Shown: piece after piece, positions 1 to 64,000 of the stretch | Position numbering within the stretch: the stretch's first letter is position 1 | Layout: each line of letters starts with the position of its first letter | Origin: Pseudomonadales bacterium | GTDB taxonomy: Bacteria > Pseudomonadota > Gammaproteobacteria > Pseudomonadales > UBA7434 | NCBI GenBank assembly: GCA_965263235.1 | Contig: OZ253667.1 | Span: 1,617,796-1,681,795, forward strand | Direction: 5' to 3' | DNA: 64,000 bases | Notes under the pieces: generated by a model | The model's input: only the letters and a program-made list of their open reading frames with translations | What the model was told of the DNA's origin: nothing | Databases searched by the model: none | Made by a program: the position numbers and the translations under genes

Positions 1-1164
1 ATTCCTGCTTCGGTCGCAAGCCCGATAGAGTGGAGCTTTAACGAAGAGCTTGGTGCCGTTATTCAGGTTGCCAGTAATGACGAAGCGCTTATTCTTGAGC
101 AACTACAAAGCGCAGGACTAGACGCATATGTAATTGGGGCTACCACGTCGACGAATACCGTTAGCTTTGCCCAGCACAACGAAGCGATTTATCAGGCTTC
201 AATTGCCGATCTGAAAGCGACGTGGCATGAAACAAGTTATCAAATCCAGCGTCTTCGCGATAACCCTGACTGCGCCTTACAAGAAGCTGGGCTGGTAAAA
301 GACCGTTCGGCAAGGGGCCTTTTTGCAGACATCCCCGCCGAATTAAAAATGTCTGCGGCACCAGCGGTGTTAACAAGCAAACCTCAGGTCGCCATTTTGC
401 GCGAACAGGGTGTTAACAGTCAGTACGAAATGGCGGCAGCTTACATGGCGGCGGGCTTTGACACCTTCGATGTCCACATGAGTGATTTACAAACCGGTAG
501 ATACAAGCTTGAGCAGTTTCAGGGGCTAGCGGTTTGTGGTGGTTTCTCCTACGGTGATGTATTAGGAGCCGGCCAGGGCTGGGCGAAAACCATATTGCTG
601 GACGAGCGTTTACGCGATCAGTTCGCGACGTTTTTTAGTGCTGAGAGTAAATTTACCTTAGGCGTATGCAATGGCTGCCAGATGTTGACCGCGCTGGCCG
701 AGCTTATTCCTGGCACTGAACATTGGCCGAGATTTGTACGCAATCGCTCAGAACAATTTGAAGCGCGCCTGGTCATGGCACAGGTTCAGAATACCAGCAG
801 CCCATTACTAAAAGATATGAATGGATTAATGTTTCCTATTGTCGTTTCACACGGCGAAGGACGAGCAACGCTTGAAGATGCAACACTAAAATCATTAAAC
901 CAGTCGCAGTTATCGGCGCTACGTTATGTCGATGGGAATAGCGAGGCTACAGAGCGTTATCCTCTTAACCCCAATGGCTCACCGGAGGGGCTAGCGGGCG
1001 TAGTTAATAAGGGAGGCAATGTGTTGACTATGATGCCACACCCGGAACGTAGCTTTAGGTCGCTACAATTGTCCTGGTATCCGTCGGAACTTAGCGATTC
1101 GGACTATGCTGAATATAGTCCCTGGCTAAAAATCTTCCAAAATTCCTTGGATATTTGTAGTTAA
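1..1164 (+). CDS. purL: phosphoribosylformylglycinamidine synthase (large PurL), C-terminal part; 5' end outside window
   Basis: Frame 1 is open from base 1 (IPASVASPIEWSFNEELGAV...), so the Met at 349 is internal. Class-I glutamine amidotransferase contexts GVCNGCQML (nucleophile Cys) and MMPHPER are present. Confidence 0.9.
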   Translation: MPASVASPIEWSFNEELGAVIQVASNDEALILEQLQSAGLDAYVIGATTSTNTVSFAQHNEAIYQASIADLKATWHETSYQIQRLRDNPDCALQEAGLVKDRSARGLFADIPAELKMSAAPAVLTSKPQVAILREQGVNSQYEMAAAYMAAGFDTFDVHMSDLQTGRYKLEQFQGLAVCGGFSYGDVLGAGQGWAKTILLDERLRDQFATFFSAESKFTLGVCNGCQMLTALAELIPGTEHWPRFVRNRSEQFEARLVMAQVQNTSSPLLKDMNGLMFPIVVSHGEGRATLEDATLKSLNQSQLSALRYVDGNSEATERYPLNPNGSPEGLAGVVNKGGNVLTMMPHPERSFRSLQLSWYPSELSDSDYAEYSPWLKIFQNSLDICS

Positions 1165-1288
1165 CCCCAATATTGCTGACTAGTCTAATCATAATATGAC
1201 TATAATCGCTCGCTTTTTGCGAATAGCCCTAACGCCGCTGAGCGGCTTGATCACAGCTTTGTAATTACGAAAGAATAATCGACGAACT

Positions 1289-3136
1289 ATGAATACATAC
1301 CCCTGGTGGAAATACACCATACTTGTTATCGCTTTAACAATAGGGCTCTTTTATGCGGCGCCGAATTTATACTCGCCAGATCCAGCGGTTCAAATAACGG
1401 GACAAAACTCCGGTTTGGTGTTGGGCGAAACTGAGGTCAGCAAAGTTAGCAGAAGCCTCGAAGAGGCGGGTATTGACAGCAAAAAAGTTGTGTTAGAAGA
1501 CAATGTTGTGTTGGTACGCTTAGTCGATCGGTCAGACCAGCTTTTAGCGAAGCGGATCATACAAAGATCCCTGGGGCGAGATAAATACGTTGTTGCGCTT
1601 AATCTTGCGCCTACCACACCTTCATGGCTTTCGGCGATCGGTGCCAGTCCCATGAAACTGGGGCTTGATTTAAGTGGTGGTGTTCATTTTTTAATGGAAG
1701 TCGACACTGAAGCTGCAATTGATACTCGGCTAGCGTCGATGCTCTCGTCTTATAAAAATCAGTTACGCAAAGAAAAGGTTCGCGGCACGGTTCGGCTTGA
1801 AAAAGACACTTTGGTGGGCGTGTTTAAGGACGCCGAAACGCGCGATAAAGCCGCTTCTCTCGCTCGTGAGAATTATGACCAGCTGCTTCGCAATAAGTCC
1901 GAAGCTGATGGAAAATTTATTTTAAAGCTTACCTTGCTCGAACAGGCCATACAGCAACTTGAAGACGAGGCAGTTGCGCAAAACTTAATTACCTTGAGAA
2001 ACCGAGTAAATGAATTAGGTGTGTCAGAGCCATTAGTTCAGCGCCAGGGCGGCTCGCGAATTGTTGTTGAACTGCCAGGCGTACAGGATACAGCTGAGGC
2101 TAAACGGATTCTCGGCAAAACTGCGAACCTTCAGTTTCGCCTCAGGGCAGAAAGCGGGGCGTCAAGTTTTGACGTTGAGAAATTCGATTATGAAGACATC
2201 GAAGTTTTAATTGAGCGCGATATTATTGTGACGGGTGAGGATGTTTCCGGGGCCCGCAGTGGTTTTGACGAAAACGGCATGCCACAGGTAAATATCGATA
2301 TGAGCGCGTCTGGTGGGCAGCAAATGCATCGCGTGACTCGCAATGCAGTGAAGCGTCAAATGGCGGTGCTGTTTGTTGAGCAAAAGCTGAGAAAAACCGG
2401 AAAAACCTTTGTCGATGAATACGGCGATGAAGTCGATGAATATCGGGAATTCGCTGACAAACGCATTATTAGTTTGGCCACCATTCAAAGCCCGCTTGGA
2501 GCACAATTTAGAATTACTGGCATCGATTCCTCTGCCGAAGCGACAGAGCTGGCACTGCTACTTCGTGCAGGCGCTTTGGCGGCACCAATGCGCTTTGTGG
2601 AAGAGCGGACCATTGGCCCCTCGTTAGGTGCTGAAAATATCAGGCTTGGCGTAAGGTCGGTTGTTATCGGCTTTGCGCTAGTTGTTGTTTTGATGGCAGT
2701 GATTTATCGATTGTTTGGTCTGGCCGCTAACATTGCGCTAGCCTGCAACCTGATCCTTATTGTCGCTGTTATGTCTTTACTGGGAGCAACACTCACTTTG
2801 CCAGGTATCGCTGGTATCGTGCTAACGGTGGGTATGGCAGTTGACGCTAACGTGCTTATTTTCTCCAGGATACGAGAAGAATTAAAAGCGGGAAGCGCAC
2901 CGCAAACCGCAATAAGCCAGGGCTTTGATCGCGCCTTTGTTACGATTCGTGATGCCAACATAACAACATTGTTAGCTGCGCTTATACTATATGGCGTGGG
3001 TACTGGACCTATTAAAGGTTTTGCGATCACGTTGTCTATCGGGATTTTAACCTCGATGTTTACGGCGATCATGGGGACGCGCAGTTTGGTCAATTTGATG
3101 TATGGCAATCGAAAGCTAAAAACGCTAAAGATTTAA
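1289..3136 (+). CDS. secD: protein translocase subunit SecD
   Basis: 615 aa with an N-terminal TM helix, a large periplasmic domain and a C-terminal TM bundle. Conserved GLDLSGGVHF and GIAGIVLTVGMAVDANVLIFSRIREE. Followed directly by secF. Confidence 0.95.
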   Translation: MNTYPWWKYTILVIALTIGLFYAAPNLYSPDPAVQITGQNSGLVLGETEVSKVSRSLEEAGIDSKKVVLEDNVVLVRLVDRSDQLLAKRIIQRSLGRDKYVVALNLAPTTPSWLSAIGASPMKLGLDLSGGVHFLMEVDTEAAIDTRLASMLSSYKNQLRKEKVRGTVRLEKDTLVGVFKDAETRDKAASLARENYDQLLRNKSEADGKFILKLTLLEQAIQQLEDEAVAQNLITLRNRVNELGVSEPLVQRQGGSRIVVELPGVQDTAEAKRILGKTANLQFRLRAESGASSFDVEKFDYEDIEVLIERDIIVTGEDVSGARSGFDENGMPQVNIDMSASGGQQMHRVTRNAVKRQMAVLFVEQKLRKTGKTFVDEYGDEVDEYREFADKRIISLATIQSPLGAQFRITGIDSSAEATELALLLRAGALAAPMRFVEERTIGPSLGAENIRLGVRSVVIGFALVVVLMAVIYRLFGLAANIALACNLILIVAVMSLLGATLTLPGIAGIVLTVGMAVDANVLIFSRIREELKAGSAPQTAISQGFDRAFVTIRDANITTLLAALILYGVGTGPIKGFAITLSIGILTSMFTAIMGTRSLVNLMYGNRKLKTLKI

Positions 3137-3172
3137 TGACAACTATCGACCTGTTTTGGTTAAGAAATAAAT

Positions 3173-4090
3173 ATGTCTGAATTAAAAGTAATCCCATTCA
3201 TGTCAATGCGAACTTATGCATTGATCTTTTCTGTCGCTTTACTTGTTGTATCGATAGGGTCGCTAGTGGTCAAAGGTCTAAACTTTGGACTGGACTTTAG
3301 TGGCGGCACGTTGGTAGAGCTTCACTACGAGCAGCCCGCAAATATCCCGGATATTCGCACTACACTAACGGAAAGTGGCTTTGAGGGTTTTCAGGTTGTT
3401 AATTTTGGTTCAGACAATGACGTGCTCGTTAGAATGCCTGCTGATGAGACAGCAGACCTAGGCGACAGGGTTGTCGAGTCACTCTCTGTCGGGAACGATA
3501 GCGTTCGCGTTACCAGGGTGGAGTTTGTCGGGCCTCAGGTAGGCGAGGAGCTTCGCGACCAGGGTGGGCTTGGCCTGCTAATCGCGCTTGCCGGCGTTAT
3601 GTTGTATGTCGCGATTCAGTTTCAGTTAAAGTTTTCGGTAGGTGCGGTAGTTGCTCTTATTCACGACGTGTTGATTACTTTAGGCGTATTTTCGCTGTTG
3701 CAACTGGATTTTGATCTTACTGTGCTGGCAGCATTGCTAGCAGTAATTGGTTATTCCCTTAACGATACAATAGTCGTGTCAGATCGTATCCGCGAAAACT
3801 TTCGCTCACTTAGAAGGCGCACGCCAGTTGAGGTGATTGATTATTCCCTGACCCAAACTTTAGGCAGAACGTTAATGACCTCTGCGACAACTTTACTCGT
3901 GCTTGCTTCCTTGTTTATTTTTGGTGGCGATATTATTCATGGTTTTGCAACAGCCTTGATTATCGGTGTTGTTATAGGAACCTACTCGTCGATCTTTGTG
4001 GCAGCAAACTTGCTGCTTATGATGAATATTACTCAGCAGGATCTCGTTATCCCTGAAAAAGAAAACGCCGATCTGGACGCAATGCCGTAG
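3173..4090 (+). CDS. secF: protein translocase subunit SecF
   Basis: 305 aa with GLDFSGGT and GYSLNDTIVVSDRIRE motifs and 6 hydrophobic segments. Adjacent to secD. Confidence 0.95.
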   Translation: MSELKVIPFMSMRTYALIFSVALLVVSIGSLVVKGLNFGLDFSGGTLVELHYEQPANIPDIRTTLTESGFEGFQVVNFGSDNDVLVRMPADETADLGDRVVESLSVGNDSVRVTRVEFVGPQVGEELRDQGGLGLLIALAGVMLYVAIQFQLKFSVGAVVALIHDVLITLGVFSLLQLDFDLTVLAALLAVIGYSLNDTIVVSDRIRENFRSLRRRTPVEVIDYSLTQTLGRTLMTSATTLLVLASLFIFGGDIIHGFATALIIGVVIGTYSSIFVAANLLLMMNITQQDLVIPEKENADLDAMP

Positions 4091-4113
4091 TGCGCTGCTA
4101 ATTACTCTAAATA

Positions 4114-5505
4114 ATGACAACACAGACTTTGAGCGCGCCAGTAATTGTTGAGCAGGCTTCTGTAAGCCCAGAAGAAAGCCTACACCTTTTATCTCGAAGT
4201 GAAATCGAACAGCTTTACGGTGCATCTGATACCGAGCTTTACCAGGTTTTTCGCCGCTGCGCACTCGCGGTTATGAACAGCGGTAGTCCGGACGATGATA
4301 CCAAGTCCGTGCTCGAAACCTACAAAAATTTTGACATTAAAATTATTCAGCGTGAGCGCGGTATCAAGCTGGAAATCGTCAATGCGCCAGCCAGTGCTTT
4401 TGTCGATGGTGAGATGATAAAAGGCATAAAAGAGCATCTGTTTGCGGTGCTGCGCGATGTCATATTCCAGCAGTCAGACTTTGTAAAACACGATGGAAGA
4501 AAAATTTCAAACCCATCTGCGATTACCGACGCGGTTTTTAAAGTACTCAGAAACGCTAATGCGCTGATACACGCAAAAGAGCCTAACCTGGTTGTTTGCT
4601 GGGGTGGCCACTCAATATCACCGTTAGAATACGACTATACAAAACTGGTAGGCTACGAGTTTGGCTTGCGTGGACTTGACGTTTGTACCGGCTGCGGTCC
4701 GGGCGCAATGAAAGGGCCCATGAAAGGTGCCGCAGTTGCGCATAGAAAGCAACGTAATCGCACCGGGCGCTACGTTGGAATTTCCGAACCCGGCATTATT
4801 GCAGCGGAATCGCCAAACCCTATCGTCAACGAACTTATCGTGATGCCCGATATTGAAAAGCGGCTAGAGGCTTTTGTGCGTTTAGGGCATGGTATTGTTG
4901 TCTTTCCCGGTGGCGTCGGGACAGCTGAAGAGATTTTTTATATTCTTGGGTTAATGCTTCACGAAAAAAACAAGGGAACGAGAATTCCCGTTATTTTCAC
5001 CGCGCCACCAGAATCGACAGAATATTTTGAAGCGCTCGACAAGTTTATTCGCCTAACGCTTGGTGACGAAGCGAGTTCGCTTTATGAAGTTATCGTTGAC
5101 AACCCAACGCTTGTTGCGCAGAAAATGGCTGACGGCATGCATAAAGTGAGGGATCAACGTAAAGACAAGCAGGACGCTTTTTACTTTAATTGGGTTCTGC
5201 ATATACCAGAAGAACTTCAAAATCCATTTGAAGCGACGCACGAAAACATGTCCAGGCTTAACCTTAGCCGGGATCAATCAGCGTTTGAATTAGCAGTGAA
5301 CCTGCGAGCAATGTTTTCTGGCCTGGTCGCTGGTAATGTTAAGTCTGAGGGAATCCAGGCTATTGCCGAAAAAGGCAATTTCCAGTTGAGCGGTAGTCCA
5401 GAGATTATGCACGAGGTAGACAATTTTCTTCGTGCCTTTGTCGAGCATGGCAGAATGAAAATCAACGCAAGTGAATACAAACCCTGTTACGACATCGTGA
5501 TGTAA
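4114..5505 (+). CDS. ppnN: pyrimidine/purine nucleotide 5'-monophosphate nucleosidase (LOG-family, PpnN/YgdH type)
   Basis: 463 aa. The sequence looks collinear over most of its length with E. coli YgdH as I recall it: LYQVFRRCALAVMNSGS, CTGCGPGAMKGPMKGAAV, PDIEKRLEAFVR, FPGGVGTAEE (LOG motif), SGLVAGNVK. Confidence 0.85.
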   Translation: MTTQTLSAPVIVEQASVSPEESLHLLSRSEIEQLYGASDTELYQVFRRCALAVMNSGSPDDDTKSVLETYKNFDIKIIQRERGIKLEIVNAPASAFVDGEMIKGIKEHLFAVLRDVIFQQSDFVKHDGRKISNPSAITDAVFKVLRNANALIHAKEPNLVVCWGGHSISPLEYDYTKLVGYEFGLRGLDVCTGCGPGAMKGPMKGAAVAHRKQRNRTGRYVGISEPGIIAAESPNPIVNELIVMPDIEKRLEAFVRLGHGIVVFPGGVGTAEEIFYILGLMLHEKNKGTRIPVIFTAPPESTEYFEALDKFIRLTLGDEASSLYEVIVDNPTLVAQKMADGMHKVRDQRKDKQDAFYFNWVLHIPEELQNPFEATHENMSRLNLSRDQSAFELAVNLRAMFSGLVAGNVKSEGIQAIAEKGNFQLSGSPEIMHEVDNFLRAFVEHGRMKINASEYKPCYDIVM

Positions 5506-5562
5506 GCGAACAAGCGCGGTTACTTCAATTGAAAGCTTAACCGGCGCCGGAGCTTCCTGCTC

Positions 5563-5889
5563 TTATTCTTCTACCCACACCCAGCGTAACGGTTCGCCAA
5601 AATCGTCATAGATCAGTTTTTTACGAGCACGTTTCTTTTTAACGGTCGCGCGACTGTTTTGTTTTGGTGCTTTTCTCGCATCAATCGCATTTAGCACATC
5701 CGGTATCTGTGTGCGCTCTCCCTGAGACTTTTCCATGTGCCAACTGTCGGGCTTAATCATCCCTGCGCCGGTTTCACGACCACTTACGCCTCTTGGCACC
5801 TCTTTTACATCCCCACCAGAACTAACAAACGCTTCGAGGTCTCGTTCGAGGCGTTTTCGTAACTCAGCTTTTGTAGGAGGCTTTTGCAT
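5563..5889 (-). CDS. small basic hypothetical protein (weak SutA-like N-terminal segment)
   Basis: 108-aa ORF with a Lys/Arg-rich C-terminal half (KKKRARKK). The segment LEAFVSSGGDVKEVP faintly recalls the FLxxGGxVxxI segment of Pseudomonas SutA. No catalytic motif. Confidence 0.4.
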   Translation of the reverse strand: MQKPPTKAELRKRLERDLEAFVSSGGDVKEVPRGVSGRETGAGMIKPDSWHMEKSQGERTQIPDVLNAIDARKAPKQNSRATVKKKRARKKLIYDDFGEPLRWVWVEE

Positions 5890-6111
5890 AACCCATAATT
5901 ATAGCCAAGAAGCGAACAGGGAAATAGCAAAGGGCTTCTGCGCCTATTTGTCTTAGATATCGGTTTAAGCAGAAGATATTGATTACATGGACTTAGACAT
6001 AGCGATAATTGGAACAATAAGCATGGGCGTTTGCTACTACTCGTGCAAAAAAGCGGTAGAATAAACACCTGTTTACTTTGTATTCATACACTCTTTTTGG
6101 GAGATATTCTC

Positions 6112-7290
6112 TTGGACATTCAATTTTCTTCTCAGGACGTAGCTTTTAGAGAAGAGGTTCGGTCATTTTTAAAAGAAAACTACACGGCCGACATTTCTGA
6201 CGAGCTATTTACTCAAGATGGGCATAGAGACGCGATGCTGAAGTGGCAGCGCAAACTCTATAAACAGGGCTGGATCGCGCCGAACTGGCCTGTCGAATTT
6301 GGAGGCACAGGCTGGACGCCCACGCAAAGCTTTATTTACGAGCAGGAACGATCGGCATGGGGTATCCCCGACAGCGTTCCTTTCGGTTTAAAAATGGTTG
6401 GGCCTGTCATCTATACCTATGGAACCGAGGCACAAAAAGAAAGGTTTTTACCCAAAATTCTCGCCAGCGAAGAGTGGTGGTGCCAGGGGTATTCGGAGCC
6501 TGGTGCGGGTAGTGACCTTGCTGCCTTACAAACCAAAGCGGAGCGAGTAGGCGATAAGTATATTGTAAATGGACAAAAAATATGGACTACCTACGCGCAG
6601 TACGCCGACTGGATATTTTGTTTAGTCCGTACGGATAGCAGTGGCCGGAAACAAAGCGGCATCAGCTTTTTACTTATCGATATGAAAAGTCCTGGGATCA
6701 CTGTGCGCCCGATACCCACTATTGATGCGTATCACACGCTGAATGAAGTTTTTTTTGAAGACGTAGAGGTGCCAGTAGAGAACTTAATAGGTGAAGAAGA
6801 TAAGGGCTGGACCTATGCAAAAGCCTTACTCGCGCACGAACGCACTTCTATTTCGGGCGTCGCTGAGTCAAAGCGTCAGTTGCAAATCATCAAAAAACTC
6901 GCAGCAGAAGAAATTAACGGCGGTTGTAAATTATTAGATGATGCGATATTCCAAACGCGGCTTAGTGAAGTAGAAATCGCCTTAATGGCACTTGAATATT
7001 CTGAGCTTCGCATATTTTCGGCCATGTCAGCGGGTGATAACCCTGGGGCCATTTCGTCGATGCTTAAAATAAAAGGCACTGAGATACAACAAACACTGCA
7101 AGACATAATGATGGATATTGCCGGTCCATTTCAAGGCGTTGTTGCTGGCGAGACGCCTACAGAAACAATTGGCCATGCATTTGGGGATACCGCAAGAAGA
7201 CAATATATGTACGGTCGAGCTGCAACTATTTATGGCGGTTCGAATGAAATACAACGCAACGTGATGGCCAAAGCAGTTCTAGGGCTTTAG
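6112..7290 (+). CDS. acyl-CoA dehydrogenase (LCAD/IVD-type catalytic-base position)
   Basis: ACAD motifs YSEPGAGSD, NGQKIWTT and IYGGSNEIQ, with a Glu in LAHER. I prefer the TTG at 6112, preceded by GGGAGA at 6099-6104, over the ORF-track start at 6031, whose 27 extra residues are non-homologous. Confidence 0.85.
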   Translation: MDIQFSSQDVAFREEVRSFLKENYTADISDELFTQDGHRDAMLKWQRKLYKQGWIAPNWPVEFGGTGWTPTQSFIYEQERSAWGIPDSVPFGLKMVGPVIYTYGTEAQKERFLPKILASEEWWCQGYSEPGAGSDLAALQTKAERVGDKYIVNGQKIWTTYAQYADWIFCLVRTDSSGRKQSGISFLLIDMKSPGITVRPIPTIDAYHTLNEVFFEDVEVPVENLIGEEDKGWTYAKALLAHERTSISGVAESKRQLQIIKKLAAEEINGGCKLLDDAIFQTRLSEVEIALMALEYSELRIFSAMSAGDNPGAISSMLKIKGTEIQQTLQDIMMDIAGPFQGVVAGETPTETIGHAFGDTARRQYMYGRAATIYGGSNEIQRNVMAKAVLGL

Positions 7291-7323
7291 CAAGAAACTC
7301 ATCGAAAAAGAGGTTAGCACGAA

Positions 7324-8484
7324 GTGAATCTAGATTTAACTGAAGAACAATTGATGCTGAAAGATAGCATCGAAAAATTTATTCTTTCCGAATACAGTTT
7401 AGAACAACGTCAAAAGATTGTTGACACTACCGGTCACAGCACAAGCCATTGGCAGACTTACGCTGAGCTAGGCTGGTTGTCCGTTCCTTTTGAGCAAACG
7501 TATGGCGGTTTTGGCGGCGATATGTCAGACGTGGCTGTTTTAATGGAAGAGTTCGGCAAAGGTCTGGTGTTAGAACCGTATGTGGAAAACCTGGTCTTGT
7601 TTGGCAGGCTTTTGCAGTCGATAGCGAGTGAAGAACAAAAGAACGAGTTAATCCCAAAAATGATTGCAGGCGAGCTGCGTGGAAGCGTAGCCTATATTGA
7701 GCCTCAGTCTCGTTATGTAGCAAGTGATATTGTGACTAGCCTTATCAAAAGCGCTAGCGGATACTCTTTAAGCGGACATAAAGTCGCTGTTCCATTTGCC
7801 GCCGACGCAGACTTTTTTATTGTGTCTGCACGAGTATCGGGCGAACAAAACGATAAGTCTGGAATTGCGTTGGTTTTGGTTGATGCAAAAGCCGAAGGTG
7901 TTTCGCTCAACCAGTTTCAGGTTATGGATGGCCAAAAATTTGCAAATCTGCAATTCGATAATGTAAACGTAACGGAAGATGCCTTGCTTGCGAGTGACGA
8001 AACTGCATATAGTGCATTAGAGCAGGCGCTCAACGACGTAATTATTGCGAGCTGCGCAGAAGGACTTGGTATTATGCAAAAGCTCCAGGAGTTAACGGTT
8101 GCGTACACAAAAGAGCGAAAGCAATTTGGCCTGCCAATAGGCGCGTTCCAGGTGTTGCAACACCGCATGGTTGATATGTTTATTCATTGCGAGCAGACCC
8201 GCTCACTTTTATATAGAGCGCTTTGCTCGTGGCAGCAGCTGGTAACAGCGCCGACAAAGGATAACGAAATTGAACATTTACAGAATGTTCGAGGATTAAA
8301 AGTTGCGCTTGGCCATTATGGTAAGGAAGTGGCTGCGGAGGCGGTTCAATTACATGGAGGTATGGGTATGACTGAAGAAATGAGCGTTGGGCATTACTTA
8401 AAGCGCATGCGAATGCTTAGCGGAATGTATGGTGATTCTGACCACCATCAAGCGTTATTTAACCAAACTGCTTACGGAAGCTAG
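7324..8484 (+). CDS. acyl-CoA dehydrogenase-fold protein with degenerate FAD/catalytic motifs (candidate non-catalytic partner subunit)
   Basis: The ACAD N-terminus (LTEEQLMLKDS) and C-terminus (VQLHGGMGMTEE) are present. However, TEPxxGSD is degenerate (YIEPQSRYVASD), the W-x-S/T motif is absent (GHKVAVPF), and YEGT is replaced by MYGDS. GTG start. Confidence 0.75.
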   Translation: MNLDLTEEQLMLKDSIEKFILSEYSLEQRQKIVDTTGHSTSHWQTYAELGWLSVPFEQTYGGFGGDMSDVAVLMEEFGKGLVLEPYVENLVLFGRLLQSIASEEQKNELIPKMIAGELRGSVAYIEPQSRYVASDIVTSLIKSASGYSLSGHKVAVPFAADADFFIVSARVSGEQNDKSGIALVLVDAKAEGVSLNQFQVMDGQKFANLQFDNVNVTEDALLASDETAYSALEQALNDVIIASCAEGLGIMQKLQELTVAYTKERKQFGLPIGAFQVLQHRMVDMFIHCEQTRSLLYRALCSWQQLVTAPTKDNEIEHLQNVRGLKVALGHYGKEVAAEAVQLHGGMGMTEEMSVGHYLKRMRMLSGMYGDSDHHQALFNQTAYGS

Positions 8485-8487
8485 TTC

Positions 8488-9699
8488 ATGAATTTACAAC
8501 CTACTGAAAGAGCCTTAGCGCTTAAAGAAGATATAAAAACCTTTATGGATGAGCACGTTTATCCAAATGAAGGGAAATTCGACCAACAGGTAAACGAGGG
8601 TGACCGCTGGGAGGCTCCAGCATTATTAGAAGAGTTAAAAGAAAAGGCCAAAGCGCAAGAGTTATGGAATTTCTTTTTACCCAAATCTTATGGAGAATTT
8701 AGTCCCGGACTGAGCAATCTCGATTACGCGATACTAGCAGAAGAAATGGGTAAGGTGCTTTGGTGTTCGGAGGTGTTTAACTGCAGTGCACCGGACACCG
8801 GCAATATGGAAGTGTTAGCTAAGTATGGGACCCCCGAACAACAGGAGCAATGGTTAAAACCATTACTTGCTGGTGAAATTCGCTCGGCGTTTTGTATGAC
8901 TGAACCCGACTATGCCTGTTCTGACGCAACAAATGTGCAAACTGATATTCGCCGTGATGGTGATGAATACGTTATTAATGGCCGCAAATGGTGGAGCAGC
9001 GGTGCCATGAATAACGCCTGTAGCGTGTTTGTGCTAATGGGAAAAACGGATCCAGAGAGCGAGAACAAACACCGTCAGCAGTCGATGATACTCGTTCCCA
9101 GCAATGCGGAAGGTGTAACGGTTGAAAGGCCTCTTACGGTATTTGGTTATGACGATGCGCCGGAAGGGCACGCCGAAATTGCATTTGATAACGTTCGCGT
9201 TCCGGCAAGCAATATATTGGTCGGCGAAGGTGCAGGATTTGAAATTGCCCAGGGGCGCCTGGGGCCAGGGCGTATACATCATTGCATGCGTACGATAGGT
9301 GTTGCGCAACGTGCGCTGGAGCTGATGTGTAAGCGGGCAGAGCAACGTGTAGTGTTTGGCAGGGCCTTAAGTAGAATTCAATCGGTACGAGAAGACGTGG
9401 CCAAATCTGCCTGTGAGATAGAGCAAGCGCGTCTGCTCACATTAAAAGCCGCTGCGCTTATCGATGTTGGTGGAGCCAAGGCTGCTAAAGATGCGATTGC
9501 GATGATAAAAATTGTCGTACCGTCAATGTGTTTGGCGGTCCTCGACCGGGCGATACAAATCCATGGCGGCGCTGGTGTTTGCCAGGACTTTCCAATGGCT
9601 CGTTTTTACGCTGGTATTCGTTCGCTCAGGCTTGCTGACGGGCCGGATCAGGTACACATGATGCAGCTTGGCCGAAATAAAATTGCGGAGTATCAGTAA
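8488..9699 (+). CDS. acyl-CoA dehydrogenase (ACAD10/11 / FadE2-like subgroup)
   Basis: 403 aa with [31 protein letters not shown] and LADGPDQVH, typical of this subgroup. The stop overlaps the next start (TAATG). Confidence 0.85.
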
Positions 9700-10466
9700 T
9701 GCAAGTAAGAGACCTATTTGATCTTTCAGGAAAAGTTGCGGTAGTTACGGGTGCTAGTCGTGGCATAGGAAGGAGTATTGCGCGTTTACTTGCAAGCCAT
9801 GGCGCACATGTTCTGGTTTCAAGTCGCAAGCAGGAAGGCTGTGAGGCGGTTGTCAAAGAAATAGAAGACGCTGGCGGCAAAGCTACGGCGTTAGCCTGCC
9901 ATATAGGTGATATGGAAGAAATTAGTAAGCTATACGCGTTTATCGATAGTGAATTCGGTAGGATTGATATATTGATTAATAATGCCGCTACCAACCCTTA
10001 TTTTGGGCATGTTCTCGATACGGATCTTGCAGCGTACCAGAAGACAGTAGACGTTAATATTCGCGGCTATTTTTTTATGTCGATAGAAGCGGGGAAACGC
10101 ATGAAAAAACAGGGCGGTGGCGCAATTGTTAATACGGCGTCGATTAATGCGCTTCAGCCGGGCGAATACCAGGCAATCTATTCGATAACAAAAGCTGCCC
10201 TGGTTAATATGACAAAAGCGTTCGCTAAAGAGTGCGGTCAATTTAATATTCGTTGTAATGCCTTGTTACCCGGAATAACAAAAACCAAGTTTGCATCTGC
10301 ATTGTTTGAAGATGAAGACATCCTCTCAAAAGGTTTGGAACGAGCCGCGCTAGGTCGTTACGCCCAACCAGAGGAAATGGCGGGCACCGTACTTTATTTG
10401 GTTTCGGATGCCGCAAGCTACACGACGGGAGAGAGTATCGTCGTTGATGGCGGTGTAACACTATAG
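9699..10466 (+). CDS. short-chain dehydrogenase/reductase (SDR)
   Basis: TGASRGIGRSIA Rossmann motif, NNAA, and YSITK (YxxxK). 255 aa. Confidence 0.85.
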   Translation: MQVRDLFDLSGKVAVVTGASRGIGRSIARLLASHGAHVLVSSRKQEGCEAVVKEIEDAGGKATALACHIGDMEEISKLYAFIDSEFGRIDILINNAATNPYFGHVLDTDLAAYQKTVDVNIRGYFFMSIEAGKRMKKQGGGAIVNTASINALQPGEYQAIYSITKAALVNMTKAFAKECGQFNIRCNALLPGITKTKFASALFEDEDILSKGLERAALGRYAQPEEMAGTVLYLVSDAASYTTGESIVVDGGVTL

Positions 10467-10512
10467 CTACAAATCTATCCTTTCTAGTATTAACATTTGA
10501 TGAGACATAGTT

Positions 10513-11253
10513 ATGAGCGAGTTTGAAGGTCAAACCGTTTTTATTACTGGTGCCGGAAGCGGCTTTGGGAAGTTGTTAGCCGAAAGCATGGCGAAAAAGG
10601 GCGCAAAGCTTTTTTTAACTGATATAAATGCGGGGCAGCTTAAAGAAACGGCGAAGCAGTTTGGAGAACAGGCAAAATTCATGCAAAGTGATGTGGCCAA
10701 TCTTGAGTCAAATATCAACGCTGTTGACTGCTGTGTTGATGCGTGGGGAGGGCTTGATATAGCGGTTAACAATGCAGGTATCGCGACACCACCTAAGTCT
10801 TTTGTAGAAATTACAGAAGAGGAATATGATGCAGTGCAAAACATTAATGCCAAGGGTGTTTTTTTTGGAATGCAGGCGCAAATAAAGCATATGTTGAATC
10901 AAAAGGGTGGGCGTATTCTTAACGTTTCTTCTATGGCGGGCCTTGGTGGCGCACCCAAATTAAGCGCCTATTCCGGTTCGAAGCACGCGGTGGTTGGATA
11001 CACAAAGACTGCAGCCATAGAATACGCCCAGAAAAATATAAGAGTAAACGCCGTTTGTCCTTTTTTTACACCTACACCGCTGCTCGAAGGGCTGGATGAT
11101 CAGGCTTTGGAACTGCTCGCGCGGGGTGCGCCCATGAAGCGTCTTGCCGAAGCTGAAGAAATCGTTGCTGTCATGGAAGGTATTTTATTGCCCGGCAATA
11201 GTTATATGACGGGGCAATGCATTGCTGTCGACGGTGGCGTTTCTGCCTACTAA
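10513..11253 (+). CDS. short-chain dehydrogenase/reductase (SDR)
   Basis: TGAGSGFGKLLA, NNAG, and YSGSKHAV (YxxxK). 246 aa. Confidence 0.85.
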   Translation: MSEFEGQTVFITGAGSGFGKLLAESMAKKGAKLFLTDINAGQLKETAKQFGEQAKFMQSDVANLESNINAVDCCVDAWGGLDIAVNNAGIATPPKSFVEITEEEYDAVQNINAKGVFFGMQAQIKHMLNQKGGRILNVSSMAGLGGAPKLSAYSGSKHAVVGYTKTAAIEYAQKNIRVNAVCPFFTPTPLLEGLDDQALELLARGAPMKRLAEAEEIVAVMEGILLPGNSYMTGQCIAVDGGVSAY

Positions 11254-11305
11254 CTTTTTCCTGGCGGCTATATCGGTAAATCTACTCTAATAAAGGCCTG
11301 ATACG

Positions 11306-12451
11306 ATGAAATTCACCGAACAACATGATGCGATTCGAAGAACAACGCAGCAGTTTGTAGAAAAAGAAATTAATCCTTATTGCGAGCAATGGGAAGAAGA
11401 AGGCGTTTTCCCCGCCCATGATCTTTTTAAAAAGCTGGGTGACCTGGGTTTGTTAGGGATAAACAAACCGGTGGAATACGGCGGGATGGGGCTGGATTAC
11501 AGTTACCAGGCAGTGTTTTGTGAAGAGCTCGGTGCCATAACCAGCGGTGGTGTCTCAATGGGCATCGGTGTGCAAACGGATATGGCAACACCTGCGCTTG
11601 CGCGTTACGGTAGTGACTTTTTGAAAGAACAGTTTTTAGCAAAAGCAATTTCGGGCGAGGCTGTTTTTTCTATTGCGGTAAGTGAACCTCATGCGGGCTC
11701 TGACGTAGCTGCGACAAAAACCAAAGCAGTTAAAGATGGCGATGACTACCTGATAAATGGTAGCAAGATGTGGATTACCAACTCCACGCAAGCCGACTAT
11801 TTTTGCTTGCTTTGCAATACCGAGGGCGATAACCCGCACACTAACAAGTCACTTATTCTAGTGCCGTCAGCCTCGGATGGCGTTAGTTTTTCCAAGCGGC
11901 TTAATAAGCTGGGTATGCGCTCGTCGGACACGGCGCAGGTGTTCTTTGATAACGTCCGCGTGCCACAAAACCATTTGATAGGGCAGGAAGGAGCAGGTTT
12001 TCGCTACCAGATGGAGCAGTTTCAGGAAGAGCGCATTTACGGTGCCGTTGCTAATATCATTGCGATGAAAAATGCGATTAGACAGACCGCGGAATATGCT
12101 CGTGAGAGACAAGCATTTGGAAAATCAATTTTGAGCAACCAGGTAGTCCATTATCGATTAGCAGAGTTAGAAACCGAGGTAGAAGCGCTTCGTGCACTAA
12201 CCTATAGCGCGATTGAAGGTTATATAGCGGGTGAGGACATGACGCTTAAAGCGTCGATGGCCAAGTTGAAAGCGGGCAGGCTGGTACGTGAAGTGGCGGA
12301 TAGCTGTTTACAGTATTGGGGTGGCATGGGGTTTATGTGGGACAACCCTGTCGCCAGGTTGTATCGTGACGGAAGACTGGCTTCTATTGGTGGCGGTGCC
12401 GACGAAGTGATGTTGAGTATTATTAGTCGACGTTTGAATCTTACAGGTTAA
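11306..12451 (+). CDS. acyl-CoA dehydrogenase
   Basis: 381 aa with VSEPHAGSD, NGSKMWITNS, QYWGGMGF and IGGGADEVM, plus a Glu in FQEER (IVD/LCAD-type base position). Confidence 0.9.
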   Translation: MKFTEQHDAIRRTTQQFVEKEINPYCEQWEEEGVFPAHDLFKKLGDLGLLGINKPVEYGGMGLDYSYQAVFCEELGAITSGGVSMGIGVQTDMATPALARYGSDFLKEQFLAKAISGEAVFSIAVSEPHAGSDVAATKTKAVKDGDDYLINGSKMWITNSTQADYFCLLCNTEGDNPHTNKSLILVPSASDGVSFSKRLNKLGMRSSDTAQVFFDNVRVPQNHLIGQEGAGFRYQMEQFQEERIYGAVANIIAMKNAIRQTAEYARERQAFGKSILSNQVVHYRLAELETEVEALRALTYSAIEGYIAGEDMTLKASMAKLKAGRLVREVADSCLQYWGGMGFMWDNPVARLYRDGRLASIGGGADEVMLSIISRRLNLTG

Positions 12452-12558
12452 GCTCGTTTTAGCTGGTTGGTGTCGTTTGGTCAATCCAAAAATAACGCTT
12501 TTAATAAGCGGTATTGTCTGCGGCCTGGTTGGTTTGCTGTCTACCAGCCGAACGCGAC

Positions 12559-13329
12559 TTATTGCGAAAATGCTATTAGCGCAGCAGTGACCGCGACGTT
12601 AAGTGACTCTACATTGTTATGCATTGGTATAACGATTTTTTCCTGGCAAGCGTTCATGGTTTGCCTGCTTACGCCTTCGCTCTCATTCCCTAACACATAA
12701 ACATTCAGTTTGTCAGACTGCGACTCTTCGCCTAGCCTGGCCTTGGCATCCAGAGCTAAAGCAAGTAGTTGTCCGTCCAGTTCTTTAATGGTCTGGAGTG
12801 CGTCGTTGACCGTGTGGCAGCGGTAGATCGGGCAGTGAAATACTGCACCGGCACTCGCTTTAATGGTTAACGGCCCCAGGTCTGCGCAGCCTTTGCGTGG
12901 AATAATAATGCCGTCGATGCCTGACGCAGCAACGCTGCGAATAATCATGCCAACGTTTTGCGGGTTGGTAACACCGTCCAGCATTATAAGTTTGCATTTA
13001 TGTGCGCTATTCTCCACGAGTTGCTCAAGCTCGCTTAAATCAAACATTGAAGCGAGTTGTATGTCGGCGGCTACTCCCTGGTCTTGTTTGCTGCTTTTCG
13101 AAATCCTGGACAGCTCAAGTTTGGATTTGTATTCGACTGGCAACTGGCGTTGCTCTGCCGCTGCGACGATTTGATCGATAATCTTTGCTGGTTTGTTCGA
13201 CTCGGCAAGATGCACTTTGCGGATATTGAGTGTGTGATCTCGCAACGCTTCTAGCACTGCTTTCCTGCCATAGATAACAAGATTGTTTTTTTGGTTAAAT
13301 GAATTTTTTGTTGTGGGAGCAGACGACAT
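12559..13329 (-). CDS. TrmH/SpoU-family RNA 2'-O-methyltransferase (RlmB-like)
   Basis: 256 aa. N-terminal substrate-binding-like segment (IYGRKAVLEAL), LDGVTNPQNVGMIIRS, LGNESEGVS and ESLNVAVTAAL, which are SPOUT knot motifs. Confidence 0.75.
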   Translation of the reverse strand: MSSAPTTKNSFNQKNNLVIYGRKAVLEALRDHTLNIRKVHLAESNKPAKIIDQIVAAAEQRQLPVEYKSKLELSRISKSSKQDQGVAADIQLASMFDLSELEQLVENSAHKCKLIMLDGVTNPQNVGMIIRSVAASGIDGIIIPRKGCADLGPLTIKASAGAVFHCPIYRCHTVNDALQTIKELDGQLLALALDAKARLGEESQSDKLNVYVLGNESEGVSRQTMNACQEKIVIPMHNNVESLNVAVTAALIAFSQ

Positions 13330-13381
13330 TTGGCTGATGGTGCTGTTTACACACAGCTAGTTAAAGCAATAAAAAAAGAAG

Positions 13382-14689
13382 CTACTGATTATATAGTTTC
13401 TTATTTTCTTTAAGCCAGTTTATGTAGCGGTTTTTAGGGAGAGGCTTTGAATACAGGAATCCCTGAATGTAGTCGCAGCCCATTTTTTCGAGTAAGTCAG
13501 CGGTAGCCGCATCTTCTACACCTTCGGCGACAACCGTTAAGTCAAACGCATGGGCGATATCAATAATTAATCGAACAATTTTTAAGTCTGCTTCGCTATC
13601 AAGCATATTGGTGATAAAACTCTGGTCGATTTTAAGTTCATCAGCCGGAATATGTTTAAAGTAAGCAAGCGAGGAGTAGCCGGTTCCAAAATCGTCGATC
13701 GAGATTCTCACGCCCAGATCCCGGATTTTGCTCAGGTGATCAAACGCCTTTTCTTTATCTTTAATTAAAATATCTTCTGTTATTTCCAGTGTTAGGCGGT
13801 GCGGATCCAGTCCCCACAGTGAAAGCGCTTCGCTAATAATATTCGGTAGCACATTGGTCGTTTCCAGCGAAGGCGGAATATTAATACTAACTGTCGGCAG
13901 CAAACCGGAAAAGTCGTCACCTAGATCATTATCGAGTTCCTGTAGATATCGTAAACCGGAATTGACAAGCCATTCGATAAGCTCTATCTCCGAACCCAGG
14001 TGTTCAATAAGCGGGAGTGTTATTTTGGGAGCGATAACACCGTGTTCCTGTGTTTCCCAGCGTATTAGCGCCTCGGCACCGCAGTGCGCAACCTTGTTTT
14101 GTTGTGAGGCACAAAGTGGCACCTTGGGTTGAAAATACAATGACAGTTGATCGTCTTCGATGGCTTTATGCAAACTGTTCAACAAGCGCCATTTAGATCG
14201 ATTGCTTTTTTGTTGCTCGTCCTTTTCCAGCCATATATAGGGCTGGTTGCTCGCTTTAGCCTGCTTTAACGCAAGTTCGGAATCAAAAATAATTTGATTG
14301 GTATCGCTGTGTTGTAAAAAATTATGTGCCACACCGCAGTTGACGGTTACCTTTAAATTATGATTTTCAACCTCGAAGGTTTGCTTAAACAAGCTCAGAA
14401 TATTTTCGACACAAACAACGGCAACGCCAGGGCTGGACACCGGGCTAATAACAATGGCGAATTCGTCGCTACCTAAATAAAAGTGTCGGGTGTTTTCCAG
14501 GCCGAGCTGGCTAAGTCGCTTATCAATTTGTTGAAGAATGGCGTCGCCACAGTCGATACCAAAACTATGGTTTAATTCGCGGAACTCCCGAACGTCAATC
14601 ATCACAAGAACGCAATGCTCGTTGGAGCTATTGTCGCCAAGCTCCTGACTAAGACATTCAATTAATGCGTGGCGTTGATGAATCAACAT
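13382..14689 (-). CDS. c-di-GMP phosphodiesterase: degenerate GGDEF (GSDEF) + intact EAL domain, no sensor domain
   Basis: The GGDEF-domain core reads YLGSDEFAIV. EAL-domain residues are all present: EALIRW, SINIPP, LEITED, DDFGTGYSSL, KIDQSF, AEGVED, QGF. Confidence 0.85.
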   Translation of the reverse strand: MLIHQRHALIECLSQELGDNSSNEHCVLVMIDVREFRELNHSFGIDCGDAILQQIDKRLSQLGLENTRHFYLGSDEFAIVISPVSSPGVAVVCVENILSLFKQTFEVENHNLKVTVNCGVAHNFLQHSDTNQIIFDSELALKQAKASNQPYIWLEKDEQQKSNRSKWRLLNSLHKAIEDDQLSLYFQPKVPLCASQQNKVAHCGAEALIRWETQEHGVIAPKITLPLIEHLGSEIELIEWLVNSGLRYLQELDNDLGDDFSGLLPTVSINIPPSLETTNVLPNIISEALSLWGLDPHRLTLEITEDILIKDKEKAFDHLSKIRDLGVRISIDDFGTGYSSLAYFKHIPADELKIDQSFITNMLDSEADLKIVRLIIDIAHAFDLTVVAEGVEDAATADLLEKMGCDYIQGFLYSKPLPKNRYINWLKENKKLYNQ

Positions 14690-14768
14690 AAATTGGAAAC
14701 TCGTCTATTCTTCTAGCTGTTAGGTCGACTAGACAAGCGCTGCAACGGACATGGGAATATTTTTAATT

Positions 14769-15773
14769 TCACTGCCCCTCACTCCTTGCTTTAAGAGCAT
14801 TAACCAGACGGGTGTTAAATGGTGCTTCGACTTTAAACAAATTTGCAAGTTCAAGAAAGTGGCCATTTAGAAAGTCTAGCTCATTAGGCCGCTGATGCTC
14901 AAAATCCATTCGCATTGATGACTGATTTTCAGCCGTTTTTTGCGCGACGCTATAGGACAGACGCCTGATATCTGTGTCAGGCGGAATACCAGCACCTGTA
15001 TTTTCACTGGATTTTCCATAATGTTGAGAAAGTGTTTGCCAATCTAATCGACAAGCAATGTCTTCAAGCTCGGAGATAATGGCATCGAAATGTTCTTTAT
15101 AGTCCTTGTTGCTAAGCAGTTCGCCGTTCTTACAAGCAAAATAAGCCGTTAAAGGATTGATTGCGCAATTGATAAAAAACTTTTTCCACAAGAAAGGTGT
15201 TACCGGGTCATTAAAGCTAATATCCAGATCCCAGTGTTTAAGTTCATCGAGCTGATGGCTTGTCGAGTATCCACCGGAACCGTGCCTGTTATCGATCGTT
15301 CCAACGATTGTGTTCCCATAACCGGTTTGCACAAGCTCGAAACCGCGCTCAGCATCGCCGGTTGCTAGCGCACCATCACTGCTTGCCGCCCAGAAAAGCA
15401 TAAGGTCTTTGTTTTCATGTTGAAGCAAGCGTTGGATATTCTGCTGGATACGCATGCCATTGCTGAGGCAAATAACAATTGCGCCTTCGTTTAAAGCTGG
15501 CAAAAGCGGTTTGATCGCCGCTTCGATATCGTAGGCCTTTGTGGCGACGACAAGCCTTTTTACTGATTTTTGGGCAAGCTGGTCGGAAGGGCAGCAATCT
15601 ACTTTAAAGCGATCTATCCCTGGCTTATCTATCTGTTTGTATTGCAGTGTGGTGTTGCTGGTGTTTTTATTGGGGCGCAATATCAGGCGACAATCCGTAC
15701 CCGCTAGTTTGGCCTTTGCAGTCCAAAGCAGGCCCATAGAACCTGCGCCTAAAATATGCCATTGATTTTGCAA
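14769..15773 (-). CDS. ketopantoate reductase (PanE/ApbA) family oxidoreductase
   Basis: N-terminal ILGAGSMGLLW dinucleotide-binding motif. 334 aa with a two-domain PanE-like layout. Substrate not inferable. Confidence 0.55.
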   Translation of the reverse strand: MQNQWHILGAGSMGLLWTAKAKLAGTDCRLILRPNKNTSNTTLQYKQIDKPGIDRFKVDCCPSDQLAQKSVKRLVVATKAYDIEAAIKPLLPALNEGAIVICLSNGMRIQQNIQRLLQHENKDLMLFWAASSDGALATGDAERGFELVQTGYGNTIVGTIDNRHGSGGYSTSHQLDELKHWDLDISFNDPVTPFLWKKFFINCAINPLTAYFACKNGELLSNKDYKEHFDAIISELEDIACRLDWQTLSQHYGKSSENTGAGIPPDTDIRRLSYSVAQKTAENQSSMRMDFEHQRPNELDFLNGHFLELANLFKVEAPFNTRLVNALKARSEGQ

Positions 15774-15879
15774 AATAGTGCTTGCTCTTTATTTGAGGTC
15801 AATGTGTGATCGCGTTAAACACAAGGATACAATGGGCGCTAATTCCTTTAAACATCTAATATTCATTTGACTTTAAGCT

Positions 15880-16362
15880 ATGCCTTCTTTTGATATTGTT
15901 TCCGAAGTTGATCTTCACCAGGCGACTAACGCCGTTGACCAGGCAAACCGTATTGTTGCCAATCGGTTTGATTTTAAAGGCGTTGACGCAAAGTTTGAAC
16001 GCGATGAGCGAGTGATTACCATACGTGCAGAAGCTTTGTTCCAGGTTCAGCAGATGTTGGACATTCTTCAATCGGCATTAATCAAATGCAGTATTGATAT
16101 CAATTGTATGGAAAACAAGGATCCCGTAGAAAGCGGTCGGCAATGTACCCAGACCGTGATTCTAAAACACGGTATCGACGCTGATAATGCAAGAAAACTG
16201 GTTAAGCTAATTAAGGGAGAAAAGCTGAAGGTCCAGGCGCAGATACAGGCTGAGCAAGTCAGGGTTACAGGTAAAAAACGTGATGACCTGCAAACGGTTA
16301 TTGCCTTTGTTAAGCAGCAAGACATCGACCTACCTTTGCAGTTTACAAACTTCAGGGATTAG
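15880..16362 (+). CDS. yajQ: YajQ-family nucleotide / c-di-GMP-binding protein
   Basis: 160 aa. MPSFDIVSEVDLHQATNAVDQANR...RFDFKG...QVRVTGKKRDDLQ is the canonical YajQ (UPF0234) pattern. Confidence 0.9.
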   Translation: MPSFDIVSEVDLHQATNAVDQANRIVANRFDFKGVDAKFERDERVITIRAEALFQVQQMLDILQSALIKCSIDINCMENKDPVESGRQCTQTVILKHGIDADNARKLVKLIKGEKLKVQAQIQAEQVRVTGKKRDDLQTVIAFVKQQDIDLPLQFTNFRD

Positions 16363-16383
16363 TTTTACCGTCCATATCTAAAC

Positions 16384-18657
16384 GTGTCTTTAAATCTTGA
16401 AAATGCTATAGCTAGCGCGAGCAAAAAAGGACATCGTGTTTTGTTGTCCGTTGATGATAGTGATGGGCGCGGTTTAAACCTTGATGTTGTTAATTACCTA
16501 AGTGAGCTGCTCGCCACGAGTTCCAATGGTGATAAGTGGGCGAGTAGACCGGTAATCTGGATTGCGGACGATCTGCCGGATTGGTATCACAACATGCAAG
16601 ATGCCAGCGATCAGAATTCCGCAGCGCAATTGCACCGCCCACTTCAACACTGTCATCAGGCAAGAGCGACGCAACTACTTGGTAGTAGCAATCAATTTAT
16701 TGTTTACGACGCTTCGTTATACTTTAACCCTAATATTTTTTCATCGGCAATAGACTCTCTGCTTGGTGGTGGCATTTTTGTCTTGTTGCAAAACATCCTC
16801 GCACAAGCGGAAAATAGCAAACCTTATACAACTTTCCTGCAACGACAATTAACTGAATTTGCTAAGCAATACCCTCAGCAATATATACCCTTAAATCAAG
16901 CATATATTAATGGTTTTCGCAGTGGCGAGCATCGCGGTACAACGCGACGCGATATAAGTATGTCAGATGGTCGCGGTGTGCATGCAGCGCTAGAAAAGGC
17001 TTCTACAACCGATCTAACGCTGGCGCCGAGTTTTAAGCAGGCGAACGGTGAGCAACGGTTCTTTGTTAACGACGCCATAGATCTGTTTAACAATACAGCC
17101 GATAAACAATGTGTTTTGTTGCAGGCGAAAAGAGGGCGCGGAAAAAGTGCGGCGCTTGCATGGCTCGCGCACGCCTGGTTAGAGCCAGATTCTGCTCGAA
17201 AAATTATTCTATGTGCACCGAGCAGAAAACAGGTGAATACGCAGATGGCTATTTGGTCATCTCACGGGCCTGCGGATCTTTCGCACATTCAGTTTTTTGC
17301 TGTTGACGATTTACTCGCACGCCTGTCGAGCAATGAAGAAGGCTTTTTAGATAGGCAAAACGCGCTAGTAATGATCGATGAAGCGGCCGCCATCAGTTTG
17401 TCGCTTTTACAACAGATTGCCTCGAAAAATTTGAACCTGGTGTTAGCGACAACGACCGAAGGTTATGAGGGTTGTGGGCGAGGATTTTTGCTGCGCTATC
17501 AACAATTTCTAAGAAACGAGTACCGCCACTATCATGATTTTCAGTTGCACCAGCCAATACGCTGGTCGCAGGAAGATCGGTTAGAGGATCTCGTGGATGA
17601 GCTTTGTGGTTTGCGTTGGCAAGACCCTGCGTCGATTCCCGATGCGGCTGCGGACGTCACTTCGCAAAGTGCAACAGCTGCGGTCGAGATCAATAAGCTC
17701 AGTGCGCGCGTGCTTGTCGATAACCCGGACTTGCTCAGAAAAGTATTCAGGCTACTCGTCGACGCACATTACCAGACTCGCCCGTTAGACCTGCAACGTT
17801 TGCTTGACGACGATTCGGTACATCTCTGGGTAGCGTTTAATGGCGAGCAAGTTGTCGGTGTGTTACAGACTATGGAGGAGGGTGGTTTTGCGGCGCGGGG
17901 GGATGCTGAACTAGCTGATCTGGTTGCGAGCGGACATCGTCGACCGGCCGGAAATCTCGTCGCACAAAGGCTGGCGTTTCATTTTAACGACGCGCATTGG
18001 AGTAATCTACGTTCACACCGGATTATGCGAATCGTGACCAGCGACCGCCACAGGCGTTGCGGTATTGCCTCTAGCCTGGTTCAGCATTTTGAACGTTGGG
18101 CGCGCGAAGCTCAAATCGATTACTGGTCGAGTAGCTTCGGTTATAACGATGAGCTGATGGCTTTCTGGTCTTCGCAGCCTGCGGAGTTGGTTTATCTGGG
18201 TTCACGCGTTGATAAAGCGAGCGGCAGCTTTAACGCCATGGTTGTCACAGCGCTTGGGCGACAGGCGACGCAATCGCTTATAGATACTTCCGCCAGCCAG
18301 TTTCGCCATGAGCAAAACCTGCTTAAGCAATATTTAAACAAAGATTCGTTCGAGGGCGTTGTGCCTAATGAATCCAACAGTCAGCTTTCGCCGCAGGAGT
18401 TAGTGCGGCTACAGCGTTTTTTGGACGGTCGTTGGGATCTCGACTCTGCTTTGCCGCTAATTTTTAAATGTCTCGCGCAGTTTGAGCCATCGCAAAATAG
18501 TGATATCTCTAGATCCGTACAGCTACTAAGGGATTTATCGCGCTTTGCGCCACGCTGGAAAAAACTTGCCGATCACTACGGTTTAGCGGGTAAAACCGCT
18601 TTTACTCAATTAATCCGTACTAATCTGTCAGAAACCCTCTTAAATTCAGCCAAATAG
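16384..18657 (+). CDS. tmcA: tRNA(Met) cytidine acetyltransferase
   Basis: 757 aa. Helicase-like Walker A (AKRGRGKSAALA), DEAA Walker B, TTTEGYEGCGRGF, then a GNAT domain (RIMRIVTSDRHRRCGIASSL). GTG start. Confidence 0.8.
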   Translation: MSLNLENAIASASKKGHRVLLSVDDSDGRGLNLDVVNYLSELLATSSNGDKWASRPVIWIADDLPDWYHNMQDASDQNSAAQLHRPLQHCHQARATQLLGSSNQFIVYDASLYFNPNIFSSAIDSLLGGGIFVLLQNILAQAENSKPYTTFLQRQLTEFAKQYPQQYIPLNQAYINGFRSGEHRGTTRRDISMSDGRGVHAALEKASTTDLTLAPSFKQANGEQRFFVNDAIDLFNNTADKQCVLLQAKRGRGKSAALAWLAHAWLEPDSARKIILCAPSRKQVNTQMAIWSSHGPADLSHIQFFAVDDLLARLSSNEEGFLDRQNALVMIDEAAAISLSLLQQIASKNLNLVLATTTEGYEGCGRGFLLRYQQFLRNEYRHYHDFQLHQPIRWSQEDRLEDLVDELCGLRWQDPASIPDAAADVTSQSATAAVEINKLSARVLVDNPDLLRKVFRLLVDAHYQTRPLDLQRLLDDDSVHLWVAFNGEQVVGVLQTMEEGGFAARGDAELADLVASGHRRPAGNLVAQRLAFHFNDAHWSNLRSHRIMRIVTSDRHRRCGIASSLVQHFERWAREAQIDYWSSSFGYNDELMAFWSSQPAELVYLGSRVDKASGSFNAMVVTALGRQATQSLIDTSASQFRHEQNLLKQYLNKDSFEGVVPNESNSQLSPQELVRLQRFLDGRWDLDSALPLIFKCLAQFEPSQNSDISRSVQLLRDLSRFAPRWKKLADHYGLAGKTAFTQLIRTNLSETLLNSAK

Positions 18658-18751
18658 CGCTAAATCAGGTATAATTCGCGCCCGAAATTTGGCCAGAGTA
18701 TTTCGTTCTGAAATGCTTGTGGCTTATACCTCATCTGAATCGGAGATCACT

Positions 18752-21373
18752 GTGTTAGAAGCCTATCGCAAGCATGAGTCGGAGCGCGCCGCTCAAGGCA
18801 TTCCCGCTAAACCTTTGTCGCCAGCACAAGTTGCAGGTCTAATCGAATTGCTAAAAAATCCGCCTGCAGGCGAAGAGGCGTTTTTGGTCGACTTGATCGC
18901 GAATCGCGTGCCGCCCGGCGTGGACGAAGCCGCCTATGTTAAAGCTGGCTATCTATCGGCCATTGCAATGGGTGAAGAACAGTGTTCGCTTATCAATCGT
19001 GAATCGGCTGTTGAGATGCTCGGCAAGATGCTTGGCGGATACAACATCGCTACGCTCGTTAACTTGCTGGACGACTCAGAGCTTGCCGAGTTGGCTGCGA
19101 CGCAACTCAAAAAGACCTTGTTGATGTTCGATGCCTTTCATGACGTCGAGACGCTCGCAAAAGCAGGCAATAGCGCTGCTAAGTCGGTTATACAGTCCTG
19201 GGCCGACGCGGAGTGGTTTACTTCAAACGACGCGGTACCCGAATCGATAAAAATGACTGTGTTTAAAGTCACTGGCGAAACCAATACCGATGATTTGTCT
19301 CCCGCACCAGATGCGTGGAGCCGCCCCGATATACCGCTGCACGCACTGGCGATGTACAAGATGGAGCGTGACGGCATTAAGCCTGATAAGCAGGGTGAAA
19401 TCGGCCCTCTTCAAAAAATCGCTGAGCTCAAAGAAAAAGGCTTTCCGATTGCATTTGTCGGCGACGTAGTCGGTACGGGTTCTTCGCGAAAGTCCGCGAC
19501 CAACTCGGTCCTCTGGTACTTCGGCGAAGATATCGACGGCGTTCCAAACAAGCGCAGCGGTAGCGTATGTATCGGTGGCAAAGTCGCGCCGATTTTCTTT
19601 AACACAATGGAAGATGCTGGAGCGCTGGTGTTTGAAGCGCCAGTCGACAAGCTCGGCATGGGTGACGTTATCGAGATTCGTCCTTACGACGGGAAAATCC
19701 TGTCTGAGGGTGGCGAAGTTCTTTCGGAGTTTGAGTTCCGTTCTGACGTGATTCTCGATGAAGTTCAGGCGGATGGCCGGATTAACCTGATCATCGGGCG
19801 TGGCCTGACTGCACGCGCGCGTGAGTCGCTTGACCTGCCGGCGAGTGATTTATTCCGAGTGCCTGAGTCGCCAGAAGAATCAACCAAAGGCTTTACGCTG
19901 GCACAAAAAATGGTTGGACGCGCATGTGGCTTGCCTGAAGGGCAAGGCGTCCGTCCGGGCACCTATTGCGAACCTAAGATGACCACGGTCGGTTCGCAGG
20001 ATACAACTGGCCCTATGACGCGTGATGAGCTTCAGGATCTCGCTTGCCTTGGTTTCTCTGCGGACCTGGTGATGCAGTCATTCTGTCACACCGCAGCGTA
20101 TCCGAAGCCAGTTGATATCGAAACTCAGCACACCTTGCCCGATTTTATAATGACGCGCGGCGGTGTATCACTTAAACCGAAAGACGGAATTATTCATAGC
20201 TGGTTAAACCGAATGCTGCTTCCGGACACTGTGGGCACGGGTGGTGATTCCCATACGCGTTTCCCGATGGGGATTTCATTCCCAGCAGGTTCTGGATTGG
20301 TCGCCTTCGCAGCCGCCACTGGTGTAATGCCGTTAGATATGCCCGAGTCAGTGTTGGTACGTTTTAAAGGAGAAATGCAGCCCGGTGTGACATTGCGTGA
20401 CCTGGTCCATGCGATTCCGCTTTATGCTATAAAAGCGGGTTTGCTAACGGTAGAGAAAAAGGGCAAGAAAAATATTTTCTCTGGCCGCATTCTCGAAATC
20501 GAAGGGCTGGAAAACCTCACGGTTGAGCAAGCCTTTGAACTGTCTGACGCCTCCGCTGAACGTTCGGCAGCAGGTTGTACAATCAAGCTTTCTGAAGAGA
20601 CCATCGCCGAGTACTTACGCTCTAACATTACGATGCTGCGTTGGATGATCAGTGACAACTATGGTGACGTTAGAACGCTAGAACGTCGCGCGCAGAAAAT
20701 GGAAGAGTGGCTAGCCAACCCAGAACTACTTAGTGCAGATGCCGATGCAGAGTACTGCGAAGTTATCGAAATCGATATGAGCGAAATCGTTGAGCCAATC
20801 GTTTGCGCTCCTAACGATCCTGATGACGCCAGAACGCTTTCTGACGTTGCGGGTGATAGCGTGAATGAGGTGTTTATCGGCTCCTGCATGACCAATATCG
20901 GTCATTTCCGCGCTACCGGAGAGATGCTTAAGCAATACGAAGGAAACCTTTCTACACGCATGTGGATCGTTCCGCCGACGCGAATGGACGAAACCCAGCT
21001 TATTGAAGAAGGCTACTACAGCATCTACGGCAAAGTGGGCGCCCGAACTGAAATCCCTGGTTGTTCGCTATGTATGGGTAACCAGGCGCGAGTCGAAGAC
21101 GGTGCGACTGTTTTATCGACTTCAACCCGTAACTTCCCTAACCGGCTTGGAAACGGCGCAAATGTTTATCTCACCTCGGCCGAGCTCGCGTCAGTTGGCG
21201 CGATTCTAGGCAAAATCCCGACACGTGATGAATACATGGCGTTTGCCGATAAAATCGACAGCATGTCTGGCGATATTTTCCGCTACATGAACTTTGACCA
21301 GATGGATAGTTTCGTTAAAGGCGCCGAAAAAGGACTGGAAATTGCGGCGGTTCAAATTGAAGAAGTGAAATAA
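18752..21373 (+). CDS. acnB: aconitate hydratase B / 2-methylisocitrate dehydratase
   Basis: Starts VLEAYRKHESERAAQGIPAKPLSPAQVAGLIELLKNPPAGEE, which matches the AcnB N-terminus. The GTG at 18752 has GGAGA 6 nt upstream; the ORF-track start at 18689 adds 21 non-homologous residues. Fe-S Cys contexts IGSCMTN and CSLCMGNQA. Confidence 0.95.
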   Translation: MLEAYRKHESERAAQGIPAKPLSPAQVAGLIELLKNPPAGEEAFLVDLIANRVPPGVDEAAYVKAGYLSAIAMGEEQCSLINRESAVEMLGKMLGGYNIATLVNLLDDSELAELAATQLKKTLLMFDAFHDVETLAKAGNSAAKSVIQSWADAEWFTSNDAVPESIKMTVFKVTGETNTDDLSPAPDAWSRPDIPLHALAMYKMERDGIKPDKQGEIGPLQKIAELKEKGFPIAFVGDVVGTGSSRKSATNSVLWYFGEDIDGVPNKRSGSVCIGGKVAPIFFNTMEDAGALVFEAPVDKLGMGDVIEIRPYDGKILSEGGEVLSEFEFRSDVILDEVQADGRINLIIGRGLTARARESLDLPASDLFRVPESPEESTKGFTLAQKMVGRACGLPEGQGVRPGTYCEPKMTTVGSQDTTGPMTRDELQDLACLGFSADLVMQSFCHTAAYPKPVDIETQHTLPDFIMTRGGVSLKPKDGIIHSWLNRMLLPDTVGTGGDSHTRFPMGISFPAGSGLVAFAAATGVMPLDMPESVLVRFKGEMQPGVTLRDLVHAIPLYAIKAGLLTVEKKGKKNIFSGRILEIEGLENLTVEQAFELSDASAERSAAGCTIKLSEETIAEYLRSNITMLRWMISDNYGDVRTLERRAQKMEEWLANPELLSADADAEYCEVIEIDMSEIVEPIVCAPNDPDDARTLSDVAGDSVNEVFIGSCMTNIGHFRATGEMLKQYEGNLSTRMWIVPPTRMDETQLIEEGYYSIYGKVGARTEIPGCSLCMGNQARVEDGATVLSTSTRNFPNRLGNGANVYLTSAELASVGAILGKIPTRDEYMAFADKIDSMSGDIFRYMNFDQMDSFVKGAEKGLEIAAVQIEEVK

Positions 21374-21399
21374 ACGAGCGGTATTTTATCTTTGAGGAA

Positions 21400-21429
21400 G
21401 CGGCTCACCTACTGAGCCGCTTTTTTTTC
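21400..21429 (+). terminator. rho-independent terminator of acnB
   Basis: GCGGCTCA-CCTAC-TGAGCCGC stem-loop (8 bp) followed by T8. Confidence 0.85.
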
Positions 21430-21493
21430 GCCCGTATCTTGCAAGGTAAGACCTTTCGATCATATATTGACGTGACGGAACAGCCTTGCCCGT

Positions 21494-21523
21494 TTGCAAA
21501 ACGATAATCACTCAAGTTATACT
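21494..21523 (+). promoter_or_regulatory. candidate sigma-70 promoter for the SDR gene at 21646
   Basis: TTGCAA (21494-21499), an 18-nt spacer, then TATACT (21518-21523). Located after the acnB terminator, leaving a ~115-nt leader. Confidence 0.35.
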
Positions 21524-21645
21524 GGTCAGTGTAACTTTCGGCAAGACGTTCATTGCCACCTTAAGCATGCCTGAGTGAGCCCGCCCGTTGTAGTGGGGGA
21601 GTTACATTCAATTAACTGACTCTACGAAAGAGGGTATTAAGACCT

Positions 21646-22575
21646 ATGAGCAAAGAAAATTGGGACTTAAATGATATGCCGGGCCTGGAAGGCAAGGTAG
21701 CTATCGTGACCGGTTCAAACGTTGGCCTTGGATTAAATAGTGTTAAAGCGCTTGCGTCTAAAGGTGCGCAAGTCGTAATGGCCTGTCGTAACCTCAGCAA
21801 GGCGGAAGCCGCACTAAAAGAGGTGCTGGCAGAGCAGCCAAATGCAAAAGTTGAAGTAATGCAGCTCGACAACGCGAGCCAGGCTTCGGTTAAGGCGTTC
21901 GCCGATGCGTTTAAAGCTAAGTACGATCAGCTTGATATTCTTATGAATAACGCTGGAGTTATGGCGATTCCTCGCCAGCTAACTGAAGATGGTTTCGAAA
22001 TGCAGTTGGGCACTAACCATCTAGGCCACTTTGCATTAACAGGCCATTTAAATGAGCTGCTCGCCAAAACACCTGGTTCGCGCGTTCATTGCACGTCGAG
22101 CAGTGCGGCATTTAATGCCAAGTTAAATCTGGACGATTTGATGGGCGAGAAAAAGTATGGTCGCTGGACTGCATATGGCCAAAGTAAGTTGGCCAACGCA
22201 GCATTCGCGACAGAGTTGAACCGACGCTTTAAGGCGGCTGGGCAGGATACGATTGCCAACTCATCTCATCCTGGATTGGTAATGGGGAATCTGCAAACTG
22301 AAAGCTTATCGCAGTCAGACTCTCCACTTATGGAAAGAATTGCCTACAAAGTGTTTGGTAAGCTGATTGCGCAAGATGTTTCTATGGGTATGTTGCCGCA
22401 ACTTTACGGTGCTACCGCAACGGACGCAAAAGGAGGCGTATTCTATGGACCTAAAAAGCGCCGCCTGACAGGGCATCCCGGCGAACAACAATGTAACAAA
22501 GTGCTTGATGATGCTGCGGTGTTAAAAAGTTTCTGGGAAGCTTCAGAAAAGTTAACAGGCGTCTCGTACTTATAG
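21646..22575 (+). CDS. SDR-family oxidoreductase (retinol-dehydrogenase/WW-oxidoreductase-like)
   Basis: 309 aa with TGSNVGLGLN, NNAGVM and YGQSKLAN (YxxxK). Confidence 0.8.
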   Translation: MSKENWDLNDMPGLEGKVAIVTGSNVGLGLNSVKALASKGAQVVMACRNLSKAEAALKEVLAEQPNAKVEVMQLDNASQASVKAFADAFKAKYDQLDILMNNAGVMAIPRQLTEDGFEMQLGTNHLGHFALTGHLNELLAKTPGSRVHCTSSSAAFNAKLNLDDLMGEKKYGRWTAYGQSKLANAAFATELNRRFKAAGQDTIANSSHPGLVMGNLQTESLSQSDSPLMERIAYKVFGKLIAQDVSMGMLPQLYGATATDAKGGVFYGPKKRRLTGHPGEQQCNKVLDDAAVLKSFWEASEKLTGVSYL

Positions 22576-22595
22576 CCTTATTGTTTTTGTTAGAA

Positions 22596-22630
22596 CCTGG
22601 CTTTGGCAGTCGTTGACTATTAAAGCCAGG
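22596..22630. other. hairpin between convergent genes (possible terminator, no clear U-tract)
   Basis: CCTGGCTTT (22596-22604) and AAAGCCAGG (22622-22630) form 9-bp arms with a 17-nt loop. Confidence 0.3.
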
Positions 22631-22652
22631 TGTTAGCTACCAACATCAGCTT

Positions 22653-23480
22653 CTAACGCAAGCGTCTTTCCAGTTCTGTCTTGGCGAGAATACGGGTAGA
22701 TATTTCTTCGACGGACGCATTTGTGGTGTTGATCCATGGAACACCAAAACGCTGTAATAGCGCTTCTGTTTCCCTTACTTCCATAGCACACTGCTGGATA
22801 GAGGCGTAACGACTATTTGACAGTCGTTCCTGTCGAATAGAGACCAGGCGATTAGCGTCGATTGTCAGGCCAAATAGCTTGTTGCGATATTCATCCAGTG
22901 CTTTGGGCAAACGACCATCTTCCAGATCTTCTTCAGTTATCGGGTAGTTTGCGCAAAAAATTCCAAACTGCATCGCTAGATACAAACTTGTTGGCGTTTT
23001 GCCCGACCGTGAAACCCCTATAAGAATAATATCAGCTTGCGAATATTTTCTTGTCATACCACCGTCATCATTTTCTAACGCAAAATGTACGGCGTCCATT
23101 CGTCGACTATAGTCGTGGTCGGCTGTCGCTACTTTTGTTCTTCCTATCTGGTGGTTCCCTTTACAGCCCAGCGCTTTTTCGAGTGGTTTCATGAAAGTGT
23201 TGAGCACGTCGACATAAAAGCCGTTCGATGCCTGCAGCATCTCTGACAGTGTCTTATTCATTAGCGAGACAAACACAATCGGTGCAGCGCCATCTTTTTC
23301 GGCTGCCTCGTTTATTTCATTGACAACTTTAGCGGTTTTTTCTTCGCTATCCGTATAGGGAAGTACGCGACGCTCGAATTCGATATCAGGGAAATGAATT
23401 AACAAGCTGTCGCCGACCACTTCAGCGGTGATACCAGTACTGTCTGAGATAAAAAATGCGGAGCGTTTTTCTACAGTCAT
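22653..23480 (-). CDS. ppsR: PEP synthase regulatory protein (bifunctional kinase/pyrophosphorylase, DUF299)
   Basis: 275 aa. AFFISDSTGITAE, P-loop-like GVSRSGKTPTS, and the conserved divergent position next to ppsA. Confidence 0.9.
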   Translation of the reverse strand: MTVEKRSAFFISDSTGITAEVVGDSLLIHFPDIEFERRVLPYTDSEEKTAKVVNEINEAAEKDGAAPIVFVSLMNKTLSEMLQASNGFYVDVLNTFMKPLEKALGCKGNHQIGRTKVATADHDYSRRMDAVHFALENDDGGMTRKYSQADIILIGVSRSGKTPTSLYLAMQFGIFCANYPITEEDLEDGRLPKALDEYRNKLFGLTIDANRLVSIRQERLSNSRYASIQQCAMEVRETEALLQRFGVPWINTTNASVEEISTRILAKTELERRLR

Positions 23481-23670
23481 AAGCTGCCTTTAGGTAGATT
23501 TTTTTAACGGTTTGGGCCAATTCGTTAAGAATATACGCCCAATTTTCGCGTAAGACTCTTATAATGCTGGCCCCGACCTGAACGCACACTTGGTCGCGCA
23601 CATTGAGACCACTCTAATATAACGCAAAGCGTTTTTAAAAAGCATACTAGGAATACACGAGGATAGTCAC

Positions 23671-26037
23671 TTGTCTGAGCAAGTTGTTTGGTTTAACGAA
23701 CTAAAAATGTCTGATGTCGAAAGAGTAGGCGGCAAAAATGCTTCTCTGGGCGAGATGATTAGTAGTCTGCACAACAAGGGTGTTTCCGTACCTAATGGTT
23801 TTGCAACGACGGCAGATGCTTACCGTCAGTTCATCGCGCATCAAGGCCTTGACGAAAGAATTCGAGACTCACTTGCAACACTTGATGTCGATGACGTGGT
23901 CACCCTGGCGAAAACGGGTAAGCAAATTCGTCAGTGGATTTTAGAAACGCCATTTCCAGAAGCACTTGAAGCAGCAATACGCTCGGCGTTTAGTGAGTTA
24001 CAGGACGGTAACGACAACCTGAGCGTAGCCGTACGTTCCTCGGCGACTGCAGAGGATCTTCCCGATGCTTCTTTTGCCGGACAACAGGAAACGTTTTTGA
24101 ATATTAAGGGTATCGATAACGTGATCATTGCGGTTAAAGAGGTTTTTGCTTCTTTATTTAATGATCGCGCCATTGCTTATCGCGTGCATAAAGGATTTGA
24201 TCACTCAGGCGTTGCGCTCAGCGCGGGTATCCAGCGTATGGTTCGTTCAGAAACCGGCAGCGCGGGTGTGATGTTTTCGTTAGATACCGAGAGTGGTTTT
24301 AACGGCGTGGTTTTTGTGACTAGCTCTTACGGTTTGGGTGAGACGGTCGTCCAAGGCTCGGTTAACCCGGATGAGTTTTATGTTTCAAAGCGCGCTTTAG
24401 CCGAAGGTAAGCATCCAATCTTAAGACGCAACCTCGGAACAAAAGCAATAAAAATGATTTATGGCGCAAAAGCCGAAACCGGTATCTCGGTTGAGACAGT
24501 AGATGTCGATAGTGAAGATACGCGTCGTTTTTCGTTAGCCGAGAATGAAGTGATCGAGCTGGCAAAACAGGCTGTCATTATCGAGCAGCATTACCAGCGT
24601 CCTATGGATATTGAATGGGCGAAAGACGGCGATACGGGTGATCTCTACATTGTGCAAGCTCGCCCAGAGACCGTAAAAAGTCGCCAGCAATCAAATACGA
24701 TAGAACGTTACCTGCTTAACGAAAAGGCTGACGTTTTGTGTGAGGGTCGCAGCATCGGCCAGCGTATCGGAGCGGGGCCAGTGCGTAATATCAGTGACAT
24801 TAGCCAGATGGATCAGGTTAACCCTGGTGATGTACTTGTTACCGATATGACCGACCCAGATTGGGAACCGGTGATGAAGCGAGCTTCGGCTATTGTTACG
24901 AACCGAGGTGGGCGAACCTGTCATGCCGCGATCATTGCACGGGAGCTAGGTATTCCCGCTGTCGTCGGTTGTGTTGATGCGACTGATAACCTCTCAACCG
25001 GGCAAAAAGTAACTGTGTCCTGTGCAGAAGGCGATACAGGCTTTATTTATGACGGGCAACTGGATTTTGACGTTAAGACTAGCGATATCGGCAATATGCC
25101 TGAACTGCCGTTCAAAATCATGATGAACGTTGGTAATCCCGATAGGGCGTTTACCTTCCAAAGTATTCCAAATGCGGGAGTTGGCCTTGCGAGATTAGAG
25201 TTTATTATTAATCGCATGATTGGCATTCATCCTAAAGCGCTTATTGAATACGATCAGCAGTCTTCGGATCTAAAAGCAAGTATCGATCGTTTTGTCGCTG
25301 GCTATGAAAACCCGGTCGAGTTTTACGTTGAAAAACTGGTCGAAGGCATTGCCTGTATTGCGGAAGCATTCTATCCCCAGCAGGTTATCGTTAGAATGTC
25401 AGACTTTAAATCTAACGAGTACGCACATTTGTTGGGTGGTTCAGGTTATGAACCCCACGAAGAAAATCCGATGATTGGTTATCGCGGCGCATCACGCTAT
25501 ATAACGCGCAGTTTTCAGGAATGCTTTGAGCTTGAATGCAAGGCATTGAAGAAAGTTAGAAACGAAATGGGCTTAACCAATGTCGCAGTTATGATTCCGT
25601 TTGTAAGAACAGTAGATGAAGCCCGTCAGGTGATCGACTTACTTGCGCAAAATGGATTAAAGCGTGGCGAAAATGATTTGCGTCTGATTATGATGTGTGA
25701 GTTGCCCTCAAATGCCTTGCTTGCAGATCAGTTCCTGGAATACTTTGATGGCTTTTCGATTGGTTCTAACGATTTAACCCAGCTAACGCTTGGACTTGAT
25801 CGGGATTCCGGGCTTATCTCGCACTTGTTCGACGAGCGTAACGACGCGGTTAAAAAGCTTTTAGCCATGGCGATTCAGGCATGTAAAGCTCAAAACAAGT
25901 ACATTGGTATTTGTGGCCAGGGGCCTTCAGACCACCCTGATTTGGCGCGGTGGTTAATGGAGCAAGAGATAGACAGTATCTCGCTTAACCCAGACTCCGT
26001 GCTTGATACCTGGTTGTTTTTAGCCGAGAACAGCTAA
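23671..26037 (+). CDS. ppsA: phosphoenolpyruvate synthase
   Basis: 788 aa. [11 protein letters not shown], phosphohistidine swivel [18 protein letters not shown]-terminal TIM-barrel motifs [10 protein letters not shown] and CGQ. TTG start with GAGGA upstream. Confidence 0.95.
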
Positions 26038-26098
26038 TTCGATTGACTATGTGAGTAAGTTAGGGCGGCGCTCGTATGGCTGCCTTAAACCCTGCTGT

Positions 26099-28069
26099 TT
26101 ATTGATCCGTCGCAGTGGCTTGTTCAGGAGTCACTTCAGGCGTATCTTGTTGTACCGGGTTTTCGCTTGCATCCAGCTCCGGCAAGATTATCTCGTTCTT
26201 ATCTCGTCTTAACAAGCTAGCATCCTGCTGCTGCAACGCTCGAATTGTGTCATAACTCTCTCGCGTAATTTCAGCGCCACTATTCTCGTCATTGAGAATC
26301 GTTGGCTGAACAAAAACCATTAGATTTTGCTTGCGGACGGTTTCCGAGGTGCCGCGGAATAACCGTCCAACCAGTGGGATATCGCCCAGTATGGGCACCT
26401 TGCTGTGGGTTTCACTTACCCGATCTTCTAGCAAACCGCCGAGTACCAATATCTCCTGGTCGTTCAGTAGAACCTGGGTTTTGATACTGCGTTTGTCGGT
26501 TACAAGGTCACTGGCGTTTTCTACGGCTTCTTCGCGCACAGATTCAACTTCTTGTTCAATGTCAAGCGTAAGCGTTTGATTTTTATTGATTTTAGGGGTG
26601 ATTCTTAAAGTAATTCCTATATCCTGGCGTTCGATAGTTTGAAATGGGTTGGTAAGCGTTGAGCCTTCACTAACCCGGCTGCCGGTAACGAAAGGAACAT
26701 TGCTGCCGACCAACACTTCGGCTTCTTCGTTGTCCAGCGTAATGATGCTCGGGCGAGACAATATATTGTTGTTGCTATCAGTCTCTATTGCGCGGAACAG
26801 CGCGCGCAACGAACCGTTGCGATAAAAGCCCCAGTTGAAGCCTCCTTGAATAAAAGCTGCGCCCGGGTCATCGGAGGCTGCTAATCCTACAGTGGTTGAG
26901 CTGGCTAAATTCGCAGTAGAAATAGCCGCATTAGGATTAGCGTCGCCGGTATTATTCGTCGCCCATAGTATTTCGGTATCCCGGCTGAAGGTATCGCTGA
27001 CTTCAACAATCAAAGCTTCGATTTGAACCTGGGAACGACGAATGTCCAGGTCGGCGATCACACTTTCTATCGACTCGATAATGGTAGGGGGTGCAGACAC
27101 AATTAACGCATTTGTCGTTTCGGACACTGCGATATTGACCGCTTCAGCGGTTAGCGTGGCGTCCTTTTCTTCCGAAATAATCGTTCCAGTGATCGATTCC
27201 AGAATAGCGGCTACTTCTGCTGCCTCAATGTAGTTGAGGTGGATTACTTTGGTATTGCCTGTGCCCTGTAATGGCCGGTCTAAATTTTCGATAAGGCGGC
27301 GGACGTCGTGACGGCTTTCTTTAGGGCCTGTCATAAGTATGCTGTTAGAGCGATCATCACTTGCAAACTGTACGGTATTTTTAGAACCGCTTGCACCACC
27401 ACCGCGACCGATCAACGGCGAGATTACGGTAACAACGTCTTTTGCCGTCGCGTATTTCAAGGACACAACCTCGACATCAATTTCACCGGAGGCATCGATT
27501 TGTTGTATCAGTGCGGTTAGTCGATGAATGTTGTTTGCCCGATCAGCGATGATAATGCTGTTGTTACTAGGGAAGGAGGCTAAGTGGCCCGTTTGGGGAA
27601 CAAGCGGCCGTAGAATAGAGACGATCTCGTTGGCCGACAGGTTTTCGACGCTAAGTACGTGTAATACAAGCTCCGCGTTCGCGTTTTCTTTGGAAAACTG
27701 TTCCACCAACGGCAGCCCGGCGGAGCGCGCCTGAGCGTTAGGAATTACCTTCACGTTGTTCCCGGACTCGACCACTGCAAAGCCATAGACATCCAGCGCG
27801 GTTAGAAAAACCTCCTGCGCTTCTGCAAAGGTCATCTCCTGGTTGGATAACACTGACAGACGGCCTTTTACGCGGGGATCGATAATGTAGTTTTTCTGTG
27901 TTTGCTCGGCAATCCAGGCAATGACATCGCGAATGTCCGCCTTATTCATGTTAATCCGAACCATTTCGTCATCGGCCGTTTGCCCATGCGCTGTGGGCAT
28001 TAGCAAACTCGCTAACGAAAGATAGATACCAAGATAGAATGTTCGAAAAAGGAAGCTACGAGATGCCAT
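26099..28069 (-). CDS. gspD: type II secretion system secretin (GspD family), orphan
   Basis: 656 aa. Signal peptide, an N0 domain (INMNKADIRDVIAWIAEQTQKNYIIDPRVKG), repeated N1-N3-like domains, and a secretin core (LGGLL...VPILGDIPLVGRLF). No other gsp gene in the window. Confidence 0.85.
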   Translation of the reverse strand: MASRSFLFRTFYLGIYLSLASLLMPTAHGQTADDEMVRINMNKADIRDVIAWIAEQTQKNYIIDPRVKGRLSVLSNQEMTFAEAQEVFLTALDVYGFAVVESGNNVKVIPNAQARSAGLPLVEQFSKENANAELVLHVLSVENLSANEIVSILRPLVPQTGHLASFPSNNSIIIADRANNIHRLTALIQQIDASGEIDVEVVSLKYATAKDVVTVISPLIGRGGGASGSKNTVQFASDDRSNSILMTGPKESRHDVRRLIENLDRPLQGTGNTKVIHLNYIEAAEVAAILESITGTIISEEKDATLTAEAVNIAVSETTNALIVSAPPTIIESIESVIADLDIRRSQVQIEALIVEVSDTFSRDTEILWATNNTGDANPNAAISTANLASSTTVGLAASDDPGAAFIQGGFNWGFYRNGSLRALFRAIETDSNNNILSRPSIITLDNEEAEVLVGSNVPFVTGSRVSEGSTLTNPFQTIERQDIGITLRITPKINKNQTLTLDIEQEVESVREEAVENASDLVTDKRSIKTQVLLNDQEILVLGGLLEDRVSETHSKVPILGDIPLVGRLFRGTSETVRKQNLMVFVQPTILNDENSGAEITRESYDTIRALQQQDASLLRRDKNEIILPELDASENPVQQDTPEVTPEQATATDQ

Positions 28070-28532
28070 TCAGTGAAATACCGACGTCGCCTTAAATTTA
28101 TTGATTCCGATCACGGGAAAATCGTTGCCTATTCTGAACCCAAGCGTTGCAGGTGGTTCCGCTACTAATTCAAGAAGCCCATCTGCCCGCCATACCGTTG
28201 TGCCACTACTCGTATGGGTAATCATTCAACAGGCGCATGAAATTCTTGCTAAACAACGGCTTATGTCAATTAACTCAATTGTAGCGTGAATTGGCAAAAG
28301 ATATATGTCTGTGGGTTTAATTCGCGCAATATGGCCGGAATAGGGGCGACGGCACTGTAGATGACAATATCAATTGCGGGATTTATCGCTCCTGGTGAGT
28401 AAATCACCGCTCGAACCGGCTCACATCCAACAATAGTGTGCTCCAATTATCGAATAAGAAGATCTCTTACCCAGAAAAAAGAGGCATTCGCTATGGTTAG
28501 AGGATACTAGGCGAAAAATATACTCCTGCTCG

Positions 28533-30815
28533 GTGAAAACGGATAAGTCACTGAAAATATGCTTAATAATTATGAAATACGAAGTCATCGCGAAATTGAA
28601 ATCGCTCGTTTTTGAGAGCCCAAATTTCAACGCGACAACCCGCAATGCGCTAATCTATCTGCCGCTGTTGCTATTTGGCGTTTCTACGCTTATTGCCATG
28701 AACAGCATATCGCAGGCGAATTACACGTTCGCGCTGATGAATTGCTGTATCGGTCTACTGTTGCTAGTAGTGATAAAACTGGCCAGGGAAAATCAAACGG
28801 AGTTGGCGGGCAATGTCTTTGCGTTGAGTAATGTTTTTAGCGCCATCGCGATTGCAATGCATCTTAATTCGGCGCCGTACGGTATGTACATTATCGCGCC
28901 GGCACTCGCGTTATTCCTGGTGATGACAACGAGCTTCGTTACAGGTGCACTTACGATCATATCGATAGGTATCGCGCTAACCACTGGTGTTACCATCGGT
29001 GTAGCAGAATATGATCCCTCAGCGACGCCCGGCCAGATGCTTCGTGCCTTATGGATAGCGTTAGCTTGTACTTTTGTTGCCGCTACAATTTACAGGCGTG
29101 GCTGGGAAAAAAACCTGTTTAACCTAAACCAGGCTAATGAGCAGCTCAAAGAAAAAGATCGCTCACTGCAAAAAATCCAGTCAATTACTAAATCAATTTC
29201 TTTCTCTTATCACGCTAATACTGACACGCTGATGTTGTTGGATGGAGAGGGGAATAATTTGACCGTAAAACACCTTTCCTATCATTCGGCACTCGATAAC
29301 AAAGCTGTAGACGCTATCCTGGATCAGCAGATCTGGACGCACCTATTTCGGATGTTAACAAGCGGTGACTTGTCTACATTTGGAACTAAAGATGAAACGG
29401 TTAAGATAGGGGATAGCTGGTACCATTTTCTGGCAGAAAGCGTTAGTGAAGATGCTTCTAACGATCAAGAGCTGATCGGTGCTTACAGTGATATTAGCCA
29501 TATAAAAGGGCTAGAGAGCAAGCTCGAGCACTACGCGAAATATGATGAAACTACTGGCCTCATGAATCGCTGGTATTTTATGGATCAGGCGAAAGAGTTA
29601 CTCTCGCTACCCGTATTAAATAAAAAACTATTTTATCTTTTCTTGGATTTAGACGGGTTGAAGCGAATAAACGATACGTCAGGTCATGCGGCTGGCGACA
29701 AGCTTATAACTATTGTTGGTGAACTGGTACAAGATATGCTGCCCGAAGGTTCAATTACCAGCCGTCTTGGTGGCGACGAGTTTGCTGCAATTTATCCGGC
29801 CGAAGATGAACATATCGCTTATCAACTAGCAGATTATCTCCGTGAAAGCATATCTAACGCCGGTTACTTTTGGGGAACAGGAACTGAAATCGGCGCATCT
29901 ATAGGCTTAGTAGAGCTGTTAGAAAACACTTCAATAGAAGAAGCTTACAGTTTAAGCGATATCGCCTGCATGCAAGCGAAGAGATCCGGAAAAAACAAGG
30001 TTGTATTAACGCATTCTGACGCAAGCAATCCGGAAATGCGGACGTCCCGTAACAAAATGATCAACCAGATCCAGCTCGGGCTAGCGGGCAACGGTTTCTC
30101 ACTGTATCGGCAGGAAGTTGTCTCTCTTAAAAAAGGCTGTGGCGTCAAAAAATACGAAATCCTTCTTCGCCTTAAAGACGAGCAAGGTAATCTTGTGCCC
30201 ACGGCAGAGTTTTTATCAATTGCTGAAGGTTTTGGCTACATTAAGCGCATTGATCGCTGGGTTGTAAACGAGATTATCAAGCACATAGAGAACACAGGCG
30301 CCGAAGAGGAATATTGGGTTAATCTTTCGGGTCACTCAGTAAGTGATGAGTCGTTCTGTAACTACTTATTGGACCTGGTAAGACAGTCGGATATTCGGCC
30401 TGGTCAGCTTAACTTCGAAATTACTGAAACCGTAGCTATTGAGAGCAGCGACATCGCCGCAGATATGATTGTGAGGATGCAAAAGTTAGGCGCTAAAATT
30501 GCGCTTGATGATTTTGGCGTTGGGCATGCGTCATTTGCAAATCTGCGGTCATTGCCGATCGACGTTGTGAAAATCGATGGCTCTTACGTAAGGAATATTT
30601 TGAACAATGAAGTAGATCGTGTATTTACATCAACCATCATCCAGAACACACATGCGTTAGGTAAGCAGATCGTAGCCGAGTTTGTCGAAAGCCAGGAAAT
30701 TGCCGATGAGCTTCTAAAAATGGGCGCGGACTTTGTCCAGGGGTTTCACTTTGGCCAGCCGGAACCATTTATGGACGATGAGAACGTGAGTCAGCGAGGC
30801 TCACCGTTAGGCTAG
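28533..30815 (+). CDS. membrane-anchored GGDEF-EAL c-di-GMP turnover protein
   Basis: About 5 N-terminal hydrophobic helices, a coiled linker, an intact GGDEF (RLGGDEFAAI), and an EAL domain (YEILLRL, FEITET, DDFGVGHASF, KIDGSY, QGF). The start is uncertain: GTG 28533 or ATG 28572. Confidence 0.85.
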   Translation: MKTDKSLKICLIIMKYEVIAKLKSLVFESPNFNATTRNALIYLPLLLFGVSTLIAMNSISQANYTFALMNCCIGLLLLVVIKLARENQTELAGNVFALSNVFSAIAIAMHLNSAPYGMYIIAPALALFLVMTTSFVTGALTIISIGIALTTGVTIGVAEYDPSATPGQMLRALWIALACTFVAATIYRRGWEKNLFNLNQANEQLKEKDRSLQKIQSITKSISFSYHANTDTLMLLDGEGNNLTVKHLSYHSALDNKAVDAILDQQIWTHLFRMLTSGDLSTFGTKDETVKIGDSWYHFLAESVSEDASNDQELIGAYSDISHIKGLESKLEHYAKYDETTGLMNRWYFMDQAKELLSLPVLNKKLFYLFLDLDGLKRINDTSGHAAGDKLITIVGELVQDMLPEGSITSRLGGDEFAAIYPAEDEHIAYQLADYLRESISNAGYFWGTGTEIGASIGLVELLENTSIEEAYSLSDIACMQAKRSGKNKVVLTHSDASNPEMRTSRNKMINQIQLGLAGNGFSLYRQEVVSLKKGCGVKKYEILLRLKDEQGNLVPTAEFLSIAEGFGYIKRIDRWVVNEIIKHIENTGAEEEYWVNLSGHSVSDESFCNYLLDLVRQSDIRPGQLNFEITETVAIESSDIAADMIVRMQKLGAKIALDDFGVGHASFANLRSLPIDVVKIDGSYVRNILNNEVDRVFTSTIIQNTHALGKQIVAEFVESQEIADELLKMGADFVQGFHFGQPEPFMDDENVSQRGSPLG

Positions 30816-30891
30816 CGGTCGCAAATTATGATGATGCGCGTAAAATGCTCTATTGTATTTGAGTCCAATAATTTTCAGCTTCATACAATTA

Positions 30892-32127
30892 TTATTCGGA
30901 TATGCTCGGGTGTCGAAATACCAATGAAGTATTGATGCCACCAAAGGCGAAGTTGTTACTCATGATATACGAAGCTTTAAAGCGTCTTCCATCTCCCATT
31001 ATATAGTCTAAATTGCCGCACTCAGGGTCAGCTTCTTTGAGATTGTGAGTAGGAGCGAACCATCCTTCATTCATCATATTTATACTCGCCCACGCTTCGA
31101 TCGCTCCGCAAGCACCAAGCGTGTGCCCAATATGCCCCTTGAGAGTACTGACAGGTACGCCATCTCCAAATACTCTTGCTGTGGCATTTGATTCCGCTAC
31201 GTCGCCACGATCTGTTGCTGTCCCGTGCGCGTTAACATACCCGATTTTATCCGGGCTTAAATTAGCGTTTTCCAAGGCAAGCTCCATCGCGATTTGCATC
31301 GTATGAGTATTTGGTTGCGTAACGTGACAACCATCGGAGTTGGAACCATAGCCCACTATCTCAGCGTAAATATTTGCGCCCCGTGCTTTAGCATGTTCAA
31401 GTTCTTCTAGTACCAGAGTTCCCGCTCCTTCACCAATAACCAGGCCGTCTCGATTGCTGTCAAAAGGGCAGGGTGTGGCGCTCGGCATATCATTTTTCGC
31501 GCTCGTAGCGTAAAGCGTGTCAAAAACGGCCGCCTCGGTTGGGCATAGCTCTTCTGCGCCACCGGATAACATGACAGTTTGCTGACCGCTCGCAATTGCT
31601 TCATATGCGAGGCCAATACCCTGACTGCCTGAGGTGCACGCAGTGGATGTGGTGTAGGTTCTTCCTTTTAAACCAAAGAATACACAGATGTTAACAGACG
31701 TCGTATGAGCCATCATCCTGATGTACGTGGTTGCAGTGATATTGCTCATATCACCATCACTAAGCATCTTTCCGAAGTCTAATACCGCATCTGTACTTCC
31801 CGTTGATGAACCGTACGAAACACCAGTTTTACCACTTTGCAAGATAGGGTGATCGGTTAGTCTGGCGTCATCTAACGCCATCTCGGTGGAGCGGACTGCG
31901 AGCAATGAAACTCTACCCATGGAACGGGTTTTCTTTCTAGGATAGTTAGGTTGTACAAAGTCTTCGATAGGGCCGGCTAAACGTGTATTTAAATCGGTAT
32001 ATTGCTCCCAGCTCGGCATGAATTGGATGCCACTTTTTCCTGCCTTCAAATTTCGACTAAATTCATCCCAATTTGAGCCAAGAGAGGTGAGAACCCCCAT
32101 ACCCGTAACCACAACGCGCTTAGGCAT
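30892..32127 (-). CDS. beta-ketoacyl-ACP synthase (FabF/FabB-like; ApeR-like)
   Basis: Cys-His-His contexts TSTACTSGSQ, NAHGTATDRGD and GHIGHTLGACG, plus C-terminal NNFAFGGINTSLVF. Confidence 0.9.
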   Translation of the reverse strand: MPKRVVVTGMGVLTSLGSNWDEFSRNLKAGKSGIQFMPSWEQYTDLNTRLAGPIEDFVQPNYPRKKTRSMGRVSLLAVRSTEMALDDARLTDHPILQSGKTGVSYGSSTGSTDAVLDFGKMLSDGDMSNITATTYIRMMAHTTSVNICVFFGLKGRTYTTSTACTSGSQGIGLAYEAIASGQQTVMLSGGAEELCPTEAAVFDTLYATSAKNDMPSATPCPFDSNRDGLVIGEGAGTLVLEELEHAKARGANIYAEIVGYGSNSDGCHVTQPNTHTMQIAMELALENANLSPDKIGYVNAHGTATDRGDVAESNATARVFGDGVPVSTLKGHIGHTLGACGAIEAWASINMMNEGWFAPTHNLKEADPECGNLDYIMGDGRRFKASYIMSNNFAFGGINTSLVFRHPSISE

Positions 32128-32858
32128 TAAAGCATTCCTCCATTGACCGAAATAACTTGTCGAGTGATGTACGAAGATTCCTGGGACACTAAAAAGCTGA
32201 CAGCCGCTGCAACCTCATGTGGTTGTCCTATGCGATTCATAGGAATCATTTTTAGTGCTTCATTTTGAGGAAGAGCTTCAAGCATATCGGTTTCTATCAT
32301 TCCAGGCGCAACGCAATTTACGGTTATCTTACGCTTAGCGAGTTCGACGGCAAGCGCTTTAGTCGCGCCTATAATTCCAGCTTTGCTCGCACTATAGTTT
32401 ACTTGACCTCTATTGCCCATAAGCCCGGAAACTGAAGATATTGTAACGATCCGACCGGCGCTTTTGCGCCTAATCATCGGCATAACAACTGGGTGAAGAA
32501 CGTTGTAAAAACCGTCCAGGTTCGTATGTATTACATTATTCCAATCGCTTTCCGATAGGGCAGGGAATGCACCATCAATAGCTAGGCCAGCGTTACACAC
32601 GACTCCATAGTATGCGCCGTTTTCCGCAATATCATTTTCAAGAGTTACCCGAGTAGATATTTGGTCTGAAATATCCATTTGAAGCAATCGGCCCCTTCCT
32701 CCCTGTTTCATTATCTGCTCGAGAACTTCTTGCGCCTGAGTAGTGCTTTTTCGATAGTGAATTACAACGCAATATCCATCAGAACTCAAACGAAGTGCTA
32801 TTGCTTTACCTATTCCCCGGCTTGCACCGGTGACCAAGACTGTTTCCATGAACCTCAA
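32127..32858 (-). CDS. 3-oxoacyl-ACP reductase (FabG-like; ApeQ-like)
   Basis: TGASRGIGKAIA, NAG, and YSASKAG (YxxxK). The start may instead be the Met of METVLV (32849). Confidence 0.9.
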   Translation of the reverse strand: MRFMETVLVTGASRGIGKAIALRLSSDGYCVVIHYRKSTTQAQEVLEQIMKQGGRGRLLQMDISDQISTRVTLENDIAENGAYYGVVCNAGLAIDGAFPALSESDWNNVIHTNLDGFYNVLHPVVMPMIRRKSAGRIVTISSVSGLMGNRGQVNYSASKAGIIGATKALAVELAKRKITVNCVAPGMIETDMLEALPQNEALKMIPMNRIGQPHEVAAAVSFLVSQESSYITRQVISVNGGML

Positions 32859-33313
32859 ATACTCTTAAATATAGCTTGTGAATCATCAGGCATTATCGCC
32901 TTAACGTCCGCGCGTGCAAGCAATCGTTTTTGCTCGTCGTGAATAGTGCAGTCGAAAAGAGCTAAGCCGTCATCACTAAGTAGTGAGCATTCTATACTTA
33001 CCGTTAGTAGTGCGTTAGCATCAAAACTTGTCAGAAATGACTCGTATTTTCTGGTTCCAAGTAAAAAGCCTAGCTTTAAGGGGGACTTATTTTGCTTTGC
33101 TTGAATGCCCGCAAAAATAGCTATACTTTGCGCCATATATTCTAAACCTACCCATGCAGGGACCGATCCATTAGCGCCCGTAAATATAGAAGGAATACTT
33201 AAGTCGATATAAGTTTCTAGCTGATCTTCAGAATAGTGTCGAATCCCTGTGACGAGCATCATGGGTTTCCTATGCAAAAGAAACTCAGAGGGATTGTCCA
33301 AATTCATATCCAT
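32855..33313 (-). CDS. hotdog-fold 3-hydroxyacyl-ACP dehydratase (ApeP-like)
   Basis: 152 aa, with WVGLEYMAQSIAIFAG resembling the FabA/FabZ-like central-helix region. 4-nt overlap with the KR gene. Confidence 0.6.
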   Translation of the reverse strand: MDMNLDNPSEFLLHRKPMMLVTGIRHYSEDQLETYIDLSIPSIFTGANGSVPAWVGLEYMAQSIAIFAGIQAKQNKSPLKLGFLLGTRKYESFLTSFDANALLTVSIECSLLSDDGLALFDCTIHDEQKRLLARADVKAIMPDDSQAIFKSI

Positions 33314-33326
33314 TAGCGATGCGAAC

Positions 33327-33881
33327 CTAGTAGTTCGGGCCCAACTCCTCGAGAGACTGCAATTCCAGCCTATACCTATTTGTACTATTAACTAGAATGA
33401 GGTGCCTTGGAGACCCAGAAAGAGCGGCATTATACGTGATTTGCACAGAGGTGGCAGATTCTTCGTCGTATAGTTTTAGGTGAGTATCATCGCCATCAAG
33501 CCTGTTACCATAAAAATGTTTCAAGCTGGATCGAGGCCAAAGTAGCAGTTGAAGATCCCTAAACAATATGTCTGGATTCAGAGATAGTACTTCGTATCGT
33601 GGTTTTGCCGTTGAAAGAACGCCGTTGACTAACTGAAACGAGATCGCAGACCGCCCAAAATTACCGAGAAGCGCAAAGTTGGTTGTGGACACATTGGCCT
33701 CAACAACTAGTTCATAGCTTTTTAAAGCTTGGTTCTCTTGTGCTATGGTCAGCTGCCCTCGATAGAAACCTGGCGGCAGGTCAGCAGCTGATACATATGA
33801 GATTTCTTTAGTCTCAATAGCCCCGCAGCTCGTAAGCAATAATATTAATGATAGAAATAGTTGTTGGCTCAATCTACGCAT
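33327..33881 (-). CDS. lipoprotein (DUF3261/ApeN-like position)
   Basis: Signal peptide with lipobox LLLTS-C. 184 aa. Overlaps the MMPL gene by 8 nt. Confidence 0.55.
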   Translation of the reverse strand: MRRLSQQLFLSLILLLTSCGAIETKEISYVSAADLPPGFYRGQLTIAQENQALKSYELVVEANVSTTNFALLGNFGRSAISFQLVNGVLSTAKPRYEVLSLNPDILFRDLQLLLWPRSSLKHFYGNRLDGDDTHLKLYDEESATSVQITYNAALSGSPRHLILVNSTNRYRLELQSLEELGPNY

Positions 33882-36255
33882 CGACTGGCTCTGCTTGATT
33901 CGTTGCTTTTACTGGCCCAACGAGAATCAGTCTAAAGGCTGGTACGAGAGTAAGATTAAATACGCTTCCGAGCAATACAGTAACGCCGAATGCACTAATC
34001 ATTGGAGTACTACTAAATGAGAGCAAGCCAAAAGAAAGGCAGCTAGTTAATGCTGATAAAAATATAGCAGCTAAACACCGGGATTCATTTTTTCTGGGGC
34101 TGTTTAAAAAGATACCGTAGTCAAGTCCAAGGCCAAGTACAAGGAACAAGCCGAAGAAATGGAACAGGCTAAGATGAACATCAAAATAGCTCAGAATTGC
34201 CAGGGTGAGAGCTGTGCTCAACAAAGGCGTTGCAACTATAAGTGCAGCAGTAACCACACGATGATAAATAGAGATAATAGCGGTCACAACAATATAAGCC
34301 ACCATAAGTATTTTCATTGCATGGTCTTGTTGCAATTGAAGGCTTTTATCCAAGCGCTCGACCTGATCAATAAATAAAACCTGATCCATTTTGTCAGCAA
34401 TGCTGCGAAGTGCTTCTAGATCCGTAATTCCACGCAGTGTGATTATTGATGCCCATTCGTTCGACACTTTTCCCAACCATAATGAAGTAATTCTTGGGTC
34501 GTCTAAACCTCGCCAAACATCACTTGTGAGGGGATTATTCACTGCAGTCGCAAACTCCCGAAAGTACGTTTTAATCGCTTTTTCATTCAGCCCCAAATCT
34601 CTCATCAATTCTTTTGCGTTAATTTCACTGTGGAGGCCTTCTAAAAGTGCATAATTTTCGCGTTGATAATGTTCCGAGGGCCAATAGTTGCTAATAGCGT
34701 CAAACCCCAGAATTACCTCGCGCTCAACGAGTTTTTTTAATTCTTCGCCGAGGTTTTCTTCTTGTATTAACAAACGTTCGACCGAGCTTTCGCTCACAAG
34801 GAAGTAGTGCGTGGGCGAACGGCCGGCGAGTACAGAGTTAATGTGCTCCTCTTCAAAAATTAGTTGTGGGGAGGGCGTATGCAGTGCCCGAGAGTTCAAG
34901 GATATTTCAGTTCTAGTAGCAACGAACCAAATTGCGGTTAGCCCCGCTAATAATACAAGTATGACTAGTTTGCGATAGCTGATTTGCTTCCATAATCTAA
35001 TGCCAGCGATCGCGAGGTTATTAAGCAGTTTAGGTTGATAACCAGACCGTCTATTTGGCAATAATGGAAAAATGGCCATAACAAATAGCCAGCTACTAAT
35101 AAGACCTGTCGCGGAAAATGCCGCAATCTGCTTCAGCCCTGTCAAAGAAGAAAACCATAAACAGCTAGCGGCGATCACCGTCGTTACCAGGCCCACAAGC
35201 ATTTCAGGAAAAATGTCAGTCAAACTATTTGTGTTTTTTTTAAATTGATAGTGCCAAGCAAAAAAGTGTAAGCAGTAGTCGATGGCTATACCTATTAGGC
35301 TTGCGCCAAACACTAAAGTAAAAATATGAATACCATTAAAAAACGTGTGGACTATAGCGATAGCAGCAAAGCACCCAAAACCGATAGCGAGTAGGCTGCA
35401 GACTAACGGTATTGTGCTGCGATATGCCCATATAAAAAGTAATATAATGCCCGTGATGGACCCTACTGCTACAATCTGAACTTCATGCTTGGATTTGCTA
35501 GCAGTTTTCGCGGAGTGGAAAAGTAATCCTGATCGATAGGTGTTAATATCGTCTGGTAATTCATTTATCAACTTTTGAATATACCGGTCGACACGCTCTT
35601 GATAGCCAAGATTTAAAGCGCTCTCTTTTAGGCTCAGTATAATGACGGCCGAGCGCGTAGAATCGTGATGATCAATCCATAGTAGCCCGCCATCTTCGTA
35701 AACTTCGGAGAAACCTGTTTGTCCGCTTGCATACCAGTCCGAAAATAGTCCCAATGGATCTCTAGTGACAGGTATTGTGGAGGAAATATTACTCGTTAAG
35801 CTATATATATTTGAGTACGCATTTTCTTTTAACTCATCATATCTCTTTTCTTCTAGCGCTCGGCGAGAATTTTTACTAAGCAATCCAAAGCGATAGCCCG
35901 CTATGTCTTTTGCGTTCAAGTTCCATTCTGTGCCAATGGTTTCGCGCTTAAAGAGGCCGCTCTTATGAAGCTCGGTACTAACGTGAAAAGCTTCGCTTTC
36001 TATATTCCGGTCGCTACTAAGCATAAGTAAAATATTAGAGCTACCAAGCTCAACCATTTTGTCGGTGGCAGCTTGCTCAAGCATAGAGCGCTGATTACGT
36101 GGCAGAACGCTAGTTAAGTCTGTTTCGACCTGGAAGCCATCTTTGACAATTTGGTATGTCAGGGCTGAAGAAAATATAGTAACTAAGATAAAAACAAACC
36201 GTATTATCGTCTGTTTTTCAAAGAACAAATGATCGGGCGGGGCTTTGCTTTCCAT
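33874..36255 (-). CDS. MMPL/RND-superfamily exporter (ApeM-like)
   Basis: 793 aa. Two clusters of about 5-6 hydrophobic helices, each preceded by a soluble domain. This is the typical MMPL layout. Confidence 0.75.
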   Translation of the reverse strand: MESKAPPDHLFFEKQTIIRFVFILVTIFSSALTYQIVKDGFQVETDLTSVLPRNQRSMLEQAATDKMVELGSSNILLMLSSDRNIESEAFHVSTELHKSGLFKRETIGTEWNLNAKDIAGYRFGLLSKNSRRALEEKRYDELKENAYSNIYSLTSNISSTIPVTRDPLGLFSDWYASGQTGFSEVYEDGGLLWIDHHDSTRSAVIILSLKESALNLGYQERVDRYIQKLINELPDDINTYRSGLLFHSAKTASKSKHEVQIVAVGSITGIILLFIWAYRSTIPLVCSLLAIGFGCFAAIAIVHTFFNGIHIFTLVFGASLIGIAIDYCLHFFAWHYQFKKNTNSLTDIFPEMLVGLVTTVIAASCLWFSSLTGLKQIAAFSATGLISSWLFVMAIFPLLPNRRSGYQPKLLNNLAIAGIRLWKQISYRKLVILVLLAGLTAIWFVATRTEISLNSRALHTPSPQLIFEEEHINSVLAGRSPTHYFLVSESSVERLLIQEENLGEELKKLVEREVILGFDAISNYWPSEHYQRENYALLEGLHSEINAKELMRDLGLNEKAIKTYFREFATAVNNPLTSDVWRGLDDPRITSLWLGKVSNEWASIITLRGITDLEALRSIADKMDQVLFIDQVERLDKSLQLQQDHAMKILMVAYIVVTAIISIYHRVVTAALIVATPLLSTALTLAILSYFDVHLSLFHFFGLFLVLGLGLDYGIFLNSPRKNESRCLAAIFLSALTSCLSFGLLSFSSTPMISAFGVTVLLGSVFNLTLVPAFRLILVGPVKATNQAEPVDA

Positions 36256-36276
36256 TACGTCAAAATGATAGTTGAC

Positions 36277-36894
36277 TTAAAGTGGAGAAAATAGGTGTTT
36301 TTTATCAGGAGAGGGGGTTTCTAATTCGTAGGTGTTCGAAAAAGAAATTTGTGTCCGCTCTCCGCTAACGGCGAAAATAGTCACTTCCTTAAGGTATGTC
36401 TGTCCCGACAACGATATTGTTGAGATGTTATTTTTTATGGCTTTCATTTTGGGTGAAAGCTCTATGCTCCATGCACTTTCATTGCGCTCAACTTTTTCGG
36501 CTTCAAACATCTTATTTAGTTGGCTAGAGTCTGCTCCAAATAATGACAAGATAACTTTATTAACGTGCCTTTGTATAACATCGCTTGATTCATCGGCGGT
36601 TACTTCACCATTCGAGTTCCAGCTAAGTGTTTTGTTTTTGTTATAGGTAGTTGCATGAAAATAGGGCTTATTTATTTCCCAATATAAGCCTTGGTTTCGC
36701 CAAAAATAAAACCTGCCGGAAGATAAGACCTCTTTAGAGAACCCTTTGATCGTACGTACTTGGTTGAAATCACCTCCTACGAAATTCTGAAGACTAAGCT
36801 CTTTGGTAAGCTCATCTATAGTTAGAGCATTGCTGTTCTGCGAAAAAACATTGGCGGAACAAAAATATAATAGTAAGAAAACAAAGGCGCGCAT
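36277..36894 (-). CDS. LolA-like periplasmic lipid/lipoprotein carrier (ApeL-like)
   Basis: Cleavable signal peptide MRAFVFLLLYFCSANVFSQ. 205 aa and beta-rich. Position between the thioesterase and MMPL genes as in APE clusters. Confidence 0.55.
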   Translation of the reverse strand: MRAFVFLLLYFCSANVFSQNSNALTIDELTKELSLQNFVGGDFNQVRTIKGFSKEVLSSGRFYFWRNQGLYWEINKPYFHATTYNKNKTLSWNSNGEVTADESSDVIQRHVNKVILSLFGADSSQLNKMFEAEKVERNESAWSIELSPKMKAIKNNISTISLSGQTYLKEVTIFAVSGERTQISFSNTYELETPSPDKKHLFSPL

Positions 36895-36896
36895 AT

Positions 36897-37301
36897 TTAA
36901 CTTTCTTTAAGTCGCTGCAAAAAAATTTTAGGGCTTTCAAAACAAGTTTCTCTTGACTTAATTTCGACAGCCATTTGGGTGGTTGTGGCCTTGCTTAAAC
37001 GATCACCAGATTGAGCGTCTCGCACTAAATATTTGATCTTAAGCCGATGCTCCCATTCTATTATCGTTGCTTCTATATTTACTTTCTGCTTGTATATTAG
37101 CGGTTTGATGTACTTTACTCGAAGATCAACTACCGGCCACGCGTGCCCGTTATCAAACATCTCATCATAGTTGTAGTTTATAGATTCAAGCAGAGCACAC
37201 CGAGCAACCTCCAGATAACGGATGTAAGTCCCGTGCCAGACTACGTTCATGGGGTCGCAGTCATGGAAATGAACATCTATTTGTGTAGTAAAGCTTTTCA
37301 T
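36897..37301 (-). CDS. 4HBT/YbgC-type hotdog acyl-(ACP/CoA) thioesterase (ApeK-like)
   Basis: DVHFHDCDPMNVVWHGTYIRYLEVAR carries the 4HBT catalytic-Asp context. 134 aa. Confidence 0.75.
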   Translation of the reverse strand: MKSFTTQIDVHFHDCDPMNVVWHGTYIRYLEVARCALLESINYNYDEMFDNGHAWPVVDLRVKYIKPLIYKQKVNIEATIIEWEHRLKIKYLVRDAQSGDRLSKATTTQMAVEIKSRETCFESPKIFLQRLKES

Positions 37302-38038
37302 GCCGATGGCTTAAATTTTAACTTGAGAATTCGATGTAGCTGCGTGAGCATTCCAAAAAAAAGGCGTGCATGCATTTTCGAAATTCTAATATTGTCGTTC
37401 CAAAGGTCGAAATGTGAAGGAATGCTTTCATCGTAACGCACTTTTGTATATACATTTATTACAGGTACGCCAGCCCAATAAAGTCGCACAATGATGTCGG
37501 AGTCGAAGTCCATTCGCGAGCAAACTTTTTGTTTGGCTAGAAGTTCACAAGTTTGCGCAAGTGGATAAACCCGGTACCCACACATGGAATCCTTAATCTG
37601 GGTTGACAGCGTGTTAACACAAACCCAAAAATCGGTAATCATCCGGCCGTACTTTCTATTGTTAGGCATTTCCGCATACGATCTTGCGCCGGATACTATT
37701 GTCTTTGTATTGTTTTTTGCTGTGGAAATAAACTTAGATATGTCTCCTGGATCATGTTGGCCATCTGCGTCTATTTGAAGTGCGTGCGTGAACCCTTTGC
37801 CAGCCGCGAACTGAAGACCAGTGCAAACTGCTGCCCCTTTCCCTTGATTAGGCTCTAACCGAATCAGCTCGACAGACGTGTTATTCGCAGATAGCTCCTC
37901 CAGAAAATACCGATATCTACAATCGCTGCCGTCATCAACAAGAATGCAGGGGAGTTCTTGAGCATTAACAGAAGCGACAATCTGGCCTATCTTATCTTTA
38001 TGATTATATACAGGGACAATCACGCACGGCTTAAACAT
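37298..38038 (-). CDS. family-2 glycosyltransferase (ApeJ-like)
   Basis: VIVPVYNH, VDDGSD and QIDADGQHD are GT-A/GT2 signatures. Confidence 0.8.
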   Translation of the reverse strand: MFKPCVIVPVYNHKDKIGQIVASVNAQELPCILVDDGSDCRYRYFLEELSANNTSVELIRLEPNQGKGAAVCTGLQFAAGKGFTHALQIDADGQHDPGDISKFISTAKNNTKTIVSGARSYAEMPNNRKYGRMITDFWVCVNTLSTQIKDSMCGYRVYPLAQTCELLAKQKVCSRMDFDSDIIVRLYWAGVPVINVYTKVRYDESIPSHFDLWNDNIRISKMHARLFFGMLTQLHRILKLKFKPSA

Positions 38039-38381
38039 CTTGCCCGCCTATCCTGATTTTACCGGAGGAGAACTGTTGCAGGTTATTGAAATATTTAAAG
38101 CTCAGCAGGGTGCTGTCTTTTGGCAGTTCTAAATCTAGGGATAGTTGCGTGTTTGGAGTGATAGGGTGAGTGAACTTAACTTTGTCCATTGCACCAAAAA
38201 TCAGCTCCCTTTTATAAACACTAGCGAGTTTTAACGCCCAGCCAATCTGGACGACCCCGGGAACCAATGCAAAGTCATTAAAGTGGCCTTGAAAGTACGC
38301 AAGATCTTCGTTGACATAAAGCTTAAATGACGCTTTATTTCTATTGACCTGACTATCTAGAATGGTGGGGAGGTCTAGCAT
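38031..38381 (-). CDS. small hotdog-fold dehydratase-like protein (ApeI-like)
   Basis: FQGHFNDFALVPGVVQIGW is a FabZ/FabA-type His-x-Phe...PG motif. 116 aa. Confidence 0.6.
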   Translation of the reverse strand: MLDLPTILDSQVNRNKASFKLYVNEDLAYFQGHFNDFALVPGVVQIGWALKLASVYKRELIFGAMDKVKFTHPITPNTQLSLDLELPKDSTLLSFKYFNNLQQFSSGKIRIGGQDV

Positions 38382-38422
38382 AATATGCTGCCTGACAACC
38401 AGAACTTAGAGTATCTGTTTTT

Positions 38423-38701
38423 TTAGGCTTCGTTTGATATTTCTTCTTCGTTGGCATTCAACAGGTTATACACCGCATCTACTACATCTTGCACGGTTCT
38501 AACCGATTTGAAATCAGCTGGCTCGATACGCTTTTTGCCCGTTATTTTTTTTAATTTAACAACCATGTCGACGGCATCGATGCTATCAATATCAAGATCT
38601 TCGTAAAGTAACGAGTCGTGACTTATATCGTTTGCCTCGACTTCAAAGAGCTCGACGATAATGCCTTCAAGGTGCTTGTAAATGGATTCTTTAGTTTGCA
38701 T
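38423..38701 (-). CDS. acyl carrier protein
   Basis: 92 aa and acidic, with the phosphopantetheine-Ser context DLDIDSIDAVDMV. Confidence 0.85.
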   Translation of the reverse strand: MQTKESIYKHLEGIIVELFEVEANDISHDSLLYEDLDIDSIDAVDMVVKLKKITGKKRIEPADFKSVRTVQDVVDAVYNLLNANEEEISNEA

Positions 38702-38813
38702 GACTACCCTAAGCTGTACCAGTTAACATTCAATGAAAGCAACGTCAATCTGTCTTTCCACATGTGATCCCTTGCCGATCACATGATAACAAAAATAGAA
38801 CGCAAAGACAGCG

Positions 38814-39653
38814 CTATTCGGTGCTGTGCGTACTTCCGTCAGAATGAGCCAACTTCTCTGCATAGAATGCTTCCAGGTGTCGGGTGAGTACTCGTGAAGC
38901 TTTGCTCTGAGGCAGGTTTTTTGGTATCACCCGGCTGACATCAATCGCGGGATGAAAGGTGACAGTAAAATGCGGAGGGTTAGGAGGTATATGGTACCAA
39001 CGTTGGTTTCGTAGGAGTGTGGGAGGGCTGCAGGTCAGGGTGACCGGCGTAACAAGGCAGCTGACTTTAGCGTTTGCAAACAACGCCAGGTTAGCGGCAC
39101 CACGTTGAAATTTGAGCGCTTTATCTGGCTCAGAGCGAGTACCCTCCGGGAACAAAATAAGTGGATATTTGCTTACACTTTCCATAACTTCGTTAACTAA
39201 GTTTTTTGAGTCATTGCTTACGTACGCGGCGGCTTTTGCGGGAAGTCGCGTAAGCCAGTTTTTTAACAGGCTCCCTTTAATTACGCAGTCAGCATCAGGA
39301 ATAATTGATATTAAAAAGACGACGTCGAGCAGCGAAGGGTGATTAGCAATAACGATACTCGGTTTTTCAGGTATATACTCTTCGTGATTGATTTCATAAG
39401 TCATTACCCTAAGGGTTTGAAGGACTTTGAGAAACAGCTTAAACGCGCGCCTAATAGCATTTCGTGTTATTGCTATTTTTTTTTGGTGAGTGGCCGGATA
39501 AAGCAGGTAAAGGCCATTAATAAACGCTACAATAATTGCGCCGCCGACCGCAAAAATAAGAAAGGCAAAGCCTGTAGCAAACAACCGCCAGATGCGATAG
39601 CTGGTATTTTTGAGCTTGGCGTTAGCGCTGTTCAATGAGCTTGAATGGAGCAT
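38814..39653 (-). CDS. PlsC-type lysophospholipid acyltransferase
   Basis: N-terminal TM helices, NHPSLLD (HX4D) and FPEGTRS motifs. Confidence 0.8.
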   Translation of the reverse strand: MLHSSSLNSANAKLKNTSYRIWRLFATGFAFLIFAVGGAIIVAFINGLYLLYPATHQKKIAITRNAIRRAFKLFLKVLQTLRVMTYEINHEEYIPEKPSIVIANHPSLLDVVFLISIIPDADCVIKGSLLKNWLTRLPAKAAAYVSNDSKNLVNEVMESVSKYPLILFPEGTRSEPDKALKFQRGAANLALFANAKVSCLVTPVTLTCSPPTLLRNQRWYHIPPNPPHFTVTFHPAIDVSRVIPKNLPQSKASRVLTRHLEAFYAEKLAHSDGSTHSTE

Positions 39654-40600
39654 AGGCCATCAACTTCAACTTCAAGCTCTTTGCGGCAAATATCGCCACG
39701 CACAAATAGTGTAGGGACATTTGGATAGTGAAGATTAAGCATGCGCTGGGCGGCCGCAAGATTTTCAGTTTTTCGTACGTAGATCTTGAGGAGGTCAAGT
39801 GAGACAGTGGAGCCGATAGACTTTGCAGTATGCGAAACCAGCTGGTTAATGTTACTAATGGTAAGATCGAGTTGGGGTTCGAAGTCGCCGCTATGGATCG
39901 TTTTGTGCCCTCTGATACTCGCAGTCCCTGAAATATATACGTGAGAGCTACTAGCGGTTGCTCTAGCGAACGAGGGCGCTTTTGGTCCATACTGTCGGGG
40001 GTAATTAAATGCGCTAAGCTGTAGCGGATTTTCTATATTCTCGCCGCGGTGCTTTGAGGCCAAGAGATATATGATCATTGGCCCACCCGAGTGGCCAATT
40101 GCGCATGCGGAGGGGTAACTTTCGGAATAGTAGCGTTTGAACGCATTATATCGGCCCACGCAAAATTGTTTATATTTTTCCGCGTCGTCTTCGCCCTGGT
40201 TGATACCGGAAAAATAATTCCAGGCCCTTAATATAAAAGGGAATCCACGCATAGAAATGGTACTCAATAATTTTGAGTACGCACGACATGTTATGTCACT
40301 TAAACTTTCGCTGTCTGTGTGGACTTGCGTCGAGCAAATGAGTAAGTCATCGCTTTCACACCAGGACACTCCGTCGGATTCACCAGACTCTATGTGGCTT
40401 TCGCATCTCCATACTTCCGTTTGCTGGGTTTCTGAAAGTGATGGTAGGCCGGTATTAATGTGACGTTCGCCAGTCGCAAGCGACCAGGGGGCATCCTCAT
40501 ACGAAAATACCGCAAAGACATTTTTTTCTTTTAGCAATGAGTTGGGTGATTCCGTGGAATACTCGAAGCGGATATTCGCCATCAGTAGATAAAGCTCCAT
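39632..40600 (-). CDS. chorismatase (FkbO/Hyg5/XanB2 family; hydroxybenzoate-forming)
   Basis: FILRAWNYFSGIN, KYKQFCVGRYNAF, NPLQLSAFNYPRQYGPKAPSFARAT and VYISGTASIRGHKT resemble the XanB2/FkbO YjgF-like fold signatures as I recall them. The start is uncertain: 40600 (MELYLL), 40582 (MANIRFEY), or the ORF-track 40720, which would overlap the divergent gene. Confidence 0.65.
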   Translation of the reverse strand: MELYLLMANIRFEYSTESPNSLLKEKNVFAVFSYEDAPWSLATGERHINTGLPSLSETQQTEVWRCESHIESGESDGVSWCESDDLLICSTQVHTDSESLSDITCRAYSKLLSTISMRGFPFILRAWNYFSGINQGEDDAEKYKQFCVGRYNAFKRYYSESYPSACAIGHSGGPMIIYLLASKHRGENIENPLQLSAFNYPRQYGPKAPSFARATASSSHVYISGTASIRGHKTIHSGDFEPQLDLTISNINQLVSHTAKSIGSTVSLDLLKIYVRKTENLAAAQRMLNLHYPNVPTLFVRGDICRKELEVEVDGLCSIQAH

Positions 40601-40706
40601 TATTTTTGGCGCGCATTCTAGCACAAAAGATGGTAGAGTCTGCGCCAGAATTAAGCTCTGGTAACGGGGCCGTTCAATGGTGTAATTAAGATATAGGATA
40701 TGACGA

Positions 40707-41465
40707 ATGTCACCAGGCAAACATGATGTAAAAACAGGGCTGGCTCCTCACCCCGTTTTGTCCGATTATTATACTCACGCGGAAGATCGTCGTGAGCGTG
40801 TCGACACAATGTTTGATAGTTCAGCTGAGCATTATGATTGGATATGCCGCATGATGAGCTTTGGATCGGGTGACAGCTACCGGCGCCAGGCGTTGGTTCG
40901 CCAGGGTTTAGAACAAGGCATGAGCGTTCTTGACGTCGGCGCAGGTACAGGCGTTGTCTCATTTCTAGCTCAAGAAATAGTGTCAGAAAGCGGGTTTGTG
41001 GTAGCGCTGGATCCAAGTAAAGGGATGTTATCGGAGGCGAGAAAATTAGGGGTAAAACGATTATCGATGGGCCTGGGTGAGGCGCTGCCTTTCGCCGACA
41101 ATTCCTTCGATATACTTACCATGGGCTTTGCGTTGCGTCATGTGGCCGATCTCGAAGAGGCCTTTGCAGAATATCGGCGTGTTTTAAAACCGGGTGGAAA
41201 AGTAGTGGTGCTTGAAATAAGCCGACCTGCAAGTCCACTTGCTACGTTCTTTCTCAAAATTTATATGAAAGGCATTGTCCCGACAATCACCCGTATTTTT
41301 CGCCGTAGCTCAGCCGCAGAAGAACTCATGCGGTATTATTGGGACACGATTGAACATTGTGTTCCGCCTTCCAGTATTGTTTCAGCGTTAGATGCTGTAG
41401 GATTTACGCAGCCAGGTCGTCACGTGGTGATGGGTATGTTTAGTGAGTATACAGGTATAAAATAA
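40707..41465 (+). CDS. class I SAM-dependent methyltransferase (UbiE/MenG-like; ApeB-like)
   Basis: VLDVGAGTGVVS (motif I), LPFADNSFD, LKPGGKVVVLE. Confidence 0.85.
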   Translation: MSPGKHDVKTGLAPHPVLSDYYTHAEDRRERVDTMFDSSAEHYDWICRMMSFGSGDSYRRQALVRQGLEQGMSVLDVGAGTGVVSFLAQEIVSESGFVVALDPSKGMLSEARKLGVKRLSMGLGEALPFADNSFDILTMGFALRHVADLEEAFAEYRRVLKPGGKVVVLEISRPASPLATFFLKIYMKGIVPTITRIFRRSSAAEELMRYYWDTIEHCVPPSSIVSALDAVGFTQPGRHVVMGMFSEYTGIK

Positions 41466-41495
41466 GGTTTCGAAACGGTTATTTTCGAGAGTAGG

Positions 41496-41774
41496 ATGAT
41501 GTTCAATCAAAGTGACAAAGAGAAAGAACTCGCAAAGATTCTTGTGGCAGCTCTGGATTTAGAAGATCTAGAAACAGAAGAGATTAACCCAAAGGCACCC
41601 TTGTTTGGCTTTGACAGTCCGGACAGTCTTGGCTTAGATTCTATCGACGCTCTGGAAATCTCTCTTGCTATTGCTAAGAATTATAATGTCCACATCAAAG
41701 CAGATGATGAAAATAATAAAGCAATTTTTGCGAGCTTAGGTTCTCTTGTGGAGCATATTGAGGCCAATAGCTAG
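41496..41774 (+). CDS. acyl carrier protein
   Basis: 92 aa and acidic, with LGLDSIDALEISLAI. Confidence 0.85.
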   Translation: MMFNQSDKEKELAKILVAALDLEDLETEEINPKAPLFGFDSPDSLGLDSIDALEISLAIAKNYNVHIKADDENNKAIFASLGSLVEHIEANS

Positions 41775-41785
41775 GATTTTAAGGC

Positions 41786-42409
41786 GTGAGTTCATTGCTT
41801 ACGATTGTCTGTACTCTTAGTTATCCACTGCTTGTTCATTTAGCGATAATTAGAAGCGAGCCTGTATTGTTACTTTTAGCAATCATATTGCTGATTTTTG
41901 GGCTTTTACTGTTTCGCTTAAAAGCAGGTGCCATCGACGCCTGGCTGATTTTTATAGCAGTGTTAATATCAGCTGGTGTCACATATCATTTCAGTTTACT
42001 ACTCTATGTGTCATTTGCTCCCCCGGTCGTTTTACCTTTACTCTTATTCTATATTTTTGGTAGAACGCTTTTGCGTGGAGAGACCCCTTTAGTCACGAGG
42101 ATAGGACAAGAAGCACGAGGACCACTTGGCAGCCCCCTGGAACGTTACACGCGTCGGGTAACTCAGTTGTGGACGTGCTTTTTTCTATTTTCGGCTGTGT
42201 TTTCTTTATGCCTCGCTATATTTGCATCCGCGTATCTGTGGTCTATCTATACCAACTTTATTAGCTATATCTTAACAGCAATACTTTTTGCTGGGGAATT
42301 CGTATGGCGAAAAACTAAGTTTCAGCAACACGATCACCCCAGTTTTATTGACTACGTAAAAATTGTAGTTCGATCACAGATGAAGAAAAGGGATGAATAC
42401 CAGCACTGA
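41786..42409 (+). CDS. integral membrane protein of unknown function
   Basis: 207 aa with about 5 hydrophobic helices. GTG start. Overlaps the ligase gene by 17 nt. Confidence 0.5.
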   Translation: MSSLLTIVCTLSYPLLVHLAIIRSEPVLLLLAIILLIFGLLLFRLKAGAIDAWLIFIAVLISAGVTYHFSLLLYVSFAPPVVLPLLLFYIFGRTLLRGETPLVTRIGQEARGPLGSPLERYTRRVTQLWTCFFLFSAVFSLCLAIFASAYLWSIYTNFISYILTAILFAGEFVWRKTKFQQHDHPSFIDYVKIVVRSQMKKRDEYQH

Positions 42410-43712
42410 ATTAATAGCTGATTACAACCCGCACGCTGCTTTTATTTATAGAGATCATTGGGTGGTAACGCAGGAGCAGTTCCTTTCCGAGGCGTATCGG
42501 TTAGCCCACAAATTGCCTGAGGGCGTACTATTAATAAACTTTTGCCATGATCGCTATTATTTTGCCTTGGCGTTTGCAGCGGCTCTTATAAAAGGCTCTA
42601 CAAGTTTACTGCTACCCAACAGGCAGAGCGGAACATTAGCAGAGGTTCTATTGGAATTCCCCAATAGTATTTGTGTTTTAGATCACGATGAATCCCCTGC
42701 GGTCGACAGCCTGGATGTTAGGGTTGATTACTCAGATTTAGAACCAGTAAAGTATGCGCCAGAGCTTCCCTATATTAAAGATGACCTGGTTGCAGCGATA
42801 GCGCTCACATCCGGAAGCACAGGAAAACCTAAAGCGTTAGAAAAACCATGGAGTACTCTAGCAGGCACGGCCCGGCGCCTGGGACGAAGGTTTGACACTT
42901 CAGGGTCGTCCTATTGTATTTCGGCAACCGTACCCTCTCAACATATGTATGGCCTGGAGATGACAGTACTAATGGCCCTTCAGGCAGGGTGCTCTCTAAA
43001 TTGTGCTCATCCTTTTTTCCCAAAGGATATTCTAACTTCGCTATGTGCTACCCCAGAACCCCGATTATTCGTCAGCACGCCCGTCCACCTTCGGGTACTA
43101 CAGGAAAGTGGGCTTGAACCATGTCGTGTTAGTAAAATTGTTTCTGCGACCGCCCCCTTATCAACAGAGCTAGCGACCAAGACAGAGCTTTTTTTTGGCG
43201 GGCGATTGGATGAGATATATGGTTTTACCGAGGCAGGCAGTGTGGCAACTCGCAGACCCTCCGATACCCTGGTCTGGCAATTGCTCGACAATATGTCTAT
43301 TCGGGAGGTGAAAGGTTCCATCGCCGTAGAGGGGCAGCACCTGAAGAATGCGCAAACGGTGACGGATGTTGTTGAGCTCATAGACGACAGGACATTTTGC
43401 TTACTAGGCAGATCTAATGATATGTTGAATATAGCGGGCAAACGCAGCTCTTTGGTCGAACTAAACTTAAAGCTTCTTGGGGTGACGGGAGTTGAAGATG
43501 GGATTGTTTTTTTAACTGAATCTGAGGGCGAGCGTCCTGTTGCGCTCGTGGTTACAAGGCGTACCGTGCATGACATTAGCCAGGAGCTCGCGAATAGCAT
43601 CGATCCAGTGTTTTTACCAAGACCGATAAAAAAAGTATCCCATCTGCCTCGAAATAGTACAGGAAAGATACCAAGCAAATCTCTGAATGAATTATGGATG
43701 GAACTTGAATGA
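42393..43712 (+). CDS. AMP-dependent aryl/acyl-ACP ligase (adenylate-forming; ApeH/XanA2-like)
   Basis: LTSGSTGKPK (A3), YGFTEAG (A5), and a C-terminal STGKIPSK Lys. Confidence 0.8.
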   Translation: MNTSTELIADYNPHAAFIYRDHWVVTQEQFLSEAYRLAHKLPEGVLLINFCHDRYYFALAFAAALIKGSTSLLLPNRQSGTLAEVLLEFPNSICVLDHDESPAVDSLDVRVDYSDLEPVKYAPELPYIKDDLVAAIALTSGSTGKPKALEKPWSTLAGTARRLGRRFDTSGSSYCISATVPSQHMYGLEMTVLMALQAGCSLNCAHPFFPKDILTSLCATPEPRLFVSTPVHLRVLQESGLEPCRVSKIVSATAPLSTELATKTELFFGGRLDEIYGFTEAGSVATRRPSDTLVWQLLDNMSIREVKGSIAVEGQHLKNAQTVTDVVELIDDRTFCLLGRSNDMLNIAGKRSSLVELNLKLLGVTGVEDGIVFLTESEGERPVALVVTRRTVHDISQELANSIDPVFLPRPIKKVSHLPRNSTGKIPSKSLNELWMELE

Positions 43713-44002
43713 TGGCATCTATTAAAATTGATGTGCCGGAGTACCATCCCTGTTATGCACACCATTTTCCCGATGGAGCGTTAGTGCCCGGAGCATTATT
43801 ACTGAGTTGGATTGCTAAAAAAATGAGGGGCGAACAGCTTGAACTTACTGGTGTAAAAACGCTTAAATTTCTGCGTCCGGTTGAACCTGGCCAACAGTGC
43901 GTTTTGAAATTAGACCATCGGGACACAACTGCAAAAATCAGCTTAACCACATCTGGCAAAGTGGTTCTTAAAGGTAGTGTGACTATAAAATATGTCAACT
44001 AA
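43709..44002 (+). CDS. small hotdog-fold dehydratase-like protein
   Basis: 97 aa with HHFPDGALVPGALLLSWI. ATGA overlap with the ligase gene. Confidence 0.55.
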   Translation: MMASIKIDVPEYHPCYAHHFPDGALVPGALLLSWIAKKMRGEQLELTGVKTLKFLRPVEPGQQCVLKLDHRDTTAKISLTTSGKVVLKGSVTIKYVN

Positions 44003-44906
44003 TGAACCACACTGGTCAGAACAACGAGAGCGGGCCAGTTTGTTCTGGATACAGCTACTAGCCTGGATCAGTTTGAATTTAGGACGACGATTTGTACGTA
44101 TATTATTGTTTCCTATAAGTTTGTTTTACCTTGTTTTCGCGCGCGATGCTGTTGCTCATTCAAAAAGTTATCTGGAAAGAATTCAACCCCAGAAAAGCGG
44201 TTGGCTGAATACCTGGCGCCATATATATACTTTTGCCTGTGTTTCTGTTGATCGCTTTTATATAGCTGCTGGCCGAGGCGATATTTTTTCAATTTCGGTG
44301 GAGGGGGAAGAATTATTGCAAAGGTTTGCCGAAGAAAAGCGTGGTTGCTTAATCCTGGTCTCTCATGCCGGTAGTTTTGAAGTGCTTAAGCAAAGAGGAA
44401 GCAATATCGACGCTGAGTTTTATGTATTGATGGACGTTCAACATAATTCCGCAGCAATGCAGGTACTAGAACGGATAAATCCGGAAATGAGCAAGCGTAT
44501 TATCGACTCACGTCTTAATCCAGCGGCTTTGGCTCTTAAATTAAAGGAGCATTTGCTAGCTGGCCATATGGTAGGCATTATGGCTGATCGTGCTGCTGAG
44601 TTTGAGAAGCAGGTAAGTTGTGATTTTTTAGGAGGTAGGGCAGATTTCCCGACCGGGCCATGGTCATTGGCATACGTGTTGAAAGTTCCGGTTGTAATGC
44701 TAACGGGGTTTTTTATGGGTAAAAACCAGTATCGTGTCAAAAGTCAGCTTCTTGCGGATCGTGTTTTGTTGCCACGAGCAAATAGAGAGCACGCGTTAAA
44801 ATCATATATAACACAGTACAGCGAAGCCCTGGAGGAAGAGTTAAGACTGGCTCCTTATAACTGGTTTAATTTCTACGAATTTTGGAATAGCGATGGCTCT
44901 GAGTAA
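43992..44906 (+). CDS. LpxL/HtrB-like (lipid A-type late) acyltransferase (ApeD-like)
   Basis: 304 aa. N-terminal membrane anchor (LFWIQLLAWISL), an H-x4-D/E-like VSHAGSFE, and size and layout of the LPLAT/LpxL family. Confidence 0.6.
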   Translation: MSTNEPHWSEQRERASLFWIQLLAWISLNLGRRFVRILLFPISLFYLVFARDAVAHSKSYLERIQPQKSGWLNTWRHIYTFACVSVDRFYIAAGRGDIFSISVEGEELLQRFAEEKRGCLILVSHAGSFEVLKQRGSNIDAEFYVLMDVQHNSAAMQVLERINPEMSKRIIDSRLNPAALALKLKEHLLAGHMVGIMADRAAEFEKQVSCDFLGGRADFPTGPWSLAYVLKVPVVMLTGFFMGKNQYRVKSQLLADRVLLPRANREHALKSYITQYSEALEEELRLAPYNWFNFYEFWNSDGSE

Positions 44907-46104
44907 GATTAGACCTCTAAGTATTTCTGCCACAACATTAGTAAGTAGCCTCGGTCATGGGCTAGATACTAACTGGCGGCAGCTACAAGAAGGTAACAGT
45001 GGTTTAGCTCCCTGTACTTTTCCGGGCGCGGAAAATTTGAAAACCTGGACAGGGGAGATATCAGGTCTTGACAGTATTAAGCTTCCTAAATCATTTAGCC
45101 ACTATGATTGCCGCAATAATCGCCTGTCCGCACTAGCACTAAAACAGGATGGCTTTCTGGAAGCCATTGCAAGATCAAAAGAAAAATATGGTACTAATCG
45201 GATTGGTGTTTTTATTGGTACCAGTACTTCCGGTATCCAGCAGACCGAATTAGCCTATAAAGAATGGCGCAAAAATCAAATGCAGGGCAAATTGCCCGAT
45301 TGGTATGAGTACCCGTCAACACACTGTGTTAGCTCTGTTAGCGAGTTTGTACGTGAATCGCTAGAGCTTGATGGTGTCTTTAATACCATATCCACTGCAT
45401 GCTCATCTAGTGCCAAGGTTTTTGCGTCAGCTCACCGATCCATCAGTGCGGGCATGTGTGATGCGGCAATTGTGGGTGGGGTAGACAGCTTGTGTCTAAC
45501 AACTTTGCACGGGTTTCACTCGTTACAACTTACGTCGGAAGAAGTGTGTCGCCCCTCCGATCGATCAAGAGATGGTATATCTATTGGCGAAGCCGCTGGA
45601 TTCGCTTTTCTTGAAGCTCCGGATGATAGCGTGTCCGGAGTGGGATTATTAGGATACGGCGAAAGCGGCGACGCCTATCATATGTCTAGCCCTCACCCTG
45701 ATGGTTTGGGTGCAGCAATTGCGATGCAAGATGCTTTATCCCGAGCCGGTTTGAAGCCTGGCCATGTAGATTATATTAATCTACATGGCACGGGAACTCA
45801 GGCGAATGACCTGGCAGAAGGTAAAGCAGTGCATCAAGTCGTTGGAGACCTGGTGCACTGCAGTTCGACGAAAGGCTGGACAGGCCATACACTGGGCGCC
45901 GCAGGAGCGGTGGAAGCTATTATTTCAGTACTTTGCGTAAGTAATAACTGGCTACCACAGAGTTTAAATACGAATGAAATTGATGGTGATATACCCACAA
46001 ATGTACTGCTGACCCCCTTAACAAAAGAAGTCAATTTGGTATTGAGTAACTCCTTTGGCTTTGGTGGAAGTAACTGTAGCCTGGCCATTGGTGAAATCAA
46101 ATGA
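44893..46104 (+). CDS. beta-ketoacyl-ACP synthase (ApeO-like elongating KS)
   Basis: STACSSSAKV (Cys), LHGTGTQANDLAE (His), GWTGHTLGAAGAVEA (His), SNSFGFGGSNCSLAI. Confidence 0.9.
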   Translation: MALSKIRPLSISATTLVSSLGHGLDTNWRQLQEGNSGLAPCTFPGAENLKTWTGEISGLDSIKLPKSFSHYDCRNNRLSALALKQDGFLEAIARSKEKYGTNRIGVFIGTSTSGIQQTELAYKEWRKNQMQGKLPDWYEYPSTHCVSSVSEFVRESLELDGVFNTISTACSSSAKVFASAHRSISAGMCDAAIVGGVDSLCLTTLHGFHSLQLTSEEVCRPSDRSRDGISIGEAAGFAFLEAPDDSVSGVGLLGYGESGDAYHMSSPHPDGLGAAIAMQDALSRAGLKPGHVDYINLHGTGTQANDLAEGKAVHQVVGDLVHCSSTKGWTGHTLGAAGAVEAIISVLCVSNNWLPQSLNTNEIDGDIPTNVLLTPLTKEVNLVLSNSFGFGGSNCSLAIGEIK

Positions 46105-46907
46105 CCCGTATATACATAGAAGCGATTGGCTTGGTGGCACCAGGAATGACTGGCTGGAAGGAGGGAAGAGCTGTGCTTCGTTGTGAATCTCCCTATGTCG
46201 ATAGAGAGCTAGAGCGTTATAAGCCAAGTTTTCTTCCACCCAATGAGCGTAGAAGAGCAACCAGCCTGGTTCGTTTGGCATTTCATGCTTGTGAAGACGC
46301 GATTGAACAAATACCTACCAGGGACCTCAGTCAAATGGGCAGTGTTTTCTGTTCATCGGGAGGCGATCATCAAATTATTGACCAGATATGTCGAGTAGTA
46401 ACTGAACCTAACCCTATGGTATCTCCGACACAGTTTCATAATTCGGTACATAATTCTGCGTTAGGCTATTGGGGAATTGCCACAAAATCTCGAAAACCCT
46501 CAACAAGTCTCGCTACCGGAAAATATACGTTTGCTGCGGGGTTAATGGAAGCCTTTACCATGGTGGTTACAGAGCAACTGAACACATTATTTGTTTGCTA
46601 CGAGACGTTTCCTCCGGAACCTTTGTGCTATGAAAGTGACATAACAAAATCATTTGCAAGCGCTTATGTTCTAGCTAAAGAAAAAACCGCGGACAGTATT
46701 GCTTCAATTGAGATTAAAGCGGGTACTCTGAGCGAAAAAAAGGAAACTTTATGCGCAAACAAAGCGCTCGAAACTCTTCGTGTATCGAGTGCAGCGTCAT
46801 TAGCGCTTCCAGTATTAGAAAAGCTGGCAAACCAGGAAGAAGGTAACGTTATAATGCAATTAAATGCGAAGCAACAGTTAGCGATCAATATCAAGCCGTG
46901 TTACTAG
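46101..46907 (+). CDS. KS-like chain-length-factor protein (ApeC-like, no catalytic triad)
   Basis: 268 aa with ATGA overlap onto the KS gene. It shows thiolase-fold-like segments (NSVHNSALGYWGIA) but no Cys-His-His contexts. Confidence 0.65.
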   Translation: MTRIYIEAIGLVAPGMTGWKEGRAVLRCESPYVDRELERYKPSFLPPNERRRATSLVRLAFHACEDAIEQIPTRDLSQMGSVFCSSGGDHQIIDQICRVVTEPNPMVSPTQFHNSVHNSALGYWGIATKSRKPSTSLATGKYTFAAGLMEAFTMVVTEQLNTLFVCYETFPPEPLCYESDITKSFASAYVLAKEKTADSIASIEIKAGTLSEKKETLCANKALETLRVSSAASLALPVLEKLANQEEGNVIMQLNAKQQLAINIKPCY

Positions 46908-47323
46908 ATCAAAAAGAAATTGCTGCTTTAATTCCTCACGGGGAAGGAATGTCATTACTGGATTCAGTTGAGTTCTGGGATGAGAAATCGATACGATGTC
47001 GCACGGCTTCCCATAATCGAGAGAGCAATCCTTTGCGTGATTGCACAAACCTGGATAGCTATCTACTGATCGAATATGGCGCGCAAGCAGCCGCTGTACA
47101 TGCTGGCTTGATACGATCGCAATTAGGCAGCGTTAGTGCCGCGTATCTGGGAGCGGTAAAATCGCTTAACCTTCTAAGCGATACAGTTCCATTGGTGGAC
47201 GAGCTAGTTGTTGAAGCGAAGCCCGCAGTGCAAAGTGAGGGGGGGGCAATTTATTGTTTTAGTGTGACAGCTGGCGATAGTTTGCTGGCCGAAGGCAGGT
47301 TAACGTTAGTACAACCCGCATAG
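46898..47323 (+). CDS. hotdog-fold dehydratase-like protein
   Basis: 141 aa with IPHGEGMSLLDSV and LIEYGAQAAAVHAGL. Overlaps the CLF gene by 10 nt. Confidence 0.6.
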   Translation: MLLDQKEIAALIPHGEGMSLLDSVEFWDEKSIRCRTASHNRESNPLRDCTNLDSYLLIEYGAQAAAVHAGLIRSQLGSVSAAYLGAVKSLNLLSDTVPLVDELVVEAKPAVQSEGGAIYCFSVTAGDSLLAEGRLTLVQPA

Positions 47324-47373
47324 AGTAAGAGAGTAGCTTGAAGCAAAAACCAAAATGAGTTTAAGGAGTTAAT

Positions 47374-48144
47374 ATGATAAAACTATTCCCACAAAATTTG
47401 ATAACTACATTATGTTTAATCGCTGGTTTATCGCTGTCTGGGCAAATCAATGCCACACAAAGTGATCTGGATGCCGAGCTAAAAGAGTTGATTGCGTCGG
47501 TTGATGGCTCTGTTGCTGTACAAAAAAATGCCTTGAAATCTTTAACGTGGAAAGGTCGTTCGGACGTTCAGTTTTTTGATCTAATTGAGGACGCACTTTT
47601 GACTAGTTATCTGGACGTTTCTGGAGGCGAAGAATTAGACCTGGCGGCCTGGCAAGCAAAAGCGTTGAGCTTCTCGGGAAACGCTAAATACAACAAAACG
47701 CTTTCAGATGTCGCAGCTAATGCACCTAGCTCGAAGCTTAAAAGACATGCCGCAAATGCAGTATCTGATCTGCCGGACTTTGAAGCTTGGAATCCGGTCA
47801 TTAGTAAAGGGCTTGTGGATGCCCCTCAGGGCAAGCTAGATCAGCAGCGGGTTATTAATATGCTGCAAAGTGATCTACCTGCGCTGATGACAATCGGTGC
47901 CAAAAGGGTCTATCACAGACATTATTTAAATAAAAATGTAACTGATCAAGCTAACGATGTTTTGCTTTCTAACTATGTTAGCGCGAGCAAAGTTCAAATC
48001 GACGGCTTGTCCTGGATTTGTAAAGCTTTAGCCAGAACTGGTATTGAAGAATACAAAGTAACGCTTCAAACAGTAGCTACAGAATCAGAAAATAGGAAGT
48101 TGGCCAGATATGCAAAAAAATACGCCGCTAGGTTTGGTAACTAA
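47374..48144 (+). CDS. secreted hypothetical protein
   Basis: Signal peptide MIKLFPQNLITTLCLIAGLSLSGQINA. 256 aa and helical-looking, with no recognisable motif. Followed by a strong terminator. Confidence 0.5.
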   Translation: MIKLFPQNLITTLCLIAGLSLSGQINATQSDLDAELKELIASVDGSVAVQKNALKSLTWKGRSDVQFFDLIEDALLTSYLDVSGGEELDLAAWQAKALSFSGNAKYNKTLSDVAANAPSSKLKRHAANAVSDLPDFEAWNPVISKGLVDAPQGKLDQQRVINMLQSDLPALMTIGAKRVYHRHYLNKNVTDQANDVLLSNYVSASKVQIDGLSWICKALARTGIEEYKVTLQTVATESENRKLARYAKKYAARFGN

Positions 48145-48192
48145 AACTCCAAAGGTGATCAGAGTCGTTCTTGTTCTCAGCCACTTAGGGAA

Positions 48193-48216
48193 GCCCTGCA
48201 AAAACAGGGCTTTTTG
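48193..48216 (+). terminator. rho-independent terminator
   Basis: GCCCTG-CAAAAA-CAGGGC followed by TTTTT. Confidence 0.75.
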
Positions 48217-48553
48217 TGATGATCACTGCTTAGAGTAAACAGCGGGGCTTTCTTCGCATAATGTATATTATGTTAAATATGGTATATGGCTGAACAGTGA
48301 GTAATATTCGTAAACCCCTTTAGCGGATTTGATGGCTGCTTAGGTGCTTATCTGCTGTTACGTCATAACCAGCAATCTTTCCAATCAACTTCCTCTTTTT
48401 TCGAATGAAGGCGTGCCACTATCGTCGCTCTAGCTCACTGCGCCGCTATATGATTTGCGAATGCTTATTTTGGTATTCAATCCTGAAGTTATATTTATCG
48501 CCAGCTACTTGAATATTATGGGGTTTTTGAACAAAAGATTACCGGCGTAAGAG

Positions 48554-48582
48554 TTGACCAATGTGGTAAAGAACCGTATAGT
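48554..48582 (+). promoter_or_regulatory. sigma-70 promoter of tRNA-Arg with GC-rich discriminator
   Basis: TTGACC (48554-48559), a 17-nt spacer, then TATAGT (48577-48582), followed by TCGCGCCC. This is the typical layout of stringently controlled stable-RNA promoters. The tRNA starts ~25 nt after the expected TSS. Confidence 0.6.
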
Positions 48583-48614
48583 TCGCGCCCTCTTTATACA
48601 ACGAAGAGTATTTC

Positions 48615-48691
48615 GCGCTCGTAGCTCAGCTGGATAGAGTACCTGGCTACGAACCAGGCGGTCGGAGGTTCGAATCCTCCCGAGCGCGCCA
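48615..48691 (+). tRNA. tRNA-Arg (anticodon ACG)
   Basis: 77 nt. The acceptor stem GCGCTCG/CGAGCGC pairs perfectly. D-arm AGCTCAGCTGGATAGAGT, anticodon loop CT-ACG-AA, T-arm GGAGGTTCGAATCCTCC, encoded CCA. It resembles E. coli argV-type tRNA as I recall it. Confidence 0.95.
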
Positions 48692-48696
48692 TATCA

Positions 48697-48722
48697 AAAG
48701 CCCTCATTAGAGGGCTTTTTTA
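48697..48722 (+). terminator. rho-independent terminator after the tRNA
   Basis: GCCCTC-ATTA-GAGGGC followed by T6, preceded by an A-run. Confidence 0.8.
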
Positions 48723-49095
48723 TGCTCGTTACATAAGAAAAAGGCTCCCTTTTGGAAGCCTCTTTGTTTCAATGCTGTCAACATACGGCTGTCATTCCTG
48801 ATCCATAGCCACATAGTACTGTCCCGATCCTTCGCCTAGGCAAATACCGTTATCGTCAGAAACCAAAAAAATAGTCCTACCGCCAATAAATACAAACTTC
48901 GCTTAACCATATCACTTCCCGTCAATTCAACCGCTTCCAGCACCTTACGCCAGGCCGCATTTTATCCAGATATAGCTCAATATACAATCAATTGCTTGGT
49001 GTAGCGTTCTGAGCTGACCTCTAGCGCCCTTGTCGCTGGACCTCATTTTTCTCGCCAGCCGCCGCATAAGGTCAAATTTTCGTTATCATCGAGCT

Positions 49096-49998
49096 ATGTA
49101 TCCAAACGCAGTAGCTTATGCGATTCCTTTTTTCGTTGTCGCTATCATCACCGAAGCGGTTTTAATCAGGTATCGCAAGAAAAATCGCTATCACTATAAA
49201 GATGCGATCACTAGCATCAGTATGGGGCTCGGTAACCAGTTGGTTGGGCTGGTTGTAGCAACAGCTTTTATGCTCTGGTGTTACAACATTGTTTTTGAAG
49301 CCAGGCTTGTTAACGATATTCCAGCAAATGTATGGACAGTGCTGCTGTGTTTTGTGCTCGACGACTTTTGCTATTACTGGTTTCATCGCACCGCACATGA
49401 AAGGCGTTGGTTCTGGGCAAGCCATGTCGTTCACCACTCTTCGCAATTCTACAATCTGTCGACGGCGCTTCGACAAACCTGGACCGGCAAGCTAACGTTT
49501 TCTTTTATTTTCAATATGCCGCTGGTCTATATCGGCTTTCCGGTCGAGATGGTGGTTTTTGTTGCCGGTGTCAATTTGGTTTATCAGTTCTGGATTCATA
49601 CCGAACTTGTCGATTCACTTGGCCCTCTTGAAAAAGTATTTAACACGCCTAGTCACCACCGTGTTCATCATGCAACTAATCCGCGTTACTTAGATGCGAA
49701 CTACGCAGGCGTATTTATTGTTTGGGATAAGCTGTTTGGCACATTTGTCCCCGAACAAAAGCACGATAAACCAGAATACGGCATTATTAAAAATATCCAG
49801 ACTTTTAACCCCTTAACAGTTGCGTTACATGAATGGATTGCGATTTTGCTAGATATTAAAAGCGCTCGCTCAGTAAAAGAAGTTGTCGCCTACCTTTTTT
49901 CCGCACCTGGCTGGTCGCCGGATGGTTCGCGTGAAACCACAAAAACAATTAAAAACCGCTGGCACGAAGAGCAACAAAGGCAGCAGTTAAATAATTGA
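49096..49998 (+). CDS. fatty-acid hydroxylase / sterol desaturase-family membrane di-iron enzyme
   Basis: Three His boxes (HRTAHE, HVVHHSS, HHRVHH) and about 4 TM helices. The ATG at 49096 is preferred over the TTG at 49030. Confidence 0.8.
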   Translation: MYPNAVAYAIPFFVVAIITEAVLIRYRKKNRYHYKDAITSISMGLGNQLVGLVVATAFMLWCYNIVFEARLVNDIPANVWTVLLCFVLDDFCYYWFHRTAHERRWFWASHVVHHSSQFYNLSTALRQTWTGKLTFSFIFNMPLVYIGFPVEMVVFVAGVNLVYQFWIHTELVDSLGPLEKVFNTPSHHRVHHATNPRYLDANYAGVFIVWDKLFGTFVPEQKHDKPEYGIIKNIQTFNPLTVALHEWIAILLDIKSARSVKEVVAYLFSAPGWSPDGSRETTKTIKNRWHEEQQRQQLNN

Positions 49999-50070
49999 TT
50001 TAATTAGAACCGGCTGCTTTTAACTCTGTCTTAATTGATTTGGGGCTTAATTCGATGTACCGTACACCTT

Positions 50071-50352
50071 ATGGTATACAAAAGAGAGCAGCAACTTGAT
50101 GATGTTTTTTTTGCGTTGTCTCATCCCGTGCGACGCCGGATGATCAACCAATTAAGTGAAACAGACATGAGTGTTGCATCGCTCGCGTTGGAGCACGCAC
50201 TTTCCAAGGCACAAATTACCAAGCACGTGCATATCCTGGAAAGAAGTGGCCTTCTTGCGCGCTCGAAGGTTGGGCGGCAGCACAAGCTTTCGCTCCAACC
50301 AAATGGCTTGCAAAAAGTTGATGACTGGATTGAACACTTTCGTCACTTTTGA
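50071..50352 (+). CDS. ArsR/SmtB-family transcriptional regulator
   Basis: FFALSHPVRRRMINQL, then a wHTH segment (SKAQITKHVHILERSGLL). The ATG at 50071 is preferred. Confidence 0.8.
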   Translation: MVYKREQQLDDVFFALSHPVRRRMINQLSETDMSVASLALEHALSKAQITKHVHILERSGLLARSKVGRQHKLSLQPNGLQKVDDWIEHFRHF

Positions 50353-50421
50353 AATATAAGGTTCTACAACTTGCAACGGCAAATAGAAAATCAACAAAGC
50401 TAACGCTAGAGGAGTATTCTT

Positions 50422-50910
50422 ATGACTGCAACGACCCTCACTAGAAGAGAAAAAGATATTGAGCACAATAATGGATCAGAGCCCACGCTAAAAATTGTTA
50501 AGGTTTTTGGCTGCCCTCTGCAGACACTGTACGAAGCGTGGTTGAGGCCGGAAAGGCTTGAGCGATGGATGGGCGCCGAAGACGAGCGCATAGAAAATAT
50601 ATCGGTCGACGCGGTCGAAGGTGGTCTCTATCACATGGAATTCGTGATGCCCGATGGCTCAAGAGAGATGCTTAACGGTGAATACCTTAAAATTGATCCT
50701 TGCGATACACTTGAATTCAGCTGGGCCTGGGATCGATCTGACGATATTCCTGTGGCGCGAACCATCGTTAGCCTGGCATTTAAGCCTGTAAAGAGCGGCA
50801 CTGAATTAACGCTAATGCATACTCATTTTCGTGACCAGCGGCAACGCGATATGCATAGAAGTGGATGGGATCAATCTTTTGGCAAACTGGAAAGATATAT
50901 TTGTCGCTAA
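50422..50910 (+). CDS. SRPBCC (AHSA1/START-like) domain protein
   Basis: 162 aa. Pairing with ArsR is a common arrangement, and the W-rich pattern (YEAWLRPERLERWMG, FSWAW, GWDQSFGKLE) is typical of the AHSA1 family. Confidence 0.7.
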   Translation: MTATTLTRREKDIEHNNGSEPTLKIVKVFGCPLQTLYEAWLRPERLERWMGAEDERIENISVDAVEGGLYHMEFVMPDGSREMLNGEYLKIDPCDTLEFSWAWDRSDDIPVARTIVSLAFKPVKSGTELTLMHTHFRDQRQRDMHRSGWDQSFGKLERYICR

Positions 50911-50947
50911 ATTGCTTGCCGGGCAAAGCCTCTCATAAATACCTTCA

Positions 50948-50974
50948 CGCCAGCTCAACACTTATGAGCTGGCG
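50948..50974 (+). other. perfect 10-bp hairpin downstream of the SRPBCC gene (terminator-like, no U-tract)
   Basis: CGCCAGCTCA-ACACTTA-TGAGCTGGCG. Confidence 0.35.
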
Positions 50975-51345
50975 ATAGCAGCAGCGCGCAGCTGTTAGCT
51001 TCCATGCCCTAAACTCACCCTAACTGAGTGTGTGATCTAAGTCACTCCAGCCCTGTTCCGCCAGAAACTCGACGTGGAATCACCCTATTCCTTTTCTCAA
51101 AAACCCAACCAATACAGATGATTGCTGGCTCGAACTAGCTACTATTTGCCGAACGCACCAAATCGGTTTACCATCTGCACCCTTATGGATCTGAGCACTA
51201 ATTAAGGGCTATATATAACACTACCCGATACCCTTAATGATCAAAACAAGATCGTGCTTTTACGGAAAGGATCAGGAGCCTGTAACACGCTCATCAGATG
51301 TACCAAAAAAAATAGCTACAAACCAAGACCATCAGGAGAAACTGA

Positions 51346-52650
51346 ATGATCAATAACCAATTCTCTATCCGTCGCTTGGCGGTTGCGGGTTTCGCTGCCC
51401 TGCTGTCGTCCTTCGCTGGAGCGGAAAGCCTGGATCCCGCGAACACTGCCTGGATAATGACTTCAACAGCGCTTGTGCTCTTTATGACGCTGCCTGGGCT
51501 CGCATTGTTTTACGCAGGGCTGGTGCGCTCCAAAAACGTGCTATCGGTGTTAATGCAGTGTTTTAGTATTGCTTGTGTAGCGTCTATTGTCTGGTTTGTA
51601 GCGGGTTATAGCATTGCGTTCTCGGGCGATGGTGCCTACTTTGGCGACCTTAGCAAAGCTTTTTTAGTAGGCGTTGGAGAGGATAGCTTGTCTGGGGATT
51701 TACCCGAAAGCGTATTCCTGATGTTTCAAATGACTTTTGCAATCATTACGCCGGCGCTTGTTGTCGGTGGTTTTGCAGAGCGAATTAAGTTTTCTGCAGT
51801 AATCTGGTTTACGATCTTATGGCTGATTTTTGTTTATGCGCCCGTTTGCCACTGGGTTTGGGGTGGCGGCTGGCTCGGTGAGAAAGGTTTGCTAGATTTC
51901 GCTGGTGGGACGGTAGTACATATCACCGCAGGTGTTGCAGCATTGGTTGCCGCGTTAATGATTGGTCCGCGCCGAGGGTTTCCTACCCAGCCAATGCCCC
52001 CAGGTAATCTCACCCTTAGTATTGCAGGTGCCGGTATGCTTTGGGTCGGATGGTTTGGTTTTAATGGTGGTAGTGCGTTAGCTGCGAACGGTGATGCGGG
52101 CATGGCCATTCTGGTTACACATTTATCTGCCGCATGTGGCGCATTTACCTGGAGCATCATTGAATGGGTACGCCATGGCAAGCCTAGCGTTTTGGGTATC
52201 ATCACCGGCATGGTTGCTGGCCTGGGAACCATAACACCCGCGTCAGGATTTGTGGGCCCTGCCGGCGCAGTCGTGATTGGCGTAAGTGCTGGTCTCGTAT
52301 GTTACTTTGCAACGATGTTTATCAAACAGTCTTTGCGTATTGATGATTCGCTCGATGTTATGCCTGTGCACGGCGTGGGTGGCATCCTGGGTACACTTCT
52401 AGCAGCTGTATTCTGTAGCACTGGTATCGGCATCTTTAGTGGACAGGGTCCGGCTGGTGTGGACACCAGCATTGGTGCTCAATTCGGTGTTCAGTTAACC
52501 GGCGTGATTGCAACCATTGTCTATACCGCAGTGGTAACCGCAATTATATTTATGGTTATTAAAGCGATCGTGGGTCTGAGGGTTTCTGATGATGAAGAAA
52601 CCGAAGGTCTTGATATCGTTTCGCACGGCGAGCGTGGTTACGACATTTAA
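51346..52650 (+). CDS. amtB: ammonium transporter (Amt family)
   Basis: 434 aa. Signal peptide, 11 TM helices, and conserved DFAGGTVVHITAG and VHGVGGILGTLL (twin-His). Confidence 0.95.
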   Translation: MINNQFSIRRLAVAGFAALLSSFAGAESLDPANTAWIMTSTALVLFMTLPGLALFYAGLVRSKNVLSVLMQCFSIACVASIVWFVAGYSIAFSGDGAYFGDLSKAFLVGVGEDSLSGDLPESVFLMFQMTFAIITPALVVGGFAERIKFSAVIWFTILWLIFVYAPVCHWVWGGGWLGEKGLLDFAGGTVVHITAGVAALVAALMIGPRRGFPTQPMPPGNLTLSIAGAGMLWVGWFGFNGGSALAANGDAGMAILVTHLSAACGAFTWSIIEWVRHGKPSVLGIITGMVAGLGTITPASGFVGPAGAVVIGVSAGLVCYFATMFIKQSLRIDDSLDVMPVHGVGGILGTLLAAVFCSTGIGIFSGQGPAGVDTSIGAQFGVQLTGVIATIVYTAVVTAIIFMVIKAIVGLRVSDDEETEGLDIVSHGERGYDI

Positions 52651-52688
52651 ACGCGTTGCGCGAGTAAGTTTAATTGTCCCGCAAAAAA

Positions 52689-52712
52689 GGCTCCTGTTCA
52701 GGGGCCTTTTTT
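52689..52712 (+). terminator. rho-independent terminator of amtB
   Basis: GGCTCCT-GTTC-AGGGGCC (7 bp including one G-T pair) followed by T6. Confidence 0.75.
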
Positions 52713-52870
52713 ATAGGTGCGTATTTAGTAATAAAAATGTCTTACATAGCTTTTCACCGTACGCATACGCAACTGAAATTCAGACCTTGACCTTAAAAAC
52801 AACTACGCGTAGATTGAGTCACTGTCCTTTTCGAACAACGACGAGTCTAAACAAATTTAATAACGAGGTT

Positions 52871-53392
52871 ATGATGAGCTTAAACTTATATGAACTGAGT
52901 GTTCTAACGTCGCTACAGATTGTCAGCGCTTCAATTAATGTTCTGAATAAAGCCAAAGAACATTTGGGCGAAGAGAAATGTAATGAGCTGCTAACATATC
53001 AACTTGCTGAGGATATGTGGCCGCTAAGTCGTCAAATACAGTCGGTAAAACATCACTCATTGGGCTCGCTTGAAGGTATGCGACGTGGCGAATTTAATCC
53101 TCCGCCTGCCCTTCCCGAATTAGATTACAACGGCTTTATCAACCTTATTGAAGAAACTAAAAAGGAGTTAGAAGCAGTTTCAGCCGATGAGGTGAATGCG
53201 CTAGAAGATAAAAAAATGCTCTTTCGTATCGGTGATAACTTTGAGCTGCCATTTATTGCTCAGAACTTTGCGATTTCGTTTTCGATACCTAATTTAATGT
53301 TTCATGCAACGACTTTATACGATATGTTTCGTATTCAAGGTGTGCCTGTTGGTAAAACTGATTTTCTCGGCACTCCGCGAGTCGGACATTAA
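52871..53392 (+). CDS. DUF1993-family protein
   Basis: 173 aa starting MMSLNLYELSV, with GAGG 3 nt upstream. The C-terminal NLMFHATTLYDMFRIQGVPVGKTDFLG matches the DUF1993 pattern. The ORF-track extension back to 52589 overlaps amtB and its terminator. Confidence 0.75.
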   Translation: MMSLNLYELSVLTSLQIVSASINVLNKAKEHLGEEKCNELLTYQLAEDMWPLSRQIQSVKHHSLGSLEGMRRGEFNPPPALPELDYNGFINLIEETKKELEAVSADEVNALEDKKMLFRIGDNFELPFIAQNFAISFSIPNLMFHATTLYDMFRIQGVPVGKTDFLGTPRVGH

Positions 53393-53576
53393 TAAGTAGC
53401 CATTAGCGATTCGTTAGTTCGCCGCCGAAAACGCCATTTTCAACCTCGAAAGACCTTAATCTTTCCAAAAATTAATATTTAAACGGTTTGTATTTTTTTA
53501 GAGTGCGTAAAATATAAAATCAGAATTTATCTTCTACTATCACCTGTATAACGAATAAATTAAGTTAGGGTTAGAT

Positions 53577-54848
53577 ATGAACAATACGTTTGCAAAAGAT
53601 GTACCTGCCGACGCATTAGATTTCTCAGAGATTACTAATACAGACACGTTTAAATATGATCGTTGGCAAGCATTGTTTAAGAAGCTTCGCGATGAGGCGC
53701 CGGTGTATAAAAGTAGCGATCCAATGTTTGGCGAGTTTTGGTCGGTCACTCGACACAAAGATATTCAGTTTGTCGATACTAACGCAAAGCTGTTCTCTTC
53801 AGAGCCGACAATCTCCTTAGGTGATGACATTCGTGAAGATTTTTCACCCGAAGCCTTTATCACGATGGATGGCGAAAGACATCGTCAACAACGAAATGCT
53901 GTTAAGGGCATTGTAAGCCCCGCAAGCCTGGCTGATCTTGAGGGTGCACTGCGCGGTTTTGTAGCAGATATTCTCGACAACTTGCCTGTTGGTGAAGAGT
54001 TTAACTGGGTGGAGAAGGTCTCGATAGACTTAACCAGTCGAATGCTGGCGACACTGTTTGCTGTCCCGCAGGAAATGCGTCACCAGTTAATCTATTGGTC
54101 GACAATCGCTACATCAGGTGAAGAGATTTTTGGTGGCAACCAAACTGGTCTCGATCGCGAACAGCGCATTGCGGAGTTGATGGAATGCTTAGGCGTTTTT
54201 CAGGCGATTTGGCAAGAACGTGCCGAACGAGTAGCGCGAGGCGAACCTTACGGGTTTGATCTTATTTCGATGCTCATGCAAAACGAAGACACCAAGGACA
54301 TGATTAGTGACCCTATGACGCTTATGGGCAATGTGATGCTGCTTATCGTAGGCGGTAACGATACGACGCGTAATAGCATATCGGGAAGCGTATTGGCATT
54401 GCATAACAATCCTGGAGAGTTCCAGAAGGTAAAATCAGATTTTGGCCTCATTCCAAACATGTGCCAGGAAGCTATTCGTTGGCAAACGCCCGTTATTTAT
54501 ATGCGACGCACCGCTACCCAGGATGTTGAATTGGGCGGTAAGCTCATTCGCGAAGGCGACAAAGTGGTCATGTGGTATATCTCAGGTAACCGTGACGAAC
54601 GTGTTATCCAGGATCCTGATCGTTTTTGGGTGGATCGCCCCGACGCACACAGGCATATAAGTTTTGGCTTTGGTGTTCACCGTTGTATGGGCAAGCGTTT
54701 GGCAGAGCTTCAACTAAAAATTCTATGGGAAGAAATCCTTAAACGATTTGACAGAGTCGAAGTAACGGGCGAGGTGGAACGAGTAGAGTCGTTGTTTGTG
54801 AGGGGGATTTCCAATTTGCCTGTGGTATTGCACCCTAAGGCTTCTTGA
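53577..54848 (+). CDS. cytochrome P450, CYP153-like
   Basis: I-helix LLIVGGNDTTRNS, ExxR (EAIRW), and heme loop FGFGVHRCMGKRLAE. The N-terminal FGEFWSVTRHKDIQFVDTN resembles CYP153 alkane/terminal hydroxylases. Confidence 0.85.
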   Translation: MNNTFAKDVPADALDFSEITNTDTFKYDRWQALFKKLRDEAPVYKSSDPMFGEFWSVTRHKDIQFVDTNAKLFSSEPTISLGDDIREDFSPEAFITMDGERHRQQRNAVKGIVSPASLADLEGALRGFVADILDNLPVGEEFNWVEKVSIDLTSRMLATLFAVPQEMRHQLIYWSTIATSGEEIFGGNQTGLDREQRIAELMECLGVFQAIWQERAERVARGEPYGFDLISMLMQNEDTKDMISDPMTLMGNVMLLIVGGNDTTRNSISGSVLALHNNPGEFQKVKSDFGLIPNMCQEAIRWQTPVIYMRRTATQDVELGGKLIREGDKVVMWYISGNRDERVIQDPDRFWVDRPDAHRHISFGFGVHRCMGKRLAELQLKILWEEILKRFDRVEVTGEVERVESLFVRGISNLPVVLHPKAS

Positions 54849-54876
54849 ATTAAAAGATGAAAAATTCTAAGGAAAA

Positions 54877-54902
54877 AGCCCACCTTTTGGTGGGCTTTTT
54901 TC
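54877..54902. terminator. bidirectional rho-independent terminator
   Basis: AGCCCACC-TTTT-GGTGGGCT flanked by A5 upstream and T7 downstream. Lies between the convergent P450 and mmsB genes. Confidence 0.85.
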
Positions 54903-54950
54903 TTGCTTTCTATTGCTACTAACGCCTTTTATCTGTGGCGGGCCGCGAAC

Positions 54951-55841
54951 TTACTCGCTTTTAAACATTTCCAGTATTCCAGAAAAATCCTTCGCTTCAT
55001 TGCCTTTGCCGGCGTGCAAGGCATAAAGACTACGGGCCAGTGAACCCATTGGTACTGATGATTTACTCGCACCAGCCGCATCAATAGCCAAACCCAGATC
55101 CTTTAGCATAAGCATATTCATAAAACCGCCTTCATAATCACGCGATGCAGGCGTCCCATCCATCACTCCGGGATAAGGATTGTATTTTTCTAGTGACCAG
55201 TTACAGCCTGAGCTTTTTAACATGATTTCGGAAAGTGCGGCGGGGTCAAGCCCGTTATCGACACCAAGCTGTAGGGCTTCACAGGTACCGACCATATGTA
55301 CGGCTAATAGCATGTTATTGCATATCTTTGCAATTTGCCCTGCACCTGCTTCCCCTGCTCTAAAAATATTTGCGCCCATCGCTTCTAGCACAGGTTTTGC
55401 GGCATCACAATCGGCTTCTTTACCGCCACACATAAAGGCGAGCGTTCCTGCGGCGGCGGCGGCAACACCACCCGATACAGGCGCATCAATAGCGCGCACG
55501 CCGCGCTTTTCTGCTTCTGATATAAGACGCCGGGAATTGGAAGCGGCGACAGTCGAGCAGTCAATAACAAGTGCGCTTTTAGGCATAACATCTAACAGCG
55601 CATCACCATCGATATAAACACTCTCTACGATCGCGCCGTTAGGAAGCATAGAAACGATATAGTCAGCGCCGTCTACCGCTTTTACCGCGGTCTCGGCCGA
55701 GCTACAACCCGCCTCGACAGCCGAACTAAGTGCGGCCTCAGAAAGGTCGAAGGCCGTGACAGTAAAACCAGCCTTAACCAAATTGGCAGCCATGCCGCCG
55801 CCCATATTTCCCAAGCCGATAAAAGCTACTTTTTTAGCCAT
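54951..55841 (-). CDS. mmsB: 3-hydroxyisobutyrate dehydrogenase
   Basis: VAFIGLGNMGGGMAANL, and the beta-hydroxyacid dehydrogenase motifs DAPVSGG and KICNN. Confidence 0.9.
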   Translation of the reverse strand: MAKKVAFIGLGNMGGGMAANLVKAGFTVTAFDLSEAALSSAVEAGCSSAETAVKAVDGADYIVSMLPNGAIVESVYIDGDALLDVMPKSALVIDCSTVAASNSRRLISEAEKRGVRAIDAPVSGGVAAAAAGTLAFMCGGKEADCDAAKPVLEAMGANIFRAGEAGAGQIAKICNNMLLAVHMVGTCEALQLGVDNGLDPAALSEIMLKSSGCNWSLEKYNPYPGVMDGTPASRDYEGGFMNMLMLKDLGLAIDAAGASKSSVPMGSLARSLYALHAGKGNEAKDFSGILEMFKSE

Positions 55842-55898
55842 AGTTATATCTCGAAAATAATCTAATTAAACTGGTTCAACGTCAGTGATATTCAGGTA

Positions 55899-57038
55899 TT
55901 AAATATCAGCTAGAGGATTATCACTCCAGGGTGCTTCAAAAAACCTTTCTATAAAATCTGCATCAATGCTTTGCACGTTAGCAAAATTCCATTTCGGCGA
56001 TTGATCTTTGTCGATCAACAGCGCGCGCACACCTTCAGCAAATTCTGGATACCTGACAATATTAGTTGCAAGGATAAGCTCACTGCGGAAAACGTCGTTT
56101 AATGCCATGTCTTTACATCGAACAAGTTGTTGGTCGATAAGGACAACGCTAAGCGGTGAACCGTGTGCGATGCTTTTCCTGGCTTTGACTAGCCATTTAT
56201 CGTCGGTTTCGAGTGCGGCAAAAGTAGCGACAACTTCTTCAATGTTATCGCTTTCACACAGCTGATTAATCATCGGCATATGGGGTTCAACGTTGCCGTC
56301 GGGTATTGCATCTTGCGATTCACCAACGATATCCTCTAACACTGCATCGACTGTCTTTGTATCAGTGGGTGCAGCCGCTATTAAGGCATTCAGCACATCT
56401 TTATACCGATCTCGACTAACGAATACATTCGCAACACCAGTAAATATCGCATCCGCGGCATTAAATGAGGCACCGGTCAGCGCCAAAAACCGCCCCGCCT
56501 TGCCCGGCATGTTATTTAAAAAATAACTGCCACCTACATCCGGGAACAGGCCAATAGTGACTTCCGGCATGGCAAAACGACTGGTTTCAGTAACAATACG
56601 ATGGCTTCCGCCAGCAAATATGCCCAGGCCTCCGCCCATCACGATACCGTCACCCCATACAACAACCGGTTTGGGGTAGCTATGTAGCAGGTAGTCGAGA
56701 CGATATTCGCGAGCGAAAAAAGTTTCAGCCTCGACACAGGGGCCACCAGGCGTTGCTACCGCACTCGCATGTAACGCCTGAACATCACCGCCAGCACAAA
56801 ACGCTTTCTCACCACTGCCATCAATAAACAAACAGGCAACATTCTCATCAGACTGCCATTTGGTGAACTGGTCAATCATTAACTCAACCATTTCGCTGGT
56901 TAATGAATTCAGCGTTTTCGGAATATTAAGGGTCGCTTTAGCGATTTTTTTCCCATTGGCTGCGTCTAACTCTTCGAACAATACAACCTGATCGTTCGCA
57001 ATAGTTTCTGATACAGGGGCTTCAGATGTTTCTGGCAT
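55899..57038 (-). CDS. 3-hydroxyisobutyryl-CoA hydrolase (crotonase superfamily)
   Basis: 379 aa with FCAGGDV, GIVMGGGLGI and MPEVTIGLFPDVGGSYFL, which is typical of HIBCH. Confidence 0.85.
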   Translation of the reverse strand: MPETSEAPVSETIANDQVVLFEELDAANGKKIAKATLNIPKTLNSLTSEMVELMIDQFTKWQSDENVACLFIDGSGEKAFCAGGDVQALHASAVATPGGPCVEAETFFAREYRLDYLLHSYPKPVVVWGDGIVMGGGLGIFAGGSHRIVTETSRFAMPEVTIGLFPDVGGSYFLNNMPGKAGRFLALTGASFNAADAIFTGVANVFVSRDRYKDVLNALIAAAPTDTKTVDAVLEDIVGESQDAIPDGNVEPHMPMINQLCESDNIEEVVATFAALETDDKWLVKARKSIAHGSPLSVVLIDQQLVRCKDMALNDVFRSELILATNIVRYPEFAEGVRALLIDKDQSPKWNFANVQSIDADFIERFFEAPWSDNPLADI

Positions 57039-57073
57039 AACTATTTTCCAAAACTACTTTAGTTGTAAATTTG

Positions 57074-57850
57074 TTAAGCGTTTTTCCATTCAGGTGAGCG
57101 CTTTTCAACAAATGCGCCAACACCTTCTTTCTGGTCTTTGGTATCCCATAGTTTTACAAACAGCTCTCGCTCTTTGACGTACTGCGGGTTAATGGTGTTC
57201 TCTCTTGCAGCCATGATCAGTTCCTTGCAATAACGTACCGATGTTGGGCTTTGTTTTTGTACATTTTCTGCAAGTGACAACGCTTTGGAAACAGACTCAC
57301 CTTTATCGACGATTTCTGAAATCAAACCAATCTCTAATGCTTTATCCGCTTTAATACGCTCACCAAGCAATATCATACGCTTTGCCCATTGCTCGCCAAC
57401 CAACCAGGCGAGTTGCTGGCTGCCCAGACCACAAGGCAGCAGCCCTACAGAAGCTTCTGGTAACGCCATTTGCGCATGCGTTTCCGCGATACGCACATCG
57501 CACGACAGTGCAACTTCAAGACCGCCGCCCATTGCGTAGCCATTTATCGCCGCAATAGAAACACCGTTGTAGTTCGCGAGGGTTTCAAACCCATGACCAA
57601 AGGCGTTAGAGAATTCGAAAGACTTGCCTTTGTCGTTATGGTTAAATCGATTGAGATCGGCACCGGCGGAGAAAAACTTTTCTCCGTCACCAGTAAGAAT
57701 CAATGCGTAGTTGTCCTTGTCAGCATTGAGCTTTTCAACGATATCCGCAAGCTCGTTTAAGCTTTCGGGCGTCCAGGTATGGGCAGGTGGATTGGTAAAT
57801 GTAAGAACAGCCGTATTGCCCTTAATGTCGAGTTTTAATGCATCGCTCAT
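57074..57850 (-). CDS. enoyl-CoA hydratase
   Basis: 258 aa with FSAGADL, GYAMGGGLEVAL and PEASVGL. Confidence 0.9.
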   Translation of the reverse strand: MSDALKLDIKGNTAVLTFTNPPAHTWTPESLNELADIVEKLNADKDNYALILTGDGEKFFSAGADLNRFNHNDKGKSFEFSNAFGHGFETLANYNGVSIAAINGYAMGGGLEVALSCDVRIAETHAQMALPEASVGLLPCGLGSQQLAWLVGEQWAKRMILLGERIKADKALEIGLISEIVDKGESVSKALSLAENVQKQSPTSVRYCKELIMAARENTINPQYVKERELFVKLWDTKDQKEGVGAFVEKRSPEWKNA

Positions 57851-57970
57851 GGTTTTACCTTTTGAATTTCGTTGTTCTCTGGAAAAAAAGTTTTCTGAAA
57901 AAGTGTATTTTGTAAAAGGGGTGCTTCTTTTGAAGAAAGCCCGACAGCGAAAATGAAAAAACGCTTGTGC

Positions 57971-59131
57971 TTAGCGAATCGCTTCCGCTCCACCTTCCGA
58001 TAGAATACGTCGCGCAGTAATAACGCGCATGATTTCATTGGTGCCTTCGAGGATCTGGTGGACGCGAGAGTCACGGAAAAATCTTTCGATGGGGTACTCG
58101 CGAATATAGCCATAGCCACCATGTAATTGCATGGCCTGGTTACAAACCTCGAAGCCAACGTCCGTTGCAAAACGTTTTGCCATCGCACAGTAAACCGTTT
58201 TTTCGGGATCGTTGTTATCGAGCTTGTACGCTGCCAAACGCACCATTTGGCGCGCGGCTACCAGCTCTGTAACCATATCGGCAATTCGAAACTGTAGCGC
58301 CTGAAAACCAGCAAGCGGCTTATCAAATTGTTTACGCTCTTGCATATAAGCCTGGGCATGACAAATAGTTGCCTGCGCGGCTCCGATAGAACAGCTTGCG
58401 ATATTAATCCGGCCGCCATCCAGGCCTTTCATCGCGATTTTGAATCCTTCGCCTTCGTTCCCGAGCAAGCATTCGGCAGGGATACGGGCGTCATCAAAGC
58501 TAATAGTTCTTGTAGGCTGGCTGTTCCAACCCATTTTCACTTCATTCTTTCCGTACTCAATACCGGCAGTGTCAGCTGGCACTGCGAAAGCGCTGACGCC
58601 AGAAGGGCCTTCACCGCCGGTGCGTGCCATCAACACAAGAATATCGGTTGAACCTGCACCTGAAATAAAAGCCTTACTGCCTGAAAGTACGTAGTGATCA
58701 CCGTCGCGCTTTGCAGTTGTACGCAGGTTTCCCGCGTCCGAACCCGCACCGGGTTCGGTTAAACAATACGAAGCAAGTTTTTCGCCGCTGGTAAGCGAGG
58801 TACCCCAGGTTTCCTTAATTGATTCCGTGCCCCAGGTCGTAATCATCCAGGCGGCCATATTATGAATAGAGACAAACGCGGCCGTAGATGTACAACCCGC
58901 TGCCAGCTCTTCTAACACAATAGCCGTGTCCTGGCGACTAAGCCCCAGACCGCCCCAATCTTCCGAGGCATACATGCCCATAAAGCCCAATGCACCTGCG
59001 GCCTTGAAGGTCTCCTTTGGAAAGATTTTTTCCTCATCCCAGCGCTCTGCATTTGGAGCCATTTCGCCCAAAGCAAAGTCCCGCGCTGCGGTTTGAAACG
59101 CTATTTGATCATCAGTTAAACTAAAATCCAT
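57971..59131 (-). CDS. acyl-CoA dehydrogenase (isobutyryl-CoA/short-branched type)
   Basis: CLTEPGAGSD, GSKAFISGAG, QLHGGYGY, and ILEGTNEIM (canonical catalytic Glu). Confidence 0.9.
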   Translation of the reverse strand: MDFSLTDDQIAFQTAARDFALGEMAPNAERWDEEKIFPKETFKAAGALGFMGMYASEDWGGLGLSRQDTAIVLEELAAGCTSTAAFVSIHNMAAWMITTWGTESIKETWGTSLTSGEKLASYCLTEPGAGSDAGNLRTTAKRDGDHYVLSGSKAFISGAGSTDILVLMARTGGEGPSGVSAFAVPADTAGIEYGKNEVKMGWNSQPTRTISFDDARIPAECLLGNEGEGFKIAMKGLDGGRINIASCSIGAAQATICHAQAYMQERKQFDKPLAGFQALQFRIADMVTELVAARQMVRLAAYKLDNNDPEKTVYCAMAKRFATDVGFEVCNQAMQLHGGYGYIREYPIERFFRDSRVHQILEGTNEIMRVITARRILSEGGAEAIR

Positions 59132-59197
59132 CGACTAGCCTTAATAATATCTCTGACTTTGGTGTAAAAAAGTAGTTTGTCTAACTTCGCTAACTGA

Positions 59198-60616
59198 TTA
59201 CGCGAGCTTATCGATCACGCTGCCAAAAAGTTCGTCATCGCCTGGTATTGTTTTAGGCGTGTCCAACGGCTTGGAAATCCAGGTAACATTGATCAGGTGC
59301 CGCCAATTAATGTTTTCGTTTGTGGAGTTTCCGCCCCATGTACCGCAGCCTAAAGAAAACGTTTGACGCATGCCATTCCACAGGTTGCCGCTATTAGAAG
59401 GCGCTTGAGGCTGGTTTACCATGACTCGCGAAGTTTTGGTCCCCATACCTAACTTGAGAATGTTTTCATCATTGTAGGAATAGATTCCGCAAGAATGCCC
59501 TTTACCCTGGTATTCCTGGATCTGGTTGGTCAACGCTACGGCTTCGTCGATATCCTTAACTTTATAAAAAGCCATAATGACGGATAGCTTTTCTCCCGAA
59601 TACGGATGCTCTGGCCCTGTGCCAGTTTCGGGCATAATGATGAATTTGCGATCATCAGGTATATCAACGCCAGCCATTTCACAAAGCTTTTGCGGTGGCA
59701 GGACAACAGCTTTGGCATTGAGATGACCGTCTTCCCACAATACACTGGCAATTTTTTCGTAATCACCGGGCTGCGCTAGATGGCCTCCTTCGCCAATTAA
59801 CTTTTCGAGTAGTTGGTCGTAGACCGCTTCAACCGCGATAACCGAGTTATCCGATGAGCAAGATGCTGCCAAATCAAGCGTTTTAGAAATACGGATTTTT
59901 TCAGCCGCTTCGTCAAGATCAGCGCTTTCGTCGACGGTAATAACTGCATTGCCCGCACCTACACCAAGCGCCGGAGTTCCAGACGAATACGCAGCTTTAA
60001 CCATCGCCGGGCCACCTGTAGCCAGAATAAAATCACACTGCTTCATTAGCTCGTTAGTTTTTTCCAGTGTTGGCGTTTCGATACCAATAACCAGATCTTC
60101 TGGCGCACCCATTTTTTTAATCGCAGCGCGCATATTGTCAACAATCTTTTTGTTGGTCAGTTTAGCGCGGGGATGCGGCGCAATAATGATGGAGTTACGC
60201 CCTTTAACGGCGTTAATGCCTTTAATAACTGGCGTCGCTTCAGGGTTAGTTGATGGTGACAGTGCGCCTATCACACCAACAGGCTTGGCGATTTTAATGA
60301 TATTGCGTTCTTTATCTTCTTCAAGAATACCCACAGATTTCTCGTCGATAATGTCCATCAATGCAGCGCGGGTTTTTACGAAGATCTTTTTATACTTACC
60401 GTCATAGTCACCTAGTTGGGTTTCTTCAACAGTAAACTCGGCAATCTCTTCGGCAATACCTGGTTGGCAGCAAGACCATACCATTGCGGTAATTAACTCG
60501 TCGATTTGCTCCTGGCTATAGCCCTCGATTTGCGCTTGCGCAGCCCGCGAACGCTCCATTAGCTGTGCAATTTCCTGCCTGGCCTGCTCTTCTAGAATCG
60601 CTTTGTCTTCGCTCAT
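59198..60616 (-). CDS. CoA-acylating aldehyde dehydrogenase (SucD/SauS/EutE-like branch)
   Basis: 472 aa with YSQEQIDELI, PSTNPEATP, ATGGPAMVKAAYSSGTPALGVGAGN, the catalytic Cys context LAASCSSDNS, and LGCGTWGGNSTNENINWRHLINV. This pattern resembles my recollection of clostridial SucD-type acylating semialdehyde dehydrogenases, not MmsA. Confidence 0.75.
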   Translation of the reverse strand: MSEDKAILEEQARQEIAQLMERSRAAQAQIEGYSQEQIDELITAMVWSCCQPGIAEEIAEFTVEETQLGDYDGKYKKIFVKTRAALMDIIDEKSVGILEEDKERNIIKIAKPVGVIGALSPSTNPEATPVIKGINAVKGRNSIIIAPHPRAKLTNKKIVDNMRAAIKKMGAPEDLVIGIETPTLEKTNELMKQCDFILATGGPAMVKAAYSSGTPALGVGAGNAVITVDESADLDEAAEKIRISKTLDLAASCSSDNSVIAVEAVYDQLLEKLIGEGGHLAQPGDYEKIASVLWEDGHLNAKAVVLPPQKLCEMAGVDIPDDRKFIIMPETGTGPEHPYSGEKLSVIMAFYKVKDIDEAVALTNQIQEYQGKGHSCGIYSYNDENILKLGMGTKTSRVMVNQPQAPSNSGNLWNGMRQTFSLGCGTWGGNSTNENINWRHLINVTWISKPLDTPKTIPGDDELFGSVIDKLA

Positions 60617-60751
60617 GATTGTCTCACTGAAAAAAGAAGGTTTAAGTTCTAAACCCGGTTGTTAACTAAAATGCTGATCGTCGCCCCGCCGCAAGCGGGT
60701 AACGTGTTAGAAGCTGACGATGAAAGCTTAAAATTCGTCTGTCTTTTACGA

Positions 60752-61072
60752 CTACTGCTCTTCTGGGATGTGAACGATTAGTCCGTCCATTTGTTCAGTA
60801 ACGCTAATTTGGCAAGATAAACGGCTGTTATCTTTGCGCTCTGCAGCCGTCGCATCAAGCATTTCTTCCTCAAAGTCATTCGCTCCGCCGACGACGTCTA
60901 CCCATCGCTCATCAACGTAGCAATGACAGGTCGCACAGGCACAGCCTCCGCCACATTCGGCGACGATACCGTCTATACCTTCATCCATCGCAAGCTGCAT
61001 TATAGTGACGCCTTCGTTCGCCACTACTTTTTCTTCGCTACCGTCGGCAGCCACAAATGTAACTGTAGGCAT
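60752..61072 (-). CDS. [2Fe-2S] ferredoxin, adrenodoxin/putidaredoxin type
   Basis: 106 aa with CGGGCACATCHC (C-x5-C-x2-C) plus the distal Cys in LSCQI. Confidence 0.9.
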   Translation of the reverse strand: MPTVTFVAADGSEEKVVANEGVTIMQLAMDEGIDGIVAECGGGCACATCHCYVDERWVDVVGGANDFEEEMLDATAAERKDNSRLSCQISVTEQMDGLIVHIPEEQ

Positions 61073-61196
61073 TTGGCCTTGTCTCCTTATAATAACTTTT
61101 CTTTAGGGTTCAATATGTTACGTAACTATTAGCATGTGTTTTGTAGCACGCAATGGCACTGCCTTTGCAAAATCTGGGTATCTACAAGGTTTTTTG

Positions 61197-62225
61197 CTAG
61201 GTGCGCGATTGTAGCAGCGAACCAGCATAAGGAAAGAGGCCGAATATGCCACCCGTATGTATGAAAACTACATCTGTATCTGAAGCAAACCGCCCCGCTT
61301 TAATCTCTTGCAGAAGGCCGGCAAATGCCTTGCCAGTATAAACTGGATCTAGCAAAACACCTTCAATACGAGCCAGCAGGCGAATGGTTTCGATGACTCT
61401 GTCGTTGACCCGCCCATAACCATCGCCGACGTGGCCATCAATAACGTTGACCTTAACCGACGAGAGCCAGTTTGTATCGAGTCCACACAGGTAATCGTTG
61501 CGCCAATCGTTGAGATCCCGGCCGACCTTATCTAAAAACCAGCGCTCATTGTCACAAACGTTGATCCCGTAGACGGGGCTGCCGAGCCTATAGTAAGCGG
61601 CCCCAGCAGATAGCCCAGCCTGGGTGCCGCCAGATCCTGTCGCGCATACGATCGCACTCGGCGCTATCTCGTGCCGCGCGAAATCCTGTTGCAGCTCAGC
61701 ACAAGCTGCAAAGTATCCCCAAACGCCGGTAGCGTCACTTCCCCCGGTTGGTATTGCAAGCGCTTTAACCCCTTTGCTTGCGTAACCAGAAGTAACTTCC
61801 TCAAATAGTTCGTCTTGTCGCTTGAAATAGTCCGACGCGGGAAAAACCGAGACGCTAGCGCCCGAGAGGTCATCGAGCAAACGGTTGCCGGCCATCTCCA
61901 GCGCCTGATCATGTTCAGCACGCGAAGCTTTGTCGTCGCGGAGAATCAAATGACAGTGCAAACCCAGTTGAGCGGCCACTAGCGCCGTCGCCCTGCAATG
62001 GTTAGATTGCGTGCCGCCACAAGTTATCAGCGCCTGGTAGCCCTCATTTAAGGCTTTGGCTGCGATAAACTCGAGTTTGCGAACCTTATTGCCGGATAAG
62101 CCGGCACCGGTAAGATCGTCGCGCTTAAGCCAGATCAGCGGCCCACCCGTTTCCTTTTGCAGTCGGCGCAAAGGCTGCAAAGGCGTAGGGAGCTGCGCCA
62201 GTTGGACACGCTCGGGCAACTCCAT
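61197..62225 (-). CDS. D-cysteine desulfhydrase / ACC-deaminase-family PLP enzyme
   Basis: LPTPLQPL, the PLP-Lys context SGNKVRKLEF, and GGTQSNH. The Met at 62225 (MELPERV) is preferred because the ORF-track start at 62318 overlaps yajC. Confidence 0.8.
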   Translation of the reverse strand: MELPERVQLAQLPTPLQPLRRLQKETGGPLIWLKRDDLTGAGLSGNKVRKLEFIAAKALNEGYQALITCGGTQSNHCRATALVAAQLGLHCHLILRDDKASRAEHDQALEMAGNRLLDDLSGASVSVFPASDYFKRQDELFEEVTSGYASKGVKALAIPTGGSDATGVWGYFAACAELQQDFARHEIAPSAIVCATGSGGTQAGLSAGAAYYRLGSPVYGINVCDNERWFLDKVGRDLNDWRNDYLCGLDTNWLSSVKVNVIDGHVGDGYGRVNDRVIETIRLLARIEGVLLDPVYTGKAFAGLLQEIKAGRFASDTDVVFIHTGGIFGLFPYAGSLLQSRT

Positions 62226-62280
62226 GCCTAAACAGGCCGCCGTAAATGTTCGGGGATGCAAATCAAAAAAAAGCTCGACA

Positions 62281-62607
62281 CTATATTGCTTTAAGCGTGC
62301 CTTTTGGCAGTGCCGCATGAACAGCTACTTTCTGGAACTTTAGCTCGATGTTGTCTGCCACTTGCAGTACCACATAATCGCCTTCGATTTTTGTGACCTT
62401 GCCGAGCATTCCACTTGTCATTACCACTTCGTCGCCTTTGGAAATGCTATTGACCAGATTGTCGTGCTCTTTCTGACGCTTGCGCTGTGGACGAATAATT
62501 AAGAACCAAAAAAAGGCAAACAAGCCAACCATAAACAAAATTTGCGTTGCCATTTGAGGGCCTGCTGGGGCACCTGCGGCTTGAGCATGGGCTTGGCTAA
62601 TAAACAT
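62281..62607 (-). CDS. yajC: preprotein translocase subunit YajC
   Basis: 108 aa with a single TM helix, then IIRPQRKRQKEH, GDEVVMTSGMLGKV and LPKGT. Confidence 0.9.
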   Translation of the reverse strand: MFISQAHAQAAGAPAGPQMATQILFMVGLFAFFWFLIIRPQRKRQKEHDNLVNSISKGDEVVMTSGMLGKVTKIEGDYVVLQVADNIELKFQKVAVHAALPKGTLKAI

Positions 62608-62643
62608 AAATCACTCCAAGTTATAAAAACTAAAAATTTTGAA

Positions 62644-63117
62644 CTAAAGGTTTTCCTTGATCCATGCCAAAACATCATCGTGATGCGTTTTGGTTTTTAC
62701 CTTATCAATAATGTGCTTTAAACGGCCATCGCTGCCGATGATAAAAGTGGTGCGCAATATACCATCAAACTCGCGGCCCATAAATTTCTTTGGCCCCCAG
62801 GCGCCGTATTTGTCAGCAATCGCGTGGTCTTCGTCCGATAGCAGATCAAAATTGAGCGCCTGCTTTTCGGTAAAGTTAACCAGCCGCTTTACGGGATCAG
62901 GGCTGATACCGATTGCTACGGTATCAAGCCTGGCTAACTCTTTTTTCGTGTCGCGTAGACCACAGGCCTGCACCGTACAACCAGGTGTGCTAGCTTTGGG
63001 GTAGAAGTACAAAACAATATTTTTCTTACCCTTAAAATCTTTAAGTGTGACCTTATCGCCATCCTGGTTCAGCAAATTAAATGCTGGTGCCATATTGCCA
63101 ATTTTTGGAAATGCCAT
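62644..63117 (-). CDS. bcp: thioredoxin-dependent thiol peroxidase (peroxiredoxin Bcp)
   Basis: 157 aa with FYPKASTPGCTVQACGLRD (CxxxxC). Confidence 0.9.
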   Translation of the reverse strand: MAFPKIGNMAPAFNLLNQDGDKVTLKDFKGKKNIVLYFYPKASTPGCTVQACGLRDTKKELARLDTVAIGISPDPVKRLVNFTEKQALNFDLLSDEDHAIADKYGAWGPKKFMGREFDGILRTTFIIGSDGRLKHIIDKVKTKTHHDDVLAWIKENL

Positions 63118-63161
63118 TTGGTTTGCCCTTTAAATCAACGTGATTAAAAAAACGTAGTGCT

Positions 63162-64000
63162 TTACGTTTCTTCTAGTAAATTGGTTTGCTGAGTTTGCTC
63201 TTGTTCATCAGCAGCGGTTTCCAGCGGTAAATCTAGCTCTGCCCGCCCCTCAGCTTTTTCACGCAGTGCATCAGGGATCTTGCGCTGTGTTTTTGCGCCG
63301 AGCTTTTCAAGGTTTTCGATTCGGCGAACCACATTCCCTCTGCCGGAGAGCAGTCTATCGTTTGCCTTTTCATAGGCCGCATGCGCTTTGTCAATTTGCC
63401 TGCCGACTTCAGATAAGGATTCTGCAAATAATACAAACTGATCGTGAAGCTTCCCGGCCTCTGCGGCAATTCGCTCCGCATTTTTGTTTTGTTTTTCGTG
63501 TCGCCAGATCGTTTCAACGGAGCGCAGTATCGCTAATAAATTGGTAGGGCTCACCAACACTATATTTCTGCTGTACGCCTCCTCCCAAAGGGTGGGATCC
63601 GACTGCAAAGCCATCGCTGACGCTCCTTCAATCGGGATATACATCATTACGTAATCGAGCGTATTGATACCAGTGAGGTTTTGATAAGACTTGGCACTTA
63701 GCCCCTTAATATGCGCTTTAATCGAATCGACATGTTGTTTTAATGCCAGCTCTCGCTCAATCTCATCGTCGGTACGAAAATAGTCGCTGTAGGCTAACAG
63801 GGAAACCTTGGAGTCAATCACAATATCCCTGCCACCTGGTAAATGAACAACCACGTCTGGCCTGCTATCGAGGCGAGTGCTTCCATCACTCGCATAACTC
63901 GGCTGGGTTTCGAATTCGTTGGGCTCTGTTAATCCGCAGGCTTCTAAGGCCATACTTAATTTGAGCTCACCCCAATCGCCCTGCGTTTTGTTGTCGGCTC
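63162..64000 (-). CDS. rmuC: DNA recombination protein RmuC, C-terminal part; 5' end outside window
   Basis: The frame stays open beyond the Met at 63953 to the window edge (…KTQGDWGELKLSMALEACGL). The restriction-endonuclease-like core DVVVHLPGGRDIVIDSK and MMYIPIEG are present. Confidence 0.85.
   Translation of the reverse strand, partial: ADNKTQGDWGELKLSMALEACGLTEPNEFETQPSYASDGSTRLDSRPDVVVHLPGGRDIVIDSKVSLLAYSDYFRTDDEIERELALKQHVDSIKAHIKGLSAKSYQNLTGINTLDYVMMYIPIEGASAMALQSDPTLWEEAYSRNIVLVSPTNLLAILRSVETIWRHEKQNKNAERIAAEAGKLHDQFVLFAESLSEVGRQIDKAHAAYEKANDRLLSGRGNVVRRIENLEKLGAKTQRKIPDALREKAEGRAELDLPLETAADEQEQTQQTNLLEET

Follow-up and report, generated by a model that had tools for sequence, protein, structure and literature searches.

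A compact two-operon gene cluster predicted to make a xanthomonadin-like aryl-polyene membrane pigment

Twenty-one tightly packed genes at positions 30892-47323 of the window, the 64-kb stretch of DNA analysed here, raise the question of whether they encode a pigment pathway of the aryl-polyene (APE) kind or a form of ordinary fatty acid synthesis and, in the former case, which type of pigment would be made. In the ORF listing, the minus strand carries 12 genes (30892-40720) and the plus strand 9 (40707-47323); these form two divergent operons in which most neighbouring ORFs overlap or sit less than 50 bp from each other. The region between the operons presumably holds their promoters, and the downstream ORF 47374-48144 lies outside the cluster. 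These coordinates reproduce exactly the ~16.5 kb stretch of contiguous genes in two operons that a first-pass annotation had proposed. All 21 genes were assigned, by Pfam/NCBIfam models and, for hotdog pair 2 and the ApeG-like protein, via further comparisons (Table 1); 17 of them have counterparts among E. coli apeA-R in a gene-by-gene BLASTP comparison, with enzymes at 26-61% identity, in keeping with the APE-type set that had been expected. The assignments support a genuine aryl-polyene (xanthomonadin-like) membrane-pigment cluster, ordinary for its family, in a Cellvibrionales-like marine gammaproteobacterium of an uncultured type. Judged by homology, the cluster's part list is the E. coli/Xenorhabdus ape set with xanthomonadin/arcuflavin parts, the additions to the ape set being a chorismatase, a UbiE-like methyltransferase and a second dehydratase (DH) pair. 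Among the 21 proteins, no enoyl reductase, ammonia lyase, halogenase or dialkylresorcinol (DAR) enzyme was assigned by Pfam/NCBIfam, and neither a PPTase nor FabD was found within the 64-kb window. Aryl polyenes are the most widespread bacterial BGC family according to the literature (PMC8253772; bioRxiv 10.1101/2020.12.19.423268), and this cluster is a further member of that already known, very widespread family.

Table 1. Features of the cluster, with window coordinates and the evidence for each assignment.
Feature	Length (aa)	Coordinates	Strand	Evidence
ApeR-like beta-ketoacyl-ACP synthase	411	30892..32127	-	NF006587/PRK09116; 60% identity to E. coli ApeR (BLASTP)
ApeQ-like 3-ketoacyl-ACP reductase FabG2	243	32127..32858	-	TIGR01831 391.8 bits (cut-off 338.85); 61% identity to E. 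coli ApeQ
ApeP-like hotdog dehydratase subunit, DH pair 1	152	32855..33313	-	PF22817 59.2 bits; 28% identity to E. coli ApeP
ApeN-like DUF3261 lipoprotein, LolB-like	184	33327..33881	-	PF11659 35.6 bits; position as apeN in E. coli
ApeM-like MMPL/RND transporter	793	33874..36255	-	PF03176; 26% identity over 666 aa to E. coli ApeM
ApeL-like LolA-family periplasmic carrier	205	36277..36894	-	PF03548 55.4 bits; 30% identity to E. coli ApeL
ApeK-like 4HBT thioesterase	134	36897..37301	-	PF13279/PF03061; 48% identity to E. coli ApeK
GT2 glycosyltransferase (N-terminal half of E. coli ApeJ)	246	37298..38038	-	PF00535 80.5 bits; 49% identity over 238 aa of 558-aa ApeJ
ApeI-like hotdog dehydratase subunit, DH pair 1	116	38031..38381	-	PF22818 59.3 bits; GHF...PG motif; 33% identity to E. 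coli ApeI
ApeF-like acyl carrier protein	92	38423..38701	-	NF003757/PRK05350 118.8 bits (cut-off 65); 54% identity to E. coli ApeF; DSID serine
ApeD-like PlsC-family (lysophospholipid) acyltransferase	279	38814..39653	-	PF01553 54.9 bits; 35% identity to E. coli ApeD
XanB2/Hyg5-type chorismatase	316	39632..40582	-	PF21168 111.8 bits; Hyg5/FkbO structure matches
Divergent intergenic region (~124 bp)		40583..40706	.	Sequence and start codons
UbiE/COQ5-family SAM methyltransferase	252	40707..41465	+	PF01209 125.5 bits
ApeE-like acyl carrier protein	92	41496..41774	+	NF006617/PRK09184 98.2 bits (cut-off 70); 40% identity to E. coli ApeE; LGLDSIDALE motif
ApeG-like multi-pass membrane protein	207	41786..42409	+	31% identity over 102 aa to E. 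coli ApeG; hydrophobic segments
ApeH/XanA2/ArcT-like aryl-acid adenylating ligase	439	42393..43712	+	PF00501 and PF13193; 26% identity to E. coli ApeH
Second ApeI-like hotdog dehydratase subunit, DH pair 2	97	43709..44002	+	hhalign 98.6% vs ApeI group; HHFP...PG motif
LpxL-like acyltransferase (C-terminal half of E. coli ApeJ)	304	43992..44906	+	PF03279 31.4 bits; 29% identity over 320 aa to ApeJ
ApeO-like elongation ketosynthase	403	44893..46104	+	NF006618/PRK09185; 41% identity to E. coli ApeO
ApeC-like half-length chain-length factor	268	46101..46907	+	PF13723 92.5 bits; PDB matches; alignments
Second ApeP-like hotdog subunit, DH pair 2	141	46898..47323	+	hhalign 98.2% vs ApeP group

It is the chorismatase that sets the cluster among the xanthomonadin-like members of its family. 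The ORF listing runs this gene from a TTG (39632-40720), but the ATG at 40582 is most likely the start and gives a protein of 316 aa. The protein matches TIGR04444 over its full length (212.5 bits, under the cut-off of 325) and aligns in full with the structures of Hyg5 (5AG3, 157 bits) and FkbO (4BPS, 149 bits); SGTAS and DICR motifs are present, and its Glu E306 is the same in every relative aligned. At the two sites that separate those structures it has the Hyg5-type Gly and Cys, as opposed to Ala and Ala in FkbO. Gly/Gly/Cys is the signature of the 3-HBA-forming chorismatase subfamily (PMC7170507); the diagnostic residues are common to all XanB2-like relatives aligned, subtypes are not separable from sequence, and the product of a chorismatase cannot be called from it (PMC3949708). 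Homologues are named chorismate lyase/3-hydroxybenzoate synthase, and we propose that the enzyme is the source of a 3-hydroxybenzoate starter, possibly of 4-HBA too. A XanB2 homologue and an AMP-ligase form the first pathway steps in related systems (PMC3949708), and 3-HBA rescues a Lysobacter XanB2-homologue mutant (PMC3691225). The ligase found here has 46-51% identity to its homologues in two marine gammaproteobacterial loci, L004 (GCA_041156565.1) and L005 (ENA metagenome contig), and a low identity to ApeH. The methyltransferase is 71-76% identical to its L004/L005 homologues and 46% identical to that of L003, a xanthomonadin-like locus of Hydrogenophilales; it gave no BLASTP match to E. 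coli ApeB and is not its orthologue.

It is possible, though we think it unlikely, that the chorismatase mainly gives 4-HBA and that the pathway ends in a 4-hydroxy-methylphenyl polyene lipid of the E. coli type (APE_Ec/APEL-like), not a 3-hydroxy/3-methoxy xanthomonadin-like one. XanB2-type enzymes yield both 3-HBA and 4-HBA (PMC3949708), and the inseparable chorismatase subtypes leave room for this outcome. Moreover, the best-conserved proteins are E. coli-like (ApeR 60%, ApeQ 61%, ApeF 54%), and the minus arm follows E. coli apeI-apeR in gene order (I-J-K-L-M-N-P-Q-R), save that apeO is now on the plus arm. However, E. coli-type clusters have no chorismatase and obtain 4-HBA from UbiC (PMC8253772), 3-HBA is the demonstrated precursor where pigment clusters hold XanB2 homologues (PMC3691225, PMC3949708), and the methyltransferase that replaces ApeB here is of the xanthomonadin/arcuflavin-like type.

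The genes for the lipid anchor and for export bear on the form in which a xanthomonadin-like polyene would be delivered. The structure of the APE lipid and the roles of ApeD, J, G, L, M and N have been described (bioRxiv 10.1101/2020.12.19.423268). The ligase, the SAM methyltransferase, the GT2, the PlsC-like and LpxL-like acyltransferases and the three export proteins, all named in the first-pass annotation, have Pfam matches; its inventory holds for 19 of the 21 genes, having left unnamed the chorismatase and the ApeG-like protein, the latter kept at the same position in L004, L005 and the Halioglobus locus L010. The LolA-like protein has a hydrophobic N-terminus, judged by eye as a signal peptide, the MMPL protein has many hydrophobic segments, fitting a multi-pass transporter, and the DUF3261 protein has a lipobox (LLTS|C). 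A flexirubin- or arcuflavin-type product, in which the polyene is an ester on a dialkylresorcinol and not on a glyco-glycerolipid, appears improbable: the cluster contains the ApeD and split-ApeJ set for lipid attachment in conserved form, and the whole 64-kb window yielded neither a DarA/DarB-like gene nor a tyrosine ammonia lyase, against which can be set the sub-threshold matches of the KR to FlxB (283.6 bits, cut-off 340) and of the LolA-like protein to LolA2_flexi (64.7 bits, cut-off 125), and the arcuflavin clusters, which use a XanB2 homologue (PMC3949708) and whose DAR genes can be unlinked.

The ketosynthases separate the cluster from primary metabolism. The ApeR-like KS scores 705.5 bits against NF006587/PRK09116 (cut-off 470) and stays below the primary cut-offs for FabF (TIGR03150, 377 bits, cut-off 493.75) and FabB (308.6, cut-off 630); it is proposed as the initiation KS. 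The ApeO-like KS scores 504.4 bits against NF006618/PRK09185 (cut-off 407) and 241.5 bits against FabF, and among solved structures it matches two APE KS chains best, 7F28_B (250 bits) and 6QSP_A (243 bits), while no FabF exceeds 182 bits. By these family models, neither KS is a FabF or a FabB. The Cys-His-His motifs, as first read, are intact in both (TACTSG/HGTAT/GHTLG in the ApeR-like and TACSSS/HGTGT/GHTLG in the ApeO-like KS), and the triad-less chain-length factor (CLF) has Ser at the catalytic Cys position and stops before both His motifs. Its only PDB matches are 6QSP_B and 7F28_A, the partner chains of the APE KS (solved ApeC-type), and a pair of a KS with a CSSS motif and a half-CLF occurs in the Lysobacter yellow-pigment cluster (PMC3691225). 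The earlier reading as a dedicated secondary-metabolite FAS/PKS, not housekeeping fab genes, is borne out by both KS, and KS and CLF alike have their best structural matches in APE KS:CLF complexes, not in FabF. A housekeeping or auxiliary FAS II set for the usual membrane fatty acids or for the acyl chains of lipid A is highly improbable, being contradicted by the family-model tests of the KS and disfavoured by the PDB ranking, by the half-length CLF, aryl-acid ligase, chorismatase and LolA/MMPL/DUF3261 module, and by the absence of FabI/ER, FabD and FabH from the cluster in the Pfam/NCBIfam results, even though FAS-type families (KS, KR, hotdog DH, ACP, PlsC-like, LpxL-like) are present and a Xanthomonas cluster KR complements E. 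coli fabG (PMC6859482).

The remaining assembly proteins are consistent with polyene formation. The two ACPs, the FabG-type KR and the 4HBT thioesterase, noted from the start, have Pfam/NCBIfam matches, and the DSID serine motif is present in both ACPs. The four small hotdog proteins make up two ApeI-like/ApeP-like dehydratase pairs. Pair 1 matches the Pfam ApeP-like and ApeI-like families, the kind of APE-type HMM match that had been looked for; pair 2 is weak or negative in Pfam and was assigned via profile-profile comparison (hhalign) and syntenic homologues. The ApeI-like protein of pair 2 has FabZ structures and 6QSR_A among its PDB matches, and its syntenic homologues in L004/L005 bear PF22818. 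Its ApeP-like partner, with no Pfam match at E <=0.001, has 45-52% identity to L004/L005 proteins bearing PF22817 and 39% to a homologue in Rudaea (Xanthomonadales).

Taken together, this type II PKS/FAS-like cluster very probably directs the synthesis of a methylated, non-halogenated hydroxyphenyl-polyene carboxylic acid on a glycolipid anchor, exported to the outer membrane. Each step is assigned by homology to characterised systems, the counterpart functions coming from reconstitution of ApeH/E/R/O/C/Q/I/P and from ape deletions (PMC8253772). The chorismatase would convert chorismate into 3-hydroxybenzoate, possibly with some 4-HBA, which the ApeH/XanA2-like ligase would adenylate and load directly onto the ApeE-like ACP. 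The ApeR-like KS would catalyse the first condensation, and the ApeO-like KS with the ApeC-like half-CLF the iterative elongation with malonyl-ACP, the malonyl transferase and PPTase being supplied from other genome regions. After every round, the FabG2/ApeQ-like KR and an ApeI:ApeP-type hotdog dehydratase would act, and the double bonds would stay conjugated because the cluster lacks an enoyl reductase. The head group is probably methylated by the UbiE-like enzyme, and the ApeK-like thioesterase may serve proofreading or release. The PlsC-like protein (ApeD), the GT2 and the LpxL-like protein (together ApeJ) would build the lipid/sugar anchor and esterify the polyene onto it, and the ApeG-like protein, MMPL transporter, LolA-like carrier and DUF3261 lipoprotein would carry the product to the outer membrane. 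Pigments of this kind in the outer membrane protect from oxidative stress and light. The cluster could also be silent, as is the Xenorhabdus cluster under laboratory conditions.

Compared with the ape clusters of E. coli CFT073 and Xenorhabdus doucetiae (apeA-R; APE_Ec, APE_Xd, APE lipids), counterparts are found for ApeC, D, E, F, G, H, I, J, K, L, M, N, O, P, Q and R, that of ApeN by Pfam family and position only, and the KS:half-CLF logic, the ApeI:ApeP logic and the LolA/MMPL/DUF3261 export module are common to both. The E. coli genes run in a single direction, with apeO and apeC far apart and ApeJ fused, whereas here the operons diverge, the apeO and apeC counterparts are adjacent and ApeJ is split between the two operons. 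Further differences are a chorismatase within the cluster, an additional ApeI-like/ApeP-like pair and the lack of both an apeA counterpart and an adjacent acpT PPTase.

With the xanthomonadin, Lysobacter and arcuflavin clusters (Xanthomonas pig locus, L. enzymogenes ORF1-17, Azoarcus arc loci) the locus shares a XanB2-type chorismatase adjoining a PlsC-like acyltransferase, an AMP-ligase and a UbiE-like methyltransferase, a CSSS-motif KS with a half-CLF and then an ApeP-like hotdog after it, and an LpxL-like acyltransferase adjoining a short ApeI-like hotdog (PMC3691225, PMC3949708). Shared parts in the Rudaea locus L007 and in L003 have identities of 53% (KS), 46% (methyltransferase), 46% (KR) and 33-38% (chorismatase). 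Relative to xanthomonadin-type clusters, the ApeR-like KS, ApeI/ApeP pair 1, ApeK thioesterase and DUF3261 lipoprotein are extra, and the layout is compact, unlike the scattered Xanthomonadales arrangement; Xanthomonas has one ACP (PMC8253772), compared with two here. Loci L009 and L010 have a halogenase, which this cluster lacks.

XanB2-containing APE clusters also occur in genomes and metagenomes of further marine gammaproteobacteria, with variants in Halioglobus, where L010 has gained a halogenase and a radical-SAM gene and is without DH pair 1 and DUF3261. In L004 and L005, gene order and orientation are identical for the 21 genes, in L005 to its contig end. This layout is kept despite protein identities of 34-81% (43-46% for the chorismatase), which argues for selection on the unit. 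The neighbourhood differs, with hemA/prfA in L004 and GGDEF-EAL and tRNA-Arg here.

The cluster is an uncharacterised member of a known, very widespread family of aryl-polyene (APE) gene clusters, with initiation on the xanthomonadin-like side and lipid anchoring and export on the E. coli-like side. The coordinates of the first-pass annotation were reproduced by the ORF listing, with 12 minus-strand ORFs (40720 down to 30892) and nine plus-strand ORFs (40707-47323), neighbouring genes mostly overlapping by 1-22 bp or lying <50 bp apart, and a biggest internal gap of 112 bp (38701 to 38814). All the parts it had named are present and its reading as an aryl-polyene cluster is supported, while a XanB2-type chorismatase and an ApeG-like protein had been left out. 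Family membership is seen in the ApeO-/ApeR-type ketosynthases (KS) that stand apart from FabF/FabB, a Cys-less half-length ApeC accompanying a KS, an ApeI/ApeP pair, and an ApeH-type ligase without an enoyl reductase. Dedicated ACPs, a FabG2-type ketoreductase (KR) and an MMPL (ApeM) transporter, which belong to the APE core set of bioRxiv 10.1101/2020.12.19.423268, also lie within the cluster. Window proteins were compared by BLASTP with one annotated copy of the E. coli ape locus (L006), in which the chorismatase, the UbiE-like methyltransferase, the 97-aa hotdog protein and the DUF3261 protein found no match. At the nucleotide level (blastn), the E. coli locus, present in 825 of 5426 complete E. 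coli genomes, shows 64% identity across the KR-KS pair.

Features of the pigment cluster and its flanks, in order of position, with supporting matches; identities are to the E. coli proteins
Feature	Coordinates	Strand	Evidence
GGDEF-EAL gene, left flank	28533-30815	+	
ApeR-like KS	30892-32127	-	PRK09116 705.5 bits (cut-off 470); 60% to ApeR
FabG2 KR	32127-32858	-	TIGR01831 391.8 bits (cut-off 338.85); 61% to ApeQ
ApeP-like dehydratase, pair 1	32855-33313	-	PF22817 59.2 bits; 28% to ApeP
DUF3261 protein	33327-33881	-	PF11659 35.6 bits; lipobox LLTS|C
MMPL transporter	33874-36255	-	PF03176 35.4 bits; 26% to ApeM
LolA-like carrier	36277-36894	-	PF03548 55.4 bits; 30% to ApeL
4HBT thioesterase	36897-37301	-	PF13279 48.4 bits; 48% to ApeK
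GT2 glycosyltransferase	37298-38038	-	PF00535 80.5 bits; 49% to N-terminal half of ApeJ
ApeI-like dehydratase, pair 1	38031-38381	-	PF22818 59.3 bits; 33% to ApeI
ACP (ApeF-like)	38423-38701	-	PRK05350 118.8 bits (cut-off 65); 54% to ApeF
PlsC-type acyltransferase (ApeD-like)	38814-39653	-	PF01553 54.9 bits; 35% to ApeD
FkbO/Hyg5-type (XanB2-type) chorismatase	39632-40582	-	PF21168 111.8 bits
Divergent intergenic region between operons	40583-40706		124 bp
UbiE-family methyltransferase	40707-41465	+	PF01209 125.5 bits
ACP (ApeE-like)	41496-41774	+	PRK09184 98.2 bits (cut-off 70); 40% to ApeE
Multi-pass membrane protein (ApeG-like)	41786-42409	+	31% to ApeG
AMP-binding ligase (ApeH-like)	42393-43712	+	PF00501 64.5 bits, PF13193; 26% to ApeH
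97-aa hotdog, pair 2	43709-44002	+	Pfam: weak FabA match only; FabZ-type HHFP...PG motif
LpxL-like acyltransferase	43992-44906	+	PF03279 31.4 bits; 29% to C-terminal half of ApeJ
ApeO-like KS	44893-46104	+	PRK09185 504.4 bits (cut-off 407); 41% to ApeO
Half-length KS-like chain-length factor (ApeC-like)	46101-46907	+	PF13723 92.5 bits; 31% to ApeC
141-aa hotdog, pair 2	46898-47323	+	No Pfam match at E 0.001 or below; weak ApeP match, 28%, E = 5.5e-07
256-aa ORF, right flank	47374-48144	+	50 bp past cluster end, same strand; no Pfam match
tRNA-Arg(ACG), right flank	48615-48691	+	1.3 kb downstream of cluster
Fatty-acid-hydroxylase-family gene, right flank	49030-49998	+	After tRNA-Arg

The XanB2-type chorismatase distinguishes the initiation side. 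Its ORF as listed (39632-40720) has a TTG start and would overlap the start of the divergent methyltransferase. Because the first 60 or so residues of this TTG-start form lie outside the family match, and the database copy of the window protein (P0001) has 316 aa, the start is most likely the ATG at 40582 (MANIRF...), and a divergent intergenic region therefore remains. The protein scores 212.5 bits against TIGR04444, under the cut-off of 325, and aligns end to end with both Hyg5 (5AG3, 157 bits) and FkbO (4BPS, 149 bits). At two sites where these enzymes differ it is Hyg5-like, with SGTAS against SATAG of FkbO and DICR against DIAR of FkbO, and Gly/Gly/Cys is the signature of the subfamily that forms 3-hydroxybenzoate (3-HBA) (PMC7170507). 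When the protein is aligned with 12 relatives, some of them from Xanthomonadales, the SGTAS/DICR residues and the glutamate E306 are invariant. These Xanthomonadales proteins carry the NCBI name "pteridine-dependent deoxygenase", an old label for XanB2. Since these residues are common to all XanB2-like relatives, they exclude an FkbO-type product and were rejected as a predictor of 3-HBA versus 3-HBA plus 4-HBA; that the two outputs are not separable by sequence is a point also made in PMC3949708. Many homologues bear the JGI name "chorismate lyase/3-hydroxybenzoate synthase". In Lysobacter, a mutant of the XanB2 homologue was rescued by 3-HBA (PMC3691225), and in Azoarcus 3-HBA is the product of ArcB and is then activated by the ArcT ligase (PMC3949708).

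In spite of this chorismatase, which the xanthomonadin-type subgroup also has, the cluster differs from that subgroup: neither the 21 genes nor the other annotated ORFs of the window matched a halogenase family, as needed for a brominated head group or chain, or a FAD-monooxygenase family, two ACPs are present rather than one, and the layout is unlike that of the Rudaea locus L007 (Xanthomonadales). Hallmarks of the flexirubin-type subgroup are lacking too: neither tyrosine ammonia lyase nor darAB was found in the window, and the flexirubin models stayed under their cut-offs (FlxB 283.6 bits against 340; LolA2_flexi 64.7 bits against 125). Housekeeping type II fatty acid synthesis, whose identity had been denied in the first-pass annotation, is dismissed by both KS and by the fact that FabI, FabD and FabH were not found in the cluster.

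The KS distinction rests on curated HMM cut-offs and on PDB ranking, which agree. Both KS score above the cut-offs of the APE-cluster models and under those of FabF (377.4 bits for the 30892 KS and 241.5 bits for the 44893 KS; cut-off 493.75) and FabB (308.6 and 151.3 bits, respectively; cut-off 630). Among solved structures, the 44893 KS is closest to the APE KS chains 7F28_B (250 bits) and 6QSP_A (243 bits), with all FabF at 182 bits or below; an exact-sequence look-up of this protein matched no record. The Cys-His-His residues are intact in both KS. The chain-length factor (CLF), in contrast, has Ser in the Cys column and stops ahead of the His motifs, its C-terminal half being absent, and it matches in the PDB solely 6QSP_B and 7F28_A, the partner chains of the APE KS. 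At the KS-Cys column, half-CLFs of XanB2-associated clusters have Ser, Ala or Asn, whereas the classical CLF residue, Gln, is found in E. coli ApeC. A CLF glutamine, Q166, is reported to be essential in Lysobacter ORF16 and may relate to this column.

The first-pass annotation had counted four small hotdog proteins, and the four are indeed present; Pfam and profile matches resolve them further into two ApeI-like/ApeP-like pairs, one on each operon. A check for arylpolyene-type HMM matches returned the APE-specific Pfam models PF22817 and PF22818, both matched above cut-off by the minus-strand pair. For the two poorly annotated plus-strand proteins, profiles were built together with their syntenic homologues, and hhalign matched the profile of the 97-aa protein to ApeI (98.6%) and that of the 141-aa protein to ApeP (98.2%). 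Both ACPs have the DSID serine motif, identical to that of E. coli ApeE and ApeF. No enoyl reductase was found among the 21 cluster proteins, the sole SDR being classed as a FabG2 KR. The annotated ORFs across all 64 kb likewise yielded no PPTase, FabD, enoyl reductase, halogenase, ammonia lyase or dialkylresorcinol gene.

On the anchoring and export side, one departure from E. coli concerns ApeJ. The E. coli apeJ gene (L006 10581-12257) is a GT2 and LpxL-like fusion, and its 558-aa product is matched half by half, so that each operon here carries one of the two parts as a gene of its own; the relatives likewise have them as separate genes, one per operon. This arrangement agrees with the proposal of Grammbitter et al. 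that ApeJ carries out two reactions in succession. For the DUF3261 protein, the assignment to ApeN relies on Pfam family and gene position. The hydrophobic N-terminus of the LolA-like protein is, judged by eye, a putative signal peptide.

The closest chorismatase among 5.8 billion proteins has 46% identity. The marine gammaproteobacterial loci L004 (GCA_041156565.1) and L005 (an ENA metagenome contig), which carry the two nearest chorismatases, have the same 21-gene order and orientation (L005 up to the end of its contig), with proteins 34-81% identical. In the Halioglobus locus L010 the divergent layout is kept, with Trp-halogenase-like and radical-SAM genes added and the minus-strand dehydratase pair and DUF3261 gene missing, and locus L009 is xanthomonadin-like, its KS/CLF adjoined by a halogenase. 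L007 and the Hydrogenophilales locus L003 have only the chorismatase, PlsC-like, GT2, methyltransferase, KR, plus-strand dehydratase pair, LpxL-like, KS and CLF genes; they share this xanthomonadin-type subset only. The window cluster thus combines both described sets of parts, and this combination is itself an architecture that recurs among marine gammaproteobacteria. L008, a second, rearranged XanB2-containing APE locus, lies on another contig of the same assembly as L004, and their chorismatases are 41% and 43% identical to the window copy, respectively; the two loci are either paralogous clusters or the result of a mixed bin. A search of reference genome contigs with the chorismatase returned three distant loci only, at 33% identity. 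The AcnB protein is 85-91% identical to those of uncultured "Pseudomonadales bacterium" MAGs and about 80% identical to those of Microbulbifer, Teredinibacter and Marinibactrum, which points to a Cellvibrionales-like marine gammaproteobacterium as the host.

A pathway to a cell-bound aryl-polyene chromophore, the product expected of this family, can be proposed by homology at every step, with counterpart roles taken from PMC8253772 and bioRxiv 10.1101/2020.12.19.423268. Chorismate would be converted by the chorismatase into a hydroxybenzoate, which the ligase would adenylate and put straight onto the ApeE-like ACP. The ApeR-like KS would then initiate and the ApeO:ApeC-like pair elongate the chain, the KR and hotdog dehydratases working in each round and the polyene staying conjugated for want of an enoyl reductase. 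The head group would be methylated, the thioesterase would serve in proofreading or release, the ApeD-like, GT2 and LpxL-like enzymes would add a lipid or sugar anchor, and the ApeG-like, MMPL, LolA-like and DUF3261 proteins would carry out export to the outer membrane. It is conceivable, though improbable, that the two ApeI/ApeP-type pairs and two ACPs encode two parallel polyene lines with one KR in common, or that the pairs are split by chain length. With two lines, the plus operon (ApeE-like ACP, ligase, its dehydratase pair and ApeO:ApeC) may produce the aryl polyene and the minus operon (ApeF-like ACP, its dehydratase pair and ApeR-like KS) a conjugated fatty acyl chain, such as that found in APE lipids by Grammbitter et al. 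If this were true, the layout would show APE-lipid assembly naturally dissected at the gene level, which the fused, single-direction E. coli cluster conceals.

Of all bacterial BGC families, that of the APE clusters has been called the most widespread; its products influence biofilm formation and shield cells from oxidative stress and light. One more such cluster, in an uncultured-type marine Cellvibrionales-like host, brings little new in principle, and its worth is comparative and modest: it has the E. coli-type anchoring and export set together with its own chorismatase, ApeJ as two genes, and both kinds of dehydratase pair. The cluster or its relatives would be a convenient system to probe the role of each dehydratase pair and each ApeJ half, and to ask if marine bacteria produce xanthomonadin-like lipids.

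GC content is 0.41-0.46 over the cluster and 0.44-0.52 in the rest of the window; despite the slightly low values (0.41-0.42 at 34-38 kb), no integrase lies near the tRNA-Arg and a clear island signature is lacking. Consensus scans over 30.5-49 kb gave 28 sigma-70 promoter matches (shuffled 33.2 +/- 5.1) and 27 terminator matches (shuffled 18.4 +/- 4.2), numbers equal or close to those of shuffled sequence; they showed no usable signal at the divergent region or the operon ends and were set aside. Rfam (E 0.1 or below) returned no regulatory RNA in the cluster, and outside it the flanking tRNA and two sub-threshold matches; a ctRNA_p42d-like match at 48731-48765 (-), with 31 bits against a gathering score of 50, is probably a mere hairpin. 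The right-flank ORF 47374-48144, whose hydrophobic N-terminus is by eye a putative signal peptide, was dropped as a cluster gene, being without a family match and not kept beside the cluster in L004, L005 and L010. An antisense 252-aa ORF within the ligase gene (43007-43765), lacking a family match, was taken as spurious. The fatty-acid hydroxylase superfamily protein could be a lipid-tailoring enzyme, and its gene is not kept beside the cluster in relatives; it is followed by genes for an ArsR-like HTH protein (50035-50352 +) and an AHSA1/SRPBCC protein (50422-50910 +).

Three c-di-GMP-related genes are found in the window, two GGDEF-EAL genes (28533-30815 + and 13382-14689 -) and one for a YajQ-family binder (15880-16362 +). 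A regulatory link between them and the pigment cluster is conceivable, given the biofilm effect of the E. coli APE. Further away, a cytochrome P450 (53577-54848 +; best model SolI-type, 366 bits, far under the 850 cut-off) and, a few kb from it, a 2Fe-2S ferredoxin (60752-61072 -) flank a valine-catabolism-like block (54951-60616) of HIBADH, 3-hydroxyisobutyryl-CoA hydrolase, enoyl-CoA hydratase, acyl-CoA dehydrogenase and aldehyde dehydrogenase genes. At 6031-12451 (+), four acyl-CoA dehydrogenases and two SDRs are encoded in a row, two of the dehydrogenases resembling the large and small subunits of pimeloyl-CoA dehydrogenase (469 and 299 bits, under cut-offs), and the region resembles an operon for the beta-oxidation of dicarboxylates or alicyclic acids.
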